This document shows positions 1-64,000 of a DNA stretch of 64,000 nt, piece by piece. A model generated the notes under the pieces. That model did no database searches. It was not told the DNA's origin and was given only the letters and a program-made list of their open reading frames with translations. This DNA is from an uncultured bacterium. GTDB lineage: Bacteria > Hydrothermota > UBA3073 > NMUJ01 > CBEVQO01. Numbering within the stretch: position 1 is the first letter of the stretch; each line of letters opens with the position of its first letter. Made by a program: the position numbers and the translations under genes. The DNA is taken from assembly GCA_965552055.1 (NCBI GenBank), contig CBEVQO010000003.1:192001-256000 (forward strand), given 5' to 3'.

Positions 1-1
1 T

Positions 2-1834
2 CCGATAACCGTTAGTATTCTCGGAAATCCGGATAATGGGGAAATAATTTGCTCTTATCTTGGAGCGCTTTTACTTTCTGCAATGTATTGTGCTATTGGA
101 ATTTTCGCATCCTCACTTTCGCGTTCACAAATTGTCAGTTATGTTATCGCCTTTATAATTGGATTTTTCTTCTTCTCCATAGGTAAAATTCTTGATTTCT
201 TCCCGACTTATCTTGTAAACTTTTTCGATTACTTAAGCATTGATAACCACTATAACAGCTTAATGCGGGGAGTGATAGATACGCGCGATATAATTTACTT
301 CCTCAGCATTTCTGCATTTTTCATAGTAATGACGCTTTACACCTATAAGAGAAGCAGAGGATTTAGACTTGAGCCTTCTTATGGCTGGCTCACTTTTGGA
401 ATAGTGGTGTTTTTGAACCTTGTATCAAGGAATATTTTTGCACGATTTGATTTAACCGAAGGTAAAATTTATTCGCTATCTAAAGCAACAAAATCCTACA
501 TTCGTAATTTACCTGATAAATTGATAATAAGAGCGTATATTTCAAGCAAATTACCTTTCCCTTATAATGCAAGAAGTTTATATGTGAGGGATTTACTAAA
601 TGAATATGTAGCAAATGCACGGGGTATGATAGAATATGACCTTATAGACCCGAAAGACCCGAAAACGGTTATGGAAGCGAGGCGCGCAGGGATACAGCCG
701 ATACTTTTCACAGAAATAAGACAGGGAGAGTTTAAGAGAAAAGAAGGTTATATGGGGATTGTTCTTCTTTACAAAGATAGAAGGGAAATAATTCCAATAA
801 TTGAAGATTTGCGAGGTCTTGAATATGACATTACCAGTAAAATAAGGAAACTTGTAACGGGAAAACTTGGGGTGCTTGGATTTACAAAGGGTCATGGTGA
901 AAAAGATTTGGATGAAAGAATAAGAGGGGCTTTGCTCGATCATTACAATATTTTAGATATTGATTTAACTAATCAAGATATTCCGGATAGTGTGGATGCG
1001 CTGGTGATTTTAGGTCCTTCTGAGAAATTTGATTCGGTTTCTTTACGCAAGTTAGATGATTTTGTGATGTCGGGTCGTCCTGTTGCCTTTTTCATAGATA
1101 AATACAATGTTGAGCCACAGATGTTTAATGCAAGATTTGTTCGAACAGGAATCGATACTCTATTGCATGCTTATGGCTTTAAAGTGAAAAGTGGAATGGT
1201 ATTTGATCGTCAATGTCAGCAGGTAACGATTGAAAGCAGAAGGGGCTTCTTTGTGATAACAAACATCACTGAATATCCTGCTTTTGTGAAAGTTACGGAT
1301 ATTAATAAAGAAAGTCCGATAACCAAGAATATAGAATCTGTTGTTCTTCCCTATTGTGCGCCAGTAGAAGGTGGCACTCCGCTTTTGCGCTCGTCAAAAT
1401 ACAGCTGGTTTGAGAAAAATGTATTCAATGTTTCTCCTTTGAGGGATTATTTTATGGGTAAGAAAAGGGGACCTTTTGTTCTTGGTGCGGTATCCACCGG
1501 TAAATTCAAGAGTGCATTCAAGAAAGGGGTAGAGAGTGCGGAAAACAGAATTTGTGTATTTGGCACATCAAAATTTGTGACAGGCAGATATGCAACGGTT
1601 CCCGGAGTTGCCCTATTTTTAAATGTTTGTGATTGGCTTATGCAGGATGAAGCACTTATTGCGATAAGAGGAAAAGGAGTGCAAGATAGGCCATTAAAAC
1701 CTGTTGGTAGAGGAACAAAGATGGCAATCAGGTATATAAATATGTTGATTCCAATTGTAGGTTTAATAGGTTATGGTTTGTTCCGTCTGAATCGCCGAAA
1801 GAAATATTACGAACTTCTGTTATCCGAAAAATGA
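2..1834 (+). CDS. GldF-like ABC permease fused to GldG/ABC-auxiliary domain (5' truncated by window)
   Basis: Frame open from position 2 (PITVSILGNPDNGEII...). GldF-like C-terminus (HYNSLMRGVIDTRDIIYF) runs into GldG motifs RFDLTEGKIYSLS, LEYDITSKI, GFTKGHGE. Confidence 0.85.
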   Translation, partial: PITVSILGNPDNGEIICSYLGALLLSAMYCAIGIFASSLSRSQIVSYVIAFIIGFFFFSIGKILDFFPTYLVNFFDYLSIDNHYNSLMRGVIDTRDIIYFLSISAFFIVMTLYTYKRSRGFRLEPSYGWLTFGIVVFLNLVSRNIFARFDLTEGKIYSLSKATKSYIRNLPDKLIIRAYISSKLPFPYNARSLYVRDLLNEYVANARGMIEYDLIDPKDPKTVMEARRAGIQPILFTEIRQGEFKRKEGYMGIVLLYKDRREIIPIIEDLRGLEYDITSKIRKLVTGKLGVLGFTKGHGEKDLDERIRGALLDHYNILDIDLTNQDIPDSVDALVILGPSEKFDSVSLRKLDDFVMSGRPVAFFIDKYNVEPQMFNARFVRTGIDTLLHAYGFKVKSGMVFDRQCQQVTIESRRGFFVITNITEYPAFVKVTDINKESPITKNIESVVLPYCAPVEGGTPLLRSSKYSWFEKNVFNVSPLRDYFMGKKRGPFVLGAVSTGKFKSAFKKGVESAENRICVFGTSKFVTGRYATVPGVALFLNVCDWLMQDEALIAIRGKGVQDRPLKPVGRGTKMAIRYINMLIPIVGLIGYGLFRLNRRKKYYELLLSEK

Positions 1835-1862
1835 CGAATAAAAACTTTAAAAAGGAGGTAAA

Positions 1863-2753
1863 ATGAGACAAAGGAAGGTTTTGGGTTTTCTTATAGGGGC
1901 ACTGGTTGTACTCATACTTACTTATGTATTTTTCCCGAGAACAAGTCGTCCCAAATATAAAAAGCCTTTTAGAAAATTGACACTTCAAAAAATAAAAGAA
2001 ATGTGGATTGAACAACCAAAAGACACTTTTCATTTTGTAAATACAGAAAAAGGATGGATGATATATTATCCCGATACATTTATTGCAGATACTATGGAGT
2101 TGAAGAGAACAGTAGAAGCTATAAGCAAAATGGAAGTAGGTAGAATAATATCCTCCGATACTTCAGATTACCCTGAATTTGACCTCACAGATAAGGCGAT
2201 TACAGTCAAAATAATACCTTTCAAAGGCAAGAAAATCGTTTTCAAAATAGGTAAAGTATCTGCTGATAGGATACACAGTTTTGTGAGATTTTTACCCGAT
2301 AAAAGTGTATTTTTGGTTAAAGAATTTGCCAGATGGCGTGTTAACAAAAGTTTGTATTCCTGGCGTGAAAAAACGATATTGCGATTTGACCCTCAGGACC
2401 TCGTCGAAATCAATATAAATTACGAGAAGAAAAAATTTAAACTTGAGAAAAAAGATGATAAATGGTATGAGGGAGAAAAAGAACTAAAAGATGAGGATAA
2501 AAAGAGAGTTAACCGCCTTATAAACATAGCGAAAAATCTGAGAGCGGATCAATTCTTTGAGAAAGGAGAAATAGAATTCAAAAAAGATTTTGAAGTTGTA
2601 TTCAAATTTGCAGATGGCACCGAGAAAAAAATAGAAATCGGGAAAAAAGAAGGAGGCTGGTATCCTGTGAAAGTAGCGTGGAGAAGGGCTATCTTTAAAA
2701 TTTCAAAGTGGAAAGTAAATCAATTAAACTGGGATAAAGAACACAAAATTTAG
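1863..2753 (+). CDS. DUF4340 domain protein
   Basis: N-terminal TM anchor, WREKTILRF motif, usual position after GldG-like gene; SD AGGAGG upstream. Confidence 0.75.
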   Translation: MRQRKVLGFLIGALVVLILTYVFFPRTSRPKYKKPFRKLTLQKIKEMWIEQPKDTFHFVNTEKGWMIYYPDTFIADTMELKRTVEAISKMEVGRIISSDTSDYPEFDLTDKAITVKIIPFKGKKIVFKIGKVSADRIHSFVRFLPDKSVFLVKEFARWRVNKSLYSWREKTILRFDPQDLVEININYEKKKFKLEKKDDKWYEGEKELKDEDKKRVNRLINIAKNLRADQFFEKGEIEFKKDFEVVFKFADGTEKKIEIGKKEGGWYPVKVAWRRAIFKISKWKVNQLNWDKEHKI

Positions 2754-4663
2754 TCCGCAATTAAAAATTGAACAAATCCTCTATTAACTTTTATTTCGGG
2801 TATTGCTTTTATATGCGCTTCAAAATCATATCGCCAGTTTGTTCCCATCTGTTGATAAGATACAGAAAATTCCCAGCAGTGCAAATCTTTTTTCAATGAG
2901 ATAGATTCACTAATTTTATTCTTTTCTCTTAAATCATAACTTCTTCTAAATTCAACGGATATTGTTTTTGTCAAAGCCTTCTTAAAATAAAAGCCGATTT
3001 GATGTGAAGCACGCGAATAGCTGTAGCGCAAATTTTTATGCTCGATACTGAAAGAATAAGATGTAATGCTAAAAGAATCCTGTTCAACAAAATATTTAAA
3101 TGAAGCAGAAAATTTTACAAGAGAAGAAAATCGAGAAGACAAACTAAAATTAAAATCTTTAAATTTATTTTTTTCAAAATTCCATCCGGAAGATATATTG
3201 AAATCGAAAAGGTTTATTTCTTTTTTCAGTTTTAATTTAAATTCGTTTTTTATACCGAAATTTAAGAATTTTCCTTTTTCTGGGTGAGAAGCTAATCCAC
3301 CGAACACAGGGAAAGAATCACCTTTTATATTGTTGTAACCGAAAGATAGAGAAGGCATCAATATATGGCGGAATTCGGGTTTGAAAATTGTCCTGCCATA
3401 AAGGGTTGTGCTCAATCCGCCTCTTATACCATAAGAATAAAAAAGAGGGAATTTTTTTCCACTTACCTCATCAAATTGAGTTGCCCTGAATGTAACGGAA
3501 GGAGTGAAAATAAAATATTTAAAAATTTTGTAATCTTTCGATAAAGAAAAATTGTTATCGAGTGCACTTTTATGGAAAGCATTTTCGTAATAATTAAGGA
3601 AGAGGGTATTATAAGACAGGTTTATTCCCCATATTTGTGGGATTTTCCATCCTATAGAAACCTTGGGCAAAAATCTTCTAAAAGTATTTTCCGAAAGATT
3701 TCTTTTTTCCTGAAAAGTAATACCTGCTGTGCCAAAACGCCATGATTTTGATATAGAAAGGGTTATTTTACCTTCTGTTTCTATGGGTGTCAAAGAATCT
3801 GCATATTCTTTACGATACGCAAGGTCACTTGCCATATCAACATCCGCTTTTATGCTTAAATTCTTTGAAGCCCAGGTATAATTGTTAACATAATTAATAC
3901 TCCATCTTAATTTTTTGTCAATTTTTTTATAAACAAATGTGGAAAATGCTCTACCTGTAATCCATGGTTTTACAAGATAAATAAATTCTATACAAAATTG
4001 TGGTTCTAATTTTTGTTGTAAATTTAGAGTAAAAGTGACATCGGAATAATCATTTATTACAAGGTAATAAGAAACATCTCTCACAAATCTACCCCGTAGC
4101 ATGTCTATTCCGATTTTGGGATATAAAAATCCTGATTTTCTCTTTTTGGTAATGGGGAAGTACCAGAAAGGCACCCAGAAAGAAGATATTCCTTTTATAA
4201 CAAGGATAACAGGGCGTGCAAAAAGCATGTCATCAAGATAAACCCTTGCTTCTTTTGCTTTGAAATAATAATGAGGTTTAATTTCAGAACATGTAGTAAA
4301 TTCTACATCCTCAATTGCGTACTCTTTTTTTCCAATTTTATATGTTTCTTTACCCCATGCCCAGCCACGAAAAACTTTCATCTCAGAAGAAAGAGAAATT
4401 CCTTTGCCTGTTTTTATATCATAAGCCATCTCACATGATTTTATAACATTTTCACCAGAATATAAAACAGCATTACCGTAGGCTATTATAAAACCTGTAT
4501 CCGGGAGATAAAGAATGGTTTCGGCACACACTTTTACACTTTCTGTATTAATTTCTGCATCACCTATTAACAGAATTCTCTCTCTTTCTTTGTCATAAAA
4601 AAGATAGTCAGCCTTCCACCAGACTTTTGTGGTGTCCATGAATAAGAAAAAAATTATCAACAT
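2750..4663 (-). CDS. lptD: putative LPS-assembly outer-membrane protein LptD
   Basis: OstA-like N-terminus, FTTC..KPHYYF, PFWYFP...RKSGFLYP, aromatic beta-strands, DLHCWEF near C-terminus. Confidence 0.8.
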   Translation of the reverse strand: MLIIFFLFMDTTKVWWKADYLFYDKERERILLIGDAEINTESVKVCAETILYLPDTGFIIAYGNAVLYSGENVIKSCEMAYDIKTGKGISLSSEMKVFRGWAWGKETYKIGKKEYAIEDVEFTTCSEIKPHYYFKAKEARVYLDDMLFARPVILVIKGISSFWVPFWYFPITKKRKSGFLYPKIGIDMLRGRFVRDVSYYLVINDYSDVTFTLNLQQKLEPQFCIEFIYLVKPWITGRAFSTFVYKKIDKKLRWSINYVNNYTWASKNLSIKADVDMASDLAYRKEYADSLTPIETEGKITLSISKSWRFGTAGITFQEKRNLSENTFRRFLPKVSIGWKIPQIWGINLSYNTLFLNYYENAFHKSALDNNFSLSKDYKIFKYFIFTPSVTFRATQFDEVSGKKFPLFYSYGIRGGLSTTLYGRTIFKPEFRHILMPSLSFGYNNIKGDSFPVFGGLASHPEKGKFLNFGIKNEFKLKLKKEINLFDFNISSGWNFEKNKFKDFNFSLSSRFSSLVKFSASFKYFVEQDSFSITSYSFSIEHKNLRYSYSRASHQIGFYFKKALTKTISVEFRRSYDLREKNKISESISLKKDLHCWEFSVSYQQMGTNWRYDFEAHIKAIPEIKVNRGFVQFLIAD

Positions 4664-4672
4664 TACCTAATA

Positions 4673-4699
4673 ATTTTAATCTAAAATGAAAATTGTCAA
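4673..4699 (-). promoter_or_regulatory. sigma70-like promoter for lptD (TTGACA-N15-TAAAAT), 9 nt before ATG
   Basis: Consensus-like boxes read on the minus strand. Confidence 0.6.
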
Positions 4700-4732
4700 A
4701 CATTAAAAATTAATCTTGTAGAAATGGGTCAA

Positions 4733-4749
4733 GGAGGGCGAAGCCCTCC
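4733..4749 (+). repeat. perfect hairpin GGAGGGC-GAA-GCCCTCC in a GC-rich intergenic patch
   Basis: 7-bp inverted repeat with a GAA loop. Confidence 0.7.
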
Positions 4750-4819
4750 GAAAAATCTATAGGGTGGGCGGGATAATTAGAATAAGGTTGACAAATTAAA
4801 ATAAAGGTTAAACATTAAT

Positions 4820-5482
4820 GTGCAGATAAAGTTCGAGACACTATGGCTACTTAAAAATTTAAGAGGGTTTCTTTATTTTTCAAAAGAAGAATTTCCCGAA
4901 GAAAAAATAAAATGGCTCAAGAGAAAATTTAGATATCGAAATTTAGGAATTTTATCTACACTTGCACGAAAAGAAATTTTACAGAAAGAACCTTTTATAA
5001 ATATTGCTCCAGAAGATGTAATTCATCCGGATATTTTTCAAAAAATCAAAAATGATTTACATTTAACCTTACTTTGTGCTTCAAAATTTGTTTGCGGTTT
5101 GATAATTATCGGTGAAAAAGCTCAGGAAGAAATAGAAAATTTAATAATTTGCGAAAAATATCTAAAAGGTGAGATTTCGGATAAAGAATTAAAGTTTAAT
5201 TTAAGATTAATAGATTATGCAGGAATAGACCTCGCACACTCACTGATATCCAGAATAAAGCCATTAGTAAAAAGTAGAAATTTAGAAAAAATTTATGAGA
5301 TACAAAAAGAAGTAGCGGTCAAAGATTTTGAGAAAAGATTTTGGCGAATAAAAGATAAAGAGGGAAAAAGATTCGTATTTTATCTTACAACAATAAAATT
5401 TTTGGACAAAGAAATTTTAAAAAACATTGAAGAAGATGAGGTACTTTCAATGCTTCAGGTAGTTCCAGCTTTATACTTGTAG
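4820..5482 (+). CDS. hypothetical protein
   Basis: 220-aa ORF with GTG start, TTGACA at 4788; no family recognised. Confidence 0.6.
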   Translation: MQIKFETLWLLKNLRGFLYFSKEEFPEEKIKWLKRKFRYRNLGILSTLARKEILQKEPFINIAPEDVIHPDIFQKIKNDLHLTLLCASKFVCGLIIIGEKAQEEIENLIICEKYLKGEISDKELKFNLRLIDYAGIDLAHSLISRIKPLVKSRNLEKIYEIQKEVAVKDFEKRFWRIKDKEGKRFVFYLTTIKFLDKEILKNIEEDEVLSMLQVVPALYL

Positions 5483-5937
5483 GTCATTAAAATATCTATT
5501 TTTTCCTCTGTAGGTATACGGTCGATTATCAGGATACCATTTAAATGGTCTATTTCGTGCTGGAATGCCCTTGCTGATAAACCTTCTGCTATAATTTCTC
5601 GTTCAACGCCTTCGGGCGTAAAACCTCGCACTTTAACCCTTTGATACCTCTTTATCTCAAGATAAACATCGGGTAAAGAAAGACAGCCTTCTTCACAAAT
5701 TTCTTCACCTTCGCCTTCTATTATCTCGGGGTTCACAAGGCGTATAAATTCATCATTCATCTTTACAACTATCAACCTTTTCAAAATGCCTATTTGTGGA
5801 GCAGAAAAACCAACTCCTTCTTTTTCTTTCATTATTTCTTCCATTCTTTCAAAAATCAGATTTAAATCGCCTTCGGGATTCACTTCTTCACATTTTTGAC
5901 GCAAAACAGGGTCAGGATATATTCTAAGATTCAGCAT
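5455..5937 (-). CDS. def: peptide deformylase
   Basis: GVGFSAPQIG, EGCLS, HEIDH motifs; probable ATG at 5937 overlapping the aspS end. Confidence 0.95.
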   Translation of the reverse strand: MLNLRIYPDPVLRQKCEEVNPEGDLNLIFERMEEIMKEKEGVGFSAPQIGILKRLIVVKMNDEFIRLVNPEIIEGEGEEICEEGCLSLPDVYLEIKRYQRVKVRGFTPEGVEREIIAEGLSARAFQHEIDHLNGILIIDRIPTEEKIDILMTYKYKAGTT

Positions 5938-7627
5938 TTTCAATTTTGATACCAAGTTCTTTTAATTGTTCTTCAAGCACTTCCGATGGTATTTCTTCCA
6001 TTAATCCCTGTCCCCTTGCGGTTTTAGGGAAAGGAATTGTATCCTGAATCGTCTGTAAGCCGAGCATCAAAACACACAATCTATCAATCCCCAGTGCTAT
6101 GCCACCATGAGGAGGTGCCCCGTATTCAAGTGCAGTTAATAAAAAGCCAAAATTGCGTTCAATCTCTTCTTTTGTCATACCAAGTACCTGCATAACTTTT
6201 TCCTGTAAATCTCTGTGATGTATCCTTATACTGCCAGAGCCAAGTTCAACACCATTTAAAACAAGGTCATACTGTTTTGCTATTATCTTATCGGGATTTG
6301 AAAAATTAATTTTTTCAATATTTTCAACTTTTGGCATCGTAAAAATATGATGACAGGGTTGCCATCTTCTTTCATCTTCATTCCATTCAAAAAGAGGAAA
6401 ATCGGTAATCCATACAAATTCAAACTTTTTATCTGTTTTGAGTTTTTTTACCAGTTCCCTTCTTATCAAACCAAGAGGTGTGTGTGCCTTTCCCCATTTA
6501 TTTGCACAGAAAAAGAAAACAGAAGGAGATTGAGGATTTAAAGGTGTTATATCAAAATATTTAGCAATAGGTCCCGATTTTTCACCATCTTTATATTTTA
6601 TCCATGCAACTGGTTTTTCTGCTATTTTCAACAATTCATCAATCTCTTTTCTTGATAATTCTCCATCCCAGCGCAACATTATTACTTTTTCAGCATCTTT
6701 AAAAATTTTTAAATCGGATTTCTTTGCAATTTCTGTGATATCTTCTAAAAATAAATTAAATCTTGTATCAGGTTTATCGGAGCCATATTTTTCAATTGCT
6801 TCTTTGTAAGTTAATCTTTTAAAAGGAGTTTCTATTTCAAAGTTTAAACATTCTTTAAAAAGTTTTTTCATCATTTCTTCTATGAGATTGAAAATATCTT
6901 CTTCATCGCAGAAGCTCATTTCTATATCGAGTTGAAGGAATTCCGGCTGTCTGTCTGCTCTTAAATCTTCATCTCTCAGGCATTTTGCTATCTGATAATA
7001 TTTATCAAAACCCGCAACCATCAATATTTGTTTATAAAGCTGGGGTGATTGAGCGAGTGCATAAAATTTGCCGGGATTGAGGCGCGATGGAACCAAAAAA
7101 TCTCTTGCACCTTCGGGTGTGCTTTTGGCAAGTAAAGGTGTTTCGATTTCTAAAAAATCTTTATCAGCCAGAAAATCTCTTATTATCTTCATAACTTTGC
7201 TTTTGAATATAACGGGATACTGGTGCTTCGGTCTTCTAAGGTCAAGGTATCTGTATTTCATTCTTATATCGTCTCTTACTTTTACATCGTCCCTTACAAC
7301 AAAAGGTGTCATTTTGCATTCGGATAAAATTTCGATTTCCTCTGCAACTACTTCGATTTCACCTGTAGGAAGGTTTGGATTTATCATTCCCTTTGGGCGT
7401 TCACGCACTTTGCCTTTAATCTTCAAAACATATTCGAGACCGAGTTTTCTTGCCTTTTCCATAAGATTTTTATCTTCAACGACTATTTGTGTGATTCCAT
7501 ATCTATCTCTTAAATTTAAGAAAATGAAGTTACCGTAATCACGGATCGATGCGAGCCAGCCACAGAGTGTTACGCTCTTGCCAGCATCCTCTTTGCGTAA
7601 TTCACCACAATTATGTGTTCTCAACAT
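5924..7627 (-). CDS. aspS: aspartate--tRNA ligase
   Basis: MLRTHNCGEL start, YRYLDLRR, STPEGARDFLVP, LAQSPQLYKQ, GAPPHGGIALGIDR. Confidence 0.97.
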   Translation of the reverse strand: MLRTHNCGELRKEDAGKSVTLCGWLASIRDYGNFIFLNLRDRYGITQIVVEDKNLMEKARKLGLEYVLKIKGKVRERPKGMINPNLPTGEIEVVAEEIEILSECKMTPFVVRDDVKVRDDIRMKYRYLDLRRPKHQYPVIFKSKVMKIIRDFLADKDFLEIETPLLAKSTPEGARDFLVPSRLNPGKFYALAQSPQLYKQILMVAGFDKYYQIAKCLRDEDLRADRQPEFLQLDIEMSFCDEEDIFNLIEEMMKKLFKECLNFEIETPFKRLTYKEAIEKYGSDKPDTRFNLFLEDITEIAKKSDLKIFKDAEKVIMLRWDGELSRKEIDELLKIAEKPVAWIKYKDGEKSGPIAKYFDITPLNPQSPSVFFFCANKWGKAHTPLGLIRRELVKKLKTDKKFEFVWITDFPLFEWNEDERRWQPCHHIFTMPKVENIEKINFSNPDKIIAKQYDLVLNGVELGSGSIRIHHRDLQEKVMQVLGMTKEEIERNFGFLLTALEYGAPPHGGIALGIDRLCVLMLGLQTIQDTIPFPKTARGQGLMEEIPSEVLEEQLKELGIKIENAES

Positions 7628-7632
7628 CCATT

Positions 7633-7659
7633 ATTTTATCCTGTTACTCAAAAAGTCAA
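7633..7659 (-). promoter_or_regulatory. promoter for aspS (TTGACT-N15-TAAAAT), 5 nt before ATG, likely leaderless
   Basis: Boxes on the minus strand; no SD sequence. Confidence 0.6.
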
Positions 7660-7673
7660 GAAATTAAATTCAT

Positions 7674-7848
7674 ATTTTTAGCCCCGCCTCCGCTGTCCCC
7701 ACCTTCCCGATTAAGTCAGCCCACTACTTCCCCCGCTATAACGCAATCAGAAGATAAAGCGTAAAACACCAGAGTAACCCACATCCCCATAATGGGCTGA
7801 CATATCAACCCACAGGTATTATGCTCGGCTACGCCTCGCATTAAAAAT
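7674..7848 (-). repeat. structured intergenic element, copy 1 (ncRNA or non-autonomous mobile element)
   Basis: 7680-7725 matches 59131-59176 at 45/46 nt and 7775-7812 matches 59225-59262 at 36/38 nt; internal inverted repeat GTCAGCCCA/TGGGCTGAC. Strand inferred from G-U-compatible pairing. Confidence 0.8.
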
Positions 7849-7905
7849 TTTTAGGTCACAGACCTGACACTGATATGGCTTCTTACCCTCTTATGAAATA
7901 ATTTA

Positions 7906-7932
7906 TTGACAGAGGAAAATGCTGATTATAAT
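7906..7932 (+). promoter_or_regulatory. promoter TTGACA-N15-TATAAT
   Basis: Perfect consensus boxes, followed by SD AGGAGG and ATG 7950. Confidence 0.7.
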
Positions 7933-7949
7933 ATGCAAAAGGAGGGGGT

Positions 7950-10900
7950 ATGAGGCGTGTTGCTTTATTATTTTTTATTTTAACAGGGACAGCTTTCGCA
8001 AAGATATGGGTTGTAGATACCACAGGTGCAGAAGGTGAGAAATTACAAGCTGCTATTGATTCAGCATGGGCAAACCCGGGCATTGATACAGTGCTCCTAA
8101 AAGATGGAACTTATCATCTTGGAGGAGTAAATGGAGATACTGGTTTGATAATGCGTGATTCTGTTGTGCTTATGAGTGAAAATGGAGCTCAAAAATGCAC
8201 GCTAACTGCTGCATCAGAAGATGGCACAGATACTGCATGGCATGTCATCTATTGCAGTGGATGGGATACCGCATCGCATGCAGCACTAATAAGGGGCTTC
8301 ACCATAAAAGATGGCGCTGCATGGGGTGCTTCTCCTCATGATCGCGGTGGTGGAATCTACATCGACTCTGCATCACCTACAATAGATTCGTGCATAATCA
8401 CAAACAATTTTGCTTGGGCTAGCGGTGCAGGAATTTACATTCTTGACCATTCTTCACCCATATTATCAGGCAACACAATCACAGACAATATTGGCGGCGT
8501 TGGCGGCGGAATTTACATTCATGTCTATTCTTCACCCACATTGAAAGGCAACACAATCACAAACAATTCTGCTGCTTTGGATGGTGGAGGTATCCACATT
8601 ACTGACTATTCTTCACCCATATTAATAGGTAACACAATTACAAACAATTCTGCTGCTAATGGTGGCGGAATTTACATTCATGACCATTCTTCACCCACAT
8701 TGGAAGGCAACACAATCACAAACAATTCTGCTGATGATGATGGTGGCGGAATTTACATTGCTTACTCTTGTTCACCCACATTATCAGGCAACACAATTAC
8801 AGACAATTCTGCTAATGATGAAGGTGGTGGAATTTCCATTCGTTCTTTTTGTTCACCCACATTATCAAGCAACACAATCATAAACAATTCTGCTAATTAT
8901 GGTGGCGGAATTTTCATTTGGTACTATTCTTCACCTACATTGGAATGCAACACAATCACAAACAATTCTGCTAATTGGGGTGGTGGAATTTACATTTATG
9001 ACCATTCTTCGCCTACATTATCCGGCAACACAATCACAAATAATTATGCTAATTATGGTGGCGGAATTTGTATTTATAAATATTGCTCTGCAAAGCTAAC
9101 AAAATGTGTAATCTGTATGAACAAAAGCAAATCAGGCGGTGTAATATATGATACTCTTAATTCAAGAATTATAATTGATAGCTCATTCATCGCGGACAAT
9201 GAAGGGCTCGCTTATATTGCATCGGATGCAGATTCAGGGGTGACATTCAGGCTTACACAGAGTCACATTTACTATAACACTTTTCAACTGGATACAGAAA
9301 TCAACAACCTATCGAGTGTGACGATAAATCTTGAGAATAATTTCTGGTGGGATAAAACATTTAGCGAAATATCTGCAAAAATAAAAGGTAACGCTGATTT
9401 TTATCCATGGCTGGATGATTTTATTTTAGAAGGTGTACCAGCTGAGCCTGTGGGCGTTTATTCTTTAAAGAATTATGACAGAGATTTTCTTACAATTATT
9501 GACTCAGTTGGCGAAGGAGATACACTTTATATAAAACTTACTGGATATGACAGGAATCCTGATTTGCGCGAACTCGCAATAGTAATTTTGAAATCAAGCG
9601 TTTATCCACAGGGAATAGCGGTTGGACTCATTGAAACAGATACAAATTCTGGAGTTTATGAAGGCAAAGCTTATGTTCTGGAAAGCACAGGTAATGATAC
9701 TATAAGAACTGACGATATAAATCAAATAATACGGGTTGATCCGATAGGTGATGAGATAATACTTCAAAGCAATATTGATACCACAAAGAAGTTCTTTGTT
9801 AAGTACAAAGGAGGACTTCAACCTGATATTGTGCTTTCGGATACTGTCCATGATTTTGGCTCATGTTCACCCTACGACACGATTGACTGGCAAATGTGGG
9901 TAAAGAATGCAGGTAATACAAATCTTGTAATTGATAGCGTTAGATTAGAGGCACCTTTTGCGATAGTTTCACCAACTTTGCCAGAAACAATATCACTCAG
10001 TGATAGTTCAGAATTCACAATAAGGTTTAATCCACAAGATATAGGTGATTTCTTCGATACAATGGAAATTTACTCGAATGACCCTGATGAGCCTGTTGCA
10101 AAAATATATCTTTCTGGAAAAGTACTCGCATCCAATATTATACTTTCGGATACAATACATGATTTTGGTATATGTTCACCTTATGACACAATAGATTGGA
10201 AAGTGTGGGTAAAAAATACGGGTAACGAAACTCTATCGGTTGACAGTGTCAAAGTAAATCTGCCTTTTAAATTAATTTCGCCTTCATTGTCCCAAATCAT
10301 ATTGCCAAGTGATAGCACAGAGTTTACAATAAGATTTAATCCACAGGATACGGGCAGTTTCTTTGATACTATGAAAATTTACTCGGATGACCCTAATAAA
10401 CCCGTTGCGAAAATATATCTTTCAGGAAGAGCAGTTATACCCAATATTGTTCTCTCGGATACTTTGCACGATTTTGATTCATGTTTCCTTTATGGCACAA
10501 TATATTGGAAAATGAAAGTATGGAATAAAGGTAACATAGACCTCATAATTGATAGTGTAAAGGTAAATTCGCCTTTCTTTGTAACTTCACCTTCATTCCC
10601 CCAGACCATACAGCCTGATGGTAGTTTAGAGCTCACAATCTGCTTCAATCCTCAGGATACGGGCAATTTTGTTGACACCATGAAAATTTACTCAAATGAC
10701 CCGGATGAACCTGTTGCAAAAGTGGTATTAATCGCATCATGCGTGGGATTGCAGGAGATGTTGCCAAAGACATTCAAAGTAAACAATACGCCAAATCCAT
10801 TCAGCAACTTCACAAAAATAAAATATCAATTGCCAGAAGAAGAAAAAGTAAGAATTGAAATAATAGATATAACAGGAAGATTGATAAAAGTATTGGTTGA

Positions 10901-11042
10901 TGAAAAGAAATCACCGGGATTTCATTCTGTAACATGGAAAGGTGAAGACGCCAGAGGCAAAAATGTTCCACCTGGAATCTACTTCTATCTCATAAAAGCA
11001 GGCAAAAATAGAGCGATTAAGAAAATGATAAAATTGAAATAA
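7950..11042 (+). CDS. secreted parallel beta-helix repeat protein with three ASH/choice-of-anchor-D-like Ig domains and C-terminal FlgD-Ig/T9SS-CTD-like domain
   Basis: Signal peptide MRRVALLFFILTGTAFA; GGGIYI..SSPTL.GNTITNNSA repeats; three HDFG...SNDPDEP repeats; PNPFSNFTKIKYQL...GIYFYLIKAG..KKMIKLK tail. Confidence 0.85.
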   Translation: MRRVALLFFILTGTAFAKIWVVDTTGAEGEKLQAAIDSAWANPGIDTVLLKDGTYHLGGVNGDTGLIMRDSVVLMSENGAQKCTLTAASEDGTDTAWHVIYCSGWDTASHAALIRGFTIKDGAAWGASPHDRGGGIYIDSASPTIDSCIITNNFAWASGAGIYILDHSSPILSGNTITDNIGGVGGGIYIHVYSSPTLKGNTITNNSAALDGGGIHITDYSSPILIGNTITNNSAANGGGIYIHDHSSPTLEGNTITNNSADDDGGGIYIAYSCSPTLSGNTITDNSANDEGGGISIRSFCSPTLSSNTIINNSANYGGGIFIWYYSSPTLECNTITNNSANWGGGIYIYDHSSPTLSGNTITNNYANYGGGICIYKYCSAKLTKCVICMNKSKSGGVIYDTLNSRIIIDSSFIADNEGLAYIASDADSGVTFRLTQSHIYYNTFQLDTEINNLSSVTINLENNFWWDKTFSEISAKIKGNADFYPWLDDFILEGVPAEPVGVYSLKNYDRDFLTIIDSVGEGDTLYIKLTGYDRNPDLRELAIVILKSSVYPQGIAVGLIETDTNSGVYEGKAYVLESTGNDTIRTDDINQIIRVDPIGDEIILQSNIDTTKKFFVKYKGGLQPDIVLSDTVHDFGSCSPYDTIDWQMWVKNAGNTNLVIDSVRLEAPFAIVSPTLPETISLSDSSEFTIRFNPQDIGDFFDTMEIYSNDPDEPVAKIYLSGKVLASNIILSDTIHDFGICSPYDTIDWKVWVKNTGNETLSVDSVKVNLPFKLISPSLSQIILPSDSTEFTIRFNPQDTGSFFDTMKIYSDDPNKPVAKIYLSGRAVIPNIVLSDTLHDFDSCFLYGTIYWKMKVWNKGNIDLIIDSVKVNSPFFVTSPSFPQTIQPDGSLELTICFNPQDTGNFVDTMKIYSNDPDEPVAKVVLIASCVGLQEMLPKTFKVNNTPNPFSNFTKIKYQLPEEEKVRIEIIDITGRLIKVLVDEKKSPGFHSVTWKGEDARGKNVPPGIYFYLIKAGKNRAIKKMIKLK
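8340..9090 (+). repeat. intragenic tandem ~69-72-bp repeats (23-24 aa beta-helix rungs, about 10 units)
   Basis: Recurring TTCACCCACATT..AGGCAACACAATCACAAACAATTCTGCT..GGTGGCGGAATTTACATT; boundaries approximate. Confidence 0.9.
9822..10740 (+). repeat. three ~309-bp intragenic repeats (Ig-like domains)
   Basis: Units begin near 9822, 10131 and 10440 (DIVLSDTVHDFG, NIILSDTIHDFG, NIVLSDTLHDFD). Confidence 0.85.
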
Positions 11043-11051
11043 TTTATTCAC

Positions 11052-11078
11052 TTGACAAACTGAATTTTTGAATATTTT
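11052..11078 (+). promoter_or_regulatory. promoter TTGACA-N15-TATTTT, 7 nt before ATG 11086 (leaderless)
   Basis: Boxes seen; no SD. Confidence 0.55.
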
Positions 11079-11085
11079 TATTGTC

Positions 11086-14000
11086 ATGTATGTCGGGATT
11101 GATGTAGGTTCTGTTAGTGTGAAGACGGTTATACTCGATAAAGACAAAAAGATAGTAAAGGTACTGCCATACACAAGGCATTATGGTGAGCCAGTGAAGA
11201 TTGTTAAAAAACATCTCGAAGAAATTGAAAAAGAATTTCCAGTTGTTGACAGCGTTAGAGTGACTGGGGCAGGAGGAAAGCTTCTTTCACATCTTCTCGG
11301 TGTGCCTTTTGTAAACGAACTACCAGCGCAAACCGAAGCAGCAAGAGAATATTATCCACATGCAAAATGCATAATTGATATTGGGGGAGAGGACTCTAAA
11401 TTTATAGATATCGAAAAAGAAGATTTTGCGATGAACGAGCTGTGTGCTGCAGGAACAGGTGCTTTTCTTGACCAGCAGGCATCACGAATGGGCTATACAA
11501 TTGAGGAATTCGCAGAAGTATCCCTTAAATCCAAAAATCCACCAAGAATAGCAGGAAGATGCACTGTATTTGCCAAAACCGATATGATTCATCTACAGCA
11601 GGAAGCAACGCCTGATTATGACATAATCGCAGGATTGCACTTTGCTCTCGCACGCAACTTCAAATCTGAAATAGCAAAAGGAAGAAAAATAAGACCGCCT
11701 GTGCTTTTCCATGGAGGCGTGGCATTTAATAAAGGGATGGTGCATGCATTCCGTAAGGAACTCGGCTTGAAAGAAGATGAACTTATAGTGCCAGAGTATT
11801 GTGCGTGGATGTGTGCAATTGGAACAGCTATCATCGCAATTAAAGAAGGAGAAAAGAAAGAAATCAAAATAAAAGATTTAATCGAAAGATTGGAAAAGTA
11901 TTTGAGAGATTACAAAGTAGAATGGAAATCCCTGCCAAAATTATCACTTGAGCAATCAAAAATTTTATGGTATCACAGAAAGGAACATAAATTTAAAGAA
12001 GGAGAAAAAGTAGATGCATATATCGGAATAGATGTAGGTTCCACATCCACAAAAGTTGCAGCAATTGATGAAAATGGAAATTTACTTGGTGAAGTTTATC
12101 TATGGACATCCGGAAGACCCATAGAAGCAGTAAGAGAGTGTTTGAGAATTTTAAATGAGAAAATAGGAAAATACATAAATGTAAAAGGAGCAGGCACAAC
12201 AGGTTCTGGAAGATATCTAACGGGCGATATAATAGGGGCTGATGTTGTTGTAAATGAGATAACTGCACAGGCAAGGGCAGCGGTACACATTGACCCTTAT
12301 GTTGACACAATATTTGAGATAGGGGGACAGGATTCGAAATACATCTCTATTGAGAATGGTGTAATCGTTGATTTTGAGATGAACAAAGTTTGTGCTGCTG
12401 GAACCGGCTCTTTCTTACAGGAGCAGGCAGAGCGCTTAAATGTAAAAATTGAAGATTTTGGAGATATTGCTTTGCGGGCAGAAAAACCATGTGACCTCGG
12501 AGAAAGATGCACAGTTTTTATGGAAACAAATTTGACACAATATCAAAGAAAAGGTGTGTCAAAAGAAAACCTGATTGCAGGCTTATGCTATTCCATAGCG
12601 AAAAATTATTTAACGCAGGTAGTAGGTAAAAAGCGAATAGGCAATCGCATACTGTTTCAGGGTGCGGTAGCATTTAATAAGGGAGTAGTAGCTGCTTTTG
12701 AAAAAATCCTTGGCAAACCCATAATAGTGCCAGAAAATCCACATGTAACCGGTGCAATGGGTGCTGCAATGTGTGCAATGGAAAAAGTAAAAGAAAAAGG
12801 AAAAACAAGATTCAGAGGATTTGATAAAATCGTAAATATGAAATATGAACAAAAAACATTCATCTGCAAAGGCTGTCCGAATCACTGTGAGATAAAACAG
12901 GTAAAAATCGAAGGCGAAGATGTACCTCTTTATTATGGTGCGAGATGCGAAAAATATGAATTTAAAAAAGAAAAGAAAAAATTAGGAGAAGATTTACCCG
13001 ACCTTTTTGCAGAAAGAGAAAAATATCTGCTGGAAGCGTATGAAAAAGCACAAGAAGTTGAAGGTCCAAAAGTTGGCATTCCCTATGCCTCTCTTTTCCA
13101 CGAATATTTGCCTTTCTGGGCGACATTTCTGGCAGAACTTGGCTTTAAGCCTGTACTTTCTGATAGAACAAATAAAAAGATAATGCACCAGGGGGCTGCT
13201 TCTGCAAACGCAGAATTTTGCTTCCCAATTAAACTTGTAATAGGGCATGTAATAAATCTTCTTGAGAAAAATGTAGATTTTCTATTTTTGCCGAGTATAA
13301 TTGATACACATCCACCAAAAGGAGCAAAAAGAAGTTATATCTGTCCATACAATCAGGAGATACCTCATATAATAATGGCAGCTCTAAGACCAAAAGTAAA
13401 AATTTTAAATCCAGTAGTGTATTTCAGGAATCAAAAAGCACTTTTTAGAAGTTTAGTGGAATTTGGAAGAGAAATCGGAAAAGATGAAGCACTTATAAAA
13501 CGGGCGATTAGAAAAGCACAAAAAGCACAGGAGGAATTCTGGAGAAAGATAAAAGAAAGAGGAAGGGAAATTTTAAGCACATTAAAAGGAAATGCACTTG
13601 TAATCGTTGGAAGGTCTTACAATACCTGTGACCGCATGGCAAATCTTGATATACCCAAGATTTTAAGGGAAAGAGGTCAAATGGTAATTCCGATGGATTT
13701 CTTACCCGTTGAAGAAATAGATGTTTCGGACTGGCCCAATATGTACTGGACTTATGGCAGGAAAATTCTTGCAGCTGCCCGCCTTATAAGAGATGATGAA
13801 AGATTATTTGCAGTTTACTTAACAAATTTTGGATGTGGACCTGATTCATTTATACATCAATATGTTAGAAAAGAACTCGGTGGTAAACCTTTCTTACAGA
13901 TAGAGATAGATGAACATTCAGCGCCTGCTGGTGTTATCACACGATGCGAGGCTTTTCTTGATTCCATAAAGAATGCAAAGAAAAAAGGTGAAATTTATAT

Positions 14001-15219
14001 AAAATCTGCACCGAAATATAAAAAATATGAAGGCAGGACGATATATTTGCCGCACATGGGAGATTGTGCGTATGCACTTTGGGCTGCTTTCAGAAAACAT
14101 GGAATACCAGCAGAGATAATAAAATCAGATGACAGGACACTTGAACTCGGCAGGAAATACACATCGGGTAAAGAGTGTTATCCATGTGTTATCACAACAG
14201 GCGATATGCTTAAAACTCTGGAAGAAAATGACCCCAAAAAATGTGCATTCTTCATGTCAACTGCGTATGGACCCTGTCGCTTCGGACAATACTGTCATTT
14301 GCAAAGAATGATTCTTGATGAACTTGGATATAAAGATGTGCCGATTGTATCACCGGGTGCCCCTGAATCACTCGATTTTTATCGCGAGTATGATATGGCA
14401 AATCCAGAAGGTGTTATGACACTTGTAAGAGCATTGCAGGGAGTTGTGGCAATTGATTACCTTTTGAAATTAAGAAGAGAAAAAAGACCCTATGAAGCGA
14501 ATAAAGGTGAAACAGATAGAGTTTATCAAAAATGGTTGATGAAAATCTGTGAGGCAATACAGAAAGGAGGGGTAGGCAAAACACTAAAGCAGGCAGTAGA
14601 AGATTTTAAGAAAATAAAAGTAAAAGATGTAGAAAAGCCAAGAATTGCGATAGTTGGGGAGATTTTTGTTCGCTCACATGAATACAGCAATAACAACATT
14701 GAGAGGAAAGTTGAAGAGATGGGTGGAGAAACCTGTTTTCCGCCTTTTTATGAATGGGGCTTACATACAGCAAATACACGCAGGTTGGATGCAAAAGTTG
14801 ATGGAAATCCATTTCAGGCATTTTTATCTCACTGGACAGAGTTTGCATTAAAATATTTTGAAAAGTCACTCGGTAAATATGTCTGGCATGCTTTAAAATA
14901 TCCAGAAGAAGTTGATATCGAAGAGATATGGGATGCTGCTTCTGATTATTTGATAAGATGGTGGGGCGAACCTGCGTTATCTGTAGGTGATGCTGTAATA
15001 TGGGCACGCAAAGGTGAAATTGATGGTATAATAAACCTTATGCCATTCACATGTATGCCGGGAAATACAACAGCATCGGTATTTAAGAGAGTAAAAGACG
15101 ATTTTAACATCCCTGTACTGGATATTGCATTTGATGGGCTGGAACAGGGCACCCTTGAGCAGCGCCTCGAAGCCTTTATGTATCAGGTAAAGCGCCACAA
15201 AGAGAAGAAATTGAAATAA
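11086..15219 (+). CDS. CoA-substrate-specific enzyme activase (two BcrAD/BadFG ATPase domains plus DUF2229-like domains)
   Basis: Two GIDVGS / IGGxDSK / CAAGTG[AS]FL modules, CKGCPNHC, FCFPIK, FGCGPDS, MPFTCMPG; likely start MYVGIDVG. Confidence 0.9.
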   Translation: MYVGIDVGSVSVKTVILDKDKKIVKVLPYTRHYGEPVKIVKKHLEEIEKEFPVVDSVRVTGAGGKLLSHLLGVPFVNELPAQTEAAREYYPHAKCIIDIGGEDSKFIDIEKEDFAMNELCAAGTGAFLDQQASRMGYTIEEFAEVSLKSKNPPRIAGRCTVFAKTDMIHLQQEATPDYDIIAGLHFALARNFKSEIAKGRKIRPPVLFHGGVAFNKGMVHAFRKELGLKEDELIVPEYCAWMCAIGTAIIAIKEGEKKEIKIKDLIERLEKYLRDYKVEWKSLPKLSLEQSKILWYHRKEHKFKEGEKVDAYIGIDVGSTSTKVAAIDENGNLLGEVYLWTSGRPIEAVRECLRILNEKIGKYINVKGAGTTGSGRYLTGDIIGADVVVNEITAQARAAVHIDPYVDTIFEIGGQDSKYISIENGVIVDFEMNKVCAAGTGSFLQEQAERLNVKIEDFGDIALRAEKPCDLGERCTVFMETNLTQYQRKGVSKENLIAGLCYSIAKNYLTQVVGKKRIGNRILFQGAVAFNKGVVAAFEKILGKPIIVPENPHVTGAMGAAMCAMEKVKEKGKTRFRGFDKIVNMKYEQKTFICKGCPNHCEIKQVKIEGEDVPLYYGARCEKYEFKKEKKKLGEDLPDLFAEREKYLLEAYEKAQEVEGPKVGIPYASLFHEYLPFWATFLAELGFKPVLSDRTNKKIMHQGAASANAEFCFPIKLVIGHVINLLEKNVDFLFLPSIIDTHPPKGAKRSYICPYNQEIPHIIMAALRPKVKILNPVVYFRNQKALFRSLVEFGREIGKDEALIKRAIRKAQKAQEEFWRKIKERGREILSTLKGNALVIVGRSYNTCDRMANLDIPKILRERGQMVIPMDFLPVEEIDVSDWPNMYWTYGRKILAAARLIRDDERLFAVYLTNFGCGPDSFIHQYVRKELGGKPFLQIEIDEHSAPAGVITRCEAFLDSIKNAKKKGEIYIKSAPKYKKYEGRTIYLPHMGDCAYALWAAFRKHGIPAEIIKSDDRTLELGRKYTSGKECYPCVITTGDMLKTLEENDPKKCAFFMSTAYGPCRFGQYCHLQRMILDELGYKDVPIVSPGAPESLDFYREYDMANPEGVMTLVRALQGVVAIDYLLKLRREKRPYEANKGETDRVYQKWLMKICEAIQKGGVGKTLKQAVEDFKKIKVKDVEKPRIAIVGEIFVRSHEYSNNNIERKVEEMGGETCFPPFYEWGLHTANTRRLDAKVDGNPFQAFLSHWTEFALKYFEKSLGKYVWHALKYPEEVDIEEIWDAASDYLIRWWGEPALSVGDAVIWARKGEIDGIINLMPFTCMPGNTTASVFKRVKDDFNIPVLDIAFDGLEQGTLEQRLEAFMYQVKRHKEKKLK

Positions 15220-15275
15220 AATTTAATTTTTAAAATATTCTTGACTTTTTTCCATTTTGAAGATAATATAATGAT

Positions 15276-15560
15276 ATGGAAGAGAAAGTTCCACAACCCG
15301 ATTTTTATAGCCTGGTTAACTTTTTTGCATTAATTGCACTTCAACATCTTGGACTTGTCAAAAATCCCATAACAGATAAAGTTGAGAAAAATCTTGAACT
15401 TGCTAAATACACAATCGATACACTTGATTTGATAAAAGAAAAGACAAAAGGTAATCTTACCGAAGATGAGGAAAGATTTTTAGATAACATAATTGCAGAC
15501 CTTAAGATGAATTATGTAAGGATAAAGAATGAAGAGAGTGCAAATCCCCCACCTTCTTGA
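15276..15560 (+). CDS. DUF1844 family protein
   Basis: ALQHLG..NP, AKYTIDTL..IKEKTKGNLTEDE; TTGACT at 15241. Confidence 0.85.
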   Translation: MEEKVPQPDFYSLVNFFALIALQHLGLVKNPITDKVEKNLELAKYTIDTLDLIKEKTKGNLTEDEERFLDNIIADLKMNYVRIKNEESANPPPS

Positions 15561-16332
15561 AAAGAAGAAAAAAGGAGAAAAAGCAGTATTATTAACAGCC
15601 TATGATGCTATAACAGCAGAGATAGAGGATAAAGCAGGTATTGATGTTATCCTCGTGGGAGACTCTGTTGGTATGACGGTACTGGGTTATAGGACAACGC
15701 TTCCTGTTACCGTTGATGAGATGCTTATTTTTTGTAAAGCCGTTCGTTCGCGTGTCAAACATGCACTTGTTATCGCTGATATGCCGTTTTTATCTTATCA
15801 GGTATCTGTGGAAGAAGCTATAAGAAATGCTGGTAGATTTTTAAAAGAAGCAGATTGCGATGGTGTAAAAATTGAAGGCGGAGAAGAAATGCTCGATGTT
15901 ATAAAAAATCTTGTGAGAGTAGGGATTCCTGTTATGGGGCATATTGGTATGACACCTCAGTGGATAAAAGCTTTTGGAGGATATAAAGTGCGTGGCAGAA
16001 CAGAAAAAGAGCGTCAGAAACTTTTAAGAGATGCAAAGTTACTTGAAGAAGCAGGTGTTTTTTCAATAATTTTGGAGTGCGTTTTACCTGACATAGCAAA
16101 AGAAATTTCAGAAAGTTTGGAAATTCCAGTTTATGGAATAGGTTCGGGTCCTTATTGCGATGGTCAAATACTTGTGGTTACGGATATACTTGGGCTTTTT
16201 AAAGAATTTGTCCCCAAATATGTGAAACAATACGAGAATCTCTACGATAAAATTTTTGCTGCTGTGAAAAGATATATCGAAGATGTAAAAACAGGGCGTT
16301 ATCCTTCAAAAGAGCATTGTTATGATAAATGA
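15529..16332 (+). CDS. panB: 3-methyl-2-oxobutanoate hydroxymethyltransferase
   Basis: LTAYD, LVGDSVGM, ADMPF, VKIEGG, GHIGMTPQ, GIGSG..CDGQILV. Confidence 0.96.
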   Translation: MKRVQIPHLLEKKKKGEKAVLLTAYDAITAEIEDKAGIDVILVGDSVGMTVLGYRTTLPVTVDEMLIFCKAVRSRVKHALVIADMPFLSYQVSVEEAIRNAGRFLKEADCDGVKIEGGEEMLDVIKNLVRVGIPVMGHIGMTPQWIKAFGGYKVRGRTEKERQKLLRDAKLLEEAGVFSIILECVLPDIAKEISESLEIPVYGIGSGPYCDGQILVVTDILGLFKEFVPKYVKQYENLYDKIFAAVKRYIEDVKTGRYPSKEHCYDK

Positions 16333-17227
16333 AATCGATATAATCAGGGATTTAAAAAATATTTTTCCAAAGATTGGCAACGATGCGGCAGATTTTAAAT
16401 TGTCAGGTGATAAAATTCCGATTGCATGTATTGATAGTTATTATGAAGGTGTTCATTTTGAATTTTCTTATTGTCCGCGCGATGTCGTGGGCTACAGGAG
16501 TGTAGCTGCCACTTTGAGCGACATAGCAGCTGTTGGAGGTGTTCCCCGATATATTGCGGTAAGTGTGGGTTTAAGTTCACCCAGGTTTTACAAAGAGATA
16601 ATTGAAGGGATAAAAGAAGCATGCGATAAATTTGGAGTAGAAGTAATTGGTGGTGATACAATTGAGTCACCTCATACTTTTCTAACTATTTGTGCCATTG
16701 GTGAAGCAGAGCGTGTGGTACCACGACAGGGTGCAGAAGCAGGCGATTTAATATGCGTAACAGGAACAATAGGTGATGCTGCTATTAATTTTTCTTATCT
16801 TAAATCTGGTTTTAAACTCGGGAACAAAAATAACAAATTTTTTTATCCTGAACCAAGAATTAAAGAAGGGCAAAAATTGTCCCCCTATGTAACTTCTATG
16901 ATAGATATTTCTGACGGTCTTATAATCGACCTCTGGCGATTACTTTATGAAGGTAAGTTAGGTGCGCAAATTGATATAAAAAATATTCCGATAAAAGAAG
17001 AAAGCATAAAATTATGTGAAGAAATGGGCAGAGATTATTTGAATTTTCAATTGTATGGAGGTGAAGATTATGAATTACTTTTTACGATTAAAGAAGAAAA
17101 TTTACCCAAAATTCGGGATGTAGATTTTAGAGTCATAGGCAGAGTTATTGATAAGAAAGGATTTTTTACAAAGAAATGGCAAAAGATTCATGTAAGGGGA
17201 TATGTTCATTTTAAAAGTGTCAGGTAA
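16322..17227 (+). CDS. thiL: thiamine-monophosphate kinase
   Basis: IGNDAA, EGVHF, LSDIAAVG, IGGDT, IDISDGL, GGEDYELLFT. Confidence 0.92.
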   Translation: MINEIDIIRDLKNIFPKIGNDAADFKLSGDKIPIACIDSYYEGVHFEFSYCPRDVVGYRSVAATLSDIAAVGGVPRYIAVSVGLSSPRFYKEIIEGIKEACDKFGVEVIGGDTIESPHTFLTICAIGEAERVVPRQGAEAGDLICVTGTIGDAAINFSYLKSGFKLGNKNNKFFYPEPRIKEGQKLSPYVTSMIDISDGLIIDLWRLLYEGKLGAQIDIKNIPIKEESIKLCEEMGRDYLNFQLYGGEDYELLFTIKEENLPKIRDVDFRVIGRVIDKKGFFTKKWQKIHVRGYVHFKSVR

Positions 17228-18136
17228 ATGTTAGAAATAAGGATAAAAGATAGAGAATTTAAGAATCCGATATTTACGGCATCCGGTACTTTTTCGCCTG
17301 ATTTTAAAGATTATTGCGATACATCTAAAATAGGGGCTATTTTTACAAAAACGATAACATTTAGAGCGAAAGAAGGCAATCCACCCGAAAGGTTGTGGGA
17401 AGTGCCCTGTGGTTTAATAAACTCAATAGGGCTTGATAATCCGGGAGTGGATGAATTTAGGAAAAAAGAATTACCAGAATATTTTTCGCTTAATACCGAT
17501 ATTTTTGTAAGCATTGGAGGCGAGAAGATAGAAGAATTTTGTAAAATTGTTGAAAAATTGGAAGACACTCAAATTGCTGGTTTTGAACTTAATTTATCGT
17601 GTCCAAATGTTGAGAAAGGCAGAGAATTTTGCAAAGATTTAAAAAATCTGGAAAAGTTGTTGAAGGAAGTTAGAAAATTGACTGAAAAGATAATAATTTG
17701 TAAACTAAGTGCGATGGTGAATGACATTTGTGAAGTTGCCAAAGTGTGTGAAGATAATGGTGCAGATGCTTTAACATTGATAAATACTCTGCCTGCCTTT
17801 GCTGTTGATGTGGATACGAAAAGACCTCGTTTGGGCGGGATAACGGGTGGGCTATCCGGACCTGCGATAAAACCCGTGGCATTATGGTGTGTTTATAAAG
17901 TAAGAAAAGTTTGTAAAATTCCAATAATAGGATGTGGGGGAATAACTTCTCTTATGGATGTTCTTGAATATTTAATTTCTGGAGCTACGGCTGTTCAAGT
18001 GGGTACCTATAACTTTGTAAATCACAAAATATGTGAAGATTTGGTTGACAATCTCATATCTTATTTAAAATCAAAAGAGATGAGTTTGAGCGAGTTAATA
18101 GGGAGCATAAATGACAAGGTTAATAATAGCACTTGA
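17228..18136 (+). CDS. pyrD: dihydroorotate dehydrogenase, family 1
   Basis: NPIFTASGT, INSIGLDNPG, ELNLSCPNV, LINT, GGLSGPAIKP. Confidence 0.93.
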   Translation: MLEIRIKDREFKNPIFTASGTFSPDFKDYCDTSKIGAIFTKTITFRAKEGNPPERLWEVPCGLINSIGLDNPGVDEFRKKELPEYFSLNTDIFVSIGGEKIEEFCKIVEKLEDTQIAGFELNLSCPNVEKGREFCKDLKNLEKLLKEVRKLTEKIIICKLSAMVNDICEVAKVCEDNGADALTLINTLPAFAVDVDTKRPRLGGITGGLSGPAIKPVALWCVYKVRKVCKIPIIGCGGITSLMDVLEYLISGATAVQVGTYNFVNHKICEDLVDNLISYLKSKEMSLSELIGSINDKVNNST

Positions 18137-18788
18137 TGTTGAGAGTAAAGAAAAAGCATTAGAACTTGTTGATGTTATAGGTGGGGAATGTGATTTTTAT
18201 AAAATAGGTCCAAAGCTTTTTTGCAGATATGGTATTGATATAGTGCGAGAATTAAAAAAGAGAGGAAAAAAGATTTTTCTTGATTTAAAGTTACATGATA
18301 TTCCAAAAGTTGTTTCAGATACTGTTAAATTTTTTGAAGAAGAAGGTGTTGACCTTTTGACTTTACATTGTGCAGGTGGTATTGATATGCTGACATCTGC
18401 GAGATACGGTAGAGAAGGGGACTTGCCGCTTCTATTTGGGGTTACTGTTTTATCTTCTCTTACCGATGATTTTATCGAAGAGATGTTTGCACGCCCTCCT
18501 TCTGATGCTGTTTTTTACTTCGCTGATATGGCGAAAAAGGCAGGTCTGGATGGTATCGTAGTGCCACCTTTTTCTTTAAAAGCACTTTCTGAGAGTTATA
18601 AAGGAAAGTTATTACTTTTAAGCGCGGGTATACGGCTGGATAAACGCAAAGACGACCATGCTACTGTTCTTACTCCTTCAGAAGCCCGCCATTGCGGTGC
18701 AGATTTCATCGTGGTTGGCCGACCCATTTATCAGGCAAACAACCCTAAAGAGGTAGTTAAAAAAATAATAAAAGAATTAAGGAGGTGA
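18111..18788 (+). CDS. pyrF: orotidine-5'-phosphate decarboxylase
   Basis: LIIALD, FLDLKLHDIP, IVVGRPI. Confidence 0.95.
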   Translation: MTRLIIALDVESKEKALELVDVIGGECDFYKIGPKLFCRYGIDIVRELKKRGKKIFLDLKLHDIPKVVSDTVKFFEEEGVDLLTLHCAGGIDMLTSARYGREGDLPLLFGVTVLSSLTDDFIEEMFARPPSDAVFYFADMAKKAGLDGIVVPPFSLKALSESYKGKLLLLSAGIRLDKRKDDHATVLTPSEARHCGADFIVVGRPIYQANNPKEVVKKIIKELRR

Positions 18789-18789
18789 T

Positions 18790-19719
18790 ATGGCAAAATT
18801 AAAAACAGAAGAGAAAGTATATAATAATTTCAGAGTTTATCTTGTATATGATGAGGAACACGATGTTTACGGTGTTGTTATGTCTGGTTCTTTTGATACA
18901 GAGCCTGCCCATGATTTTCGCAAGTACTTACAGGACAACCTGTTTAAGCAGAGGCATAATTATATCGTGGATACCGAGTTGCTCGAATATATAAGTTCTA
19001 CAGGTATAAGTGTTCTTGCCAGTTTTGACAGCAATAAGCGCCTTTTTGCATTTTTCTCGGAATTCAATGATTATATAAAAAGACCATGCAAACTTATAGG
19101 GCTTGATAGATTTTTGAAGTTCTATAAGAATCTGGATGAATTGAAGGATAAAGTATCTTCTGAATTTCTTGATGAGATAAAAGAGTTTAAACATTTTGCT
19201 ATTGTAAAAGCACCTCGTGAGCGCTGGGTTAAGATTTTACTTTCTTATGTTCCAAAGGAAAAAGCAGTTACTGCTATTCGTGAAATGACACCGATAATAA
19301 TGCAGGTAGAAAGGGCAAAATCTTTGTCACTGCCAAGTGATGAAAAATATGCAGCATGTCTTTACAAATTTATGGAAAGGGTTTTGTATAAAGAAGCAAA
19401 AGTTCCAAAAGAAAAGATACCAGAAGATGACCTTGAATTTGCAGCAAAAGAAATTTTTACAAATGCTTGCAGACATGGTTATAAATATTCAAAAGATGGT
19501 ATCATTGATGTTGAATATTCTTTAAAAGAAGATGAAGTTGTAATTGATGTAATTGATTATGGTACAGGGATAAAAGGCGTTCCTATGGGTGGCAAAGGCA
19601 TTCCAATGCTTCGCAAAATATTTGATGCAGTATTTTTAACCCCTGCTCCAAAAAGGGAACACAAAGGTATAACTCTGGGTGAAGGCACTAAGGTTCGCCT
19701 CGTTAAATTCTTAAAATGA
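18790..19719 (+). CDS. STAS (anti-anti-sigma) plus RsbW-like HATPase (anti-sigma kinase) fusion
   Basis: STAS-like SGSFD...LEYISSTGISVL; C-terminal EIFTNACRHG, DYGTG, GGKGI, GTKVRLVK boxes. Confidence 0.75.
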   Translation: MAKLKTEEKVYNNFRVYLVYDEEHDVYGVVMSGSFDTEPAHDFRKYLQDNLFKQRHNYIVDTELLEYISSTGISVLASFDSNKRLFAFFSEFNDYIKRPCKLIGLDRFLKFYKNLDELKDKVSSEFLDEIKEFKHFAIVKAPRERWVKILLSYVPKEKAVTAIREMTPIIMQVERAKSLSLPSDEKYAACLYKFMERVLYKEAKVPKEKIPEDDLEFAAKEIFTNACRHGYKYSKDGIIDVEYSLKEDEVVIDVIDYGTGIKGVPMGGKGIPMLRKIFDAVFLTPAPKREHKGITLGEGTKVRLVKFLK

Positions 19720-20534
19720 TTTTTTTGTTTTTATTGAACATTCATCAAATTGTAAAAGGCGACCTTTTAAAGATTTCAGTATGGGGGGTAGAAGAACTTA
19801 CTGGAGTAGAAGTTCGTGTTGATGAAGATGGTTATATCGCTTTTCCATGGACAAAGAGGATAAAAGCAGAAGGTTTAACCCTTACCCAGTTAGAAGATAC
19901 TCTTGAGAAACATTTGTCGCGGTATATCAAAAATTGCAGTGTATCTATTTTGCTGGTTGAATCTTCCATTAATAAAGTTTATGTATATGGTGAAGTCAAA
20001 AATCCGGGTATCTATCGCATAGAACCCGGGATGACACTGCTTGATGCTTTGACGCTCGCAGGAGGTTTAACTCCATCTGCAGACCTTTCTAATATAAAAA
20101 TCATACGAAAAGGAAAAGAAATACTTTGTGATATAAGAAATCCTAACATTTCAGAATTTGTACTAAGACCTTCGGATATTATAAAAGTTGGTAAGTTAAA
20201 TCCAATACTTATTTTTGGTGATGTGGAAAAATCCGGGGAATATTATTACGATAAGATAAAAATTTTTGAACTTCTTGCGATAGCAAAAGTGAAAACTGGT
20301 AAAATAAAAAAAATTGAAATTCTGACAGAAAATAATCGGAAAATAAAATTTGATAGAAGAAAGCTCGAAAAAGGTGCTTTGAGGTACACTTTAAAGCCCG
20401 GCGATATTGTTTATGTTGAAGTTTGTAAAAAGAGAAAACTTACAGATGTAGCGCGTGACTTTGCTATAATTTTATCACCGGTTTTAACAGTTATCATAAT
20501 TTTAAATGGATTAAAAAATCTTGGCTGGTTATGA
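19716..20534 (+). CDS. polysaccharide export family / SLBB-domain protein
   Basis: GDLLKISVWG, RVDEDGYIAFP, VYGEVKNPGIY, DALTLAGG..SADL. Confidence 0.85.
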   Translation: MIFLFLLNIHQIVKGDLLKISVWGVEELTGVEVRVDEDGYIAFPWTKRIKAEGLTLTQLEDTLEKHLSRYIKNCSVSILLVESSINKVYVYGEVKNPGIYRIEPGMTLLDALTLAGGLTPSADLSNIKIIRKGKEILCDIRNPNISEFVLRPSDIIKVGKLNPILIFGDVEKSGEYYYDKIKIFELLAIAKVKTGKIKKIEILTENNRKIKFDRRKLEKGALRYTLKPGDIVYVEVCKKRKLTDVARDFAIILSPVLTVIIILNGLKNLGWL

Positions 20535-21370
20535 TACATGAACCAGCATTTACTAAAGAAATACTTGAATTTTTATCACCTCTGGATAATAAAGTTATAA
20601 TCGATTGTACATTAGGCACAGGAGGGCATACTTTAGCTATAGTTGAAGCATCCCAAAATGTAAGAGTTTATGCGATTGACCTTGACCCTGAATCCATTGC
20701 TTTTGCCAAGAAAAGATTATCCAAATATAAAGACAGGATTGAGTTTTTAAACATAAATTTTGCAGAAGTCGATGAATTTATAGAAGAAAAAGTTGATGGT
20801 GTGATAATGGATTTAGGGATATCTTCATTTCAGCTTGATAATCCTGAGCGTGGTTTCAGCTATCAGCTGTCAGGTCCGCTTGATATGCGTTTTAACCGCT
20901 TTACTGGGCGTCCACTATCCGAAAGATTGAAAAAATTATCAGAATGGAGAATAGGCGAAATTTTAAAAGAATACGGCGAAGAACCTCTTGCCCGTAAAAT
21001 AGGAAGAGAAATAGCACTGAGAAAACCAGAAACTACTGAAGAATTAAGAGAAATTGTAGAGAAAGCAACAAGAGGATATTTTACAGATAAAACTTTAAAA
21101 AGAGTATTTCAAGCATTCCGTATTTTTATAAATCAGGAACTTGACAATCTTGAAGAGGCATTACCTATTCTTACCGAGAAATTGAAAACAGGCGGTAGAA
21201 TTTGTGTAATATCTTATCACTCGCTCGAAGACCGCATCGTAAAGAATTTCTTTAAAAATTGCGACAAACTAAAAGTCCTGACAAAAAAACCAATGGAACC
21301 TGCAGAAGAAGATATTAATAAAAACAAAAGAATAAGAACAGCAAAATTAAGAGTGGCAGAAAAGATATGA
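20531..21370 (+). CDS. rsmH: 16S rRNA m4C1402 methyltransferase
   Basis: DCTLGTGGH, DLGISSFQLD..RGFS, PLDMR, FQAFRIFINQEL, SYHSLEDRIVK. Confidence 0.96.
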   Translation: MIHEPAFTKEILEFLSPLDNKVIIDCTLGTGGHTLAIVEASQNVRVYAIDLDPESIAFAKKRLSKYKDRIEFLNINFAEVDEFIEEKVDGVIMDLGISSFQLDNPERGFSYQLSGPLDMRFNRFTGRPLSERLKKLSEWRIGEILKEYGEEPLARKIGREIALRKPETTEELREIVEKATRGYFTDKTLKRVFQAFRIFINQELDNLEEALPILTEKLKTGGRICVISYHSLEDRIVKNFFKNCDKLKVLTKKPMEPAEEDINKNKRIRTAKLRVAEKI

Positions 21371-21582
21371 AATTTATTTTTTATGTCATTTCAATAATTT
21401 TGATTGCTTTGATTTATCTTTTTGAATATTCGTTGATGATGAAATTGATGTTAAAGGCAAATAAACTCGAAAAAGAATACAGGAGGAAATTAGAAGAAGT
21501 AAAGACTTTAAGGGTGGAATTCCATAAGTTATGTTCTTACCGTGGTATAATGGAATTATCAAAAAATGTATTTAAAGATTAG
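21367..21582 (+). CDS. putative cell-division protein FtsL (TM plus coiled coil)
   Basis: Position between rsmH and ftsI; architecture only. Confidence 0.55.
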   Translation: MKFIFYVISIILIALIYLFEYSLMMKLMLKANKLEKEYRRKLEEVKTLRVEFHKLCSYRGIMELSKNVFKD

Positions 21583-22987
21583 GATATTTGGAGTATTTTT
21601 GATTTTAATATTTTTGGGATTGCTTTCCCGTGTTTTTTATTTGCAGATAATAAAATATAAGAAATGTGCGAGTGAGATTGAAAATCTTGTAGAGTGTTTT
21701 AGGATTTTGTATCCCGAAAGGGGCACGATTTATGACCGCAATGGTAAAATACTTGCGACAAATGTAAAGGGCAAAAGGATATATCCTCTTTCTGTATGCA
21801 GGGAATTGATAGGTTTTGTTTCGGTTGATGGCAGTGGACTTGGTGGAATTGAATATGAATTTGACAAAATATTGAGAGGCAAAAAAGGGATTATGGAGCT
21901 TGGCAGGACGCCTACAGGCAGGATATATCCTCATCCACAATATTCTATAAAACCTGCGATCGATGGGAAAGATATAATTTTAACAATAGATGCGGATATT
22001 CAGCAAATAATAGAGGAAGCACTTGAAGATGCAGTAAAGGCACAAAGAGCAAAAAGCGGTTCTGTAATTGTTCTAAATCCGAAAACAGGAGAAATACTCG
22101 GAATAGCAACATATCCCCACAATGTTGAGAGATTAAGACCTGTTACTGACCTTTTTGAACCAGGTTCTACTTTTAAAATCGCTACAATGCTCGCAGTATT
22201 GAAGGATAACAAAATAAAGCCACAGGATATAGTAGATGATAAAGGGGAGATAAAAGTAGGAGACATTGAGATAAAAGATTTAGAGAAACATGGTCCGATA
22301 ACATTTGCCGAAGCTGTCTGGATATCGAGCAATGTTGGTTTTGTTAAGATGGCGAGACTTGTTGGTAAAAGGCGTCTTTATGAGGAAGCAAGGCTCCTGG
22401 GTTTTGGAGCAAAGACAGGGATTAAATTGCCGGCAGAAGGAAAAGGTTGGTTACCGCCCTATACCCGCTGGACCGACGCAGATTTCGCATGTATCGCTTT
22501 CGGACAGGGAATAAGCTGTACATTGCTTCAACTTGCAATGGCATATCAAGCAATAGCGAACAAAGGAATATTATTGAAACCAAGGATTGTACTTGAGATA
22601 AGAAAAGGGAATAAGGTTTATTATAGCAGTAAAGTCGAAAAAGTAAGGCGTGTTTGTAGCGAAGAGGTAGCAAAGGAATTGACACAATTGTTAATAGGAG
22701 TTGTGGAATATGGCACGGGTAAATTGACAAAGATGAAAGGCATAAAAATTGCGGGTAAAACAGGAACAGCGCAGAAATTTATAAAAGGGAAATATTCCGA
22801 AGATAAAAATATATCAACATTTGTAGGTTTCTTACCGGCTGACGACCCACAGATACTCGTAGCATGCATGCTTGATGAACCAAGATATGGATTAAGTAGC
22901 GAAGTGTGTGTGCCACTTTTCAGGAAAATAGTTAAAAGAATAATCAAATTGAAAGATTATGAGATTAAATCAATTGCTCAAAAATAG
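21566..22987 (+). CDS. ftsI: class B PBP / FtsI, short form
   Basis: RGTIYDRNG, EPGSTFK (SxxK), SSN, KTGTAQK. Confidence 0.9.
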   Translation: MYLKIRIFGVFLILIFLGLLSRVFYLQIIKYKKCASEIENLVECFRILYPERGTIYDRNGKILATNVKGKRIYPLSVCRELIGFVSVDGSGLGGIEYEFDKILRGKKGIMELGRTPTGRIYPHPQYSIKPAIDGKDIILTIDADIQQIIEEALEDAVKAQRAKSGSVIVLNPKTGEILGIATYPHNVERLRPVTDLFEPGSTFKIATMLAVLKDNKIKPQDIVDDKGEIKVGDIEIKDLEKHGPITFAEAVWISSNVGFVKMARLVGKRRLYEEARLLGFGAKTGIKLPAEGKGWLPPYTRWTDADFACIAFGQGISCTLLQLAMAYQAIANKGILLKPRIVLEIRKGNKVYYSSKVEKVRRVCSEEVAKELTQLLIGVVEYGTGKLTKMKGIKIAGKTGTAQKFIKGKYSEDKNISTFVGFLPADDPQILVACMLDEPRYGLSSEVCVPLFRKIVKRIIKLKDYEIKSIAQK

Positions 22988-24374
22988 CGGTTTAAGATAC
23001 AGGCTTAAAAATTTTAAGGATTTTGATGTTAAAGGCATTGCTTATGATTCAAGAGATGTTCAAAAGGATTTTTTGTTTGTTGCAAAGACACCCGAATATG
23101 TTGAAGATGCGATAAAAAGAAGTGCAAAGGCAATAGTTACAGATAGGGAGTTGCCCTATAAAATTACACAGATAATTGCGGGAAATCCAAGAAGATTTTT
23201 ATCAAGGATTTCAAAGATTTATTATAATAGACCCGATGAGAAAATAAAAGTAATAGGAATTACAGGAACGAATGGTAAAACGACTACATCTTTTTTGATA
23301 AAGTCAATATTTGATTCAGCGGGATACAAAACAGGGCTTATCGGCACGATTGAGTATTTGATAGGCGATAAAAAGATTGAAGAAGGGTTAACCACGCCAG
23401 AATCTCTCGATATTTACAGGATTATGGATAAAATGGTGAAAGAAAAAGTCGATGTATGTATTATGGAAGTATCATCACATGGACTATCACAATGTAGGGT
23501 TGAAGATGTTGATTTTGATGTAGCAGTGCTTACAGAAATTGGAAGAGACCATCTTGATTATCACAAAACTTTTAGAAATTATTTGTATGCCAAAGCAAAA
23601 TTATTTAAACTGCTTAAAGAAGGAAAATTAGCCGTGTTAAATAAAGATTGCGAATATTTTGATTTCTTTAAAAAGTTTGTTAAATCAAAATTAATTACCT
23701 ATGGTAGAGATGGCGATGTAAGGGGAAAAATCATAGAGATGAAGCTAAACGGGATGAAAGTAGAGATTGAATTTAAAAAGGAGAAATATAGTTTTGATGT
23801 GAATTTAACGGGTGATTATAATCTTTATAACATTATGGCGAGTTTTTGTGTAGGAGCAGGTTTAAATATTTCGATTGACAAAGTGATAGAAGGAATAAGG
23901 AGTTTAAAAGGTGTAAGAGGCAGATTTGAAGTTATTGGGAATGTTGTCATAGATTTTGCGCATACGCCGGATGCTCTTTTCAATTTTTTAAGTGCTTTAC
24001 GGAAATTGAATAAGGGAAAACTTGTATGTGTTTTTGGTGCAGGTGGGGAGCGTGACCCCAGAAAGCGTCCCTTGATGGGTAAGGTAGCGGAAGAAATCGC
24101 AGATTTTGTGATTGTAACATCAGATAATCCAAGAAGAGAAGACCCAAGAAAAATAATCAAGGATATTTTGAAAGGGATGAAAAAGGAAAATCATAAAGTG
24201 ATAGAAGATAGAAGAGAAGCGATAGAATATGCTATTAAAATGGCAGGAAAAGAAGATATTGTAGCAATATGTGGAAAGGGACATGAACAGTATCAAATCA
24301 TAGGCGATAAAAAAATATTTTTCGACGAAAGAAAAATCGTTAAAAGTTTGTTAAAAAGGAGGGGTTATGGTTAA
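22959..24374 (+). CDS. murE: UDP-MurNAc-tripeptide synthetase, meso-DAP-type DNPR motif
   Basis: GITGTNGKTTT, TTPE, MEVSSH, DHLDYH, SDNPR, GKGHE. Confidence 0.95.
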   Translation: MRLNQLLKNSGLRYRLKNFKDFDVKGIAYDSRDVQKDFLFVAKTPEYVEDAIKRSAKAIVTDRELPYKITQIIAGNPRRFLSRISKIYYNRPDEKIKVIGITGTNGKTTTSFLIKSIFDSAGYKTGLIGTIEYLIGDKKIEEGLTTPESLDIYRIMDKMVKEKVDVCIMEVSSHGLSQCRVEDVDFDVAVLTEIGRDHLDYHKTFRNYLYAKAKLFKLLKEGKLAVLNKDCEYFDFFKKFVKSKLITYGRDGDVRGKIIEMKLNGMKVEIEFKKEKYSFDVNLTGDYNLYNIMASFCVGAGLNISIDKVIEGIRSLKGVRGRFEVIGNVVIDFAHTPDALFNFLSALRKLNKGKLVCVFGAGGERDPRKRPLMGKVAEEIADFVIVTSDNPRREDPRKIIKDILKGMKKENHKVIEDRREAIEYAIKMAGKEDIVAICGKGHEQYQIIGDKKIFFDERKIVKSLLKRRGYG

Positions 24375-25416
24375 GTTTTCAAAAGTTATTTTAATATTTT
24401 TGATAGCGGGTTGTGTTCATGTTGATATGCTGTTCGATAAAATCGTGAGAAGCGTTACAAATATCGGTGAGTGTTATGACATGGCATTTGGTATAACATC
24501 GGGCAATGTGAAAGGCGACACCACACAATATGTTTATGTTGGAGATGAATCGGGATATCTTTATGAGTTTAAATGGGATGGTAAAAAATGGGAAAAGAGT
24601 GTTTTAATGTGTGCAGAAGGCGGTATTGTTGAACTCAAGATATTCTCACTTCGTAATAAAGCTTGTCTTTATGCTGGGAGTTATGATGGAAATGTTTATG
24701 AATTTGAGTGGGATAATGGCTGGAAAAAATCAATTGTGCTATCGACATATGGAGTAATCTGGGGGTTAGAAATAGGTAATGCAAGGGGTGATGGCAAGAT
24801 GCGACTTTATGCGATTTCATCTGAAGGTATTATTTATGAAATTGAGTGGAACGGAGCTTACTGGCAGGCGGATACCGTAGGGACACAATATTACTCTATA
24901 TGGGGGCTGACACTGGGCGATGCAAGAGGTGATGGCAAATCCCGTCTTTATACGGTAAATAGCATGGGTGAAATTTATGAATATGAGTGGAATGGAACAG
25001 AATGGATAGGGAATGAAATAGGGTATGTGGCATGGGATGGCGAGCGAATCTGCATTGCAGATAGGGGCGATGGTAAGCCACGCATCTATGTAGCTGGTTA
25101 TTACGGATTATATGAGTTTGAATGGAACACAACAGGCTGGAGTAAAACTTATATTAAAAAAATAAGCGACGCAAATGATGTCATTGCTATGAATATAGGT
25201 GGAGAAAATGCTTTATTGGTTTCAGATTCACAGGGTTTACTGCATTTGCTGAAATACGATGGCGAATGGAATGTCGAGGATATTGAAATAAGCGATAGAA
25301 GTGTAAAAAGATTAACTGCAACGGGACAAAAAATCTTTGCTTCTTGTTTCGATTACTGTGTATATGAGATAATATTCAAAGATATTCATCAGGAAATCGA
25401 AGTCGCGGGAAAATGA
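24367..25416 (+). CDS. putative beta-propeller lipoprotein
   Basis: Lipobox-like IAGC; about seven repeats of G.ARGDGK.RLY...G.IYE.EWNG..W. Confidence 0.7.
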   Translation: MVKFSKVILIFLIAGCVHVDMLFDKIVRSVTNIGECYDMAFGITSGNVKGDTTQYVYVGDESGYLYEFKWDGKKWEKSVLMCAEGGIVELKIFSLRNKACLYAGSYDGNVYEFEWDNGWKKSIVLSTYGVIWGLEIGNARGDGKMRLYAISSEGIIYEIEWNGAYWQADTVGTQYYSIWGLTLGDARGDGKSRLYTVNSMGEIYEYEWNGTEWIGNEIGYVAWDGERICIADRGDGKPRIYVAGYYGLYEFEWNTTGWSKTYIKKISDANDVIAMNIGGENALLVSDSQGLLHLLKYDGEWNVEDIEISDRSVKRLTATGQKIFASCFDYCVYEIIFKDIHQEIEVAGK

Positions 25417-26708
25417 ATTTGAATCCCAAAAAACTGGCGAAAATAATAAATGGCAGACCTTATAAATTGAAGTCAAAAGTTATAAAAGGCTTTTCGATAG
25501 ATTCGCGCACAATAAAAGAAGGCGAAGTTTTTATCGCAATAAAAGGAGAAAAATTCGATGGTCATCAATTTGTCGAAGAAGCTCAAAAAAAGAGTAAAAC
25601 TTTTGCAATTTGTGAAAGGCCCGTAAAAAAAGATATAATTTTGGTAAAAGATACAAAGGAAGCTTTAAAAAGGATAGCAAAATATTTACGAGAATTAAAA
25701 AGGACGCGATTTATAGCGATAACAGGGTCAAATGGAAAAACAACAACAAAAGAAATGGTGTATCAAATTTTAAGCACTCATTACGATGTCACAAAGAGCA
25801 TAAAAAGTTACAACAATTTGTTTGGTGTCGCACTTACTATTTTTAATCTTAAGGATGAAGAGATTTGCGTATGTGAACTTGGTATGAATCACAGGGGAGA
25901 AATTGACGAGCTTGCACGGATTGTTCAACCAGAGACAGGTATTGTTTTAAATGTCGCACCTGCGCATATCGGATTTTTTAAAAATATAGATGAAATTGCA
26001 GAAGCCAAAAAAGAATTAATTAAATATCCGCAGAAATTGATATTAAATGCAGATGATGAAAAAATCAAGGATTGGAAAACAGAAAAAGAAACAATTTGGT
26101 TTGGCATAAAATCGGGCGATGTTAGAGCAAGAAACATTGAAGTGTCAGAAAATGGCACAGATTTTATTTGTGAGGGAGTTGATTTCCATCTCAATTTTAT
26201 AGGCATTCATCATGTTTATAATGCACTTGCTGCTATCTGTGCAGGCAGGCTTTATGGAATAGGTATGCATACGATGTCAGATGCATTAAGAAAAGTGAAT
26301 CCATCGGAAGGGAGAGGTAAAGTTTTTGAAAAAAGAGGAATTAAAATTTATGACAGTTCATATAATGCAAATCCAAAATCTATGGAATGTGAACTTGAAG
26401 CATTTTCTTTTCTTTCCGGGAAAAGAAAAATAGCGGTATTGGGCGATATGTTAGAGCTGGGAGAAAAAGCACGCGATTTCCACATAGAGATTGGTAGAAA
26501 ACTGGAAAAATACGGCATAAATTATTTAATAGCATACGGAGATTTAGCAAAATATTATCTCGAAGATGTAAAAATTCCTTCTTATTATTTCAGCTCGAAA
26601 GAAGAATTGACACAATTTTTGCGTAAATTTGTTGAAGAGGGTGATGCTGTGTTCTTTAAAGCATCGAGAAAAATAGGGTTGGATGAGGTTATAAACGAGG
26701 TGTTTTGA
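25413..26708 (+). CDS. murF: UDP-MurNAc-pentapeptide synthetase
   Basis: SIDSR, ITGSNGKTTTKE, ELGMNHRGEI, YNANP, LGDMLELG, KASR. Confidence 0.95.
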   Translation: MNLNPKKLAKIINGRPYKLKSKVIKGFSIDSRTIKEGEVFIAIKGEKFDGHQFVEEAQKKSKTFAICERPVKKDIILVKDTKEALKRIAKYLRELKRTRFIAITGSNGKTTTKEMVYQILSTHYDVTKSIKSYNNLFGVALTIFNLKDEEICVCELGMNHRGEIDELARIVQPETGIVLNVAPAHIGFFKNIDEIAEAKKELIKYPQKLILNADDEKIKDWKTEKETIWFGIKSGDVRARNIEVSENGTDFICEGVDFHLNFIGIHHVYNALAAICAGRLYGIGMHTMSDALRKVNPSEGRGKVFEKRGIKIYDSSYNANPKSMECELEAFSFLSGKRKIAVLGDMLELGEKARDFHIEIGRKLEKYGINYLIAYGDLAKYYLEDVKIPSYYFSSKEELTQFLRKFVEEGDAVFFKASRKIGLDEVINEVF

Positions 26709-27781
26709 TGCTTTACCATTTTCTTTATCCATTAAAAGAAATATGGTTTCCGTTTAATGTTTTTCGCTACATTACATTCAGGACAGCGGGTGCAGGTGTT
26801 ACATCTGCATTTATTTTTTTTCTGTTAGCACCACGCTTTATAAAATTTATTGAGAAAAAAGGATTTTATGCAAATCCACGGGACCCTGCACTTAAAGATA
26901 CCACTCCAAAATTAACATTGGGAGGTGTGTTGATATTATTTTCGGTTCTTATATCTACGATTTTATGGGCAGACATTACAAAAGGCATAGTTTTACTTGC
27001 ACTTTCTACGACACTTGGAATGGGATTGATAGGACTTTTTGATGATTTTATGAAAATAAAACTGGGTGACGGTGTAAAAGCACGCTGGAAATTGCTCTAT
27101 CAGGCGATAATAGCGGGGATTGTCAGTTTTTTTCTGTTAAGAATATGGAAAAATTTTGAATTCGCAACATCGACAAATATTTTGTTTTTTAAAGAAGTAT
27201 TGTTAAAATTTGGAATTTTGTATCCTCTCTTTGTGGTCATTGTTTTACTTTCTACCGTGAACTCTGCTAATTTAGCGGATGGGCTTGATGGATTGGCTGC
27301 GGGTTTGTCACTCGAAGCTGCTGTAGCTTATGCTATTCTCGCTTATATTGCAGGTAATATAAAAGCCAGCAGTTATCTTGGTGTTATTTATGTTCCGGGT
27401 TGTGGTGAGATAACGGTATTTCTATCATCGGTTGCAGGAGCATTACTCGGGTTCTTATGGTATAATTTTTATCCCGCAAGGATAATAATGGGGGATGTGG
27501 GGGCAATGGGGGTTGGGGGAGCAATCGGAATATCTGCAATATTAACAAAGCAGGAGATACTTTTGATAATAGTTGGAGGTGTTTTTGTGCTCGAAGCTTT
27601 ATCTGTAATTTTACAGGTTATGTATTTCAAAATAACTGGCGGAAAAAGAATATTCAGAATGACACCTCTACACCATCACTATCAGTTAAAGGGTGACAAA
27701 GAGCCACAGATCGTTGTGAGATTCTGGATTCTTGGATTGATTTTCATGCTTTTTGCACTTTCCACCCTTAAATTGCGTTAA
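26708..27781 (+). CDS. mraY: phospho-MurNAc-pentapeptide transferase
   Basis: FRYITFR, DGLDGL, MGDVG, PLHHH; multi-TM. Confidence 0.95.
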   Translation: MLYHFLYPLKEIWFPFNVFRYITFRTAGAGVTSAFIFFLLAPRFIKFIEKKGFYANPRDPALKDTTPKLTLGGVLILFSVLISTILWADITKGIVLLALSTTLGMGLIGLFDDFMKIKLGDGVKARWKLLYQAIIAGIVSFFLLRIWKNFEFATSTNILFFKEVLLKFGILYPLFVVIVLLSTVNSANLADGLDGLAAGLSLEAAVAYAILAYIAGNIKASSYLGVIYVPGCGEITVFLSSVAGALLGFLWYNFYPARIIMGDVGAMGVGGAIGISAILTKQEILLIIVGGVFVLEALSVILQVMYFKITGGKRIFRMTPLHHHYQLKGDKEPQIVVRFWILGLIFMLFALSTLKLR

Positions 27782-27796
27782 CAAACCAAAAAATCA

Positions 27797-27824
27797 TTGA
27801 CAATTTCGAAAGATGAATTATATT
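27797..27824 (+). promoter_or_regulatory. internal dcw promoter TTGACA-N16-TATATT, 7 nt before the murD ATG
   Basis: Boxes in the mraY-murD gap. Confidence 0.55.
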
Positions 27825-27831
27825 GAGGTGC

Positions 27832-29064
27832 ATGAGAGTAAGCATTGTTGGATTCGGTAGAGCCGGTAAATCATGTGCCGAATTTTTGCATAAAAAAGGT
27901 TTTGAAATTTTTATAAGTGAAAAGGAAAACATAGAAATCCCTGAATGGGCAGAAGGAGAAACAGGCTGTCATACGGAAAAAATTTTGAATGCCGATTTTA
28001 TAGTTTGCAGTCCCGGAGTGCCTGATTTACCTGTTTTTGAAAAAGCAAAGAAAATGGGAATACCTGTAGTTGATGAAATAGAAATAGGTTTTAAATATTG
28101 CAAAAACAAAACAGTAGCCATAACCGGAACAAATGGCAAGACAACAACCTGTTATCTGTTAAAAAACATTTTGGATAAAGCAGGTAAAAAAGCGGTAATC
28201 GCAGGGAATATGGGGATACCTTTTACCGGAATAGTTAACGATTTGAAAGGAGATGAAATTGTGATTCTTGAAGTAAGTTCCTTTCAATTGCGAAGAATAA
28301 ATAAATTTCGACCTTATATAGGGATGATTTTGAACATTTCCGAGGACCATCTGGATAAACATAAAGATTTTGAGGAGTATGTTAATGCAAAATTTAGGAT
28401 TTTTGAGAATCAAAAAGAAGAAGATTTTGCCTTATTGAATGAAAATTTAAAAGGATATTCCCATGTTCAGCGGATAAAATCGCAAATTTTTTGGCTTTCG
28501 GAGGTGGATTATCCTGTATTATGGCGTTGCTGGCGTTTAGATGCTACATTTGCTGCAAAAGCTGCAGAAATCTTGAGCTGTAATAAAGATGCAATAGAAG
28601 AAGGGATAAAAACTTACAAGGGAGTGCCTCATCGTCTTGAACTGGTAGCGGAATTTGAAGGAAGATTTTTTGTAAATAATTCTATGTGCACAAATCCCGA
28701 AGCTTTTGAAAAATCATTGTTATCTTTTGACAAAAAGCCGATAGTTATATGCGGTGGAAAGGATAAAGGTTTCGGCGTAGAGAGAATTTGCCCTGCACTA
28801 AAAGAAAATGCAAAATTTGCAATCTTAATCGGTGAAACAAAAGAAAAAATTTCCGAAAAATTACGGAAATTAAAGTACAAAAATTTCCGAATTGTTGAAG
28901 ATATGTGTGAGGCTGTTTTTGAAGCTTTTTCTGTGAGTTCAAGAGGTGATTATATCGTTTTGAATCCGGGTTTTGCGAGTTTTGATCAATTTAAAGATTT
29001 CGCAGATAGGGGGGAAAAATTCAAGAATTGCGTTCAAAATTTGATTTCGGTTTATTCTTCGTAG
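27832..29064 (+). CDS. murD: UDP-MurNAc-L-Ala--D-Glu ligase
   Basis: SPGVP, ITGTNGKTTT, LEVSSFQL, DHLDKH, HRLE, ASFDQF...RG. Confidence 0.93.
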   Translation: MRVSIVGFGRAGKSCAEFLHKKGFEIFISEKENIEIPEWAEGETGCHTEKILNADFIVCSPGVPDLPVFEKAKKMGIPVVDEIEIGFKYCKNKTVAITGTNGKTTTCYLLKNILDKAGKKAVIAGNMGIPFTGIVNDLKGDEIVILEVSSFQLRRINKFRPYIGMILNISEDHLDKHKDFEEYVNAKFRIFENQKEEDFALLNENLKGYSHVQRIKSQIFWLSEVDYPVLWRCWRLDATFAAKAAEILSCNKDAIEEGIKTYKGVPHRLELVAEFEGRFFVNNSMCTNPEAFEKSLLSFDKKPIVICGGKDKGFGVERICPALKENAKFAILIGETKEKISEKLRKLKYKNFRIVEDMCEAVFEAFSVSSRGDYIVLNPGFASFDQFKDFADRGEKFKNCVQNLISVYSS

Positions 29065-30086
29065 TTTTGATACTCGGTTTTTGGGGATGCATAATGGTTT
29101 ATTCTGCAACAATGTATGCTTTGCTTTGTGGCGTACCTTCAGAGAAATACTTGCAAAAACAATTTTTGTTGCTCATTTTTGCAGTGATAATTTGCTTATT
29201 TTTTTCGAAACTAAACTATAAAGTCCTCGATAAATTTGCTTTACCAATTTATTTTATCGTATTTTTATTTCTGGTTGCTGTTTTATTTCAAAAGGGGTAT
29301 AGAGGGGTTCACAGGTGGTTAAAAGTGTGGAAGATAACTTTTCAGCCTTCGATGCTCGCAAAATATGCCATAATCATTTTTGTGTCGCACATTTTGAAAG
29401 ATGAGGAAAGAGTAAAATCTTTTAAACGAGGTGTTTTACCTGTTATCGCTTTTACTTTAATTTATGGAGCACTTCTTGGTCTTGAACCTTCAATGGGCAT
29501 GATGGTTTTGATAACTTTAACAGCAATCGCTACGATGATAATAAGCGGAGTTAAACCCAAATACATTTTATTGATAGTACTTTTACTAATTGGTGGCTTT
29601 ATATTTGCTGCTTACAAAATACCTTATGTTAAGCACAGGATAGATTTGTTTTTAAATAGAAGTAGCGGACAGGTTAGGACTGCGATTCTTGGTATAGGTA
29701 GTGGTGGTCTTTTAGGCGTGGGTCTTGGTTCAGGGAGATGTAAAATGCTTGTGGTAGCTTATCCCCATACAGATTTTATGTTTGCTACAATAGCAGAAGA
29801 ACTTGGGTTTGTAGGTGTAGTGATGTTATTTTTCCTTTATTTTGCACTAATGGTAAGGGGTTTCAAAATAGCGTTAAAAGCACCTGATAGATTTTCATCC
29901 CTGCTTTCTTTCGGTATTACATTCTGTATAGTTTTAAATGCTATAATTCATATTGCGGTATCCACCGGTTTATGTCCTCCTACAGGTCTTCCTTTACCTT
30001 TTTTGAGCGCAAGCGGCAGTGCGCTTGTTAGTGATTTTGCTGCAGTGGGTATTCTTTTGAATATCTCGAAGAAAAGAATAGAATGA
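29028..30086 (+). CDS. ftsW: SEDS peptidoglycan glycosyltransferase FtsW
   Basis: MVYSA, RWL...FQPS, HTDFMF..IAEELG, PPTGLPLPFLS. Confidence 0.9.
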   Translation: MRSKFDFGLFFVVLILGFWGCIMVYSATMYALLCGVPSEKYLQKQFLLLIFAVIICLFFSKLNYKVLDKFALPIYFIVFLFLVAVLFQKGYRGVHRWLKVWKITFQPSMLAKYAIIIFVSHILKDEERVKSFKRGVLPVIAFTLIYGALLGLEPSMGMMVLITLTAIATMIISGVKPKYILLIVLLLIGGFIFAAYKIPYVKHRIDLFLNRSSGQVRTAILGIGSGGLLGVGLGSGRCKMLVVAYPHTDFMFATIAEELGFVGVVMLFFLYFALMVRGFKIALKAPDRFSSLLSFGITFCIVLNAIIHIAVSTGLCPPTGLPLPFLSASGSALVSDFAAVGILLNISKKRIE

Positions 30087-31120
30087 AAAAGATTTTAATA
30101 GCAGGCGGTGGCACAGGAGGTCATATCTTTCCAGCGATAGCAATCGCAGAGGAACTAAAAAATTTGAACTTTGAACCAGTTTTAGTGGGTTCAAGATGGG
30201 GGATAGAAGGGAATATTTTTCCGAAATATCCTTTTAAGTATTATCTAACTCATCAAATGGGCTTTGTTGGGAAGAACTTTATTCGGAAAATTTTCTCAAT
30301 CATAAATTTCCTAATCGCTATTTTTGAAGTTTTGGTTATAATTTTTAAGGAAAAACCTGCTGCTGTTGTAGGTACAGGCGGTTATGCTTCATTTTTGCCT
30401 GTTTTCTTTTTATCTTTAATGGGAAAACCTTCGTTAATAACGGAGATAGATTCGATACCCGGTTTTGTTACGAAATTTTTAAGCAGGTTTGTCCGTGAAG
30501 TTCATGTAGCATTTCCCACAGTTAAGTATTATCTTCCTTGCAGGAAGATTCGGCATTCAGGTTTCCCTATTCGTCGTTCTATTTTAAGCAGTAAAGGGGA
30601 AACAGAGAGGGGGTCAATTTTTATACTCGGGGGGTCGCAGGGTTCCCTGAAACTCAACCTTATAGCAAAAGATTTGCCAAAATATTTACCGAAAAAATTC
30701 AGAATAATATGGCAAAAAGGAAGATTTTCCGAAAAAATTCCAGAAATTAAAGATGAAAGGGTTGAGGTTTATGAATTTATAGATGATATGGGCAAATTTT
30801 TGCGTCGCGCGGAATTAATAGTTGCACGAGCAGGTGCTCTAACAATAGGTGAAATCGCAGTTTTAGGTAAACCGTCAATTTTGATACCTTTCCCTTATTC
30901 TGCAAGAGGGCATCAGCTACACAATGCCTTATATTATAAGCAATTAGGTGCATGTGAAATTATTTTGGAAAAAGACTTGACAGCCCCATATCTTGCACAA
31001 AAAATAATAGATATGATGTCTTCTCCTGAAAAGTTGAGAAAAATGTCTTATTCGGCAAAAAAATTCGGAAAAATTTCCACAAAAATAATTGCTGAAAGGA
31101 TAAGATGTTTCGTCACATAA
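30083..31120 (+). CDS. murG: lipid I GlcNAc transferase
   Basis: GGGTGGHIFP, GTGGY, GGSQG, RAGALT.GE, HQLHNA. Confidence 0.96.
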   Translation: MKKILIAGGGTGGHIFPAIAIAEELKNLNFEPVLVGSRWGIEGNIFPKYPFKYYLTHQMGFVGKNFIRKIFSIINFLIAIFEVLVIIFKEKPAAVVGTGGYASFLPVFFLSLMGKPSLITEIDSIPGFVTKFLSRFVREVHVAFPTVKYYLPCRKIRHSGFPIRRSILSSKGETERGSIFILGGSQGSLKLNLIAKDLPKYLPKKFRIIWQKGRFSEKIPEIKDERVEVYEFIDDMGKFLRRAELIVARAGALTIGEIAVLGKPSILIPFPYSARGHQLHNALYYKQLGACEIILEKDLTAPYLAQKIIDMMSSPEKLRKMSYSAKKFGKISTKIIAERIRCFVT

Positions 31121-32463
31121 AGAAAATACATTTCATAGGCATTGGTGGAATCGGAATGAGTGGAATTGCCGAATTGCTTCATAATATGGGGTTCGAAATT
31201 TCGGGTTCTGACCTGAAAAGGACTCCTATAACCGATAGGCTGAAAGGGATAGGGATAGATGTTAAAATCGGACATTCTCCTGAATATGTGAGAGGGAAAG
31301 ATCTGGTTGTTTACTCATCTGCTGTTAAAGATGACAATATTGAACTGCGGGAAGCCCGTGCTCTTGGTATACCCTGTATTCCCCGTGCAGAGATGCTGGG
31401 CGAACTTATGCGGTTGAAAGAAAGTATTGCTGTGACAGGTACTCATGGCAAAACAACTACGACTTCTATAATTGCCACGATATTTGATAAAGCGGGACTT
31501 GACCCCACTATAATCGTTGGTGGTAAATTAAAATCTTTACGGACAAACGCTAAACTCGGTGAAGGTAAATTTTTGATTTGTGAAGTTGACGAAAGTGATA
31601 AATTATTTTTAAATATGACACCTGTTCTTTCTGTAATTACATCGATAGATGATGATCATCTGGATAACTATAGGGATATTGATGAGATAAAGGATGCTTT
31701 CTTGCAATTTGCCAACAGAGTGCCGTTTTATGGAGCTGTTTTTTTATGCGCAGATGATAGGAATGTGAGGGAGATAGTATCCGGTATCAAAAGGAGATAT
31801 TTGACTTATGGCTTGAGTGAAGATGCAAGAGTTAGGGGTGAAATTTTGAATACCAATTTTGAATCTGTTTTTGAGGTGTGGGTGAATGGCGATTATCTTG
31901 GCAAGTTTAGATTAAGGCTACCCGGTATTTACAATGTTCAAAATGCACTGGCAGGCATTGCAGTTGCACTTGAGGTTGAGATACCTGTATCTGTGATAAG
32001 GGATGCGATTGATGAATTTCAGGGTGTTGAGAGGCGCTTTGAAATAAAAGGTGAGAGGAAAGGTGTAAAGGTTGTGGATGATTATGCGCATCATCCTTTT
32101 GAAATCGAGAATACTTTGCGTACTGCTCGTATGCTTGCACAGGGAAAAGTAATAGCCATATTCCAGCCACATTTATATTCGCGGACATTAAAGTTAAAAG
32201 ATAAATTTGGTGAATGTTTTAAATATGCAGATTATACCATCATAACGAAAGTTTATCCTGCGAGAGAGAAGCCGATTAAAGGGGTTACAGGAAAATTAAT
32301 CGTGGATGCATGTAAAGAGAAAGGATACAAAAATGTTGAATTTATTGAAGATTGGGATGAGATAAAAAAGAGGGTAGATGAAATCGCAGAGCCAGGTGAT
32401 TGGCTTTTAACCATAGGAGCAGGTGATATTTATAAATTGTCAGAGGAGATATTAAAATGTTAG
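31105..32463 (+). CDS. murC: UDP-MurNAc--L-Ala ligase
   Basis: HFIGIGGIGMSG, GTHGKTTTT, DESD, DDYAHHP, FQPHLYSRT. Confidence 0.96.
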   Translation: MFRHIKKIHFIGIGGIGMSGIAELLHNMGFEISGSDLKRTPITDRLKGIGIDVKIGHSPEYVRGKDLVVYSSAVKDDNIELREARALGIPCIPRAEMLGELMRLKESIAVTGTHGKTTTTSIIATIFDKAGLDPTIIVGGKLKSLRTNAKLGEGKFLICEVDESDKLFLNMTPVLSVITSIDDDHLDNYRDIDEIKDAFLQFANRVPFYGAVFLCADDRNVREIVSGIKRRYLTYGLSEDARVRGEILNTNFESVFEVWVNGDYLGKFRLRLPGIYNVQNALAGIAVALEVEIPVSVIRDAIDEFQGVERRFEIKGERKGVKVVDDYAHHPFEIENTLRTARMLAQGKVIAIFQPHLYSRTLKLKDKFGECFKYADYTIITKVYPAREKPIKGVTGKLIVDACKEKGYKNVEFIEDWDEIKKRVDEIAEPGDWLLTIGAGDIYKLSEEILKC

Positions 32464-33698
32464 GAAAAATTGTTGCAAGTATAGATATAGGCAGTTATAA
32501 GATAAAAGGCATAATCGGTAGAATAACAGAAGATGGGTATAAAATTTTGGGTTATAATGATATTCCTTCGGCAGGTGTGGAGAAGGGTCGTCTTGTTGAT
32601 ATTACAGAACTTACGCATAGAGTTAAAGAAGTTTATCACAATGCATGTGATGTAGCAGATATAAATAATGTAGATGTTGTTTGTTTTGGAGTGGGAGGTT
32701 CTCACATTGAGTTAATTGAGAAGGAAAGTTTACCTATTCCTGTGAGTAATGGCAGGGTGACGGAGCGTGATGTTGAAAGAGTAAGAGAATATGTTTTAAG
32801 GAATGTAAAAAAAGATGCAGAATATTTGAAAAAAGAAGTAATACAATCTGAGGTGCAATACTTTAAAATTGACGATAGTGATAAAGAAGTTAAGAATCCC
32901 GTTGATATGAGCGGAGAATATTTGAAAGTAAATATGGCTGTATTGGTTGGTGATAAGAATGAGGTAAAGGACTATTGTAAAGTTGCGACTGGTGCGAATA
33001 TTCCCGTGCCTTCGCTTTTTGTTCAGCCACTTGCAGCGAGTGCAGCAGTTTTAAGAACAGATGAAAAAGAAGCAGGAGTAGCATGCATCGATATAGGTGA
33101 CCAGACAACGGATATTGTTGTTTATAAAAGACAAAAAATAAGAAGAAAAGTTAAAATAATAAATAGAGGAGGAAAAAAGGTTACAGAAGATATAGCAAGT
33201 AGATTTGGGATAACTCTTAAAAATGCAGAAGAGATAAAAAAGAAATACGGTAAAGCGATGGTTGATTTGATGAAAGAAGAGGAGAAGGTAAACAAAATAG
33301 AGACCTTTGATACGCAGGGGAATCCTTTGAAGATACCGCAAATAGAACTTGTTCAGACGATAGAAAATTCTATGAGAGACCTTCTTATGGAAATTGTTGA
33401 AGTAATAAATTCTGAATTGCATCCGATAGATACTCTTGTAGCGGGTGTTGTCATAACAGGTGGTGTTGCTAATCTTCATGGTTTGCGTGCACTCGCCTAT
33501 GATGTGATGAAATTATCGGCAATAAGAATAGGTTATCCTGTTACCAGTTGTAGAGATTTAAATAAACCTGAATTTGCTGTCTCCATTGGTATGTTAAAAA
33601 TGTTTTCGAATCATAATGTTAAAAGGGTGAAAGCAAAGGGTGGTTTTTCGAGGTTTTTTGACTTTTTCAGGCGTTTAGGTGAGGATATTTTTAAATAG
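32457..33698 (+). CDS. ftsA: cell division protein FtsA
   Basis: IDIGSYKI, DEKEAGVACIDIG, VITGG; upstream of ftsZ. Confidence 0.9.
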   Translation: MLGKIVASIDIGSYKIKGIIGRITEDGYKILGYNDIPSAGVEKGRLVDITELTHRVKEVYHNACDVADINNVDVVCFGVGGSHIELIEKESLPIPVSNGRVTERDVERVREYVLRNVKKDAEYLKKEVIQSEVQYFKIDDSDKEVKNPVDMSGEYLKVNMAVLVGDKNEVKDYCKVATGANIPVPSLFVQPLAASAAVLRTDEKEAGVACIDIGDQTTDIVVYKRQKIRRKVKIINRGGKKVTEDIASRFGITLKNAEEIKKKYGKAMVDLMKEEEKVNKIETFDTQGNPLKIPQIELVQTIENSMRDLLMEIVEVINSELHPIDTLVAGVVITGGVANLHGLRALAYDVMKLSAIRIGYPVTSCRDLNKPEFAVSIGMLKMFSNHNVKRVKAKGGFSRFFDFFRRLGEDIFK

Positions 33699-33706
33699 GA
33701 GGTGAG

Positions 33707-34813
33707 ATGAAATTTCAGCTTGATTCTGGTTCTGTTCGTGCACCTTGCAGGGTGACAGTGGTGGGGGTAGGAGGCTGTGGCAACAATGCACTCACAAGAC
33801 TAATAGATGCAGGGATACAGGGAGTAGAATTTATTGCGATAGATACAGATTTACAGGCATTAAAAGGATGTAAAGCTGCGAATAAAGTAGCGATAGGAAA
33901 AGAACTTACGAAAAATTTTGGTGCAGGAGGGAAACCCGAGGTCGGTAAAAAAGCATTTGAGGAAAGTAAAGAAGAGATAAAAAAACAACTAGAAGGCTCT
34001 GATATGGTTATAATAACCGCTGGAATGGGAGGGGGAACTGGCACAGGAGCTGCTCCTTTAGTTGCTGAGATGTGCAAAAATGAGCTGAATGCTTTAACTG
34101 TTGCAGCAGTTGCAATGCCATTTAAGTTTGAAGCAAAAAGAAGAAAAATAGCAGAAGAAGGATTAAATGAGATAAAAGAAGCAGCGGATTCTTATATGAT
34201 AATAGATAATAATAGATTGCTTGAACACAGAAATTTAACCTTTTCGATGGCTCTGCTGGAAGCTGATAAAGCGTTGCATAATCTGATAAAAAGTATAACA
34301 GAGATAATAATGACACTTGGTGTGATAAATATAGATTATAGTGATATAAAATCTGTAATGGAAGAAGGAGGAGAAGCATTTGTGGGTTTGGGGATAGCGA
34401 AGGGTGAAGAGCGTGCTCAAAGAGTACTCGAATCTGCATTGAAAGCTCCTTTGTGTGGTAATCCATCGATAGAAGGTGCGAAAAAGATACTCGTGAACAT
34501 TAAGGGAGGGAAAGACCTGAAGACAGGAGAGGTAGATTACATAATGGGAGAAATTTACTCGTTAGCCGGTGAAGAAGCTTTTATAGTAACGGGTTTAATG
34601 CAGGATGAGAATACAAAGGATGAAGTAAAATTAACATTAATAGCAACGGGATTGCCAGAGAGAACTTTGCTGGAAGAAAGACGGAGAGAACTGGAAGGAG
34701 ATATAATTGGTGTCAGAAAAAAACGCTTACGAGAGTCACTGGAAAGATTTAAGGACGAAATAGAACAGGAGGAAATACCTTCTTTTCTGTATTCTAAAGA
34801 GATAGAGAGCTGA
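33707..34813 (+). CDS. ftsZ: cell division protein FtsZ
   Basis: VGVGGCGNNA, GAGGKPEVG, GMGGGTGTGAAP, INIDYSD. Confidence 0.96.
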   Translation: MKFQLDSGSVRAPCRVTVVGVGGCGNNALTRLIDAGIQGVEFIAIDTDLQALKGCKAANKVAIGKELTKNFGAGGKPEVGKKAFEESKEEIKKQLEGSDMVIITAGMGGGTGTGAAPLVAEMCKNELNALTVAAVAMPFKFEAKRRKIAEEGLNEIKEAADSYMIIDNNRLLEHRNLTFSMALLEADKALHNLIKSITEIIMTLGVINIDYSDIKSVMEEGGEAFVGLGIAKGEERAQRVLESALKAPLCGNPSIEGAKKILVNIKGGKDLKTGEVDYIMGEIYSLAGEEAFIVTGLMQDENTKDEVKLTLIATGLPERTLLEERRRELEGDIIGVRKKRLRESLERFKDEIEQEEIPSFLYSKEIES

Positions 34814-34870
34814 TTTGTAAATTCGAAATTTTTAGTTGACAAATTGATATTTTAAATAAATAAAAGTGAA

Positions 34871-37384
34871 ATGATGTGGTTTTTATTAATGGTATTAAAT
34901 ATGAAGGGGTTATTTGGAGACTTTTATCTTACGAATTCTGGTGCTGGTAAGAGTGCTGGTGCAGGGCTTTTTATTGCGTTAGGCGGGCATTACGGAAGAT
35001 ACTGGCATCCCTATGCTTATGGTAAACAGAGCTGCGGTATTGGGGATTTGCTTTATGGTGTAAATCTTACTCCTGTTAGATTTCTGGAGATGGGTGTATC
35101 AGGTGGATACTTTTTTGAAGGAGCTTATGCTGACTCTCCGGATGTAAAGGGCAGGAATATCGGGAGTTATGGTTTGAGCGACATTTCACTGAATACTAAA
35201 TTTATGATTTCTGAATTGATAAGGATGCTTTATCCTGAGTATCCCGAATATCTTATGACGATGGATTTTGGACTTGGATTGAGTTTGATTCTGCCAACAG
35301 GTGAAGAGAGAGGCGATTTAAAACAACCAGGTAGTGATACGCTACTCGGATGGGTGTTCAGAGGAGTTGAAGGAGGCTATTTCAGATTTTACACTTCAGG
35401 AGGAATAGGTGTTGGCTTTACTGGCTTATATACTTATCGGATTCCTGCTCGTTTTCCTGTTTTTATAAATTTAAATCTCGGAGGAATATGGTATCAAAAG
35501 AGTGTTTCGCGATATATTATGGGGATAAGTGTGATGCCGAGATTTACTTCTGTTTATCCTTACCTGTCTCTCCTTATTGATGGGAGGTTGAATTCACAAT
35601 TAAATGACGGTGGCGGTAAATTATCACTCGGTTTACACTATGAACCTGTGAGTAACACTTTCTTTTACTTAAATTTTGATTTGAGATTATGGGGACCCCC
35701 TGAATGGGATGTTGTGGATAGGGCTCTGCATATTCAGCGTTCATGGGCTAATAATCCTTCGTGGAAAGTATATGTGGGTTTCGCTCAGGAATTTGTATTT
35801 AAAAAACCAAAATATAAAGGAATATTATCCGGCACACTGGAAGATAGGGAAACAGGTTTAGCGATAATGGGTGTAATAAGGATAGAAGAACTTGATACTG
35901 CAATAGCGACTAAACAGGTTGAGACTGCACTTGGTGGTGTTGCAAGTGTATTTGAAATAAGGTTACCCGCTCCTCAGAAATATACTTTGAGAGCAGAGAG
36001 GGAAGGCTACATTCCAAAGGATACGGTTGTGCTTGTGATGCCCGGGAAAAGAACAGATATAAGAATAACTTTAAAGAAGAAAAAGATAAAAGCAGGTTTA
36101 ATCGTAGGCAGGGTAATTGATAAGGAAACAGGCACTCCACTGACAGCTGTTATAAAATTTGTTGGAAAAGATATACCTCCTGTAAAAAGTGATGCTCGTA
36201 AGGGTGGACAATTTAAAATCAGGTTGCCTTATGGAGTATATGCGATAAGAGTTGAGAAAACAGGATATGTTCCATACACAGAAGTTGTAAATTTAAGGGA
36301 GAAAGCTTACACTTTAAATGTTGAGCTTGTTAAGAAAGAGAGAGGAATTGTGTTGAGGGGCACTGTGCTGGATGAAAAGACAGGAGAACCTGTCGAAGCG
36401 AAGGTTGAGATTGTAGGAGTAGAGGTAGCTCCTGTTACCGCTTATAATGGCAAATATGAAATTGTGTTGCCCAAAAAGGGTTCTTACATTATAAGAGCAG
36501 AGCATAAAGATTATTTGCCTTTCAGTGGACTTGTTGCCTGTTTTTCTCCTGTTACCGAATATCAGATAAAACTTGTTCCCAAACCAAAAGAAGCAATATT
36601 GATGGGTTGTGTAAGGGATAGAGAAACAGGTGAGCCCATAAGCGGGGCGAAAATCAAGCTGGCAGAAACAGGAATAATAATTGGTGAGACAGATTCCCTT
36701 GGAGTTTATAAAGTGAAACTTCTACCCGAAAGATACATTTTAAGGGTCGAAAAAGAAGGTTATATTCCTGCAATAAAGCCCGTTGTAATTCCGGGAAGAG
36801 AAGGAGCTGTATGTGATATCGAACTTTATCCCGCTAAAGTAGAGAAAAGCAGTATAGAAGGCATGGTGATAGATTACTTTGATAAAACTCCGGTAAAAGC
36901 AAAGATAACTTTCCCCAGTACCCGGGGCAAACCTTCTATCTCCTGTGATGCCGATGGTAAATTTAAAATTATACTACCTGTTGGTGAACATATAGCGAAA
37001 ATAACTGCTTACGGTTATGTGACACAGCTGTCAAAAGTTACATGTGAGGCAGGGGTTACAAAGAAATATAAGTTTAAGCTCATACGGGAAGGTAAACCTT
37101 TGAAATTTGGCAAAATTAAATTTAAAGCAGATGGAACTTTTGTAATCCCTCCATCTACATCCAGGGAGATTATTAAATTACTAAAACTTCACATGCGCTC
37201 AAAAGTAATTGCAAAGATGAAAATATATCTACCCGGAATAAGTGATTTAAAGAGAGGAGAAAAAATATCCGATGCTTTCAAGGATTATTTTGTTAAGAAA
37301 GGCATTCCGGAAGATTTTATAGTTGTTGAGCCAATTTTAAACGCTTCTGCTTCGAAAGTTGAGCTTGTATTTATAAGGAGGTGA
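34871..37384 (+). CDS. putative outer-membrane protein: N-terminal beta-barrel-like region, five carboxypeptidase-regulatory-like repeats, degenerate OmpA-like C-terminus
   Basis: Five G.V.D.ETG.P...Y.IR.EK.GY.P-type repeats; aromatic/Gly-rich N-terminus; TTGACA at 34836. Confidence 0.65.
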   Translation: MMWFLLMVLNMKGLFGDFYLTNSGAGKSAGAGLFIALGGHYGRYWHPYAYGKQSCGIGDLLYGVNLTPVRFLEMGVSGGYFFEGAYADSPDVKGRNIGSYGLSDISLNTKFMISELIRMLYPEYPEYLMTMDFGLGLSLILPTGEERGDLKQPGSDTLLGWVFRGVEGGYFRFYTSGGIGVGFTGLYTYRIPARFPVFINLNLGGIWYQKSVSRYIMGISVMPRFTSVYPYLSLLIDGRLNSQLNDGGGKLSLGLHYEPVSNTFFYLNFDLRLWGPPEWDVVDRALHIQRSWANNPSWKVYVGFAQEFVFKKPKYKGILSGTLEDRETGLAIMGVIRIEELDTAIATKQVETALGGVASVFEIRLPAPQKYTLRAEREGYIPKDTVVLVMPGKRTDIRITLKKKKIKAGLIVGRVIDKETGTPLTAVIKFVGKDIPPVKSDARKGGQFKIRLPYGVYAIRVEKTGYVPYTEVVNLREKAYTLNVELVKKERGIVLRGTVLDEKTGEPVEAKVEIVGVEVAPVTAYNGKYEIVLPKKGSYIIRAEHKDYLPFSGLVACFSPVTEYQIKLVPKPKEAILMGCVRDRETGEPISGAKIKLAETGIIIGETDSLGVYKVKLLPERYILRVEKEGYIPAIKPVVIPGREGAVCDIELYPAKVEKSSIEGMVIDYFDKTPVKAKITFPSTRGKPSISCDADGKFKIILPVGEHIAKITAYGYVTQLSKVTCEAGVTKKYKFKLIREGKPLKFGKIKFKADGTFVIPPSTSREIIKLLKLHMRSKVIAKMKIYLPGISDLKRGEKISDAFKDYFVKKGIPEDFIVVEPILNASASKVELVFIRR

Positions 37385-37385
37385 A

Positions 37386-37646
37386 ATGCCAAAGACAAGG
37401 TCTGCGAAAAAGAGGTTAAGACAAAGTGAAAAAAGGAGATTAAGAAATAAGATGTATAAGACACGCATTAAGACAGCGCTTAAGAAATTGGAAGAGGGAG
37501 AAGGCGATATAAAGGAGTTGCTAAACGAAGCATATTCTGCGATTGATAAGGCAGTGAAAAAAGGAGTGATTCACAGGAATAAAGGTGCGAGGTTAAAATC
37601 AAAAGCTGCAGAGATAGCGAACAAATGGCTACAACAGCAGACATAA
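37386..37646 (+). CDS. rpsT: 30S ribosomal protein S20
   Basis: SAKKRLRQSEKRRLRN, IDKAVKKGVIHRNKGARLKS. Confidence 0.96.
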   Translation: MPKTRSAKKRLRQSEKRRLRNKMYKTRIKTALKKLEEGEGDIKELLNEAYSAIDKAVKKGVIHRNKGARLKSKAAEIANKWLQQQT

Positions 37647-38185
37647 AAAAAGGAATGACACTGAAATTCGATGATAAACTTTATAAAGTGCTCGATTTTA
37701 CCCATGTAAAACTTGCAAGAGCAGGAGCTTTTGTCAGATTGAAGTTAAAAGATATAACATCGGGTGCCGTAATAGAAAAAACTTTGAACGCAGGTGAAGA
37801 AATAGAACCAGTTTACATAGAATATAAAGATGCACAATATCTTTATAAAGAAGATGACATTTATCATTTTATGGATATGGAAACCTATGAACAGATAAGT
37901 ATTCCGAAAGATTTGCTTGAGGATGCAATTCCCTATTTAGTTGAAAATATGGAAGTTCAAATAATGTTTGCCGAAGGCAAGCCGATAGGTGTTAAGTTGC
38001 CAACATTTTGTATTTTAAAAGTTGTGGAAACAGACCCCGGTGTTCGCGGGGATACAGTTTCCGGAGGCTCAAAGCCAGCGATATTGGAAACAGGTTTGAG
38101 AGTAGATGTCCCTTTGTTTATTCAGGTGGGCGATAAGATAAAAGTTGATACAAGAACGGGAAAATATGTTGAAAGAGTAGAATGA
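37625..38185 (+). CDS. efp: elongation factor P
   Basis: AFVRLKLK, QYLY, FMDMETYEQ, PGVRGDT, KPAILETG, VPLFI, DTRTG.Y. Confidence 0.96.
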   Translation: MATTADIKKGMTLKFDDKLYKVLDFTHVKLARAGAFVRLKLKDITSGAVIEKTLNAGEEIEPVYIEYKDAQYLYKEDDIYHFMDMETYEQISIPKDLLEDAIPYLVENMEVQIMFAEGKPIGVKLPTFCILKVVETDPGVRGDTVSGGSKPAILETGLRVDVPLFIQVGDKIKVDTRTGKYVERVE

Positions 38186-38757
38186 ATTTACTCGATATAT
38201 TGATAAGAGGAGGAATTTTGATGATACCCATAGGAATAGCTTCTATCATTGGCATCGCAATAATCATCACTAAATTCATAATGCTGAAAGAATGTAATAT
38301 TGAACCTGAAATTATGAATCAAATAGAGCAGAAGATAAGAAAAGGAGATAAGGAGGGATTACTTGAATTAGCAAAAATTTATGGCAATGAGAAAGTATCG
38401 AGATTGGTAGAGACGGGCATACTTTATGGGAAAGATGCTTTGAAAGTTGCGATAACAGATGAGATAACTTATGCTAATAAATACATGGGAGGACTTGCTA
38501 CTATTATAGGTATTGCACCTTTGCTTGGCTTCCTTGGTACTGTAACAGGCATGATAAGAGCATTTATGAGGGTTCAGGAATTAGGAGGTAATGTAAATGC
38601 ATCTGTACTTGCAGGAGGCATCTGGGAGGCGCTTGTAACAACGGCAGCAGGTCTGGCTGTCGCAATAATAATGTATATCTTCTACAATTACTTTGTTGGC
38701 AGAATTAGAAACTATTCACAAAGACTAAAAACCTTAGAAGAACTCCTCACAAAATAA
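38182..38757 (+). CDS. MotA/TolQ/ExbB proton channel protein
   Basis: APLLGFLGTVTGMIRAF, LAGGIWEALVTTAAGL. Confidence 0.92.
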   Translation: MNLLDILIRGGILMIPIGIASIIGIAIIITKFIMLKECNIEPEIMNQIEQKIRKGDKEGLLELAKIYGNEKVSRLVETGILYGKDALKVAITDEITYANKYMGGLATIIGIAPLLGFLGTVTGMIRAFMRVQELGGNVNASVLAGGIWEALVTTAAGLAVAIIMYIFYNYFVGRIRNYSQRLKTLEELLTK

Positions 38758-39149
38758 TGGAAGAAAGAGAATATATGACACATATAAATCCGATTTCGAT
38801 TGCAGATGTTATTTTGCTTTTGATAATTTTCTTTTTGCTTACATCTACTTATGTTATGGAACCCGGGATAAGGGTAAAATTACCTGTAGCAAAAACTGCA
38901 GAAGTGGTATCAGAAAAAAATATAATTATTAGCTTGACAATTGATGGAAAAGTATTTATAAATAATAAGGAGGTGAGTTTGGAAGAATTTGATATAATAT
39001 TGGGTGATTTGTTAAAGAGTTCAAAGAATAAGGTGGTAATAATAAGGTCAGATAAAAGGTTACCTGTTAGTCGTTTAGTTCGCATTATGGATTTAGCGCG
39101 TTCTGCTGGTGCGGAGAAATTTTTGATAGCAACAAGGAGGTTTGAATGA
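38757..39149 (+). CDS. ExbD/TolR family protein
   Basis: ISIADVILLLIIFFLL with conserved TM Asp, VKLP, IRSDK. Confidence 0.9.
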   Translation: MEEREYMTHINPISIADVILLLIIFFLLTSTYVMEPGIRVKLPVAKTAEVVSEKNIIISLTIDGKVFINNKEVSLEEFDIILGDLLKSSKNKVVIIRSDKRLPVSRLVRIMDLARSAGAEKFLIATRRFE

Positions 39150-40150
39150 GGCGTTATTCTTTAATAATTTTAGGGATTTTTTTATCGCTTAAAGCGTTTT
39201 GTGGCACAAATCAAGCGGCTGCTATATTTTTGATGATATACCCGGGTGCGAGAGCCGTTGGAATGGGTTGCTCATTTGTCGGAGTTTGTGATGATGCCGA
39301 AGCTACTTATTACAATGATGGAGGTATACCTTTCGTTGGTCATAACGATGTGCAATTTATGTATGTAAAATGGCTACCAGGTTTGTGGCACGATATGTAT
39401 TACACATTCTTATCAGCTATTAAATACGATGAAGACAGGGCTATTGGCATACATTTTATTTATCTAAATACTGGTTTAACCGAAGGATACGATGAAGAGG
39501 GCAATCCTATTGGTACATGGACTACTTTTGATTTTGCAGTTAAATTATCTTATGCAATGAGATTGAGTGAAGATGTAGGGATAGGAGCTGGTGCGAAATT
39601 CATTTATAGTTTTTTATGCCCTGAATGGGCTCTCAAAGCGGTTAACATAGGTTTAACTCAGGGTGGCACGGGCACAGCTGCTGCCCTTGATTTCGGTTTA
39701 TTCTACAAATTTAATGAATATTTTAAATATGGGATAGCTTTACAGAATGTCGGTAGCAAAATAAAATATACTGAATCGGGTGAGGGTGACCCATTGCCTA
39801 CGGCATTGCGAATGGGCTTCTCTGTAATCCCATTAAAATCCGAATATTACTCACTGTTGTGGACAGTGGAATTTGTGAAAGTAGTTATTGGATTTCTGGA
39901 TGAGATTAAGAACAGGGAATATAAATACATATGGGATGATACATGGAAAGGCATGGGTTTTGAATTGAATTTGTTGGGTATGTTTGCTGCGCGTGCCGGA
40001 TACTTCTGGGACACAGAAGGAGCGAGAGAGGGCTGGACATGGGGAGCGAGCGTAGGATATAAATCTCTGAGAATAGATATCGGTGTGGATGCAGCAATAT
40101 ATTCGTTTAAGACAACAAATTACAGACTGGCATTAAACTACAGCTGGTAA
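39146..40150 (+). CDS. PorV/PorQ-family beta-barrel
   Basis: Signal peptide, FLMIYPGARAVGMG...DDAEATYYN, ALDFG, LQNVG, PLPTALRMG, terminal aromatic W. Confidence 0.8.
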   Translation: MRRYSLIILGIFLSLKAFCGTNQAAAIFLMIYPGARAVGMGCSFVGVCDDAEATYYNDGGIPFVGHNDVQFMYVKWLPGLWHDMYYTFLSAIKYDEDRAIGIHFIYLNTGLTEGYDEEGNPIGTWTTFDFAVKLSYAMRLSEDVGIGAGAKFIYSFLCPEWALKAVNIGLTQGGTGTAAALDFGLFYKFNEYFKYGIALQNVGSKIKYTESGEGDPLPTALRMGFSVIPLKSEYYSLLWTVEFVKVVIGFLDEIKNREYKYIWDDTWKGMGFELNLLGMFAARAGYFWDTEGAREGWTWGASVGYKSLRIDIGVDAAIYSFKTTNYRLALNYSW

Positions 40151-41985
40151 TGAAGAAAACCCATAGATTTTTGTCCCTTTTTTTTATAGATATAATATTA
40201 ATCTGGTTTTGCCTTCTACTTGCTTTCTACCTGCATTCCCAGCAATATCTTTTGAAAATTTCTTATCATTTTGCTATCTTCTTTATACTTGTTTTGCTTT
40301 CTAAATTACCTTTCTTCTGGCTTTTCAACCTCTATCGCATTTCTTTGATGCATGTCAGTGTTTATGATGTTATTTCTATATTGAAAGCGAATACAGCAGG
40401 TTCAATTGCCTTTTTATTCGTTGTCAGTTTATGTTATTTGCTGAAGTTAGTTGAATTCATTCCTTTCAGGGTGATTTTTATAGACTGGTGTCTCTGTCTT
40501 CTCTTTACGGGTGGTATAAGGACATTGAAGCGTGTAATTTCACTTTTGCGCTACAATTCAAATCATATGGTTAGAAAAAGGCTATTAATAATAGGGGCTG
40601 GTGATGCAGGTGAGCAAATTGTGAGAGATATAAAACGCAATCCCAAATCAGAATATTATCCCGTTGGCTTCATAGATGATGACCCTTCCAAAAAGGGACT
40701 TGTAATCCATGATGTTAAGGTGCTGGGAGATAAAGAGAGCATACCCGATATTGTAAAAAAGCATAAAGTTGATACAATTTTAATAGCAATACCTTCTGCA
40801 CCATCGGATGTTATAAGGGAATTTGTTGAGATATCGGAGCAATCAGGAGTTGAAGATGTAAAAATATTACCAAATCTTGAAGACCTCGTATCGGGCAGGG
40901 TAACGATATCAGATATAAGAGACATAAAAATAGAAGACCTTTTAGGAAGACAGCCAGTAACCATATCTACGGAAGAGGTTGAGAATTATCTTAAAGGTAA
41001 AAAAATATTGATAACAGGAGCAGGTGGTTCAATAGGCTCTGAAATTTGCAAGCAGGTAGCAAAATTTTCACCACAAAAATTAATACTATTCGAAATAGAT
41101 GAAACCGAACTTTTTTTGATAACAAATAAATTGCGAGATTCATACAGTAACATCGAAATTATACCTGTTGTCGGAGATATAACGAATGAAGGCAAAGTGA
41201 AAAAGATATTCGAAGAATATCAGCCAGAGGTTGTATTTCATTCTGCTGCTTATAAACATGTGCCGATGATGGAAGATTATCCTGATGAAGCTGTTAGAGT
41301 AAATGTGATTGGCACTTATTATGTTGCTAAAGCTTCCGCTGATAATAATGTAGAGAAATTCGTTCTCATATCTACAGATAAGGCAGTTCGACCTGTCAGC
41401 GTAATGGGTGCTACCAAGAGGCTTGCAGAGGAGATAATAAGATACATGGCAAAGAATAACGAAACACATTTTGTAGCCGTGAGATTCGGAAATGTGCTCG
41501 GTAGCAGAGGAAGTGTGATACAAACCTTTAAAGAGCAAATTGCACAGAGGCGTCCAATAACCGTTACTCACCCCTTAATGGAGAGATATTTTATGACAGT
41601 CGAAGAAGCTGTCTCCCTGGTTCTGCAGGCAGGTGCAATCGGTAAAAACGGCGAAATACTGTTCCTTGATATGGGAAAACCAGTAAGCATAGCGAAACTT
41701 GCTCAACATATGATAAAACTATCAGGATTAACACCGGGTAAAGATGTGGAAATAATTTACACCGGAAAAAGACCGGGAGAAAAATTGACAGAAGAACTTC
41801 TGCAACCCGAAGAAGGAGCGCTCCCAACATCGCACGAGAAAATTTTCGCTGTAAAATCAACAACAGAGCCAAAATTTAATCCTTCGATTATTAAACATTT
41901 GAAGGAATTAGTAGAAAAAGGTCAAAAAGAAGAAATAATAGAAACCTTAAAAAAACTTGTCCCATCTTATAATCCATCGAGATAA
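40150..41985 (+). CDS. CapD/PglF-like nucleoside-diphosphate sugar 4,6-dehydratase
   Basis: N-terminal TMs, IEDLLGR, TGAGGSIGSE, HSAAYKHVP, STDKAV, MGATKR, RFGNVLGSRGSV. Confidence 0.93.
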   Translation: MKKTHRFLSLFFIDIILIWFCLLLAFYLHSQQYLLKISYHFAIFFILVLLSKLPFFWLFNLYRISLMHVSVYDVISILKANTAGSIAFLFVVSLCYLLKLVEFIPFRVIFIDWCLCLLFTGGIRTLKRVISLLRYNSNHMVRKRLLIIGAGDAGEQIVRDIKRNPKSEYYPVGFIDDDPSKKGLVIHDVKVLGDKESIPDIVKKHKVDTILIAIPSAPSDVIREFVEISEQSGVEDVKILPNLEDLVSGRVTISDIRDIKIEDLLGRQPVTISTEEVENYLKGKKILITGAGGSIGSEICKQVAKFSPQKLILFEIDETELFLITNKLRDSYSNIEIIPVVGDITNEGKVKKIFEEYQPEVVFHSAAYKHVPMMEDYPDEAVRVNVIGTYYVAKASADNNVEKFVLISTDKAVRPVSVMGATKRLAEEIIRYMAKNNETHFVAVRFGNVLGSRGSVIQTFKEQIAQRRPITVTHPLMERYFMTVEEAVSLVLQAGAIGKNGEILFLDMGKPVSIAKLAQHMIKLSGLTPGKDVEIIYTGKRPGEKLTEELLQPEEGALPTSHEKIFAVKSTTEPKFNPSIIKHLKELVEKGQKEEIIETLKKLVPSYNPSR

Positions 41986-42701
41986 ATCTTTTTTACAATT
42001 TCATTTAAGCCTTTCAAAACAAGATGATTCGGTTTAAGTAGCAAATCCGGATTTATCCTTATGATATGAAATCCGTAATTTTTCAAAGGAGAAATACCTT
42101 CGTGCAGGACTATGATATAATCGGGTTTACGAAGGATTACTCTTTCGGGTGATACCTGGAAGTAATCGGAATTGACTTCTGAAAAAATATTTTCACAATT
42201 TATGATATCACAGAGTCCTGTTAAAAAACTCTTCCTGCCTGCGGTGATTAAAGGCTCTGACCATATTTCGAAGAAAATCTTTTTCCTTTTAAATCTTTTA
42301 CAAAATTTCCTGATTTTCTTGGCTTCTTTTGATAGGGAATCGCAAACAAACTTTGCCCTATCTTCTGTTCCAACGATTTTACCAATTTTCTCGATGTTTT
42401 TCAGTATTTCGTTGAAATTTTCGGGATAATATATGTAAACCTTGAAACCCATTTTCCTGAGTTCATAAGCGATGTTCTCCTGAATACCGCCTGCTGTAAA
42501 GATTAAATCCGGGCGAAGTGATACTATTTTCTCAATGTTGGGGAATGCGAAATTACCACAAATCACTATTTTGTTATAAAGCACACTGTCAACAGGAAGA
42601 ACAGCACCACAGATGCTATCTTCTGCACCGAGAAGCAAAAGAAGCTGGGTAACAGCGGGATTCAATGAAACTATTCTTAAAGAAAGTAAAAATAAAATCA
42701 T
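41967..42701 (-). CDS. BtuF-like cobalamin/siderophore substrate-binding protein
   Basis: RIVSLNPAVT.LL..LG, PNIEKIVSLRPDLI, PLITAG..SF, VSPERV..RKPD. Confidence 0.85.
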   Translation of the reverse strand: MILFLLSLRIVSLNPAVTQLLLLLGAEDSICGAVLPVDSVLYNKIVICGNFAFPNIEKIVSLRPDLIFTAGGIQENIAYELRKMGFKVYIYYPENFNEILKNIEKIGKIVGTEDRAKFVCDSLSKEAKKIRKFCKRFKRKKIFFEIWSEPLITAGRKSFLTGLCDIINCENIFSEVNSDYFQVSPERVILRKPDYIIVLHEGISPLKNYGFHIIRINPDLLLKPNHLVLKGLNEIVKKIYLDGL

Positions 42702-43645
42702 CGGTAGATGAAATAAATGTAAGAGAAATAAATCAAAAGCAGGAGAATACCCTTAATTTTCCACCTTTTCCCGTAAGTAAACGCATAAATAAGTAGCGCT
42801 AAAGACAATGAAAGAGGGATATCTAACTGAATAAAACCATGATAAATGGGTAATGCTTTTATCAGAGTTACTATTCCGAAGATGACAGTTATGTCGATGA
42901 AATTTGAACCTAATATGCTTCCTATTGATAGCTCTATGTGTCCTTTTTTAGCGGCAGAAATGGCAGTTGACATCTCTGGCAAAGAGGTAGATAAAGAAAT
43001 TAAAGAAAGTCCAATTACAGATTCTCGTAAGCCAAGGCAGTCAGAGATTATAACGCCGCCCTTAAGAGCAAGATGACTGCCAAGAATCACTCCTCCGCCA
43101 CCCACTATTAAACCAAAAATTACCTTTAAAGGATTAAAAGGGATATCCTTTATTTCAAAAAGTAAATATGCTTTTCTTATGCTGTAAAACATGAAAAGTC
43201 CAAAGAGAAAGAGAAAAATTATTCCCAGAAGAAAGTTTAATTCTTTAAAAGAGATAGCAAAAGGTAATAGTATCAATGTAGCAACTATCAGGAATATTTC
43301 TTTTATCAAATAAATCCCTTTTCCATTGATTTTTTCTTCTTTAGCAAACAAAAATCCCAATCCAAGTATTAAACTTGCATTACAGATGCAAGAGCCAATA
43401 ACATTGCTTATTGATATATCTGTATGTTTTTTAACTGCAGCCATTATTGAGACACATAATTCAGGTGAAGATGTTATAAAGCTCACTAGAGTTGTGCCAA
43501 TTAAAATTTTGGGTATGTTGAATCTCTCTGCGATTGCAACAGAAGAATCCACAAAGATATCCGTGCAGAAAAATAATAAAAAGAAGCCAGCGAGGAAAAT
43601 CATCAATCCAAAAATCATTACAAATAAATAAAATAAAAATGTCAA
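42698..43645 (-). CDS. Ca2+/Na+ antiporter (YrbG family); true start probably downstream of 43645
   Basis: Duplicated alpha repeats TSSPE..GSCICN and TSLPE..GSNFID. Confidence 0.85.
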   Translation of the reverse strand: MTFLFYLFVMIFGLMIFLAGFFLLFFCTDIFVDSSVAIAERFNIPKILIGTTLVSFITSSPELCVSIMAAVKKHTDISISNVIGSCICNASLILGLGFLFAKEEKINGKGIYLIKEIFLIVATLILLPFAISFKELNFLLGIIFLFLFGLFMFYSIRKAYLLFEIKDIPFNPLKVIFGLIVGGGGVILGSHLALKGGVIISDCLGLRESVIGLSLISLSTSLPEMSTAISAAKKGHIELSIGSILGSNFIDITVIFGIVTLIKALPIYHGFIQLDIPLSLSLALLIYAFTYGKRWKIKGILLLLIYFSYIYFIYR

Positions 43646-43664
43646 TTTGTCAAGTGAAAAATAC

Positions 43665-43692
43665 TTGACATCTGCCGATAATTTATTAAAAT
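43665..43692 (+). promoter_or_regulatory. promoter TTGACA-N16-TAAAAT
   Basis: Boxes upstream of SD AAGGAGG at 43698. Confidence 0.55.
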
Positions 43693-43715
43693 AAAATAAG
43701 GAGGGTGAGATTAAG

Positions 43716-44084
43716 GTGCTGGTCGTTGATGATTCTGCTGTGATGCGTAAAATAATAAGCAGGAGCTACAGGGAAGCCGGTTATTCAGGAGAAATAGTTG
43801 AAGCAGAGGATGGCAAAGATGCTCTTGAGAAATTTCAAAAAGATAAGTTCGATTTGATAATATGCGACTGGATAATGCCGAACATGTCGGGACTTGAATT
43901 TGTGAAAAGAGTAAGGGCATCGGAATTCGGAAGAAGAATACCGATTTTGATGATAACATCACAGGGTACGCTTGGTAAGATGGAAGAAGCTTTGAAAGCA
44001 GGTGTCGATGAGTATATTGTGAAACCTTTTACATCTGCGGATTTAAAGCAAAAATTAGATAAAATTTTGAAAAAAGGAAGGTGA
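43716..44084 (+). CDS. CheY-like single-domain response regulator
   Basis: VVDDS, ICDWIMPNMSG, MITS, YIVKPFT. Confidence 0.9.
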   Translation: MLVVDDSAVMRKIISRSYREAGYSGEIVEAEDGKDALEKFQKDKFDLIICDWIMPNMSGLEFVKRVRASEFGRRIPILMITSQGTLGKMEEALKAGVDEYIVKPFTSADLKQKLDKILKKGR

Positions 44085-44087
44085 AAT

Positions 44088-45344
44088 ATGGCTATAAGAG
44101 AAAAAATAAAAGAAAAGATTTTATTGTTTAGCCTGTGTGGCGAGCAAAAGGTAAGCTCCATGATCGATATCGAGGACCTTCGTCAGAAGCTTCGCACAAA
44201 GGCAAATGTGATAAATGCTACAAAGCCTTCAGAAGCACTGGAGCTCGTAGCAGTTGAACAGCCTCAGCTCCTGATAATGTTTGTAGACCCCGAAGATGAT
44301 ACAGGTGTAGAATTCCTGAGGAATTTACGCAAAAAAGAAGAAGAGATGAAGGCGATAGTGAAAATCGAGCCCTGCAAAGTTTTTGTTGCTTACATTAAAG
44401 ATGGGAAAATTCCTCCTGAATACGAGGAACTCGGAGTAATAAATCACTTCTCGCCACCACTTTCACCACTTCAAATTGAGCGCGCAGTATCAGATTTTAT
44501 AACAAGATTGAGAGAAGAAGAAACAAAGAAGACAGTAATGGTGGTAAACGAAAAAGAAGAAGAATTAAATGTTTTGTCGATGATTCTGAAGAAAACGGGT
44601 CACAAAGTAGTATCGCTCTCGAATCCAAAAGATGCTATCAAAGAAGTGAAGTCAAGAAGAGTTGACGCAGCTATTATTGACCTCGATATGACAGAAGATG
44701 ATGCAGCAGAAGTAATAAGAAGTTTGCATAAGATAAATGATACCTTACCTGTGGTCGTAACAACATCAGAGGAGAGTGCAAAAAGAATAGTGGAAATACA
44801 GGATTTGAACATTTCAACGGACCTTGGAATATACGCTTATTTCGTAAAGCCAATAGACCTCGAAAATCTTAAAAACACAGTTGATAATATCATCGTTTCT
44901 GAGAAAGGAGCAACCAGATATATCGTGAAACCATTGAAACCAAGAGAAGAGAAGGCAAAAGTAGAAGAAGAGATAAAGATAATGATAGTAGAAGATTCCG
45001 CTGCAATGAGAAAAATAATTGCAAAGTATTTGAATGAATTGGGATATAAGAATATCGTTGAGGCAGCTGATGGTCTTGAGGCGATAGAAAAAGTTGACCC
45101 ATCATTTAGTTTGTTAATAGTTGACTGGATTATGCCGGAGATGGATGGTCTTCAGTTTATTAAATTATTGAAGAGGAAACCGCATTTACAGCAAATACCT
45201 ATTTTGATGGTTACGAGTCAGGGAGAAAGGGAAAAAGTAATAGAAGCACTTGAGAGCGGTGTGGATGACTATATAGTTAAGCCATTTACTGCCGATACAT
45301 TAAAGAAGAAGGTGGAAAAGATTTTATCAAAAAGGAGAGAATGA
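44088..45344 (+). CDS. triple receiver-domain protein
   Basis: Degenerate N-terminal REC, middle REC (IIDLDM, YFVKP), canonical C-terminal CheY-like REC (VEDS, DWIMP, YIVKPF). Confidence 0.8.
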   Translation: MAIREKIKEKILLFSLCGEQKVSSMIDIEDLRQKLRTKANVINATKPSEALELVAVEQPQLLIMFVDPEDDTGVEFLRNLRKKEEEMKAIVKIEPCKVFVAYIKDGKIPPEYEELGVINHFSPPLSPLQIERAVSDFITRLREEETKKTVMVVNEKEEELNVLSMILKKTGHKVVSLSNPKDAIKEVKSRRVDAAIIDLDMTEDDAAEVIRSLHKINDTLPVVVTTSEESAKRIVEIQDLNISTDLGIYAYFVKPIDLENLKNTVDNIIVSEKGATRYIVKPLKPREEKAKVEEEIKIMIVEDSAAMRKIIAKYLNELGYKNIVEAADGLEAIEKVDPSFSLLIVDWIMPEMDGLQFIKLLKRKPHLQQIPILMVTSQGEREKVIEALESGVDDYIVKPFTADTLKKKVEKILSKRRE

Positions 45345-45847
45345 TGGAAGACCTTATGAAAAAATTAATAGAAGCAGTAATAGAGGGCATAAAAGATACC
45401 TTCAAAATAATGATGTCAACAGAAGTGTCTGCTGAGGAACCTGTTCAGGTTAAGAAAATGGAGGCTCCGAAGGTTGACGATCCCATTTTCGTCCGCAAGG
45501 GCATTACTGGTGCAATAGGGTTTGTTGGCACGCTCTCCGGCATATTCTCCGTGTATTTCGATGAAGAACTATCGAAAAAAGTAGCATCTCTTATGCTCGG
45601 AGAGGACATAAATGAAATAAACGAAGATGTAAAGAGTGCTGTAGGAGAGATAGCAAATATTGCAATTGGAAGAGCAAAAACAATAATGAATGCTTACGGA
45701 TGTAGAATAGAAATCTCACCACCCACTATAATTCATGGAAAAAGTTATATGATAACACCAAAAGTAGATGAAGATAGGGTTTTAATCCCATTTAAGTTAC
45801 CAAATGGTAAGGACACATTTTATGTTGAGGTAGGTATAAAGAGATAA
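45341..45847 (+). CDS. cheX: CheX-family phosphatase
   Basis: ITGAIGFVG, AVGEIANIAIG (E-x2-N), ISPPTIIHG. Confidence 0.88.
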   Translation: MMEDLMKKLIEAVIEGIKDTFKIMMSTEVSAEEPVQVKKMEAPKVDDPIFVRKGITGAIGFVGTLSGIFSVYFDEELSKKVASLMLGEDINEINEDVKSAVGEIANIAIGRAKTIMNAYGCRIEISPPTIIHGKSYMITPKVDEDRVLIPFKLPNGKDTFYVEVGIKR

Positions 45848-46447
45848 TCATTTTATTTTGACAATTATCCCTTTAAGTGAATGTTCCTCCTTAAAATTTT
45901 TAGCGTCCTCATAAGTTTTGAATTTTCCTATTATCACTTTATAAAAATTGGATTTTAATATCCATGCGTCGAAGCCCCTTTTTCTCAATTTTTTACAAAA
46001 TTCTTTTGCATAGTTCTCATTGCGAAAAGCTCCCATTTGAATTCCATAAAAATATTGAGTCCGGGCACATAATTTGAAAAGATTAATTGCCGGTGTATAG
46101 CAATTGGTTTCGGGATACTCCTGAAAAAGTTTTTTCACCTTATTTAAAGCAGAATCATACTCTCCTTTGATGAAAAAATATTGAGCGATTCTAAAAAGTG
46201 CATCATCGGCTACTTCGGAATCAGGGAATTTTTGATAAACTTTCCTGTAAATGCTGAATGCAGAGTCACCGTCCTGCAATGTTCTTGCATAAAAATAAAG
46301 AGCACGGGGATAAAGTTCATGGGTGCTATCACATCGTGATAAAACTTCTCCGAATTTTTTCAAAGCAATTTCCGTTTTGCCCTCTTTCAAAGCAATTTTC
46401 CCTTCCCTATAGATCGTCCAGATTGAGAATGTAAGAAAGATAATCAC
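45848..46447 (-). CDS. TPR plus SPOR domain protein
   Basis: FPDSEVADDALFRIA (TPR); IQMGAFRN..NYA, YKVIIGKF (SPOR). Confidence 0.82.
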   Translation of the reverse strand: MIIFLTFSIWTIYREGKIALKEGKTEIALKKFGEVLSRCDSTHELYPRALYFYARTLQDGDSAFSIYRKVYQKFPDSEVADDALFRIAQYFFIKGEYDSALNKVKKLFQEYPETNCYTPAINLFKLCARTQYFYGIQMGAFRNENYAKEFCKKLRKRGFDAWILKSNFYKVIIGKFKTYEDAKNFKEEHSLKGIIVKIK

Positions 46448-46451
46448 TTTT

Positions 46452-46528
46452 AATTTAAGCCAAATAGTAGAAATGTCAAATAATTTTTAGTTTTGGGTTG
46501 ACAAACTCCCTATTTGGATATTTATAAT
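46452..46528. promoter_or_regulatory. divergent promoter pair
   Basis: Minus strand TTGACA (46474-46479)-N16-TAAATT, 4 nt before GTG; plus strand TTGACA at 46498 with TATTTATAAT before GTG 46530. Confidence 0.5.
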
Positions 46529-46529
46529 T

Positions 46530-47177
46530 GTGATAATAACCGAACGCAAATCTTTTGATGAGATTCTATCGCTTCTTTCAGGCAAGCATAAGATTTTCCT
46601 CTGCGGTTGCGGTGGCTGTGCTACCGTTTGTAAAACAGGAGGAGAAGAGCAGATATGGGAAATGGAAGATTTTTTAACGCAAAAAGGTAAACAAATTCTT
46701 GGTTATATGATAGTGGATATGGTTTGCCATGCTCTTTTAACAAGGAGAGAAATAAGGAAACATGAGGAGATGATAAAGCATTCCGATGCTATTTTGTGCC
46801 TTGCATGTGGTACAGGTGCTCAGGTTCTTCGTAGCTGTGTTGACAAAGAAGTAATTTGTGGTGTTAATTCAAAATTCGCAGGAGCAGTTAAGCGTCCAAA
46901 TGAATTTATAAGATTGTGTTCCTTATGCGGTGATTGTATAATCAACGAAACTGATGCAATTTGTCCTATTGCAAGGTGTCCCAAAGGAATGTTAAATGGT
47001 CCATGCGGCGGAGTAAAAGATGGCAAATGCGAGGTATTTCCCGAACTCGATTGCGTATGGATAGAAATTTATAAGAAATCACCAGAGAAATTGAAAGAGA
47101 TAAAGATGGCAAAAGATTTTTCAAAATCACAGGAGGTGTTCCATGCTCGATATTACTCTTTTGAGAGAAAAACTTGA
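46530..47177 (+). CDS. MetV-like / MTHFR C-terminal-domain Cys-rich protein
   Basis: GCGGCATVCKTGG, LACGTGAQ, CSLCGDC, ICPIARCPKGMLNGPCGG...CEV...CVW. Confidence 0.85.
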   Translation: MIITERKSFDEILSLLSGKHKIFLCGCGGCATVCKTGGEEQIWEMEDFLTQKGKQILGYMIVDMVCHALLTRREIRKHEEMIKHSDAILCLACGTGAQVLRSCVDKEVICGVNSKFAGAVKRPNEFIRLCSLCGDCIINETDAICPIARCPKGMLNGPCGGVKDGKCEVFPELDCVWIEIYKKSPEKLKEIKMAKDFSKSQEVFHARYYSFERKT

Positions 47178-48408
47178 CTGGGTAAAAGAGCGCTTAAAAG
47201 GTAAAATGCAAGATTTAGAACTGCTCGATGAGTTTCCGAAGATTGATGAAGAATTTAGAAAAATAGTAAAGATAAGAGACGATAAAAGAAGCGAACAAAA
47301 TAAAATAGCAAAGGAAATAGGCAAATTAAAGAGAGAGGGTAAAAATCCGGAAGAGTTGATGTTTAAAGCAAAAAAGTTATCCGAAGAAATAAAAGCAATC
47401 GAAAAGAGAGTAAAAGAGATAGAAGAGAAAAGGAAAGAATTGCTTTTAAAGATACCGAACATTCCACATGAATCGGTACCCGATGAGGATAAAATTGTAA
47501 AAGAGGGTGGTATTAAGCGAGAGTTTAAGTTTAATCCGATACCTGCACATCAATTGTGTGAGATGCTTGATATTGTGGATTTCAAACGGGGTGCAAAGAT
47601 AGCGGGTACACATTTTCCGTGTTTCAAGGGCGATGGTGCATTACTTGAGCGTGCTCTTATAAATTTTATGCTTGATTTTCATCGAAAAAAGGGTTACATT
47701 GAAGTTTTACCACCATTTTTATGCAACAGAAAATCTATGTTTTCGACAGGGCATTTACCGAAATTTGAAGAAGATATGTATTTGATAGAAGAGGAAGATT
47801 TCTTTTTAAATCCTACAGCTGAAGTTCCTCTGATAAATCTGCATAGAGATGAGAAATTGAACGAAGAAGATTTACCTTTAAAATATGTTGGCTATACTGC
47901 GTGTTTCAGGCGTGAAGCAGGTGCTTATGGTGCGGATACTCGTGGCTTACAGCGTGTGCATCAATTTGATAAAGTGGAGTTGATAAAATTTACAAAACCT
48001 GAAGATTCTTTTGAAGAACTCGAAAAAATGTTAGAAGATGCAGAGGAAATCATTAAGCAGTTGGAATTACCTTACAGAATAGTATTATTGTCGAAAAGTG
48101 AAATGAGTTTTTCATCTGCGAAAACCTACGATATAGAAGTATGGGCACCTGCAACAGGTAAATGGCTGGAAGTTTCATCTGTCAGTAATTGCACAGATTT
48201 TCAATCAAGAAGAGCAAATATAAGGTTGAAGAGAAAAGATGGCAGGTTAGAATATGTTCATACCCTTAATGGCTCTGGTGTAGCTCTACCCCGCACATTT
48301 ATCGCAATAGTTGAGAATTTTCAGCAGAGTGATGGAAGTGTTGTTGTGCCCGATGTTTTGAGACCTTATATGGGGGGTAGGGATAGGGTTGGTGCGGCTC
48401 GAACCTAA
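47143..48408 (+). CDS. serS: serine--tRNA ligase
   Basis: IPNIPHESVP, PTAEVP, CFRREAG, RVHQFDKVE, TYDIEVW, HTLNGSG. Confidence 0.97.
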   Translation: MLDITLLREKLDWVKERLKGKMQDLELLDEFPKIDEEFRKIVKIRDDKRSEQNKIAKEIGKLKREGKNPEELMFKAKKLSEEIKAIEKRVKEIEEKRKELLLKIPNIPHESVPDEDKIVKEGGIKREFKFNPIPAHQLCEMLDIVDFKRGAKIAGTHFPCFKGDGALLERALINFMLDFHRKKGYIEVLPPFLCNRKSMFSTGHLPKFEEDMYLIEEEDFFLNPTAEVPLINLHRDEKLNEEDLPLKYVGYTACFRREAGAYGADTRGLQRVHQFDKVELIKFTKPEDSFEELEKMLEDAEEIIKQLELPYRIVLLSKSEMSFSSAKTYDIEVWAPATGKWLEVSSVSNCTDFQSRRANIRLKRKDGRLEYVHTLNGSGVALPRTFIAIVENFQQSDGSVVVPDVLRPYMGGRDRVGAART

Positions 48409-48420
48409 AAGGAGGGTGTC

Positions 48421-48873
48421 ATGGCAAGGAGAGAAATTATAAGGTTGGACCCTTTTAGGGAAGTTAGACGGATACGGGATGAAATAGATAGATTGTTCTG
48501 GGGCTTCTTTGAGAGATGGCCTGAATTTGCAGAAAAAGAAATAGAATTTGCACCCGCAATTGATGTTTCGGAAACAGAGTCAGAAATACAGATAACAGCA
48601 GAAGTACCCGGAATTGACCCAAAAGATATATCAATAAAAGTGCAGGATGATACTTTGGTAATAAGTGGTGAAAAGAAGAAAGAAAAAGAAGAAAAAGGCA
48701 GAAGATATCACAGAGTTGAGCGCTGTTATGGCAAATTTGAAAGAGCAATAAGATTGCCAGCAGAAGTAGAAGCTGACAAAGCAAAAGCAAATTATAAAAA
48801 TGGTGTATTAACGATAACAATTCCAAAATCAGAAAAAGTAAAACCAAAGGAAATAAAAGTTGAGATTGAATAA
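48421..48873 (+). CDS. Hsp20 small heat-shock protein
   Basis: PAIDV.E, AEVPG, ER.YGKFERAIRLP, YKNGVLTITIPK. Confidence 0.95.
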   Translation: MARREIIRLDPFREVRRIRDEIDRLFWGFFERWPEFAEKEIEFAPAIDVSETESEIQITAEVPGIDPKDISIKVQDDTLVISGEKKKEKEEKGRRYHRVERCYGKFERAIRLPAEVEADKAKANYKNGVLTITIPKSEKVKPKEIKVEIE

Positions 48874-48891
48874 CGATTTAAATAAATTAAA

Positions 48892-49827
48892 ATGAGTCGC
48901 ACCGACCCTTCCTACCTCTCCCTATTCGAAGAAGGGAAATTACAGGAAAGAGTAGAAATTCTTCTTGAAAAACTGAAAAAATGTGAAATCTGTCCGAGGA
49001 AATGCGGTGTGAATAGATTGGAAGGAGAGATAGGCTTTTGTCAAACGGGCAGATACGCTTTTGTAGCGAGCTACGGTCCGCATTACGGAGAAGAAGCACC
49101 ACTTGTTGGAAGAAGAGGTTCAGGGACTATTTTCATAAGCTCATGCAATCTAAAATGTGTATTCTGTCAGAATTTTGATATTTCACATTATATAACGGGT
49201 TTCATGGCAACACCAAAGGAATTAGCAAAGATAATGCTCGAACTGCAATCAATTGGCTGTCATAATATAAACATTGTTACGCCTACACATGTGGTGCCAC
49301 AGATTGTTGAAGCTTTGCCTTATGCAATAAATATGGGATTGAGAATTCCTCTTGTTTATAATACAGGTGGATATGATTCTGTGGAAATAATAAAGTTGCT
49401 CGAAGGTATTTTCGATATTTATATGCCTGATTATAAATTTACAAGAAAAGAATTTGCTCAAAAATATATGAATGCTCCTGATTATCCTCAAGTTATAAAA
49501 GAAGTGTTAAAGGAGATGCATAGACAGGTTGGCGACCTTGTTATAGAAGATGGTATTGCAGTAAGAGGTTTGCTTGTGAGACATTTAGTTATGCCAAATG
49601 GCATCGCAGGGACAGAGGAAGTTTGTGAATTCATAGCGAATGAAATATCAAAAAATACTTATCTCAACATAATGGATCAATATAGACCTTGTGGATACGC
49701 ATCGAAATATCCCGAAATTAACAGAAGAATAACGATGGAAGAATTTGAAAAAGCGTTACGGATTGCGAAAGATAAAGGATTAAATCGCCTTGATAAATCA
49801 GAACCGAGATTCATTTTTTGGATATAA
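48892..49827 (+). CDS. PflX-like radical SAM protein
   Basis: CEICPRKCGVNR, HYGEE, CNLKCVFCQN, RHLVMP, MDQYRP. Confidence 0.9.
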   Translation: MSRTDPSYLSLFEEGKLQERVEILLEKLKKCEICPRKCGVNRLEGEIGFCQTGRYAFVASYGPHYGEEAPLVGRRGSGTIFISSCNLKCVFCQNFDISHYITGFMATPKELAKIMLELQSIGCHNINIVTPTHVVPQIVEALPYAINMGLRIPLVYNTGGYDSVEIIKLLEGIFDIYMPDYKFTRKEFAQKYMNAPDYPQVIKEVLKEMHRQVGDLVIEDGIAVRGLLVRHLVMPNGIAGTEEVCEFIANEISKNTYLNIMDQYRPCGYASKYPEINRRITMEEFEKALRIAKDKGLNRLDKSEPRFIFWI

Positions 49828-49831
49828 AAGC

Positions 49832-49858
49832 TTGACAGATTGAATATTTGATTATTTT
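49832..49858 (+). promoter_or_regulatory. promoter TTGACA-N15-TATTTT
   Basis: Boxes in the intergenic gap. Confidence 0.5.
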
Positions 49859-49876
49859 TAAATACAAGGGGGTGTT

Positions 49877-50440
49877 ATGTGGTTGATATTGCTCTTTATT
49901 CTTGGTGGTGTCCAGGGCGAATTATCCGGTAAGAAGGTGCTGTTTATCGTAGCGCCAAAGAATTTTCGTGACGAGGAATATTTTGAACCCAAAAAGGTGC
50001 TGGAAGAAAAAGGTGCTGTCGTGATAACCGCATCATTGAAGAAGAGAGCAAAAGGTATGCTGGGTGCTAAAATCGAAGTCGATACATTGATTTCACAGGT
50101 GAAAGGTGATGCTTTCGATGGAGTCGTATTCGTTGGTGGCACTGGCTGTATAGTATATTTTGATAACGATGATGCTAAAAGAATAATAGAAGAAGCATAT
50201 AATGCAAAAAAGATAATAGGAGCGATATGCCTTGCTCCATGTATTCTTGCAAAAGCAGGCATCTTAAAAGGCAAAGAAGCAACAGGTTATGATTGTAAGC
50301 TTTTGAGAAAAATTTTCAAAGAAGAAGGTGTTAAATATACAGGGAAAGAGGTGGAGATAACAGGTTTGATAGTTACGGCTTATGGACCTGCTGTTGCGAA
50401 ACAGTTTGGGTTGACTCTATACGCTATGCTTAAACACTGA
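49877..50440 (+). CDS. DJ-1/PfpI family protein with hydrophobic N-terminus
   Basis: FRDEEY, VFVGG.G, AICLAP nucleophile elbow. Confidence 0.9.
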   Translation: MWLILLFILGGVQGELSGKKVLFIVAPKNFRDEEYFEPKKVLEEKGAVVITASLKKRAKGMLGAKIEVDTLISQVKGDAFDGVVFVGGTGCIVYFDNDDAKRIIEEAYNAKKIIGAICLAPCILAKAGILKGKEATGYDCKLLRKIFKEEGVKYTGKEVEITGLIVTAYGPAVAKQFGLTLYAMLKH

Positions 50441-50875
50441 ATGCGGGTAGTAATACAAAGAGTAAAAGAGGCATACTGTAAGGCTGAAAATTTTTATTCC
50501 AGAATAGGCAAAGGAATATTAATTTTTCTTGGTATAACAAAAGATGATACGGAAAAAGACATAGAATTCCTTGTAAAAAAATGTGCAAATTTAAGGATTT
50601 TCGAAGATGAACAGGGTAAGATGAATTTGTCTGTAAAAGATGTAGGGGGCGAAGTTCTTATTGTATCTCAATTTACACTTTATGGAGATTGTAAAAAGGG
50701 ATTAAGACCTTCATTTGATAAAGCGGCAAAAAGAGAGATAGCAGAACCTCTTTATAACAAGTTTATTGAAGCGATGAGAAAAGAGTTGCCTGTGAAGACA
50801 GGAGTTTTTGGAGCGAAAATGGAAATAGGTCTTGTGAATGACGGACCCGTTACATTTATAATAGATTCGAAATGA
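50441..50875 (+). CDS. dtd: D-aminoacyl-tRNA deacylase
   Basis: [26 protein letters not shown]. Confidence 0.96.
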
Positions 50876-51615
50876 TACAAAGTATGACAGGATACGGAGA
50901 AGCACGGGAAAGTGGTATCAGTTGTGAAATTAAATCACTAAATCATAAGGGTTTTGTCACAAATTTTATAATGCCAGAGTATTTGCAGTCTCTTGAAGTT
51001 GAATTAAGAAATCTTTTGCATTCTCGCTTAAAAAGAGGAGCAATTTCCTATAGATTAATTGTAGAGGTGTCGCCAAAGTTTGAAATCGACTGGCATAGTG
51101 CAGAAGAACTGATAAAATTAATTTTTAAACTTGAAAAAACTTTTGGATTGGCAGGGAGGCTACCACCAAATTTCTTTTATCAAAATGTGATAAGGACAAA
51201 ATATGAATTTAACGAAGAGATAAAGAAAAAAATTATAGAACTCACAGAAAAAGCAATCGAAAAATTGATAGAAATGAGAAAAAGGGAAGGTCAAAGGATA
51301 GAGAAAGAACTGGAGAAAGAGCTAAAAAAACTCGAAGGATATTTAAAAGAGATAGAAGAGAAAGGAGGTGAATTGCGTAACAAAATTGACTTTTCTGAGG
51401 AATGCAGTAGACTGCGGTTTCATATCTCGGGCTTCAGAGAGCTTATGAAGCGTGAAGAGCCGTGCGGACATGCTCTAAATTTCCTTTTGCAGGAGATGCT
51501 AAGGGAAGCCAATACGATAGCGGCAAAAGGACAGGATGCAGAAATTTCCAAAAATATAGTGATGATAAAAGAAAAAATAATGCAGTTAAAAGAACATGTT
51601 GAAAATGTCCTATAA
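50872..51615 (+). CDS. YicC/YloC family protein (shortened)
   Basis: [32 protein letters not shown]. Confidence 0.88.
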
Positions 51616-52189
51616 ACCTTTTGCAGTGATAATAACAGGACCCTCTGGTAGCGGTAAGACAACCATTTGCAGGAAGTTGCTTGAAAAATGTAATGACCTG
51701 GAATATTCTGTGTCTGTTACAACGAGGAAAAGACGCCCGCAGGAACAAAATGGCAAAGATTATATTTTTGTCGATGAAAATACATTTAAAAAATGGGTGG
51801 AAGAGGGTAAATTTTTGGAATGGCAACCCGTTTATGGCGATTATTATGGCACTTTGAGGGAAACAGTGGAGAAAATTCTCCGGAAGGGCAAAAATGTTTT
51901 GATGGATCTTGATTTGAAGGGAACAAAAAATGTAAAAAGGATGCGTCCGGATAGTGTAACGATTTTTATAATGCCGCCATCAATTGAAGAATTGAAAAAC
52001 AGGCTAAAAAAGAGAGGGGACGAAAAGGAAGTTATTGAAAAAAGATTAAAGGAAAGTGAAAAAGAAATAAAACAATTTAAGGATTTTGATTATGTTGTTT
52101 TGAATGAAGAAATAGAAGAAACAGTAGAAAATATCTTAAAGATTATAGAAGCAGAGAAGTTAAAATCGGTGAGGTATGATGAAGGATAA
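51605..52189 (+). CDS. gmk: guanylate kinase
   Basis: GPSGSGKTT, SVSVTTR, GKDYIF, YYGT, PPSIEEL. Confidence 0.95.
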   Translation: MSYKPFAVIITGPSGSGKTTICRKLLEKCNDLEYSVSVTTRKRRPQEQNGKDYIFVDENTFKKWVEEGKFLEWQPVYGDYYGTLRETVEKILRKGKNVLMDLDLKGTKNVKRMRPDSVTIFIMPPSIEELKNRLKKRGDEKEVIEKRLKESEKEIKQFKDFDYVVLNEEIEETVENILKIIEAEKLKSVRYDEG

Positions 52190-52412
52190 AGAAAAAATGG
52201 AAAAAATAAAAAAAGATGTGTTAAAACAGATGAAAGAAGAGGCAGTAATTCCGATCGAACTGATATGGGAGAAGATGGACAATAAATACAGGGCAATTTT
52301 AAGAATCTCATCAGAAGCCGAGAGATTAAGGGAAATAGACCCTTCGTCCGATAAGAAACCCATCCTCGATGCGATTGAAAAATTCATAAAAGGCGAAGAA
52401 AAAGAAGAGTGA
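52176..52412 (+). CDS. rpoZ: putative RNA polymerase omega subunit (divergent)
   Basis: gmk-X-coaBC synteny; NKY....A.RL...KP...A pattern. Confidence 0.55.
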   Translation: MMKDKEKMEKIKKDVLKQMKEEAVIPIELIWEKMDNKYRAILRISSEAERLREIDPSSDKKPILDAIEKFIKGEEKEE

Positions 52413-53548
52413 AGATAATACTCGGGGTAACAGGAGGTATTGCAGCGTATAAAGCAATAGAAGTATTACGAATTCTTACAAAAAGGGGACACAGGGTAAT
52501 TTGCTGTCTCACCATGACAGCACAAAGATTAATCGGCGTTGAAACTTTTAAAACATTAAGCAAAAATAAAGTGATTACAGATTTATTCTCGGATGACGGA
52601 ATACCTGAGCATATAAAGCATCAGGATGCGGATGTTGTAGCAATTGTTCCTGCCACTTACAACATTATCGGGAAAGTAGCAGCAGGAATAGCTGATGACC
52701 CTCTGACAACGATTATATCTGCTGCAAAAGGCAAAGTGATATTTTTCCCCGCGATGAATACAGTAATGTGGGAAAATAAAATCTTGCAACAAAATATCGA
52801 AAAATTGAGGAAACTCGGATATTATGTGATAGAGCCAGAAGAAGGTGAACTTGCAGAAGGTAAGGGCAAAGGCAGATTACCATCGCCCGATAAAATAGCA
52901 GAAGAAATCGAAAGAATAGGTGAAGGGAAACTTAAAGGCAAAAAAATTCTGGTAACAGCAGGTGCCACAGAAGAATATATCGACCCGGTTAGATGTATAA
53001 CAAACAGGTCATCGGGTAAAATGGGGATTAAAATAGCAGAAGAAGTAAAAAAAGAAGGAGCAGATGTATTGTTGATTTGCGGAAGAACAGAAATACAGCC
53101 ACCTTCTCATATCCCACAGATGAAGATAAGGGAAACAAAAGAGATGAAAGAAGAAATATTAAAAAATCTGGAAGATAAAAATATCGTGATAATGACAGCA
53201 GCAATTTGCGACTTTAAACCCGTTAAAAAAGAAGAAAAGAAAATAAAGAGAAAAGACAGGTTAACCCTTGAATTTGAAAAAACAGAAGACATTACGATAG
53301 AAATAAGGAGAAAGAAAAAAGATGTAAAAATCGTGGGATTTGCACTTGAGAGCGAAAATTTAATAGAAAATGCAAAAAAGAAATTGAAAGAAAAAGAACT
53401 CGATATTATTGTGGCAAATTCAATAGAAACTATGGGAAGCGATTTTATAAGACCTGTAATTATAAAAGGCGATGAGATAAAAGAATATGATAGGATGAGA
53501 AAAGAAGAATTTGCAAAGGAATTGATAAAATGGTTGACATTACTCTAA
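52409..53548 (+). CDS. coaBC: phosphopantothenoylcysteine decarboxylase/synthetase
   Basis: GVTGGIAAYK, PAMN, TAGATEEYIDPVR.ITNRSSGKMG, VGFALE. Confidence 0.95.
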   Translation: MKIILGVTGGIAAYKAIEVLRILTKRGHRVICCLTMTAQRLIGVETFKTLSKNKVITDLFSDDGIPEHIKHQDADVVAIVPATYNIIGKVAAGIADDPLTTIISAAKGKVIFFPAMNTVMWENKILQQNIEKLRKLGYYVIEPEEGELAEGKGKGRLPSPDKIAEEIERIGEGKLKGKKILVTAGATEEYIDPVRCITNRSSGKMGIKIAEEVKKEGADVLLICGRTEIQPPSHIPQMKIRETKEMKEEILKNLEDKNIVIMTAAICDFKPVKKEEKKIKRKDRLTLEFEKTEDITIEIRRKKKDVKIVGFALESENLIENAKKKLKEKELDIIVANSIETMGSDFIRPVIIKGDEIKEYDRMRKEEFAKELIKWLTLL

Positions 53549-54201
53549 ATGAATTAAAAAAATTAATGATGCAGGAGAAATTGATTCACAAAAAAATACT
53601 GGTAGAAAAAGAAAAAAGAAATAAAGTTGCTTCGGATAAGTCAAAGAGGTTAAAAGAGCTTTACGAAAAGATAAAAGATTGTAAAAAATGCAGATTGTGG
53701 GAGAATCGTATAAATCTTGTTTTTGGAGATGGCTCACCGGACAGTGGTATTGTTTTCATCGGGGAAGCGCCGGGTAAAAGTGAAAACAGAGAAGGTAGAC
53801 CATTTGTGGGAGATGCAGGAAGATATCTGAATAAACTACTTGAAGAGATAAATTTGAAAAGGGAAGACATATACATTACGAATGTTGTGAAATGCTGGCC
53901 TCCGGGAGATAGAGACCCTTTGCCCGATGAAATAGAAAAATGCAGACCCTATCTTGAAGAGCAACTGAAAATTATTGAGCCCAAAATAATAGTTTGCCTC
54001 GGTAGATTCGCCGGATGGCAGATGCTTGGTATGAAACTGCCGATGATGAAAATGAGAGGAAGATTACACAATAAAGGAAACTATAAAGTGCTCGTAACTT
54101 TTCATCCAGCAGCAATTTTATATCACAGAAACTGGGAACCTTACATAAAGGAAGATTTCAGAATTTTAAAAAAGTTTATTGAAGATGAGAAATTGTTATG
54201 A
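53530..54201 (+). CDS. family 4 uracil-DNA glycosylase
   Basis: CKKC, GEAPG..E..GRPFVG, NVVKCWPP, TFHPA. Confidence 0.92.
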   Translation: MVDITLNELKKLMMQEKLIHKKILVEKEKRNKVASDKSKRLKELYEKIKDCKKCRLWENRINLVFGDGSPDSGIVFIGEAPGKSENREGRPFVGDAGRYLNKLLEEINLKREDIYITNVVKCWPPGDRDPLPDEIEKCRPYLEEQLKIIEPKIIVCLGRFAGWQMLGMKLPMMKMRGRLHNKGNYKVLVTFHPAAILYHRNWEPYIKEDFRILKKFIEDEKLL

Positions 54202-55574
54202 TAGAGAAGGGGCATTTATACGACCTTGATGCAGAAAGGGCATTGCTTGCATGTCTTATGCTAAATAAAGATGCGATAAGCAGAGCGATTGAAATTGTAA
54301 AGCCAGGTGATTTTTATGATGACCGTCACAGGATAATTTATAATACAATTTTAAGGGTGTATGAAAGAGGAGAACCTGCTGACCCTGTTGTGCTGAAAAA
54401 CGAATTAGAAAAAGAAGGGGTTCTTGAAAAAATAGGCGGATTAAGTTATCTATCCGAAGTTTATGACACGCCTACAGCTGTTCCTGCAAATGTCGAGCAA
54501 TATGCTGAGATTATAAGAGAAAGAGCAATGCTGAGGGAATTGTTAAGCGCTTCGGAAAAGATATCAAGGATGTGTGCCGAAAGACCGGGAGAGATAGATG
54601 ATATACTCGATCAGGCAGAAAAACTTATCTTCAGGATTAAACAGGAAAGGTTAAAAGGTACGATTCTATCGATTAGAGATATTTTGATGGAAAAATACAA
54701 AGAGATAACGGCTCTTGAAGAAGAGGAGCCTGTTTCTTCTGAGTTGATGACACAATTTCGTTCGCTCGATGAATTACTGGGAGGATTATATGCTTCTAAT
54801 TTCATAATAGTAGCAGGGAGACCGAGTGCAGGCAAATCTGCTTTTGTTATGAATCTCGCAGAAAATATAGCAGAGAGCAGAAAAGTACCGGTGCTGATAT
54901 TTAGTCTCGAGATGTCAGCAGAAGAGGTATGTCTGAGAATGTGGGGTAGCAGGGCAAGGGTTTCTCCTCATAGAATAAGGACAAAAAAATTGAGCCAGCA
55001 GGAAATGGTTAGATTAACGCAGGCAGCAAGTGAATTATCCGAACTGCCGATTTATATCGATGAAACACCAAAACTACCTCTCCTTGAATTAAAAGCAAAA
55101 GCAAGAAGAATGAAATCACAAAGAAATATCGGCTTGATAATAGTTGACTACCTGCAGTTGATAGAAGCACCAAAAGCTGAGACAAGGCAGCTCGAGGTAG
55201 CACTTGTATCCCGTGAATTAAAAAGCCTGGCAAGGGAGTTAGAAATACCTGTTATCGCGGTATCACAGCTATCAAGGGCAGCAGAACAAAGAGGTGACCC
55301 CAGACCAAGATTGTCGGATTTAAGGGAATCAGGGGCTCTCGAACAGGATGCAGATGTCGTCCTCTTTATCTATAAGCATCCAAAAGCACCGGAAAAAAAG
55401 GAGAAAGAAACAGATGTGATAATTACAACGGTAGAAGTGGCAAAACACAGGACAGGACCAACAGGTAAAATAAATCTCGCTTTTTTAAAGAGCTTCGTAA
55501 AATTCCAGAATTTAGCACCCGAAGAAGAAGCAGAATACGGAGAACAGGAAGCAGTGGAGGAAGGAGAGGAATGA
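54198..55574 (+). CDS. dnaB: replicative DNA helicase
   Basis: GRPSAGKS, FSLEMS, VDYLQL, SQLSR, LSDLRESGALEQDAD. Confidence 0.96.
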   Translation: MIEKGHLYDLDAERALLACLMLNKDAISRAIEIVKPGDFYDDRHRIIYNTILRVYERGEPADPVVLKNELEKEGVLEKIGGLSYLSEVYDTPTAVPANVEQYAEIIRERAMLRELLSASEKISRMCAERPGEIDDILDQAEKLIFRIKQERLKGTILSIRDILMEKYKEITALEEEEPVSSELMTQFRSLDELLGGLYASNFIIVAGRPSAGKSAFVMNLAENIAESRKVPVLIFSLEMSAEEVCLRMWGSRARVSPHRIRTKKLSQQEMVRLTQAASELSELPIYIDETPKLPLLELKAKARRMKSQRNIGLIIVDYLQLIEAPKAETRQLEVALVSRELKSLARELEIPVIAVSQLSRAAEQRGDPRPRLSDLRESGALEQDADVVLFIYKHPKAPEKKEKETDVIITTVEVAKHRTGPTGKINLAFLKSFVKFQNLAPEEEAEYGEQEAVEEGEE

Positions 55575-56332
55575 GTATCATTTATAAAATAATGATAAAC
55601 ATATTTGCAGTGGTAGGAGGTGTATGGCATATCCTCTGGGGCACTTTGAAGCGTCTACCACAAACATGGCGCTCAAGAAGATTAATAGTAGATCAAATAA
55701 GGCATCTGGGACTGGGTTCAATTCCCATAATTGCTCCGACTTTCTTTTTCGCAGGAGCTGTAGTGGCATATGAGGCAAAATTTTATGGCGGAGGTATGTT
55801 TCCAGAAATCTATATAGGGATGTTTACAGCAAAAGCTCTTATGATTGAAATTGCACCACTTTTAACCGGGATAATGTTCGCAGGAAGAGCAGGCTCATCA
55901 ATGGCTGCAGAAATAGCAACAATGAGAGTAACAGAACAAATAGATGCACTCGAAACATTAGCAATAGACCCTTTGAGATTTATTTCGTTACCACGATTCG
56001 TATCCTCAATAATTGTTGTCCCGTTATTAACATTAATAGCAAACTTCGTTGGATTCATAGGAGGATTATTCTGTGCAAAGGTATTTTTCAATGTAACTGC
56101 GATAACCTACATTGAAGGCTTGAGATTGAATTTCATCCCAAGGGAATTCTGGGGCGGACTTGTCAAATCTACCTTCTTCGGCATGTGGACGGCGGTTATG
56201 AGCGTTTATTACGGGTTTACTGCTACAGGAGGAGCCGAGGGCGTTGGAAGGGCATCTACCCGTGCTGTAATTTCTTCATCAATTTTAATAATAGTTTTCG
56301 ATTTAGTTGTAGCAATGACAATATTCAGATGA
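55571..56332 (+). CDS. mlaE: MlaE-family ABC permease
   Basis: EIAPLLTG, GRAGSSMAAEIATMRVTEQIDAL, GAEGVGRASTRAV. Confidence 0.92.
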   Translation: MSIIYKIMINIFAVVGGVWHILWGTLKRLPQTWRSRRLIVDQIRHLGLGSIPIIAPTFFFAGAVVAYEAKFYGGGMFPEIYIGMFTAKALMIEIAPLLTGIMFAGRAGSSMAAEIATMRVTEQIDALETLAIDPLRFISLPRFVSSIIVVPLLTLIANFVGFIGGLFCAKVFFNVTAITYIEGLRLNFIPREFWGGLVKSTFFGMWTAVMSVYYGFTATGGAEGVGRASTRAVISSSILIIVFDLVVAMTIFR

Positions 56333-57060
56333 TAGAAGTTAGAAATTTGTGGAAAGCATTTGGTGATAATCAGGTACTAAAAGGTTTAAATTTAAAAGTA
56401 AACAAAGGAGAAACAGTTGTGATAATAGGAAGGTCAGGATGTGGTAAAAGTGTGCTTCTAAAACATATTGTGGGGTTGCTGAAGCCCGATAAAGGCAGTG
56501 TTTTTATAGATGGCGAAGATATAACAAAAGTATCCTATAAAAGGTTGTATGAAATAAGGAAGAAAATTGCTGTTGTTTTTCAGTGGTCTGCCCTGCTCGA
56601 TTCCCTTACAGTAGCCGAAAATGTGGGATTGTGGCTAATGGAACATACCAATTTGCCAAGGGAAAAGATTATGGAAATAGTAAGGGAAAAATTGTCAATG
56701 GTAGAACTCGAAGGTGTAGAAAACAAACTACCTGCAGAACTATCAGGAGGAATGAAAAAGAGAGTAGCAATAGCAAGGGCTCTCGCTCTCGAACCCGAAT
56801 ACATACTCTATGATGAGCCAACAACTGCTCTCGACCCCATAACAGCAAGAAGAATAGATAAATTGATAAGAGAACTTCAACAAAGATTAAAAATAACATC
56901 AATCGCAGTGACGCATGATTTAATAAGCGCTTCAATAATAGGAGACAGAATAGCATTGTTAAAAGATGGCAAAATAGTATATGAAGGAACCCCCGAAGAA
57001 ATAAGGAGAACAAATAACAAAGATGTTGTTGAATTTGTAAAAGGAGGAGGTTATGTCTAA
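56329..57060 (+). CDS. mlaF: MlaF-family ABC ATPase
   Basis: ATG 56329 overlaps the mlaE stop (ATGA); GRSGCGKS, LSGGMKKR, YDEPT. Confidence 0.92.
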   Translation: MIEVRNLWKAFGDNQVLKGLNLKVNKGETVVIIGRSGCGKSVLLKHIVGLLKPDKGSVFIDGEDITKVSYKRLYEIRKKIAVVFQWSALLDSLTVAENVGLWLMEHTNLPREKIMEIVREKLSMVELEGVENKLPAELSGGMKKRVAIARALALEPEYILYDEPTTALDPITARRIDKLIRELQQRLKITSIAVTHDLISASIIGDRIALLKDGKIVYEGTPEEIRRTNNKDVVEFVKGGGYV

Positions 57061-57844
57061 AGAAGCAAAAGTAGGCTTGTTTGTAACAATAACAATAATA
57101 TGCGGAGTTGCATGGTATATATGGGCTGCAAGAGTACAGTTCGAAAGAAGGAATAAAAGAATAGAGTTAATTTTCCCTGATGTCGCAGGATTGAGAGTAG
57201 GAGACCCGGTGATGATACTCGGAATAAGAATAGGAAAAGTGCATAAATTAATTCCCATGCAGGAATCGGTAAAGGTGGTTGCATATATAAAAAAAGATAT
57301 AAATATTTACACGGATGCAAGTGCAAGGATTAAAGACCTCGCAGTACTTGGCGGTGCAAAATATATCGCACTGAAACCAGGTAAAAGCGGAATACCACTC
57401 CCAGAAGGCAAAAGAATAAGAGGCGAACCAGATATACTTCCCGTATCAACTTATGCAGAAGTTGGAGACAGAATAAATAAAATCCTGGATAGAATAACTA
57501 CACAGGAGATGGTAAAGACAACAACAAAAACAATGGAAAATATCGGAGAAGCAGCAAAAGAATTAACCCTTTTACTGAAAGACCTCAGAAAATCCGTGGA
57601 AAATACCCTGAAAGAAACAAATACTTCTTTGAAAGAGATAAGAGAAGTAGCAAATAAAATGAAAAGAATAGCAGAAAGAGCAGATACGATAATGCTTGCA
57701 CTGAAAAATAATAAAAGCACAATCGGAAATTTGATTTACGATGATAAGATTTATAATGATTTGAAAGAAGCGATAAATTCAGTTAAAGAACTCGCAAAAG
57801 ATATAAAGGAACATCCAGGTAGATATATAAAAGTTAGATTTTAA
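57053..57844 (+). CDS. mlaD: MlaD/MCE domain protein
   Basis: EAKVGLF, GLRVGDPV..GIRIGKV, long helical C-terminus. Confidence 0.88.
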   Translation: MSKEAKVGLFVTITIICGVAWYIWAARVQFERRNKRIELIFPDVAGLRVGDPVMILGIRIGKVHKLIPMQESVKVVAYIKKDINIYTDASARIKDLAVLGGAKYIALKPGKSGIPLPEGKRIRGEPDILPVSTYAEVGDRINKILDRITTQEMVKTTTKTMENIGEAAKELTLLLKDLRKSVENTLKETNTSLKEIREVANKMKRIAERADTIMLALKNNKSTIGNLIYDDKIYNDLKEAINSVKELAKDIKEHPGRYIKVRF

Positions 57845-59121
57845 TGGCATATATTTGTAAAAATTGCGGATATAAAAGTACAAAATGGCTGGGTAGATGC
57901 CCAAATTGCGGCGAATGGAATACTTTTGAAGAAGAGAAAAAAGGTATAAAAAAAGAATATAAAAAAACATCTTCATCTTTAAAAGAAGTTAAGAAAATAG
58001 AGAGGGAAAGGATAAAAACAGGAATTGACGAATTTGACAGAGTAGTTGGTGGAGGACTTGTTTCAGGAAGCTTTATACTTCTTGGAGGTATTCCTGGTAT
58101 AGGCAAATCAACACTTCTCTTGCAGATTGCACAAAAGCTTGCACAAAAAGACAAAAAAGTTTTGTATATATCGGGTGAGGAATCACCGGAACAAATAAAA
58201 ATGCGTGCGGATAGAATCGATGTAAATGACGAAAATATTTTGATAACAAAAGAAACTTCAATGGACGATTTAATAGAAGAAGTAAAATTTGTAAAACCTG
58301 ATTTTCTAATTTGTGATTCAATTCAAACTTTAAAGGTTGAAGATATGGAGTCGCCTCCTGGTAGTGTAGCACAGGTGCGTGAGTGCGGTGCAAAGCTCCT
58401 TGATATTGCAAAAAGTTTGGGAATTACAGTGTTCGCAATCGGACATGTTACAAAAGAAGGAATAATTGCAGGACCAAAAACACTGGAACATATGGTAGAT
58501 ACGGTTTTATATCTTGAAGGTGATAAAAGTCATTTATTCAGGATTTTGCGTGCTGAAAAAAATCGCTTCGGACCAACAAATGAAATAGGATTATTTGAGA
58601 TGACAGATAAAGGTATGATAGAGGTAAAGGATCCTTCACGCTTTTTCCTGCGGGATAAAAAAACAGAACCAGGTGAAGCAATATCATGTACAGTAGAGGG
58701 AACAAGACCTTTACTTATAGAGATACAGGCATTATCAACAGAATGTAAGTTTGGCTATCCACAAAGGATAACATCCGGATACGATTACAACAGGTTTTCA
58801 ATGCTACTGGCAGTGATAGAGAGAAATCTGGAGATATATACAGGTGATAAAAATATATTTTTGAATGTAGTTGGAGGGTTGAAGTTGCGAGAAACTGCGT
58901 GTGACCTTGCAGTTGTTATGGCTATAGTATCTGCTATTTTGAAGAAGAAAATAAAAGAAGAGACGGTATTGATAGGAGAAGTAGGGCTACTTGGTGAGAT
59001 AATAGAGGTGCCGATGCTCGATAAAAGGATAAAAGAAGCACAAAGGCTTGGTTTTAAGCATTTTATAACACCCGAAAACACAAAAACAATAAAAGAAGCA
59101 TTTCAGAAGATGTTTGGATAA
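57844..59121 (+). CDS. radA: DNA repair protein RadA/Sms
   Basis: CKNCG...W.GRCPNC, GIGKST, KNRFG, EGTRP. Confidence 0.96.
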   Translation: MAYICKNCGYKSTKWLGRCPNCGEWNTFEEEKKGIKKEYKKTSSSLKEVKKIERERIKTGIDEFDRVVGGGLVSGSFILLGGIPGIGKSTLLLQIAQKLAQKDKKVLYISGEESPEQIKMRADRIDVNDENILITKETSMDDLIEEVKFVKPDFLICDSIQTLKVEDMESPPGSVAQVRECGAKLLDIAKSLGITVFAIGHVTKEGIIAGPKTLEHMVDTVLYLEGDKSHLFRILRAEKNRFGPTNEIGLFEMTDKGMIEVKDPSRFFLRDKKTEPGEAISCTVEGTRPLLIEIQALSTECKFGYPQRITSGYDYNRFSMLLAVIERNLEIYTGDKNIFLNVVGGLKLRETACDLAVVMAIVSAILKKKIKEETVLIGEVGLLGEIIEVPMLDKRIKEAQRLGFKHFITPENTKTIKEAFQKMFG

Positions 59122-59123
59122 AT

Positions 59124-59297
59124 AATTTTTAGCCCCGCCTCCGCTGTCCCCGCCTTCCCGATTAAGTCAGCCCACTCATACCGCTGAAATATGTAAGCAG
59201 CAGATAAAGCCACAAACCCTGCTATAACCCACATCACCGTAATGGGCTGACATATCAACCCATATGTAATGCACTCGCTTCGCTCGTAATAAAAATT
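59124..59297 (-). repeat. structured intergenic element, copy 2
   Basis: Homologous to 7674-7848; ends AATTTTTA / TAAAAATT are inverted. Confidence 0.8.
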
Positions 59298-59301
59298 TCC
59301 C

Positions 59302-59328
59302 TTGACAATCCATATTTTTGCATATAAT
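59302..59328 (+). promoter_or_regulatory. promoter TTGACA-N15-TATAAT, 6 nt before ATG 59335 (leaderless)
   Basis: Perfect consensus boxes. Confidence 0.7.
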
Positions 59329-59334
59329 TTGATA

Positions 59335-59826
59335 ATGGGTAAAAGTGCAGAAGAAAAGTTCTGGGAAGCATTGAGTAGATTGATAGAAAGACAGGAACAA
59401 AATGAGAAAGCAATAGAAAGATCGCGTGAAAGACAGGAGAAAACTGATGAGCAATTAAGAAAGATACAGAGAGAGACGCATGAGGAATTTAAGAGAATAA
59501 TTCGTGAGATGCATATATCTGACAAAAAATTAAGAGAGCGGGTAGAAGCTGTTTCTGATGGCTATGGTAGATTTGTTGAGGGGATAGTTTTTCCTTCTGC
59601 ACTTGAGACATTCAGGAAAATGGGGTTTAAAATCGAAGAAGCAAGCATAAGGCAGGGAGTTTTTGATGACAATAGAAAAGTGGCAGAGGTAGATAACTGG
59701 ATTGAAGCAGTTTTTAACGGCAAAAAATACATAATAGCAGGTGAAGCCAAAACAACATGCACATCCGATGTTAAACCACATGCATCCCCTCCAAGGCACA
59801 GCATTGACTATGCTATGGCTTTTTAA
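59335..59826 (+). pseudogene. coiled-coil plus PD-(D/E)xK-like (DUF3782-type) protein, probably C-terminally truncated
   Basis: Coiled coil, GYGRFVEG, EVD...GEAKT, then an abrupt atypical tail PHASPPRHSIDYAMAF. Confidence 0.55.
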
Positions 59827-59953
59827 CTACCTATATATGAGGCACTGCTTCGCCCATATTTAAAAATTTAACACACGCATACCCTCGCAGCACTTGCTCG
59901 GGTGTGTCAAATACCCCGCTATCGCTTGTATTAAATCTTTAAGCACAAAACAC

Positions 59954-59980
59954 TTGACAAATCAGGTAAGGAATTATAAA
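59954..59980 (+). promoter_or_regulatory. promoter TTGACA-N15-TATAAA
   Basis: Upstream of SD AGGAGG and ATG 60001. Confidence 0.55.
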
Positions 59981-60000
59981 TGTTTAAAATAGGAGGGGGT

Positions 60001-60858
60001 ATGAGGTGGTGTGTTATAATACTTGCAATTTTGTTTGCAGGATGTTATCAGCCAAAATACAGGATGGGCAAACTCGAAGAGAAACAGATAGAGCCACTAA
60101 ATGCAAATGCTGTGATTAAAGTAAAAATAGAAGAGATGAAAGGAATACCCGAAGAATGGAAACCAGATATAGAGGAAGCAGTGGAGCAAAGTTTAAAGAA
60201 ACTGTGGAACAATAAATTGGAACCCATGCTCGCACTCGAATGTAAATTAAAAATGAGATATGAAGAAACACCTTTTAAAGTCAAGGGTAAGATCAGATTA
60301 AAAGCATACTTAAAAACAGAAGATATGTTAGTTGATTCTTTCATAATTACTGCAAAGAAAACATCAATGAGGGAAATAGATTTAATAAAACATCAGGGGG
60401 GAATTATCCGCAAATTATTATCGCAAGTGATAAATCAATTAAAAACGGAAATTAAGAAAAAAGAAAAAGAAATTTTAAGTAAGATAAGTCCGCCAAGTTT
60501 GTTTATGGAAATTGAATTTAAGGATGAGAACAACAATATGGTGCTGGATGCAAGTGAAGTTTGCACCCTTTATATCACACTTATAAACAAATTAAAAAAG
60601 GCAACTGCAGGAGTAAAAGTGGGAATCGATTTGCTATCCCCAGATTATGAAGAAATGTTAGAAATATCACCACCAGTAAACACAGGCATTTTCAAAAAAT
60701 GGGAAAAGAAAATTGTAAAGCAATGGATAATGGCAGGACCTCTCATTCAATCAGGTCAATTCACCATAAGAATAAAATGCGATTATCTCGGCAAAACCAT
60801 AATTTACAAAGATATGTATATCGTGGCAAGGGGTAGATTCGGCATTTATAAAAAATAG
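60001..60858 (+). CDS. putative lipoprotein with C-terminal Ig-like domain
   Basis: SD-preceded ATG; MRWCVIILAILFAGC lipobox; DENNNMVLDASE..LINKL domain. Confidence 0.7.
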   Translation: MRWCVIILAILFAGCYQPKYRMGKLEEKQIEPLNANAVIKVKIEEMKGIPEEWKPDIEEAVEQSLKKLWNNKLEPMLALECKLKMRYEETPFKVKGKIRLKAYLKTEDMLVDSFIITAKKTSMREIDLIKHQGGIIRKLLSQVINQLKTEIKKKEKEILSKISPPSLFMEIEFKDENNNMVLDASEVCTLYITLINKLKKATAGVKVGIDLLSPDYEEMLEISPPVNTGIFKKWEKKIVKQWIMAGPLIQSGQFTIRIKCDYLGKTIIYKDMYIVARGRFGIYKK

Positions 60859-60866
60859 GAGGGAGT

Positions 60867-62915
60867 ATGAGGTGGTGTGTTATCATTTTTCCTTTGTCTC
60901 TGTCTGCAAAGGTGCTGACAATTGCGGTAGCACCCTTTAAGAATCTGACCCAGAACCAGCAACTCGCATGGTGCGAACAGGCATTCCAGATTCTACTGCA
61001 AACAAAACTCGGTAAACTACACACATTCAACATAAGGGAAAGAGCAGAAATACTCGCTCGAATGGCAAAATTTGAAGATAAATTCGGAACTGAAGATTTT
61101 GAGAAAAAATTAAGAGAAATGCTAACAGCAGATATTTACATATTCGGGGAATTCCTGTCACCGGATGGCGTATCCGCTACAATAACTGCAAGAGCAACCG
61201 ATAAAGATGGGAAAATTATCACAGGAATAGAAAAGCAAACATCTAACCTTCGACATGATATAACAAAAATATGTGATGAAATAGTGGCAGAACTTCTGGC
61301 AAAATTGGATATTAAACCTACGGATGAAGAAAAAATTATGATGAAAAAAGCAGTAACAGAATCAACAGATGCATTCGTAGAACTAATCATAGGATTGACA
61401 TTGCACGAAGGAATAGGAGTTGAGAAAAATATAAGAGAAGCGATAAATCACTACAAAAATGCAATAAAGATAGACCCCAATTATCTATCTGCCTATTATA
61501 ATCTGGGAAATGCGTATCTTGAAATCGGAGAATACAAATCGGCAATTGCTCAATATCAAAAAATATTGAGTGAAACGCCAAGAGACCCCGATGCACTGAA
61601 TAACATGGGTATGGCTTATCATCATATAGGAGAATATCAAAAAGCAATACAATGTTATAAAAAAGCACTGGAATTTAGAGAAGACTCGGATATATGTTTC
61701 AATATGGCACAGGCATATTATGATATGGGAGATTACAATAAAGCACTAATGTTGTTTGAAGAAATAAGAGATGAATTTGAAGAAAAAGAAGATTTAGAAT
61801 ATCAGATAGCACTTTGCTATCACAAAACAGGTGATTTACAAAAAGCAACTATGATTTTGAATTCTTTGCTGTTGTCAAATCCACAAAAACCTGCACGCCT
61901 GCATAGAGTACTCGCAACGATTTATGTAGAACAGGGGAAATATCCACTTGCTGAAGAAGAATTAAAAGAAGCGATAAAAATAGAACCGGACAGTATAAAA
62001 AATTACAAGGCACTTGCCGACCTTTATATAAAAATGGGAAGATATGGAGCAGCGCTCACAATTTTTGAAGAAATAGTTAAGAAAAAGCCAGACGAAAGCT
62101 ATCCACATTATGCACTGGGACAATTATATCAGGATATGGGAGAAAAAGAAAAAGCACTAAAAGAATTTGAGACAGCGATAAATCTGTCGGAAAGCGGTAA
62201 AAATAAACTTGGCAAAAAAGAGCTGGCAGATGCATATCACAGAGCAGGCAAAATTTATATAGAAAAAGGGGAGATGAAAAAGGCAAAAGAATATCTTTTT
62301 AAAGCATACAGGATAAATCCTGATGAAAAAATAACTTATGACCTTGCTCTTTTATGCTATAAGATGGGTAATTTCAACAGTGCCTTGAGGTATTTTGAAG
62401 AATGTGCGGATTATTTTAAAAATCCGGATATTTATTATTTGATGGGAGTTTGTGCAATGAAACTTGGCTTTAATCCCGAGAAATATTTTGATAAAGTTCT
62501 TGAGTTAAATCCTCATCATCCCGATGTTAATTATTTTATGGGTGTGGAATATATGAAAAGGGGTGATTTTTATGGTGCTCGTAAATATTTTTTGAGGGCA
62601 ATAGGAGGAGGGCTGACAAAGGAACTCCTTGCAGATGCCTATTACAATCTTGGTATTTGTTATGAGCATAACAGTTTTAACGAAAGATTTGGTGAGGGAT
62701 ACGATTGGGAATCCGCAGTTGATGCATTTAAGAAAGCAATATCATATAGACAAGATTTCTTTGATGCTTATTACAATCTTGGCTATCTGTATGTGCAAAG
62801 AGAGATGTGGCATGATGCGCTTTTAATTTTTGAAAAAAGTTTACCCTATGCACCACAGGATAAGAAAAAAGAATTAGAAGAAAAAATCGAAGCATTAAAA
62901 AGGAGGGTAAGATGA
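60867..62915 (+). CDS. CsgG/FlgO/TolB-N-like domain plus long TPR array
   Basis: IAVAPFKN..LAW....L.TKL...NIRER; many YYNLG..Y TPR units. Confidence 0.8.
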   Translation: MRWCVIIFPLSLSAKVLTIAVAPFKNLTQNQQLAWCEQAFQILLQTKLGKLHTFNIRERAEILARMAKFEDKFGTEDFEKKLREMLTADIYIFGEFLSPDGVSATITARATDKDGKIITGIEKQTSNLRHDITKICDEIVAELLAKLDIKPTDEEKIMMKKAVTESTDAFVELIIGLTLHEGIGVEKNIREAINHYKNAIKIDPNYLSAYYNLGNAYLEIGEYKSAIAQYQKILSETPRDPDALNNMGMAYHHIGEYQKAIQCYKKALEFREDSDICFNMAQAYYDMGDYNKALMLFEEIRDEFEEKEDLEYQIALCYHKTGDLQKATMILNSLLLSNPQKPARLHRVLATIYVEQGKYPLAEEELKEAIKIEPDSIKNYKALADLYIKMGRYGAALTIFEEIVKKKPDESYPHYALGQLYQDMGEKEKALKEFETAINLSESGKNKLGKKELADAYHRAGKIYIEKGEMKKAKEYLFKAYRINPDEKITYDLALLCYKMGNFNSALRYFEECADYFKNPDIYYLMGVCAMKLGFNPEKYFDKVLELNPHHPDVNYFMGVEYMKRGDFYGARKYFLRAIGGGLTKELLADAYYNLGICYEHNSFNERFGEGYDWESAVDAFKKAISYRQDFFDAYYNLGYLYVQREMWHDALLIFEKSLPYAPQDKKKELEEKIEALKRRVR

Positions 62916-64000
62916 AGGGAAAAATTTGTGGGGTGGTGCTCGGCGTATTAACCGCAGTAGCCACGCACTCACAGCAACCTCGATGGTACTTCTATCAATC
63001 ATTCCAAGGTACATTTAAAAGATACTTGGTTGAATATAATGGATGTGATTATTGGGATTGGGGATATTGGACATATCAGTCCTTTTCTTTAAATTTTATT
63101 GTAAAGAATTTTGGTTTTAACTTTCCATTATTCTACTGGGAGCACTGGAAATGGTTTAATTCTGGTTGGTCAGAATTTACTTCCAAATCTCTATTTCTAA
63201 GAAAACTAAGTTTAAATGTGTATTCAACGGATGAGATGTTAAGAGAACCTTTTGATAATTTCTTCATATTAACAGGATATATGGATATAGATTTAAAAGA
63301 AGATAGGTATTGGAAAGGCATCAGAATTAATTATTTTCCGAAGAAAGAGATAAAATTAGCAACAAATTTCAAATTCCTGCGAGCAGATACTTATAATTTT
63401 AATTTTCAAACTTATTTATTGAAACCTTTCTATAAAATAGAAGCGATGTTTTCCCTTAATGAACTTGGTAAAAGTATTGGCATAAATTTGAGAATAGGGA
63501 AAAATCTTCATACATTCATTTTGTCCGAGCTTTATTATGTATTCTCAGGAGATAAAAGAAATGAGTATTTTATTGAATTGGGAGGCACTATAGCAGAATA
63601 TTATAAAAAATATAACATGGGCATTTATGGCTGTTTGTATAAATATCCATTTAAAATAGAAGGAAAATGTGGAATAGAAAAATATTTAGAAAAAAACTGG
63701 GATGAATTCCAATATTTTTCCTATTATGTTCAAGTTAGCGTAAGCGGGTATTGGGGAAAGGTTTTGGATAGAAAAGTGAGAAAGTTAAAAGAATATGTGG
63801 AACAAATTTATATTTATCCAACATTGGTGGACGAAGATGGGGATGGCAAATTGGAAGCAGATGAAAGTTGTTATATTGAAGCGAAGTTGATTAATAAATT
63901 AGATAAATTAATAAGAAATCTAAAAGTAGAAGTAGAAGTGATAAGCCCAGATTATAAAGACCTTGTTAAATTCCCAAGTGTAAAAATAAACAGAATCGAA
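62912..64000 (+). CDS. putative exported/outer-membrane protein, 3' truncated (absent from the ORF track)
   Basis: ATG 62912 overlaps the upstream stop, SD AGGAGG; 363 codons open to the window end (MKGKICGVVLGVLTAVATHSQ... DEDGDGKLEADE...). Confidence 0.75.
   Translation, partial: MKGKICGVVLGVLTAVATHSQQPRWYFYQSFQGTFKRYLVEYNGCDYWDWGYWTYQSFSLNFIVKNFGFNFPLFYWEHWKWFNSGWSEFTSKSLFLRKLSLNVYSTDEMLREPFDNFFILTGYMDIDLKEDRYWKGIRINYFPKKEIKLATNFKFLRADTYNFNFQTYLLKPFYKIEAMFSLNELGKSIGINLRIGKNLHTFILSELYYVFSGDKRNEYFIELGGTIAEYYKKYNMGIYGCLYKYPFKIEGKCGIEKYLEKNWDEFQYFSYYVQVSVSGYWGKVLDRKVRKLKEYVEQIYIYPTLVDEDGDGKLEADESCYIEAKLINKLDKLIRNLKVEVEVISPDYKDLVKFPSVKINRIE

Follow-up and report, generated by a model that had tools for sequence, protein, structure and literature searches.

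A family of modular intergenic repeats with a fixed end mostly facing housekeeping genes and a hairpin end mostly facing variable genes

The structured element that occurs twice in the window (the whole 64,000-nucleotide stretch of DNA analysed here) belongs to a family of 71 modular repeats whose C-rich fixed end mostly faces housekeeping genes, while the hairpin end mostly faces variable genes. We interpret the family, with about even chances of being right, as a non-autonomous element that would move in trans as single-stranded DNA, cut at (W)TTA and terminating imperfectly at the hairpin, its copies later exchanging parts. The two copies and their surroundings are composed as follows:

7674..7848, plus strand: copy 1 of the repeat, type A, core subfamily A1
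7674..7680, plus strand: conserved AT-rich left junction motif of copy 1, either target or element tip, with T at -2 and G at 0 (each in 71/71 copies)
7681..7708, minus strand: fixed left end of copy 1, C-rich on the plus and G-tract-rich on the minus strand
7709..7723, plus strand: 5' arm of the central stem of copy 1
7724..7792, plus strand: C/A-rich core of copy 1, subfamily A1 (12 of 24 type-A copies)
7793..7806, plus strand: 3' arm of the central stem of copy 1
7824..7838, minus strand: right-end hairpin of copy 1, reading GGC-GTA-GCC on the minus strand, with GA/GA flanks
7853..7865, plus strand: secondary hairpin module behind copy 1, start of a right flank common to three other copies
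7654..7659, minus strand: -35-like box of aspS, 21 nt from the first G of copy 1
5924..7627, minus strand: aspS, housekeeping neighbour at the fixed end of copy 1
7950..11042, plus strand: multi-copy beta-helix / Ig / FlgD-tail protein at the hairpin end of copy 1
59124..59297, plus strand: copy 2 of the repeat, type A, core subfamily A2
59132..59159, minus strand: left end of copy 2 (the fixed one), lying 11 nt past the stop codon of radA
59160..59256, plus strand: central stem and A2 core of copy 2
59274..59286, minus strand: right-end hairpin of copy 2, reading GC-GAA-GC on the minus strand, with GA/GA flanks
59302..59307, plus strand: outward-facing -35 box of the gene to the right of copy 2
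57844..59121, plus strand: radA, housekeeping neighbour at the fixed end of copy 2
59302..59826, plus strand: member of an unnamed multi-copy protein family at the hairpin end of copy 2

Both copies lie where the initial annotation had placed them, and its account of their conserved parts holds. The first block (7680-7725 against 59131-59176) is identical at 45 of 46 positions and the second (7775-7812 against 59225-59262) at 36 of 38, with a middle of 48-49 nt between them; the arms GTCAGCCCA and TGGGCTGAC pair, and G-U pairs lengthen the stem on the minus strand. Equally borne out are the GC-richness (49% and 47% against a background of 36%) and the placement between core and accessory genes, with aspS and radA on one side and, on the other, the beta-helix/FlgD-tail protein and a protein without any Pfam match (59302-59826). 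The right flank opened by the 7853..7865 module is the promoter region of paralogous beta-helix genes, and the 5' region of the gene at 59302..59826 is likewise shared with the right flank of another copy. The family of the latter gene is large, with kin at G000:C2:372982-375135, C3:257104-258646 and C10:1-1435, and its members often stand in tandem and at contig ends.

The repeat had been described as a two-copy element, which is right as to the repeat and wrong as to the number, as the host genome (2.23 Mb, 97% complete, draft) holds 24 copies of the same type and 71 of the family. A fuzzy search of the whole genome for the left end gave these 71 matches, with a right end at most 700 nt away in 69. 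The abundance of a 22-nt left-end motif, counted with up to three substitutions, is far above chance (46 occurrences, none for the reversed control). Family members are non-coding, lie between genes or at gene ends and measure about 65-470 bp. The parts common to all are ~28 nt of C-rich sequence at the left end and a small hairpin at the right end. Nothing lies between the ends in the shortest copies (about 65-80 bp), and a short hairpin does in those of 104-107 bp. Type A, which includes both window copies, has a stem around a core of 68-73 nt (24 copies of 162-170 bp), and a second stem type carries C-skewed cores of 94-376 nt. In 19 long cores, checked for a coding remnant, the longest stop-free run is 31-108 codons. 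The copies are mosaics, since every combination of core with left-end and right-end variant occurs.

The family was not detected in 40 genomes of relatives searched by BLAST, in 271 other genomes of the phylum searched with a left-end pattern (two mismatches, best suited to types B and C) or in 21 members of the class searched with a sequence-only model, all of these genomes coming from outside the host's own taxonomic family. Two exact patterns had no match in a wider set of genome contigs, and a single viral match was dismissed as chance similarity at a gene end. Long matching pieces are present in run X1, a hydrothermal-vent metagenome. A literature search for WOR-3 integron repeats, narrower in scope than a full check of whether the family has been published, found no paper.

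The two ends of the repeat differ in predicted structure. The left end is prone to G-quadruplex formation in 71/71 copies (predicted with our own G4Hunter-type score, at least 1.57), and folding predicts a 28-nt unpaired tract at this fixed end. At the right end, a search that did not constrain the loop gave 73 terminal hairpins, all of them on the G-rich strand, flanked by GA/GA and closed by C-G; the loops are G-N-A in 43 and G-NN-A in 30, and the stems (GC, GGC or GGGC, two to four pairs) have changed jointly on both sides. In DNA, a C-G closing pair gives d(GNA) loops unusual stability (PMC3201870). Judged by these letters, the right-end hairpins are of DNA type. The d(cGNNAg) motif reportedly figures in the title of a published study, and loops such as GATA and GTTA do not fit the GNRA pattern of RNA. 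The G-rich strand is the more stable one in 69/71 copies as DNA and in 71/71 as RNA, an advantage that G-rich composition alone favours.

These features bear on the suggestion of a multicopy structured RNA, or of a guide or bridge RNA with a programmable loop, to which we attach next to no weight. The minus strand does fold better as RNA than the plus strand in all 71 copies, but G-U pairs give any G-rich strand this advantage. No variation is seen in the type-A stem, and the central stems of different types differ in letters while still pairing, but 0 of 29 predicted pairs covary among 16 type-A copies and Rfam gave nothing at the gathering score in the window and nothing at E<=1 in four loci. 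Whole elements fold modestly better than shuffled sequences (minus strand z -1.9 and -2.3, plus strand z -1.9 and -0.6). Eleven copies have no recognisable central stem, 43 of the 73 loops are triloops, and the flanking -35 boxes mostly face outward; the case for a structured ncRNA is accordingly weak.

The guide or bridge variant of this proposal relied on a freely variable core, which the larger family does not bear out. The type-A cores form two subfamilies of 12 copies each, with identities of 0.85 and 0.83 within and 0.67 between them, and the middle had looked variable because the window copies are one A1 and one A2. Two distant copies have identical cores, and cores are common to unrelated loci and thus not target-specific. 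Nor do the cores match their own surroundings in excess, as the longest match of a core averages 7.25 nt in its own flanks and likewise 7.25 nt in those of other copies (24 copies). The only IS110 of the genome (G000:C6:126424-127452), considered as the partner of a bridge RNA, was rejected because its ends are dissimilar to the repeat. The idea of an RNA guide falls away, and the core/accessory polarity stays of interest. As a separate observation, this IS110-family transposase looks intact and lies between two outward -35 boxes; end-only derivatives occur at C1:171684, C1:340557, C1:358245-358480 and C5:37460, and one end fragment lies directly behind a repeat copy.

The polarity starts at the left junction, whose consensus is AATTWTTA followed by the invariant G. 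Thirty left genes read into the element; the TAG of the junction is the stop codon in 12 of them, and 23 end within 11 nt. Another 39 read away, 34 of which have a -35-like box within 60 nt; 17 of these boxes lie at 9-10 nt and 9 at 20-22 nt from the first G, in distance bins that were picked after seeing the data. The distance from the right end to the next -35 box is loose (0-53 nt).

The repeats might act in cis as borders of transcription units, by way of a C-rich Rho-loading tract behind stops or of an in-phase A-tract with a G-quadruplex upstream of promoters. Rho is present in the genome, the cores are C-skewed (0.25-0.59), and both the closeness of stops and the spacing of boxes (26 of 33 left distances fall into the two post hoc bins) are in line with such a role. 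The A-tracts of 112 element-free promoters, on the other hand, show weak peaks at similar positions, so that the element may do no more than exploit an A-tract already in place, and the phasing may reflect the target. A border function would cover position and retention, but not the origin of the copies, the polarity of cargo or the DNA-type loops, and we hold it to be decidedly improbable as an explanation of the family.

The neighbours and flanks extend the polarity beyond the junction. A match in NCBIfam (E<=1e-35, first 360 residues at most) was obtained for 41 of the 68 neighbours on the left and for 18 of the 68 on the right, with 30 against 7 discordant pairs (p=2e-4). This comparison is one of left with right neighbours only and omits three copies, one located at the end of a contig and two that have no right end; a few spurious right-hand ORFs (over rRNA, tRNA or an opposite gene) slightly inflate the count of right neighbours without a match. 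Among 69 copies, no two left 300-nt flanks are similar; one pair has about 50 nt of left flank in common, which this test missed. The right 300-nt flanks form 26 similar pairs involving 22/69 copies, of which about 14 represent gene or promoter cargo and the rest extra repeat modules. Strict hairpin matches outside the elements all lie on the right side and on the same strand (7/7). With respect to replication, 43 of 69 copies are oriented one way against the residual GC skew of the draft genome (p=0.11).

Further repetitive DNA was noted in the genome. AT-rich arrays of TTAAAAATTTTAA-like units, spaced ~21 nt apart by eye, stand behind the right end of four copies (G000:C6:5930-6050, C9:28192-28290, C2:79530-79632 and C3:106190-106287) and are possibly bent DNA. 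Paralogous lipoprotein-like genes carry tandem repeats ~156 nt long (L044:1647-2682; G000:C1:10010-11100, C8:35440-36529 and C2:190666-191752). High-copy repeat arrays free of ORFs, at G000:C1:337732-340390, C1:379270-383286 and C6:20503-25045, are probably CRISPR arrays.

A comparison with other strains shows where the family varies. Searching two JGI metagenomes with the exact pattern gave 21 loci, mostly 94-100% identical to the present genome, 20 of which are sites occupied here too; the remaining copy lies inside a 1.2-kb segment missing from the present genome. Among the shared loci, L029 has a core of the other subfamily in the second strain, L028 has different DNA behind the right end, and L037 lacks the right part. 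At L031 another right-end variant accompanies 1.5 kb of extra cargo, which joins up again at a short stretch of AT-rich similarity ahead of a -35 box. The orthologue of window copy 1 (L041) shows four changes in ~107 nt, three of them at family-dimorphic positions. These differences are unpolarised, gain and loss not being assigned. As no clean empty site was found among the 21 strain loci, nor among 15 of 89 joints listed, no case of present-day mobility was seen; in one contig of run X2 the match stops at the start of aspS.

Such a pattern could likewise stem from an old, immobile repeat that serves as a homology anchor, with which incoming DNA pairs by RecA before joining by microhomology further on, all without a dedicated enzyme. 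The occupation of 20/21 loci in both strains and the mosaic copies are compatible with this, as are the L031 cargo, which brings its own right-end variant, the dimorphic changes at L041 and the failure to find a mobilising enzyme. Plain homologous exchange should, however, add cargo on both sides, whereas flank sharing is almost all on the right, and it leaves the origin of 71 copies with unique left flanks unexplained. We therefore consider an immobile anchor rather unlikely.

The initial annotation had also offered a non-autonomous element mobilised in trans, and it is this part of its reading that we retain as the best explanation: copy number, unique left flanks, the fixed junction and the modular build speak for it, and the failure to find an enzyme or an empty site speaks against it. 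In the 97%-complete genome no match was obtained for Y1 transposase/RAYT/TnpA-REP (PF01797, control positive in 6/14), TnpB (PF07282), reverse transcriptase (PF00078), or DDE transposases of the IS4/5 (PF01609) and IS630 (PF13358) types. The IS91 profiles PF04986 and PF14319, used to look for a Y2 HUH transposase, gave no match either, but their controls were equally silent. GIY-YIG gave one match, in a 581-aa frame.

We infer each enzymatic step of the mechanism that follows. A trans-acting enzyme, probably of HUH type, would move the element as single-stranded DNA and cut each end behind a (W)TTA motif, leaving the target unduplicated; for an HUH-type insertion the predicted bare empty allele is AATTTTTA-AAAATT, again without duplication. 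The process would start at the fixed end, and a leaky stop at the hairpin would allow downstream genes to be carried along, as in one-ended transposition of IS91. Insertions would survive only at stop codons or upstream of -35 boxes, and later RecA-type exchange between copies may have mixed ends and cores.

Integron parts behind some copies point to yet another source. An integron-integrase-like gene lies behind one copy (TIGR02249, 223.6 bits against a cut-off of 265), together with an attI-like site and attC-bearing cassettes, and the cassette array ends in a partial right-end motif. All integrase 5' ends (4/4) and attI-like motifs (3/3) follow copies, 32-1280 nt behind a right end, and the attC sites of the local integron contain small hairpins similar to those of the repeat. 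It is conceivable, if improbable, that the family is integron-derived or integron-inserted, with the integrase placing a folded single strand into AT-rich secondary sites and cassettes being added behind. The paired core-site motif of attC is RYYYAAC/GTTRRRY. From the alignments, no RYYYAAC...GTTRRRY pair is present at the ends of the repeat, which do not pair into one long stem, and BLAST with three local attC sites matched no element. Moreover, only about 5 of 71 copies are accompanied by integron parts, and the integrase has an internal gap against its profile and may therefore be inactive. At the integron-like locus itself (L046:8376-16000; G000:C9:28375-35970) the attI-like site lies downstream of the integrase gene, and the cassettes, which encode a methyltransferase, a NucS-like protein and unnamed genes, run in the same direction.

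Mosaic intergenic repeats as such are already known and ordinary; the unusual part is the core/accessory polarity. One end is positioned to an accuracy of one or two bases, either at stop codons or at helical-turn spacings from housekeeping -35 boxes, and the other is the point at which accessory DNA comes in and varies from strain to strain. More speculatively, and with a rather low probability in our estimation, the ~70 copies could form a dispersed gene-capture system of polar DNA landing pads, at whose hairpin end a so far unrecognised single-strand recombinase would add and exchange accessory genes. If so, the family would be a scattered counterpart of an integron, its pads fixed at the borders of housekeeping transcription units and its cargo consisting of restriction systems, integron pieces and surface proteins. 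Should a trans-acting enzyme be responsible, it would combine insertion at safe sites with a route of gene capture in a genome without a recognised transposase, and the family would offer a test case for repeats that shape accessory genomes.

Among known systems, IS91 is described as having an ori end that adjoins the target and a palindromic ter end where the cut falls at CTCG, and as capturing DNA in a one-ended manner (PMC13181058). The repeat agrees with this description in that one end lies beside a fixed short motif, the other is a palindrome closed by CTCG, and cargo DNA lies beyond the palindrome; it differs in its junction, which is (W)TTA and not the CTTG/GTTC given there (PMC13181058). 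CTCG closes the hairpin of the repeat and cargo and extra hairpins lie beyond, yet conserved bases follow CTCG. A further difference from IS91 concerns the strand: the hairpin forms on the minus strand, but the one displaced by an IS91-like run, starting at the fixed end and heading for the cargo, would be the plus strand.

With BIMEs and REPs of enterobacteria and REPINs of Pseudomonas, as portrayed in PMC3333891 and PMC3116915, the family shares its species-level, extragenic, multicopy and mosaic character, as well as mismatch-bearing palindromes, a variable linker between conserved arms and a presumed movement as single-stranded DNA. In contrast to REP/BIME elements as characterised in PMC3333891, the repeat has no GTAG at the 5' foot of the palindrome, the foot being AT-rich. 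Its outer ends, unlike those of a REPIN, are unrelated and not inverted, and only the central stem is an inverted repeat. A further difference from BIME/REP is that the genome has no RAYT/TnpA-REP match and that the repeat is strongly tied, on one side, to accessory genes.

In types B and C a short central hairpin is followed by TGAC, an arrangement that we take to resemble the right ends of IS200/IS605 elements. Unlike the non-autonomous derivatives of that group (PATEs), which have subterminal hairpins at both ends and rely on TnpA in trans, the repeat has no hairpin near the fixed end, no TnpA/TnpB match and no clear lagging-strand bias. Its strand-asymmetric stem with a skewed variable loop, which often abuts a stop codon and precedes accessory genes, resembles the attC sites of integrons, from which it differs in having neither a core-site pair nor cassette arrays and in being dispersed beside housekeeping genes. 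The repeat works like a BIME or a mini-IS91 but departs from each in defining properties, as it does from attC and from bridge RNA.
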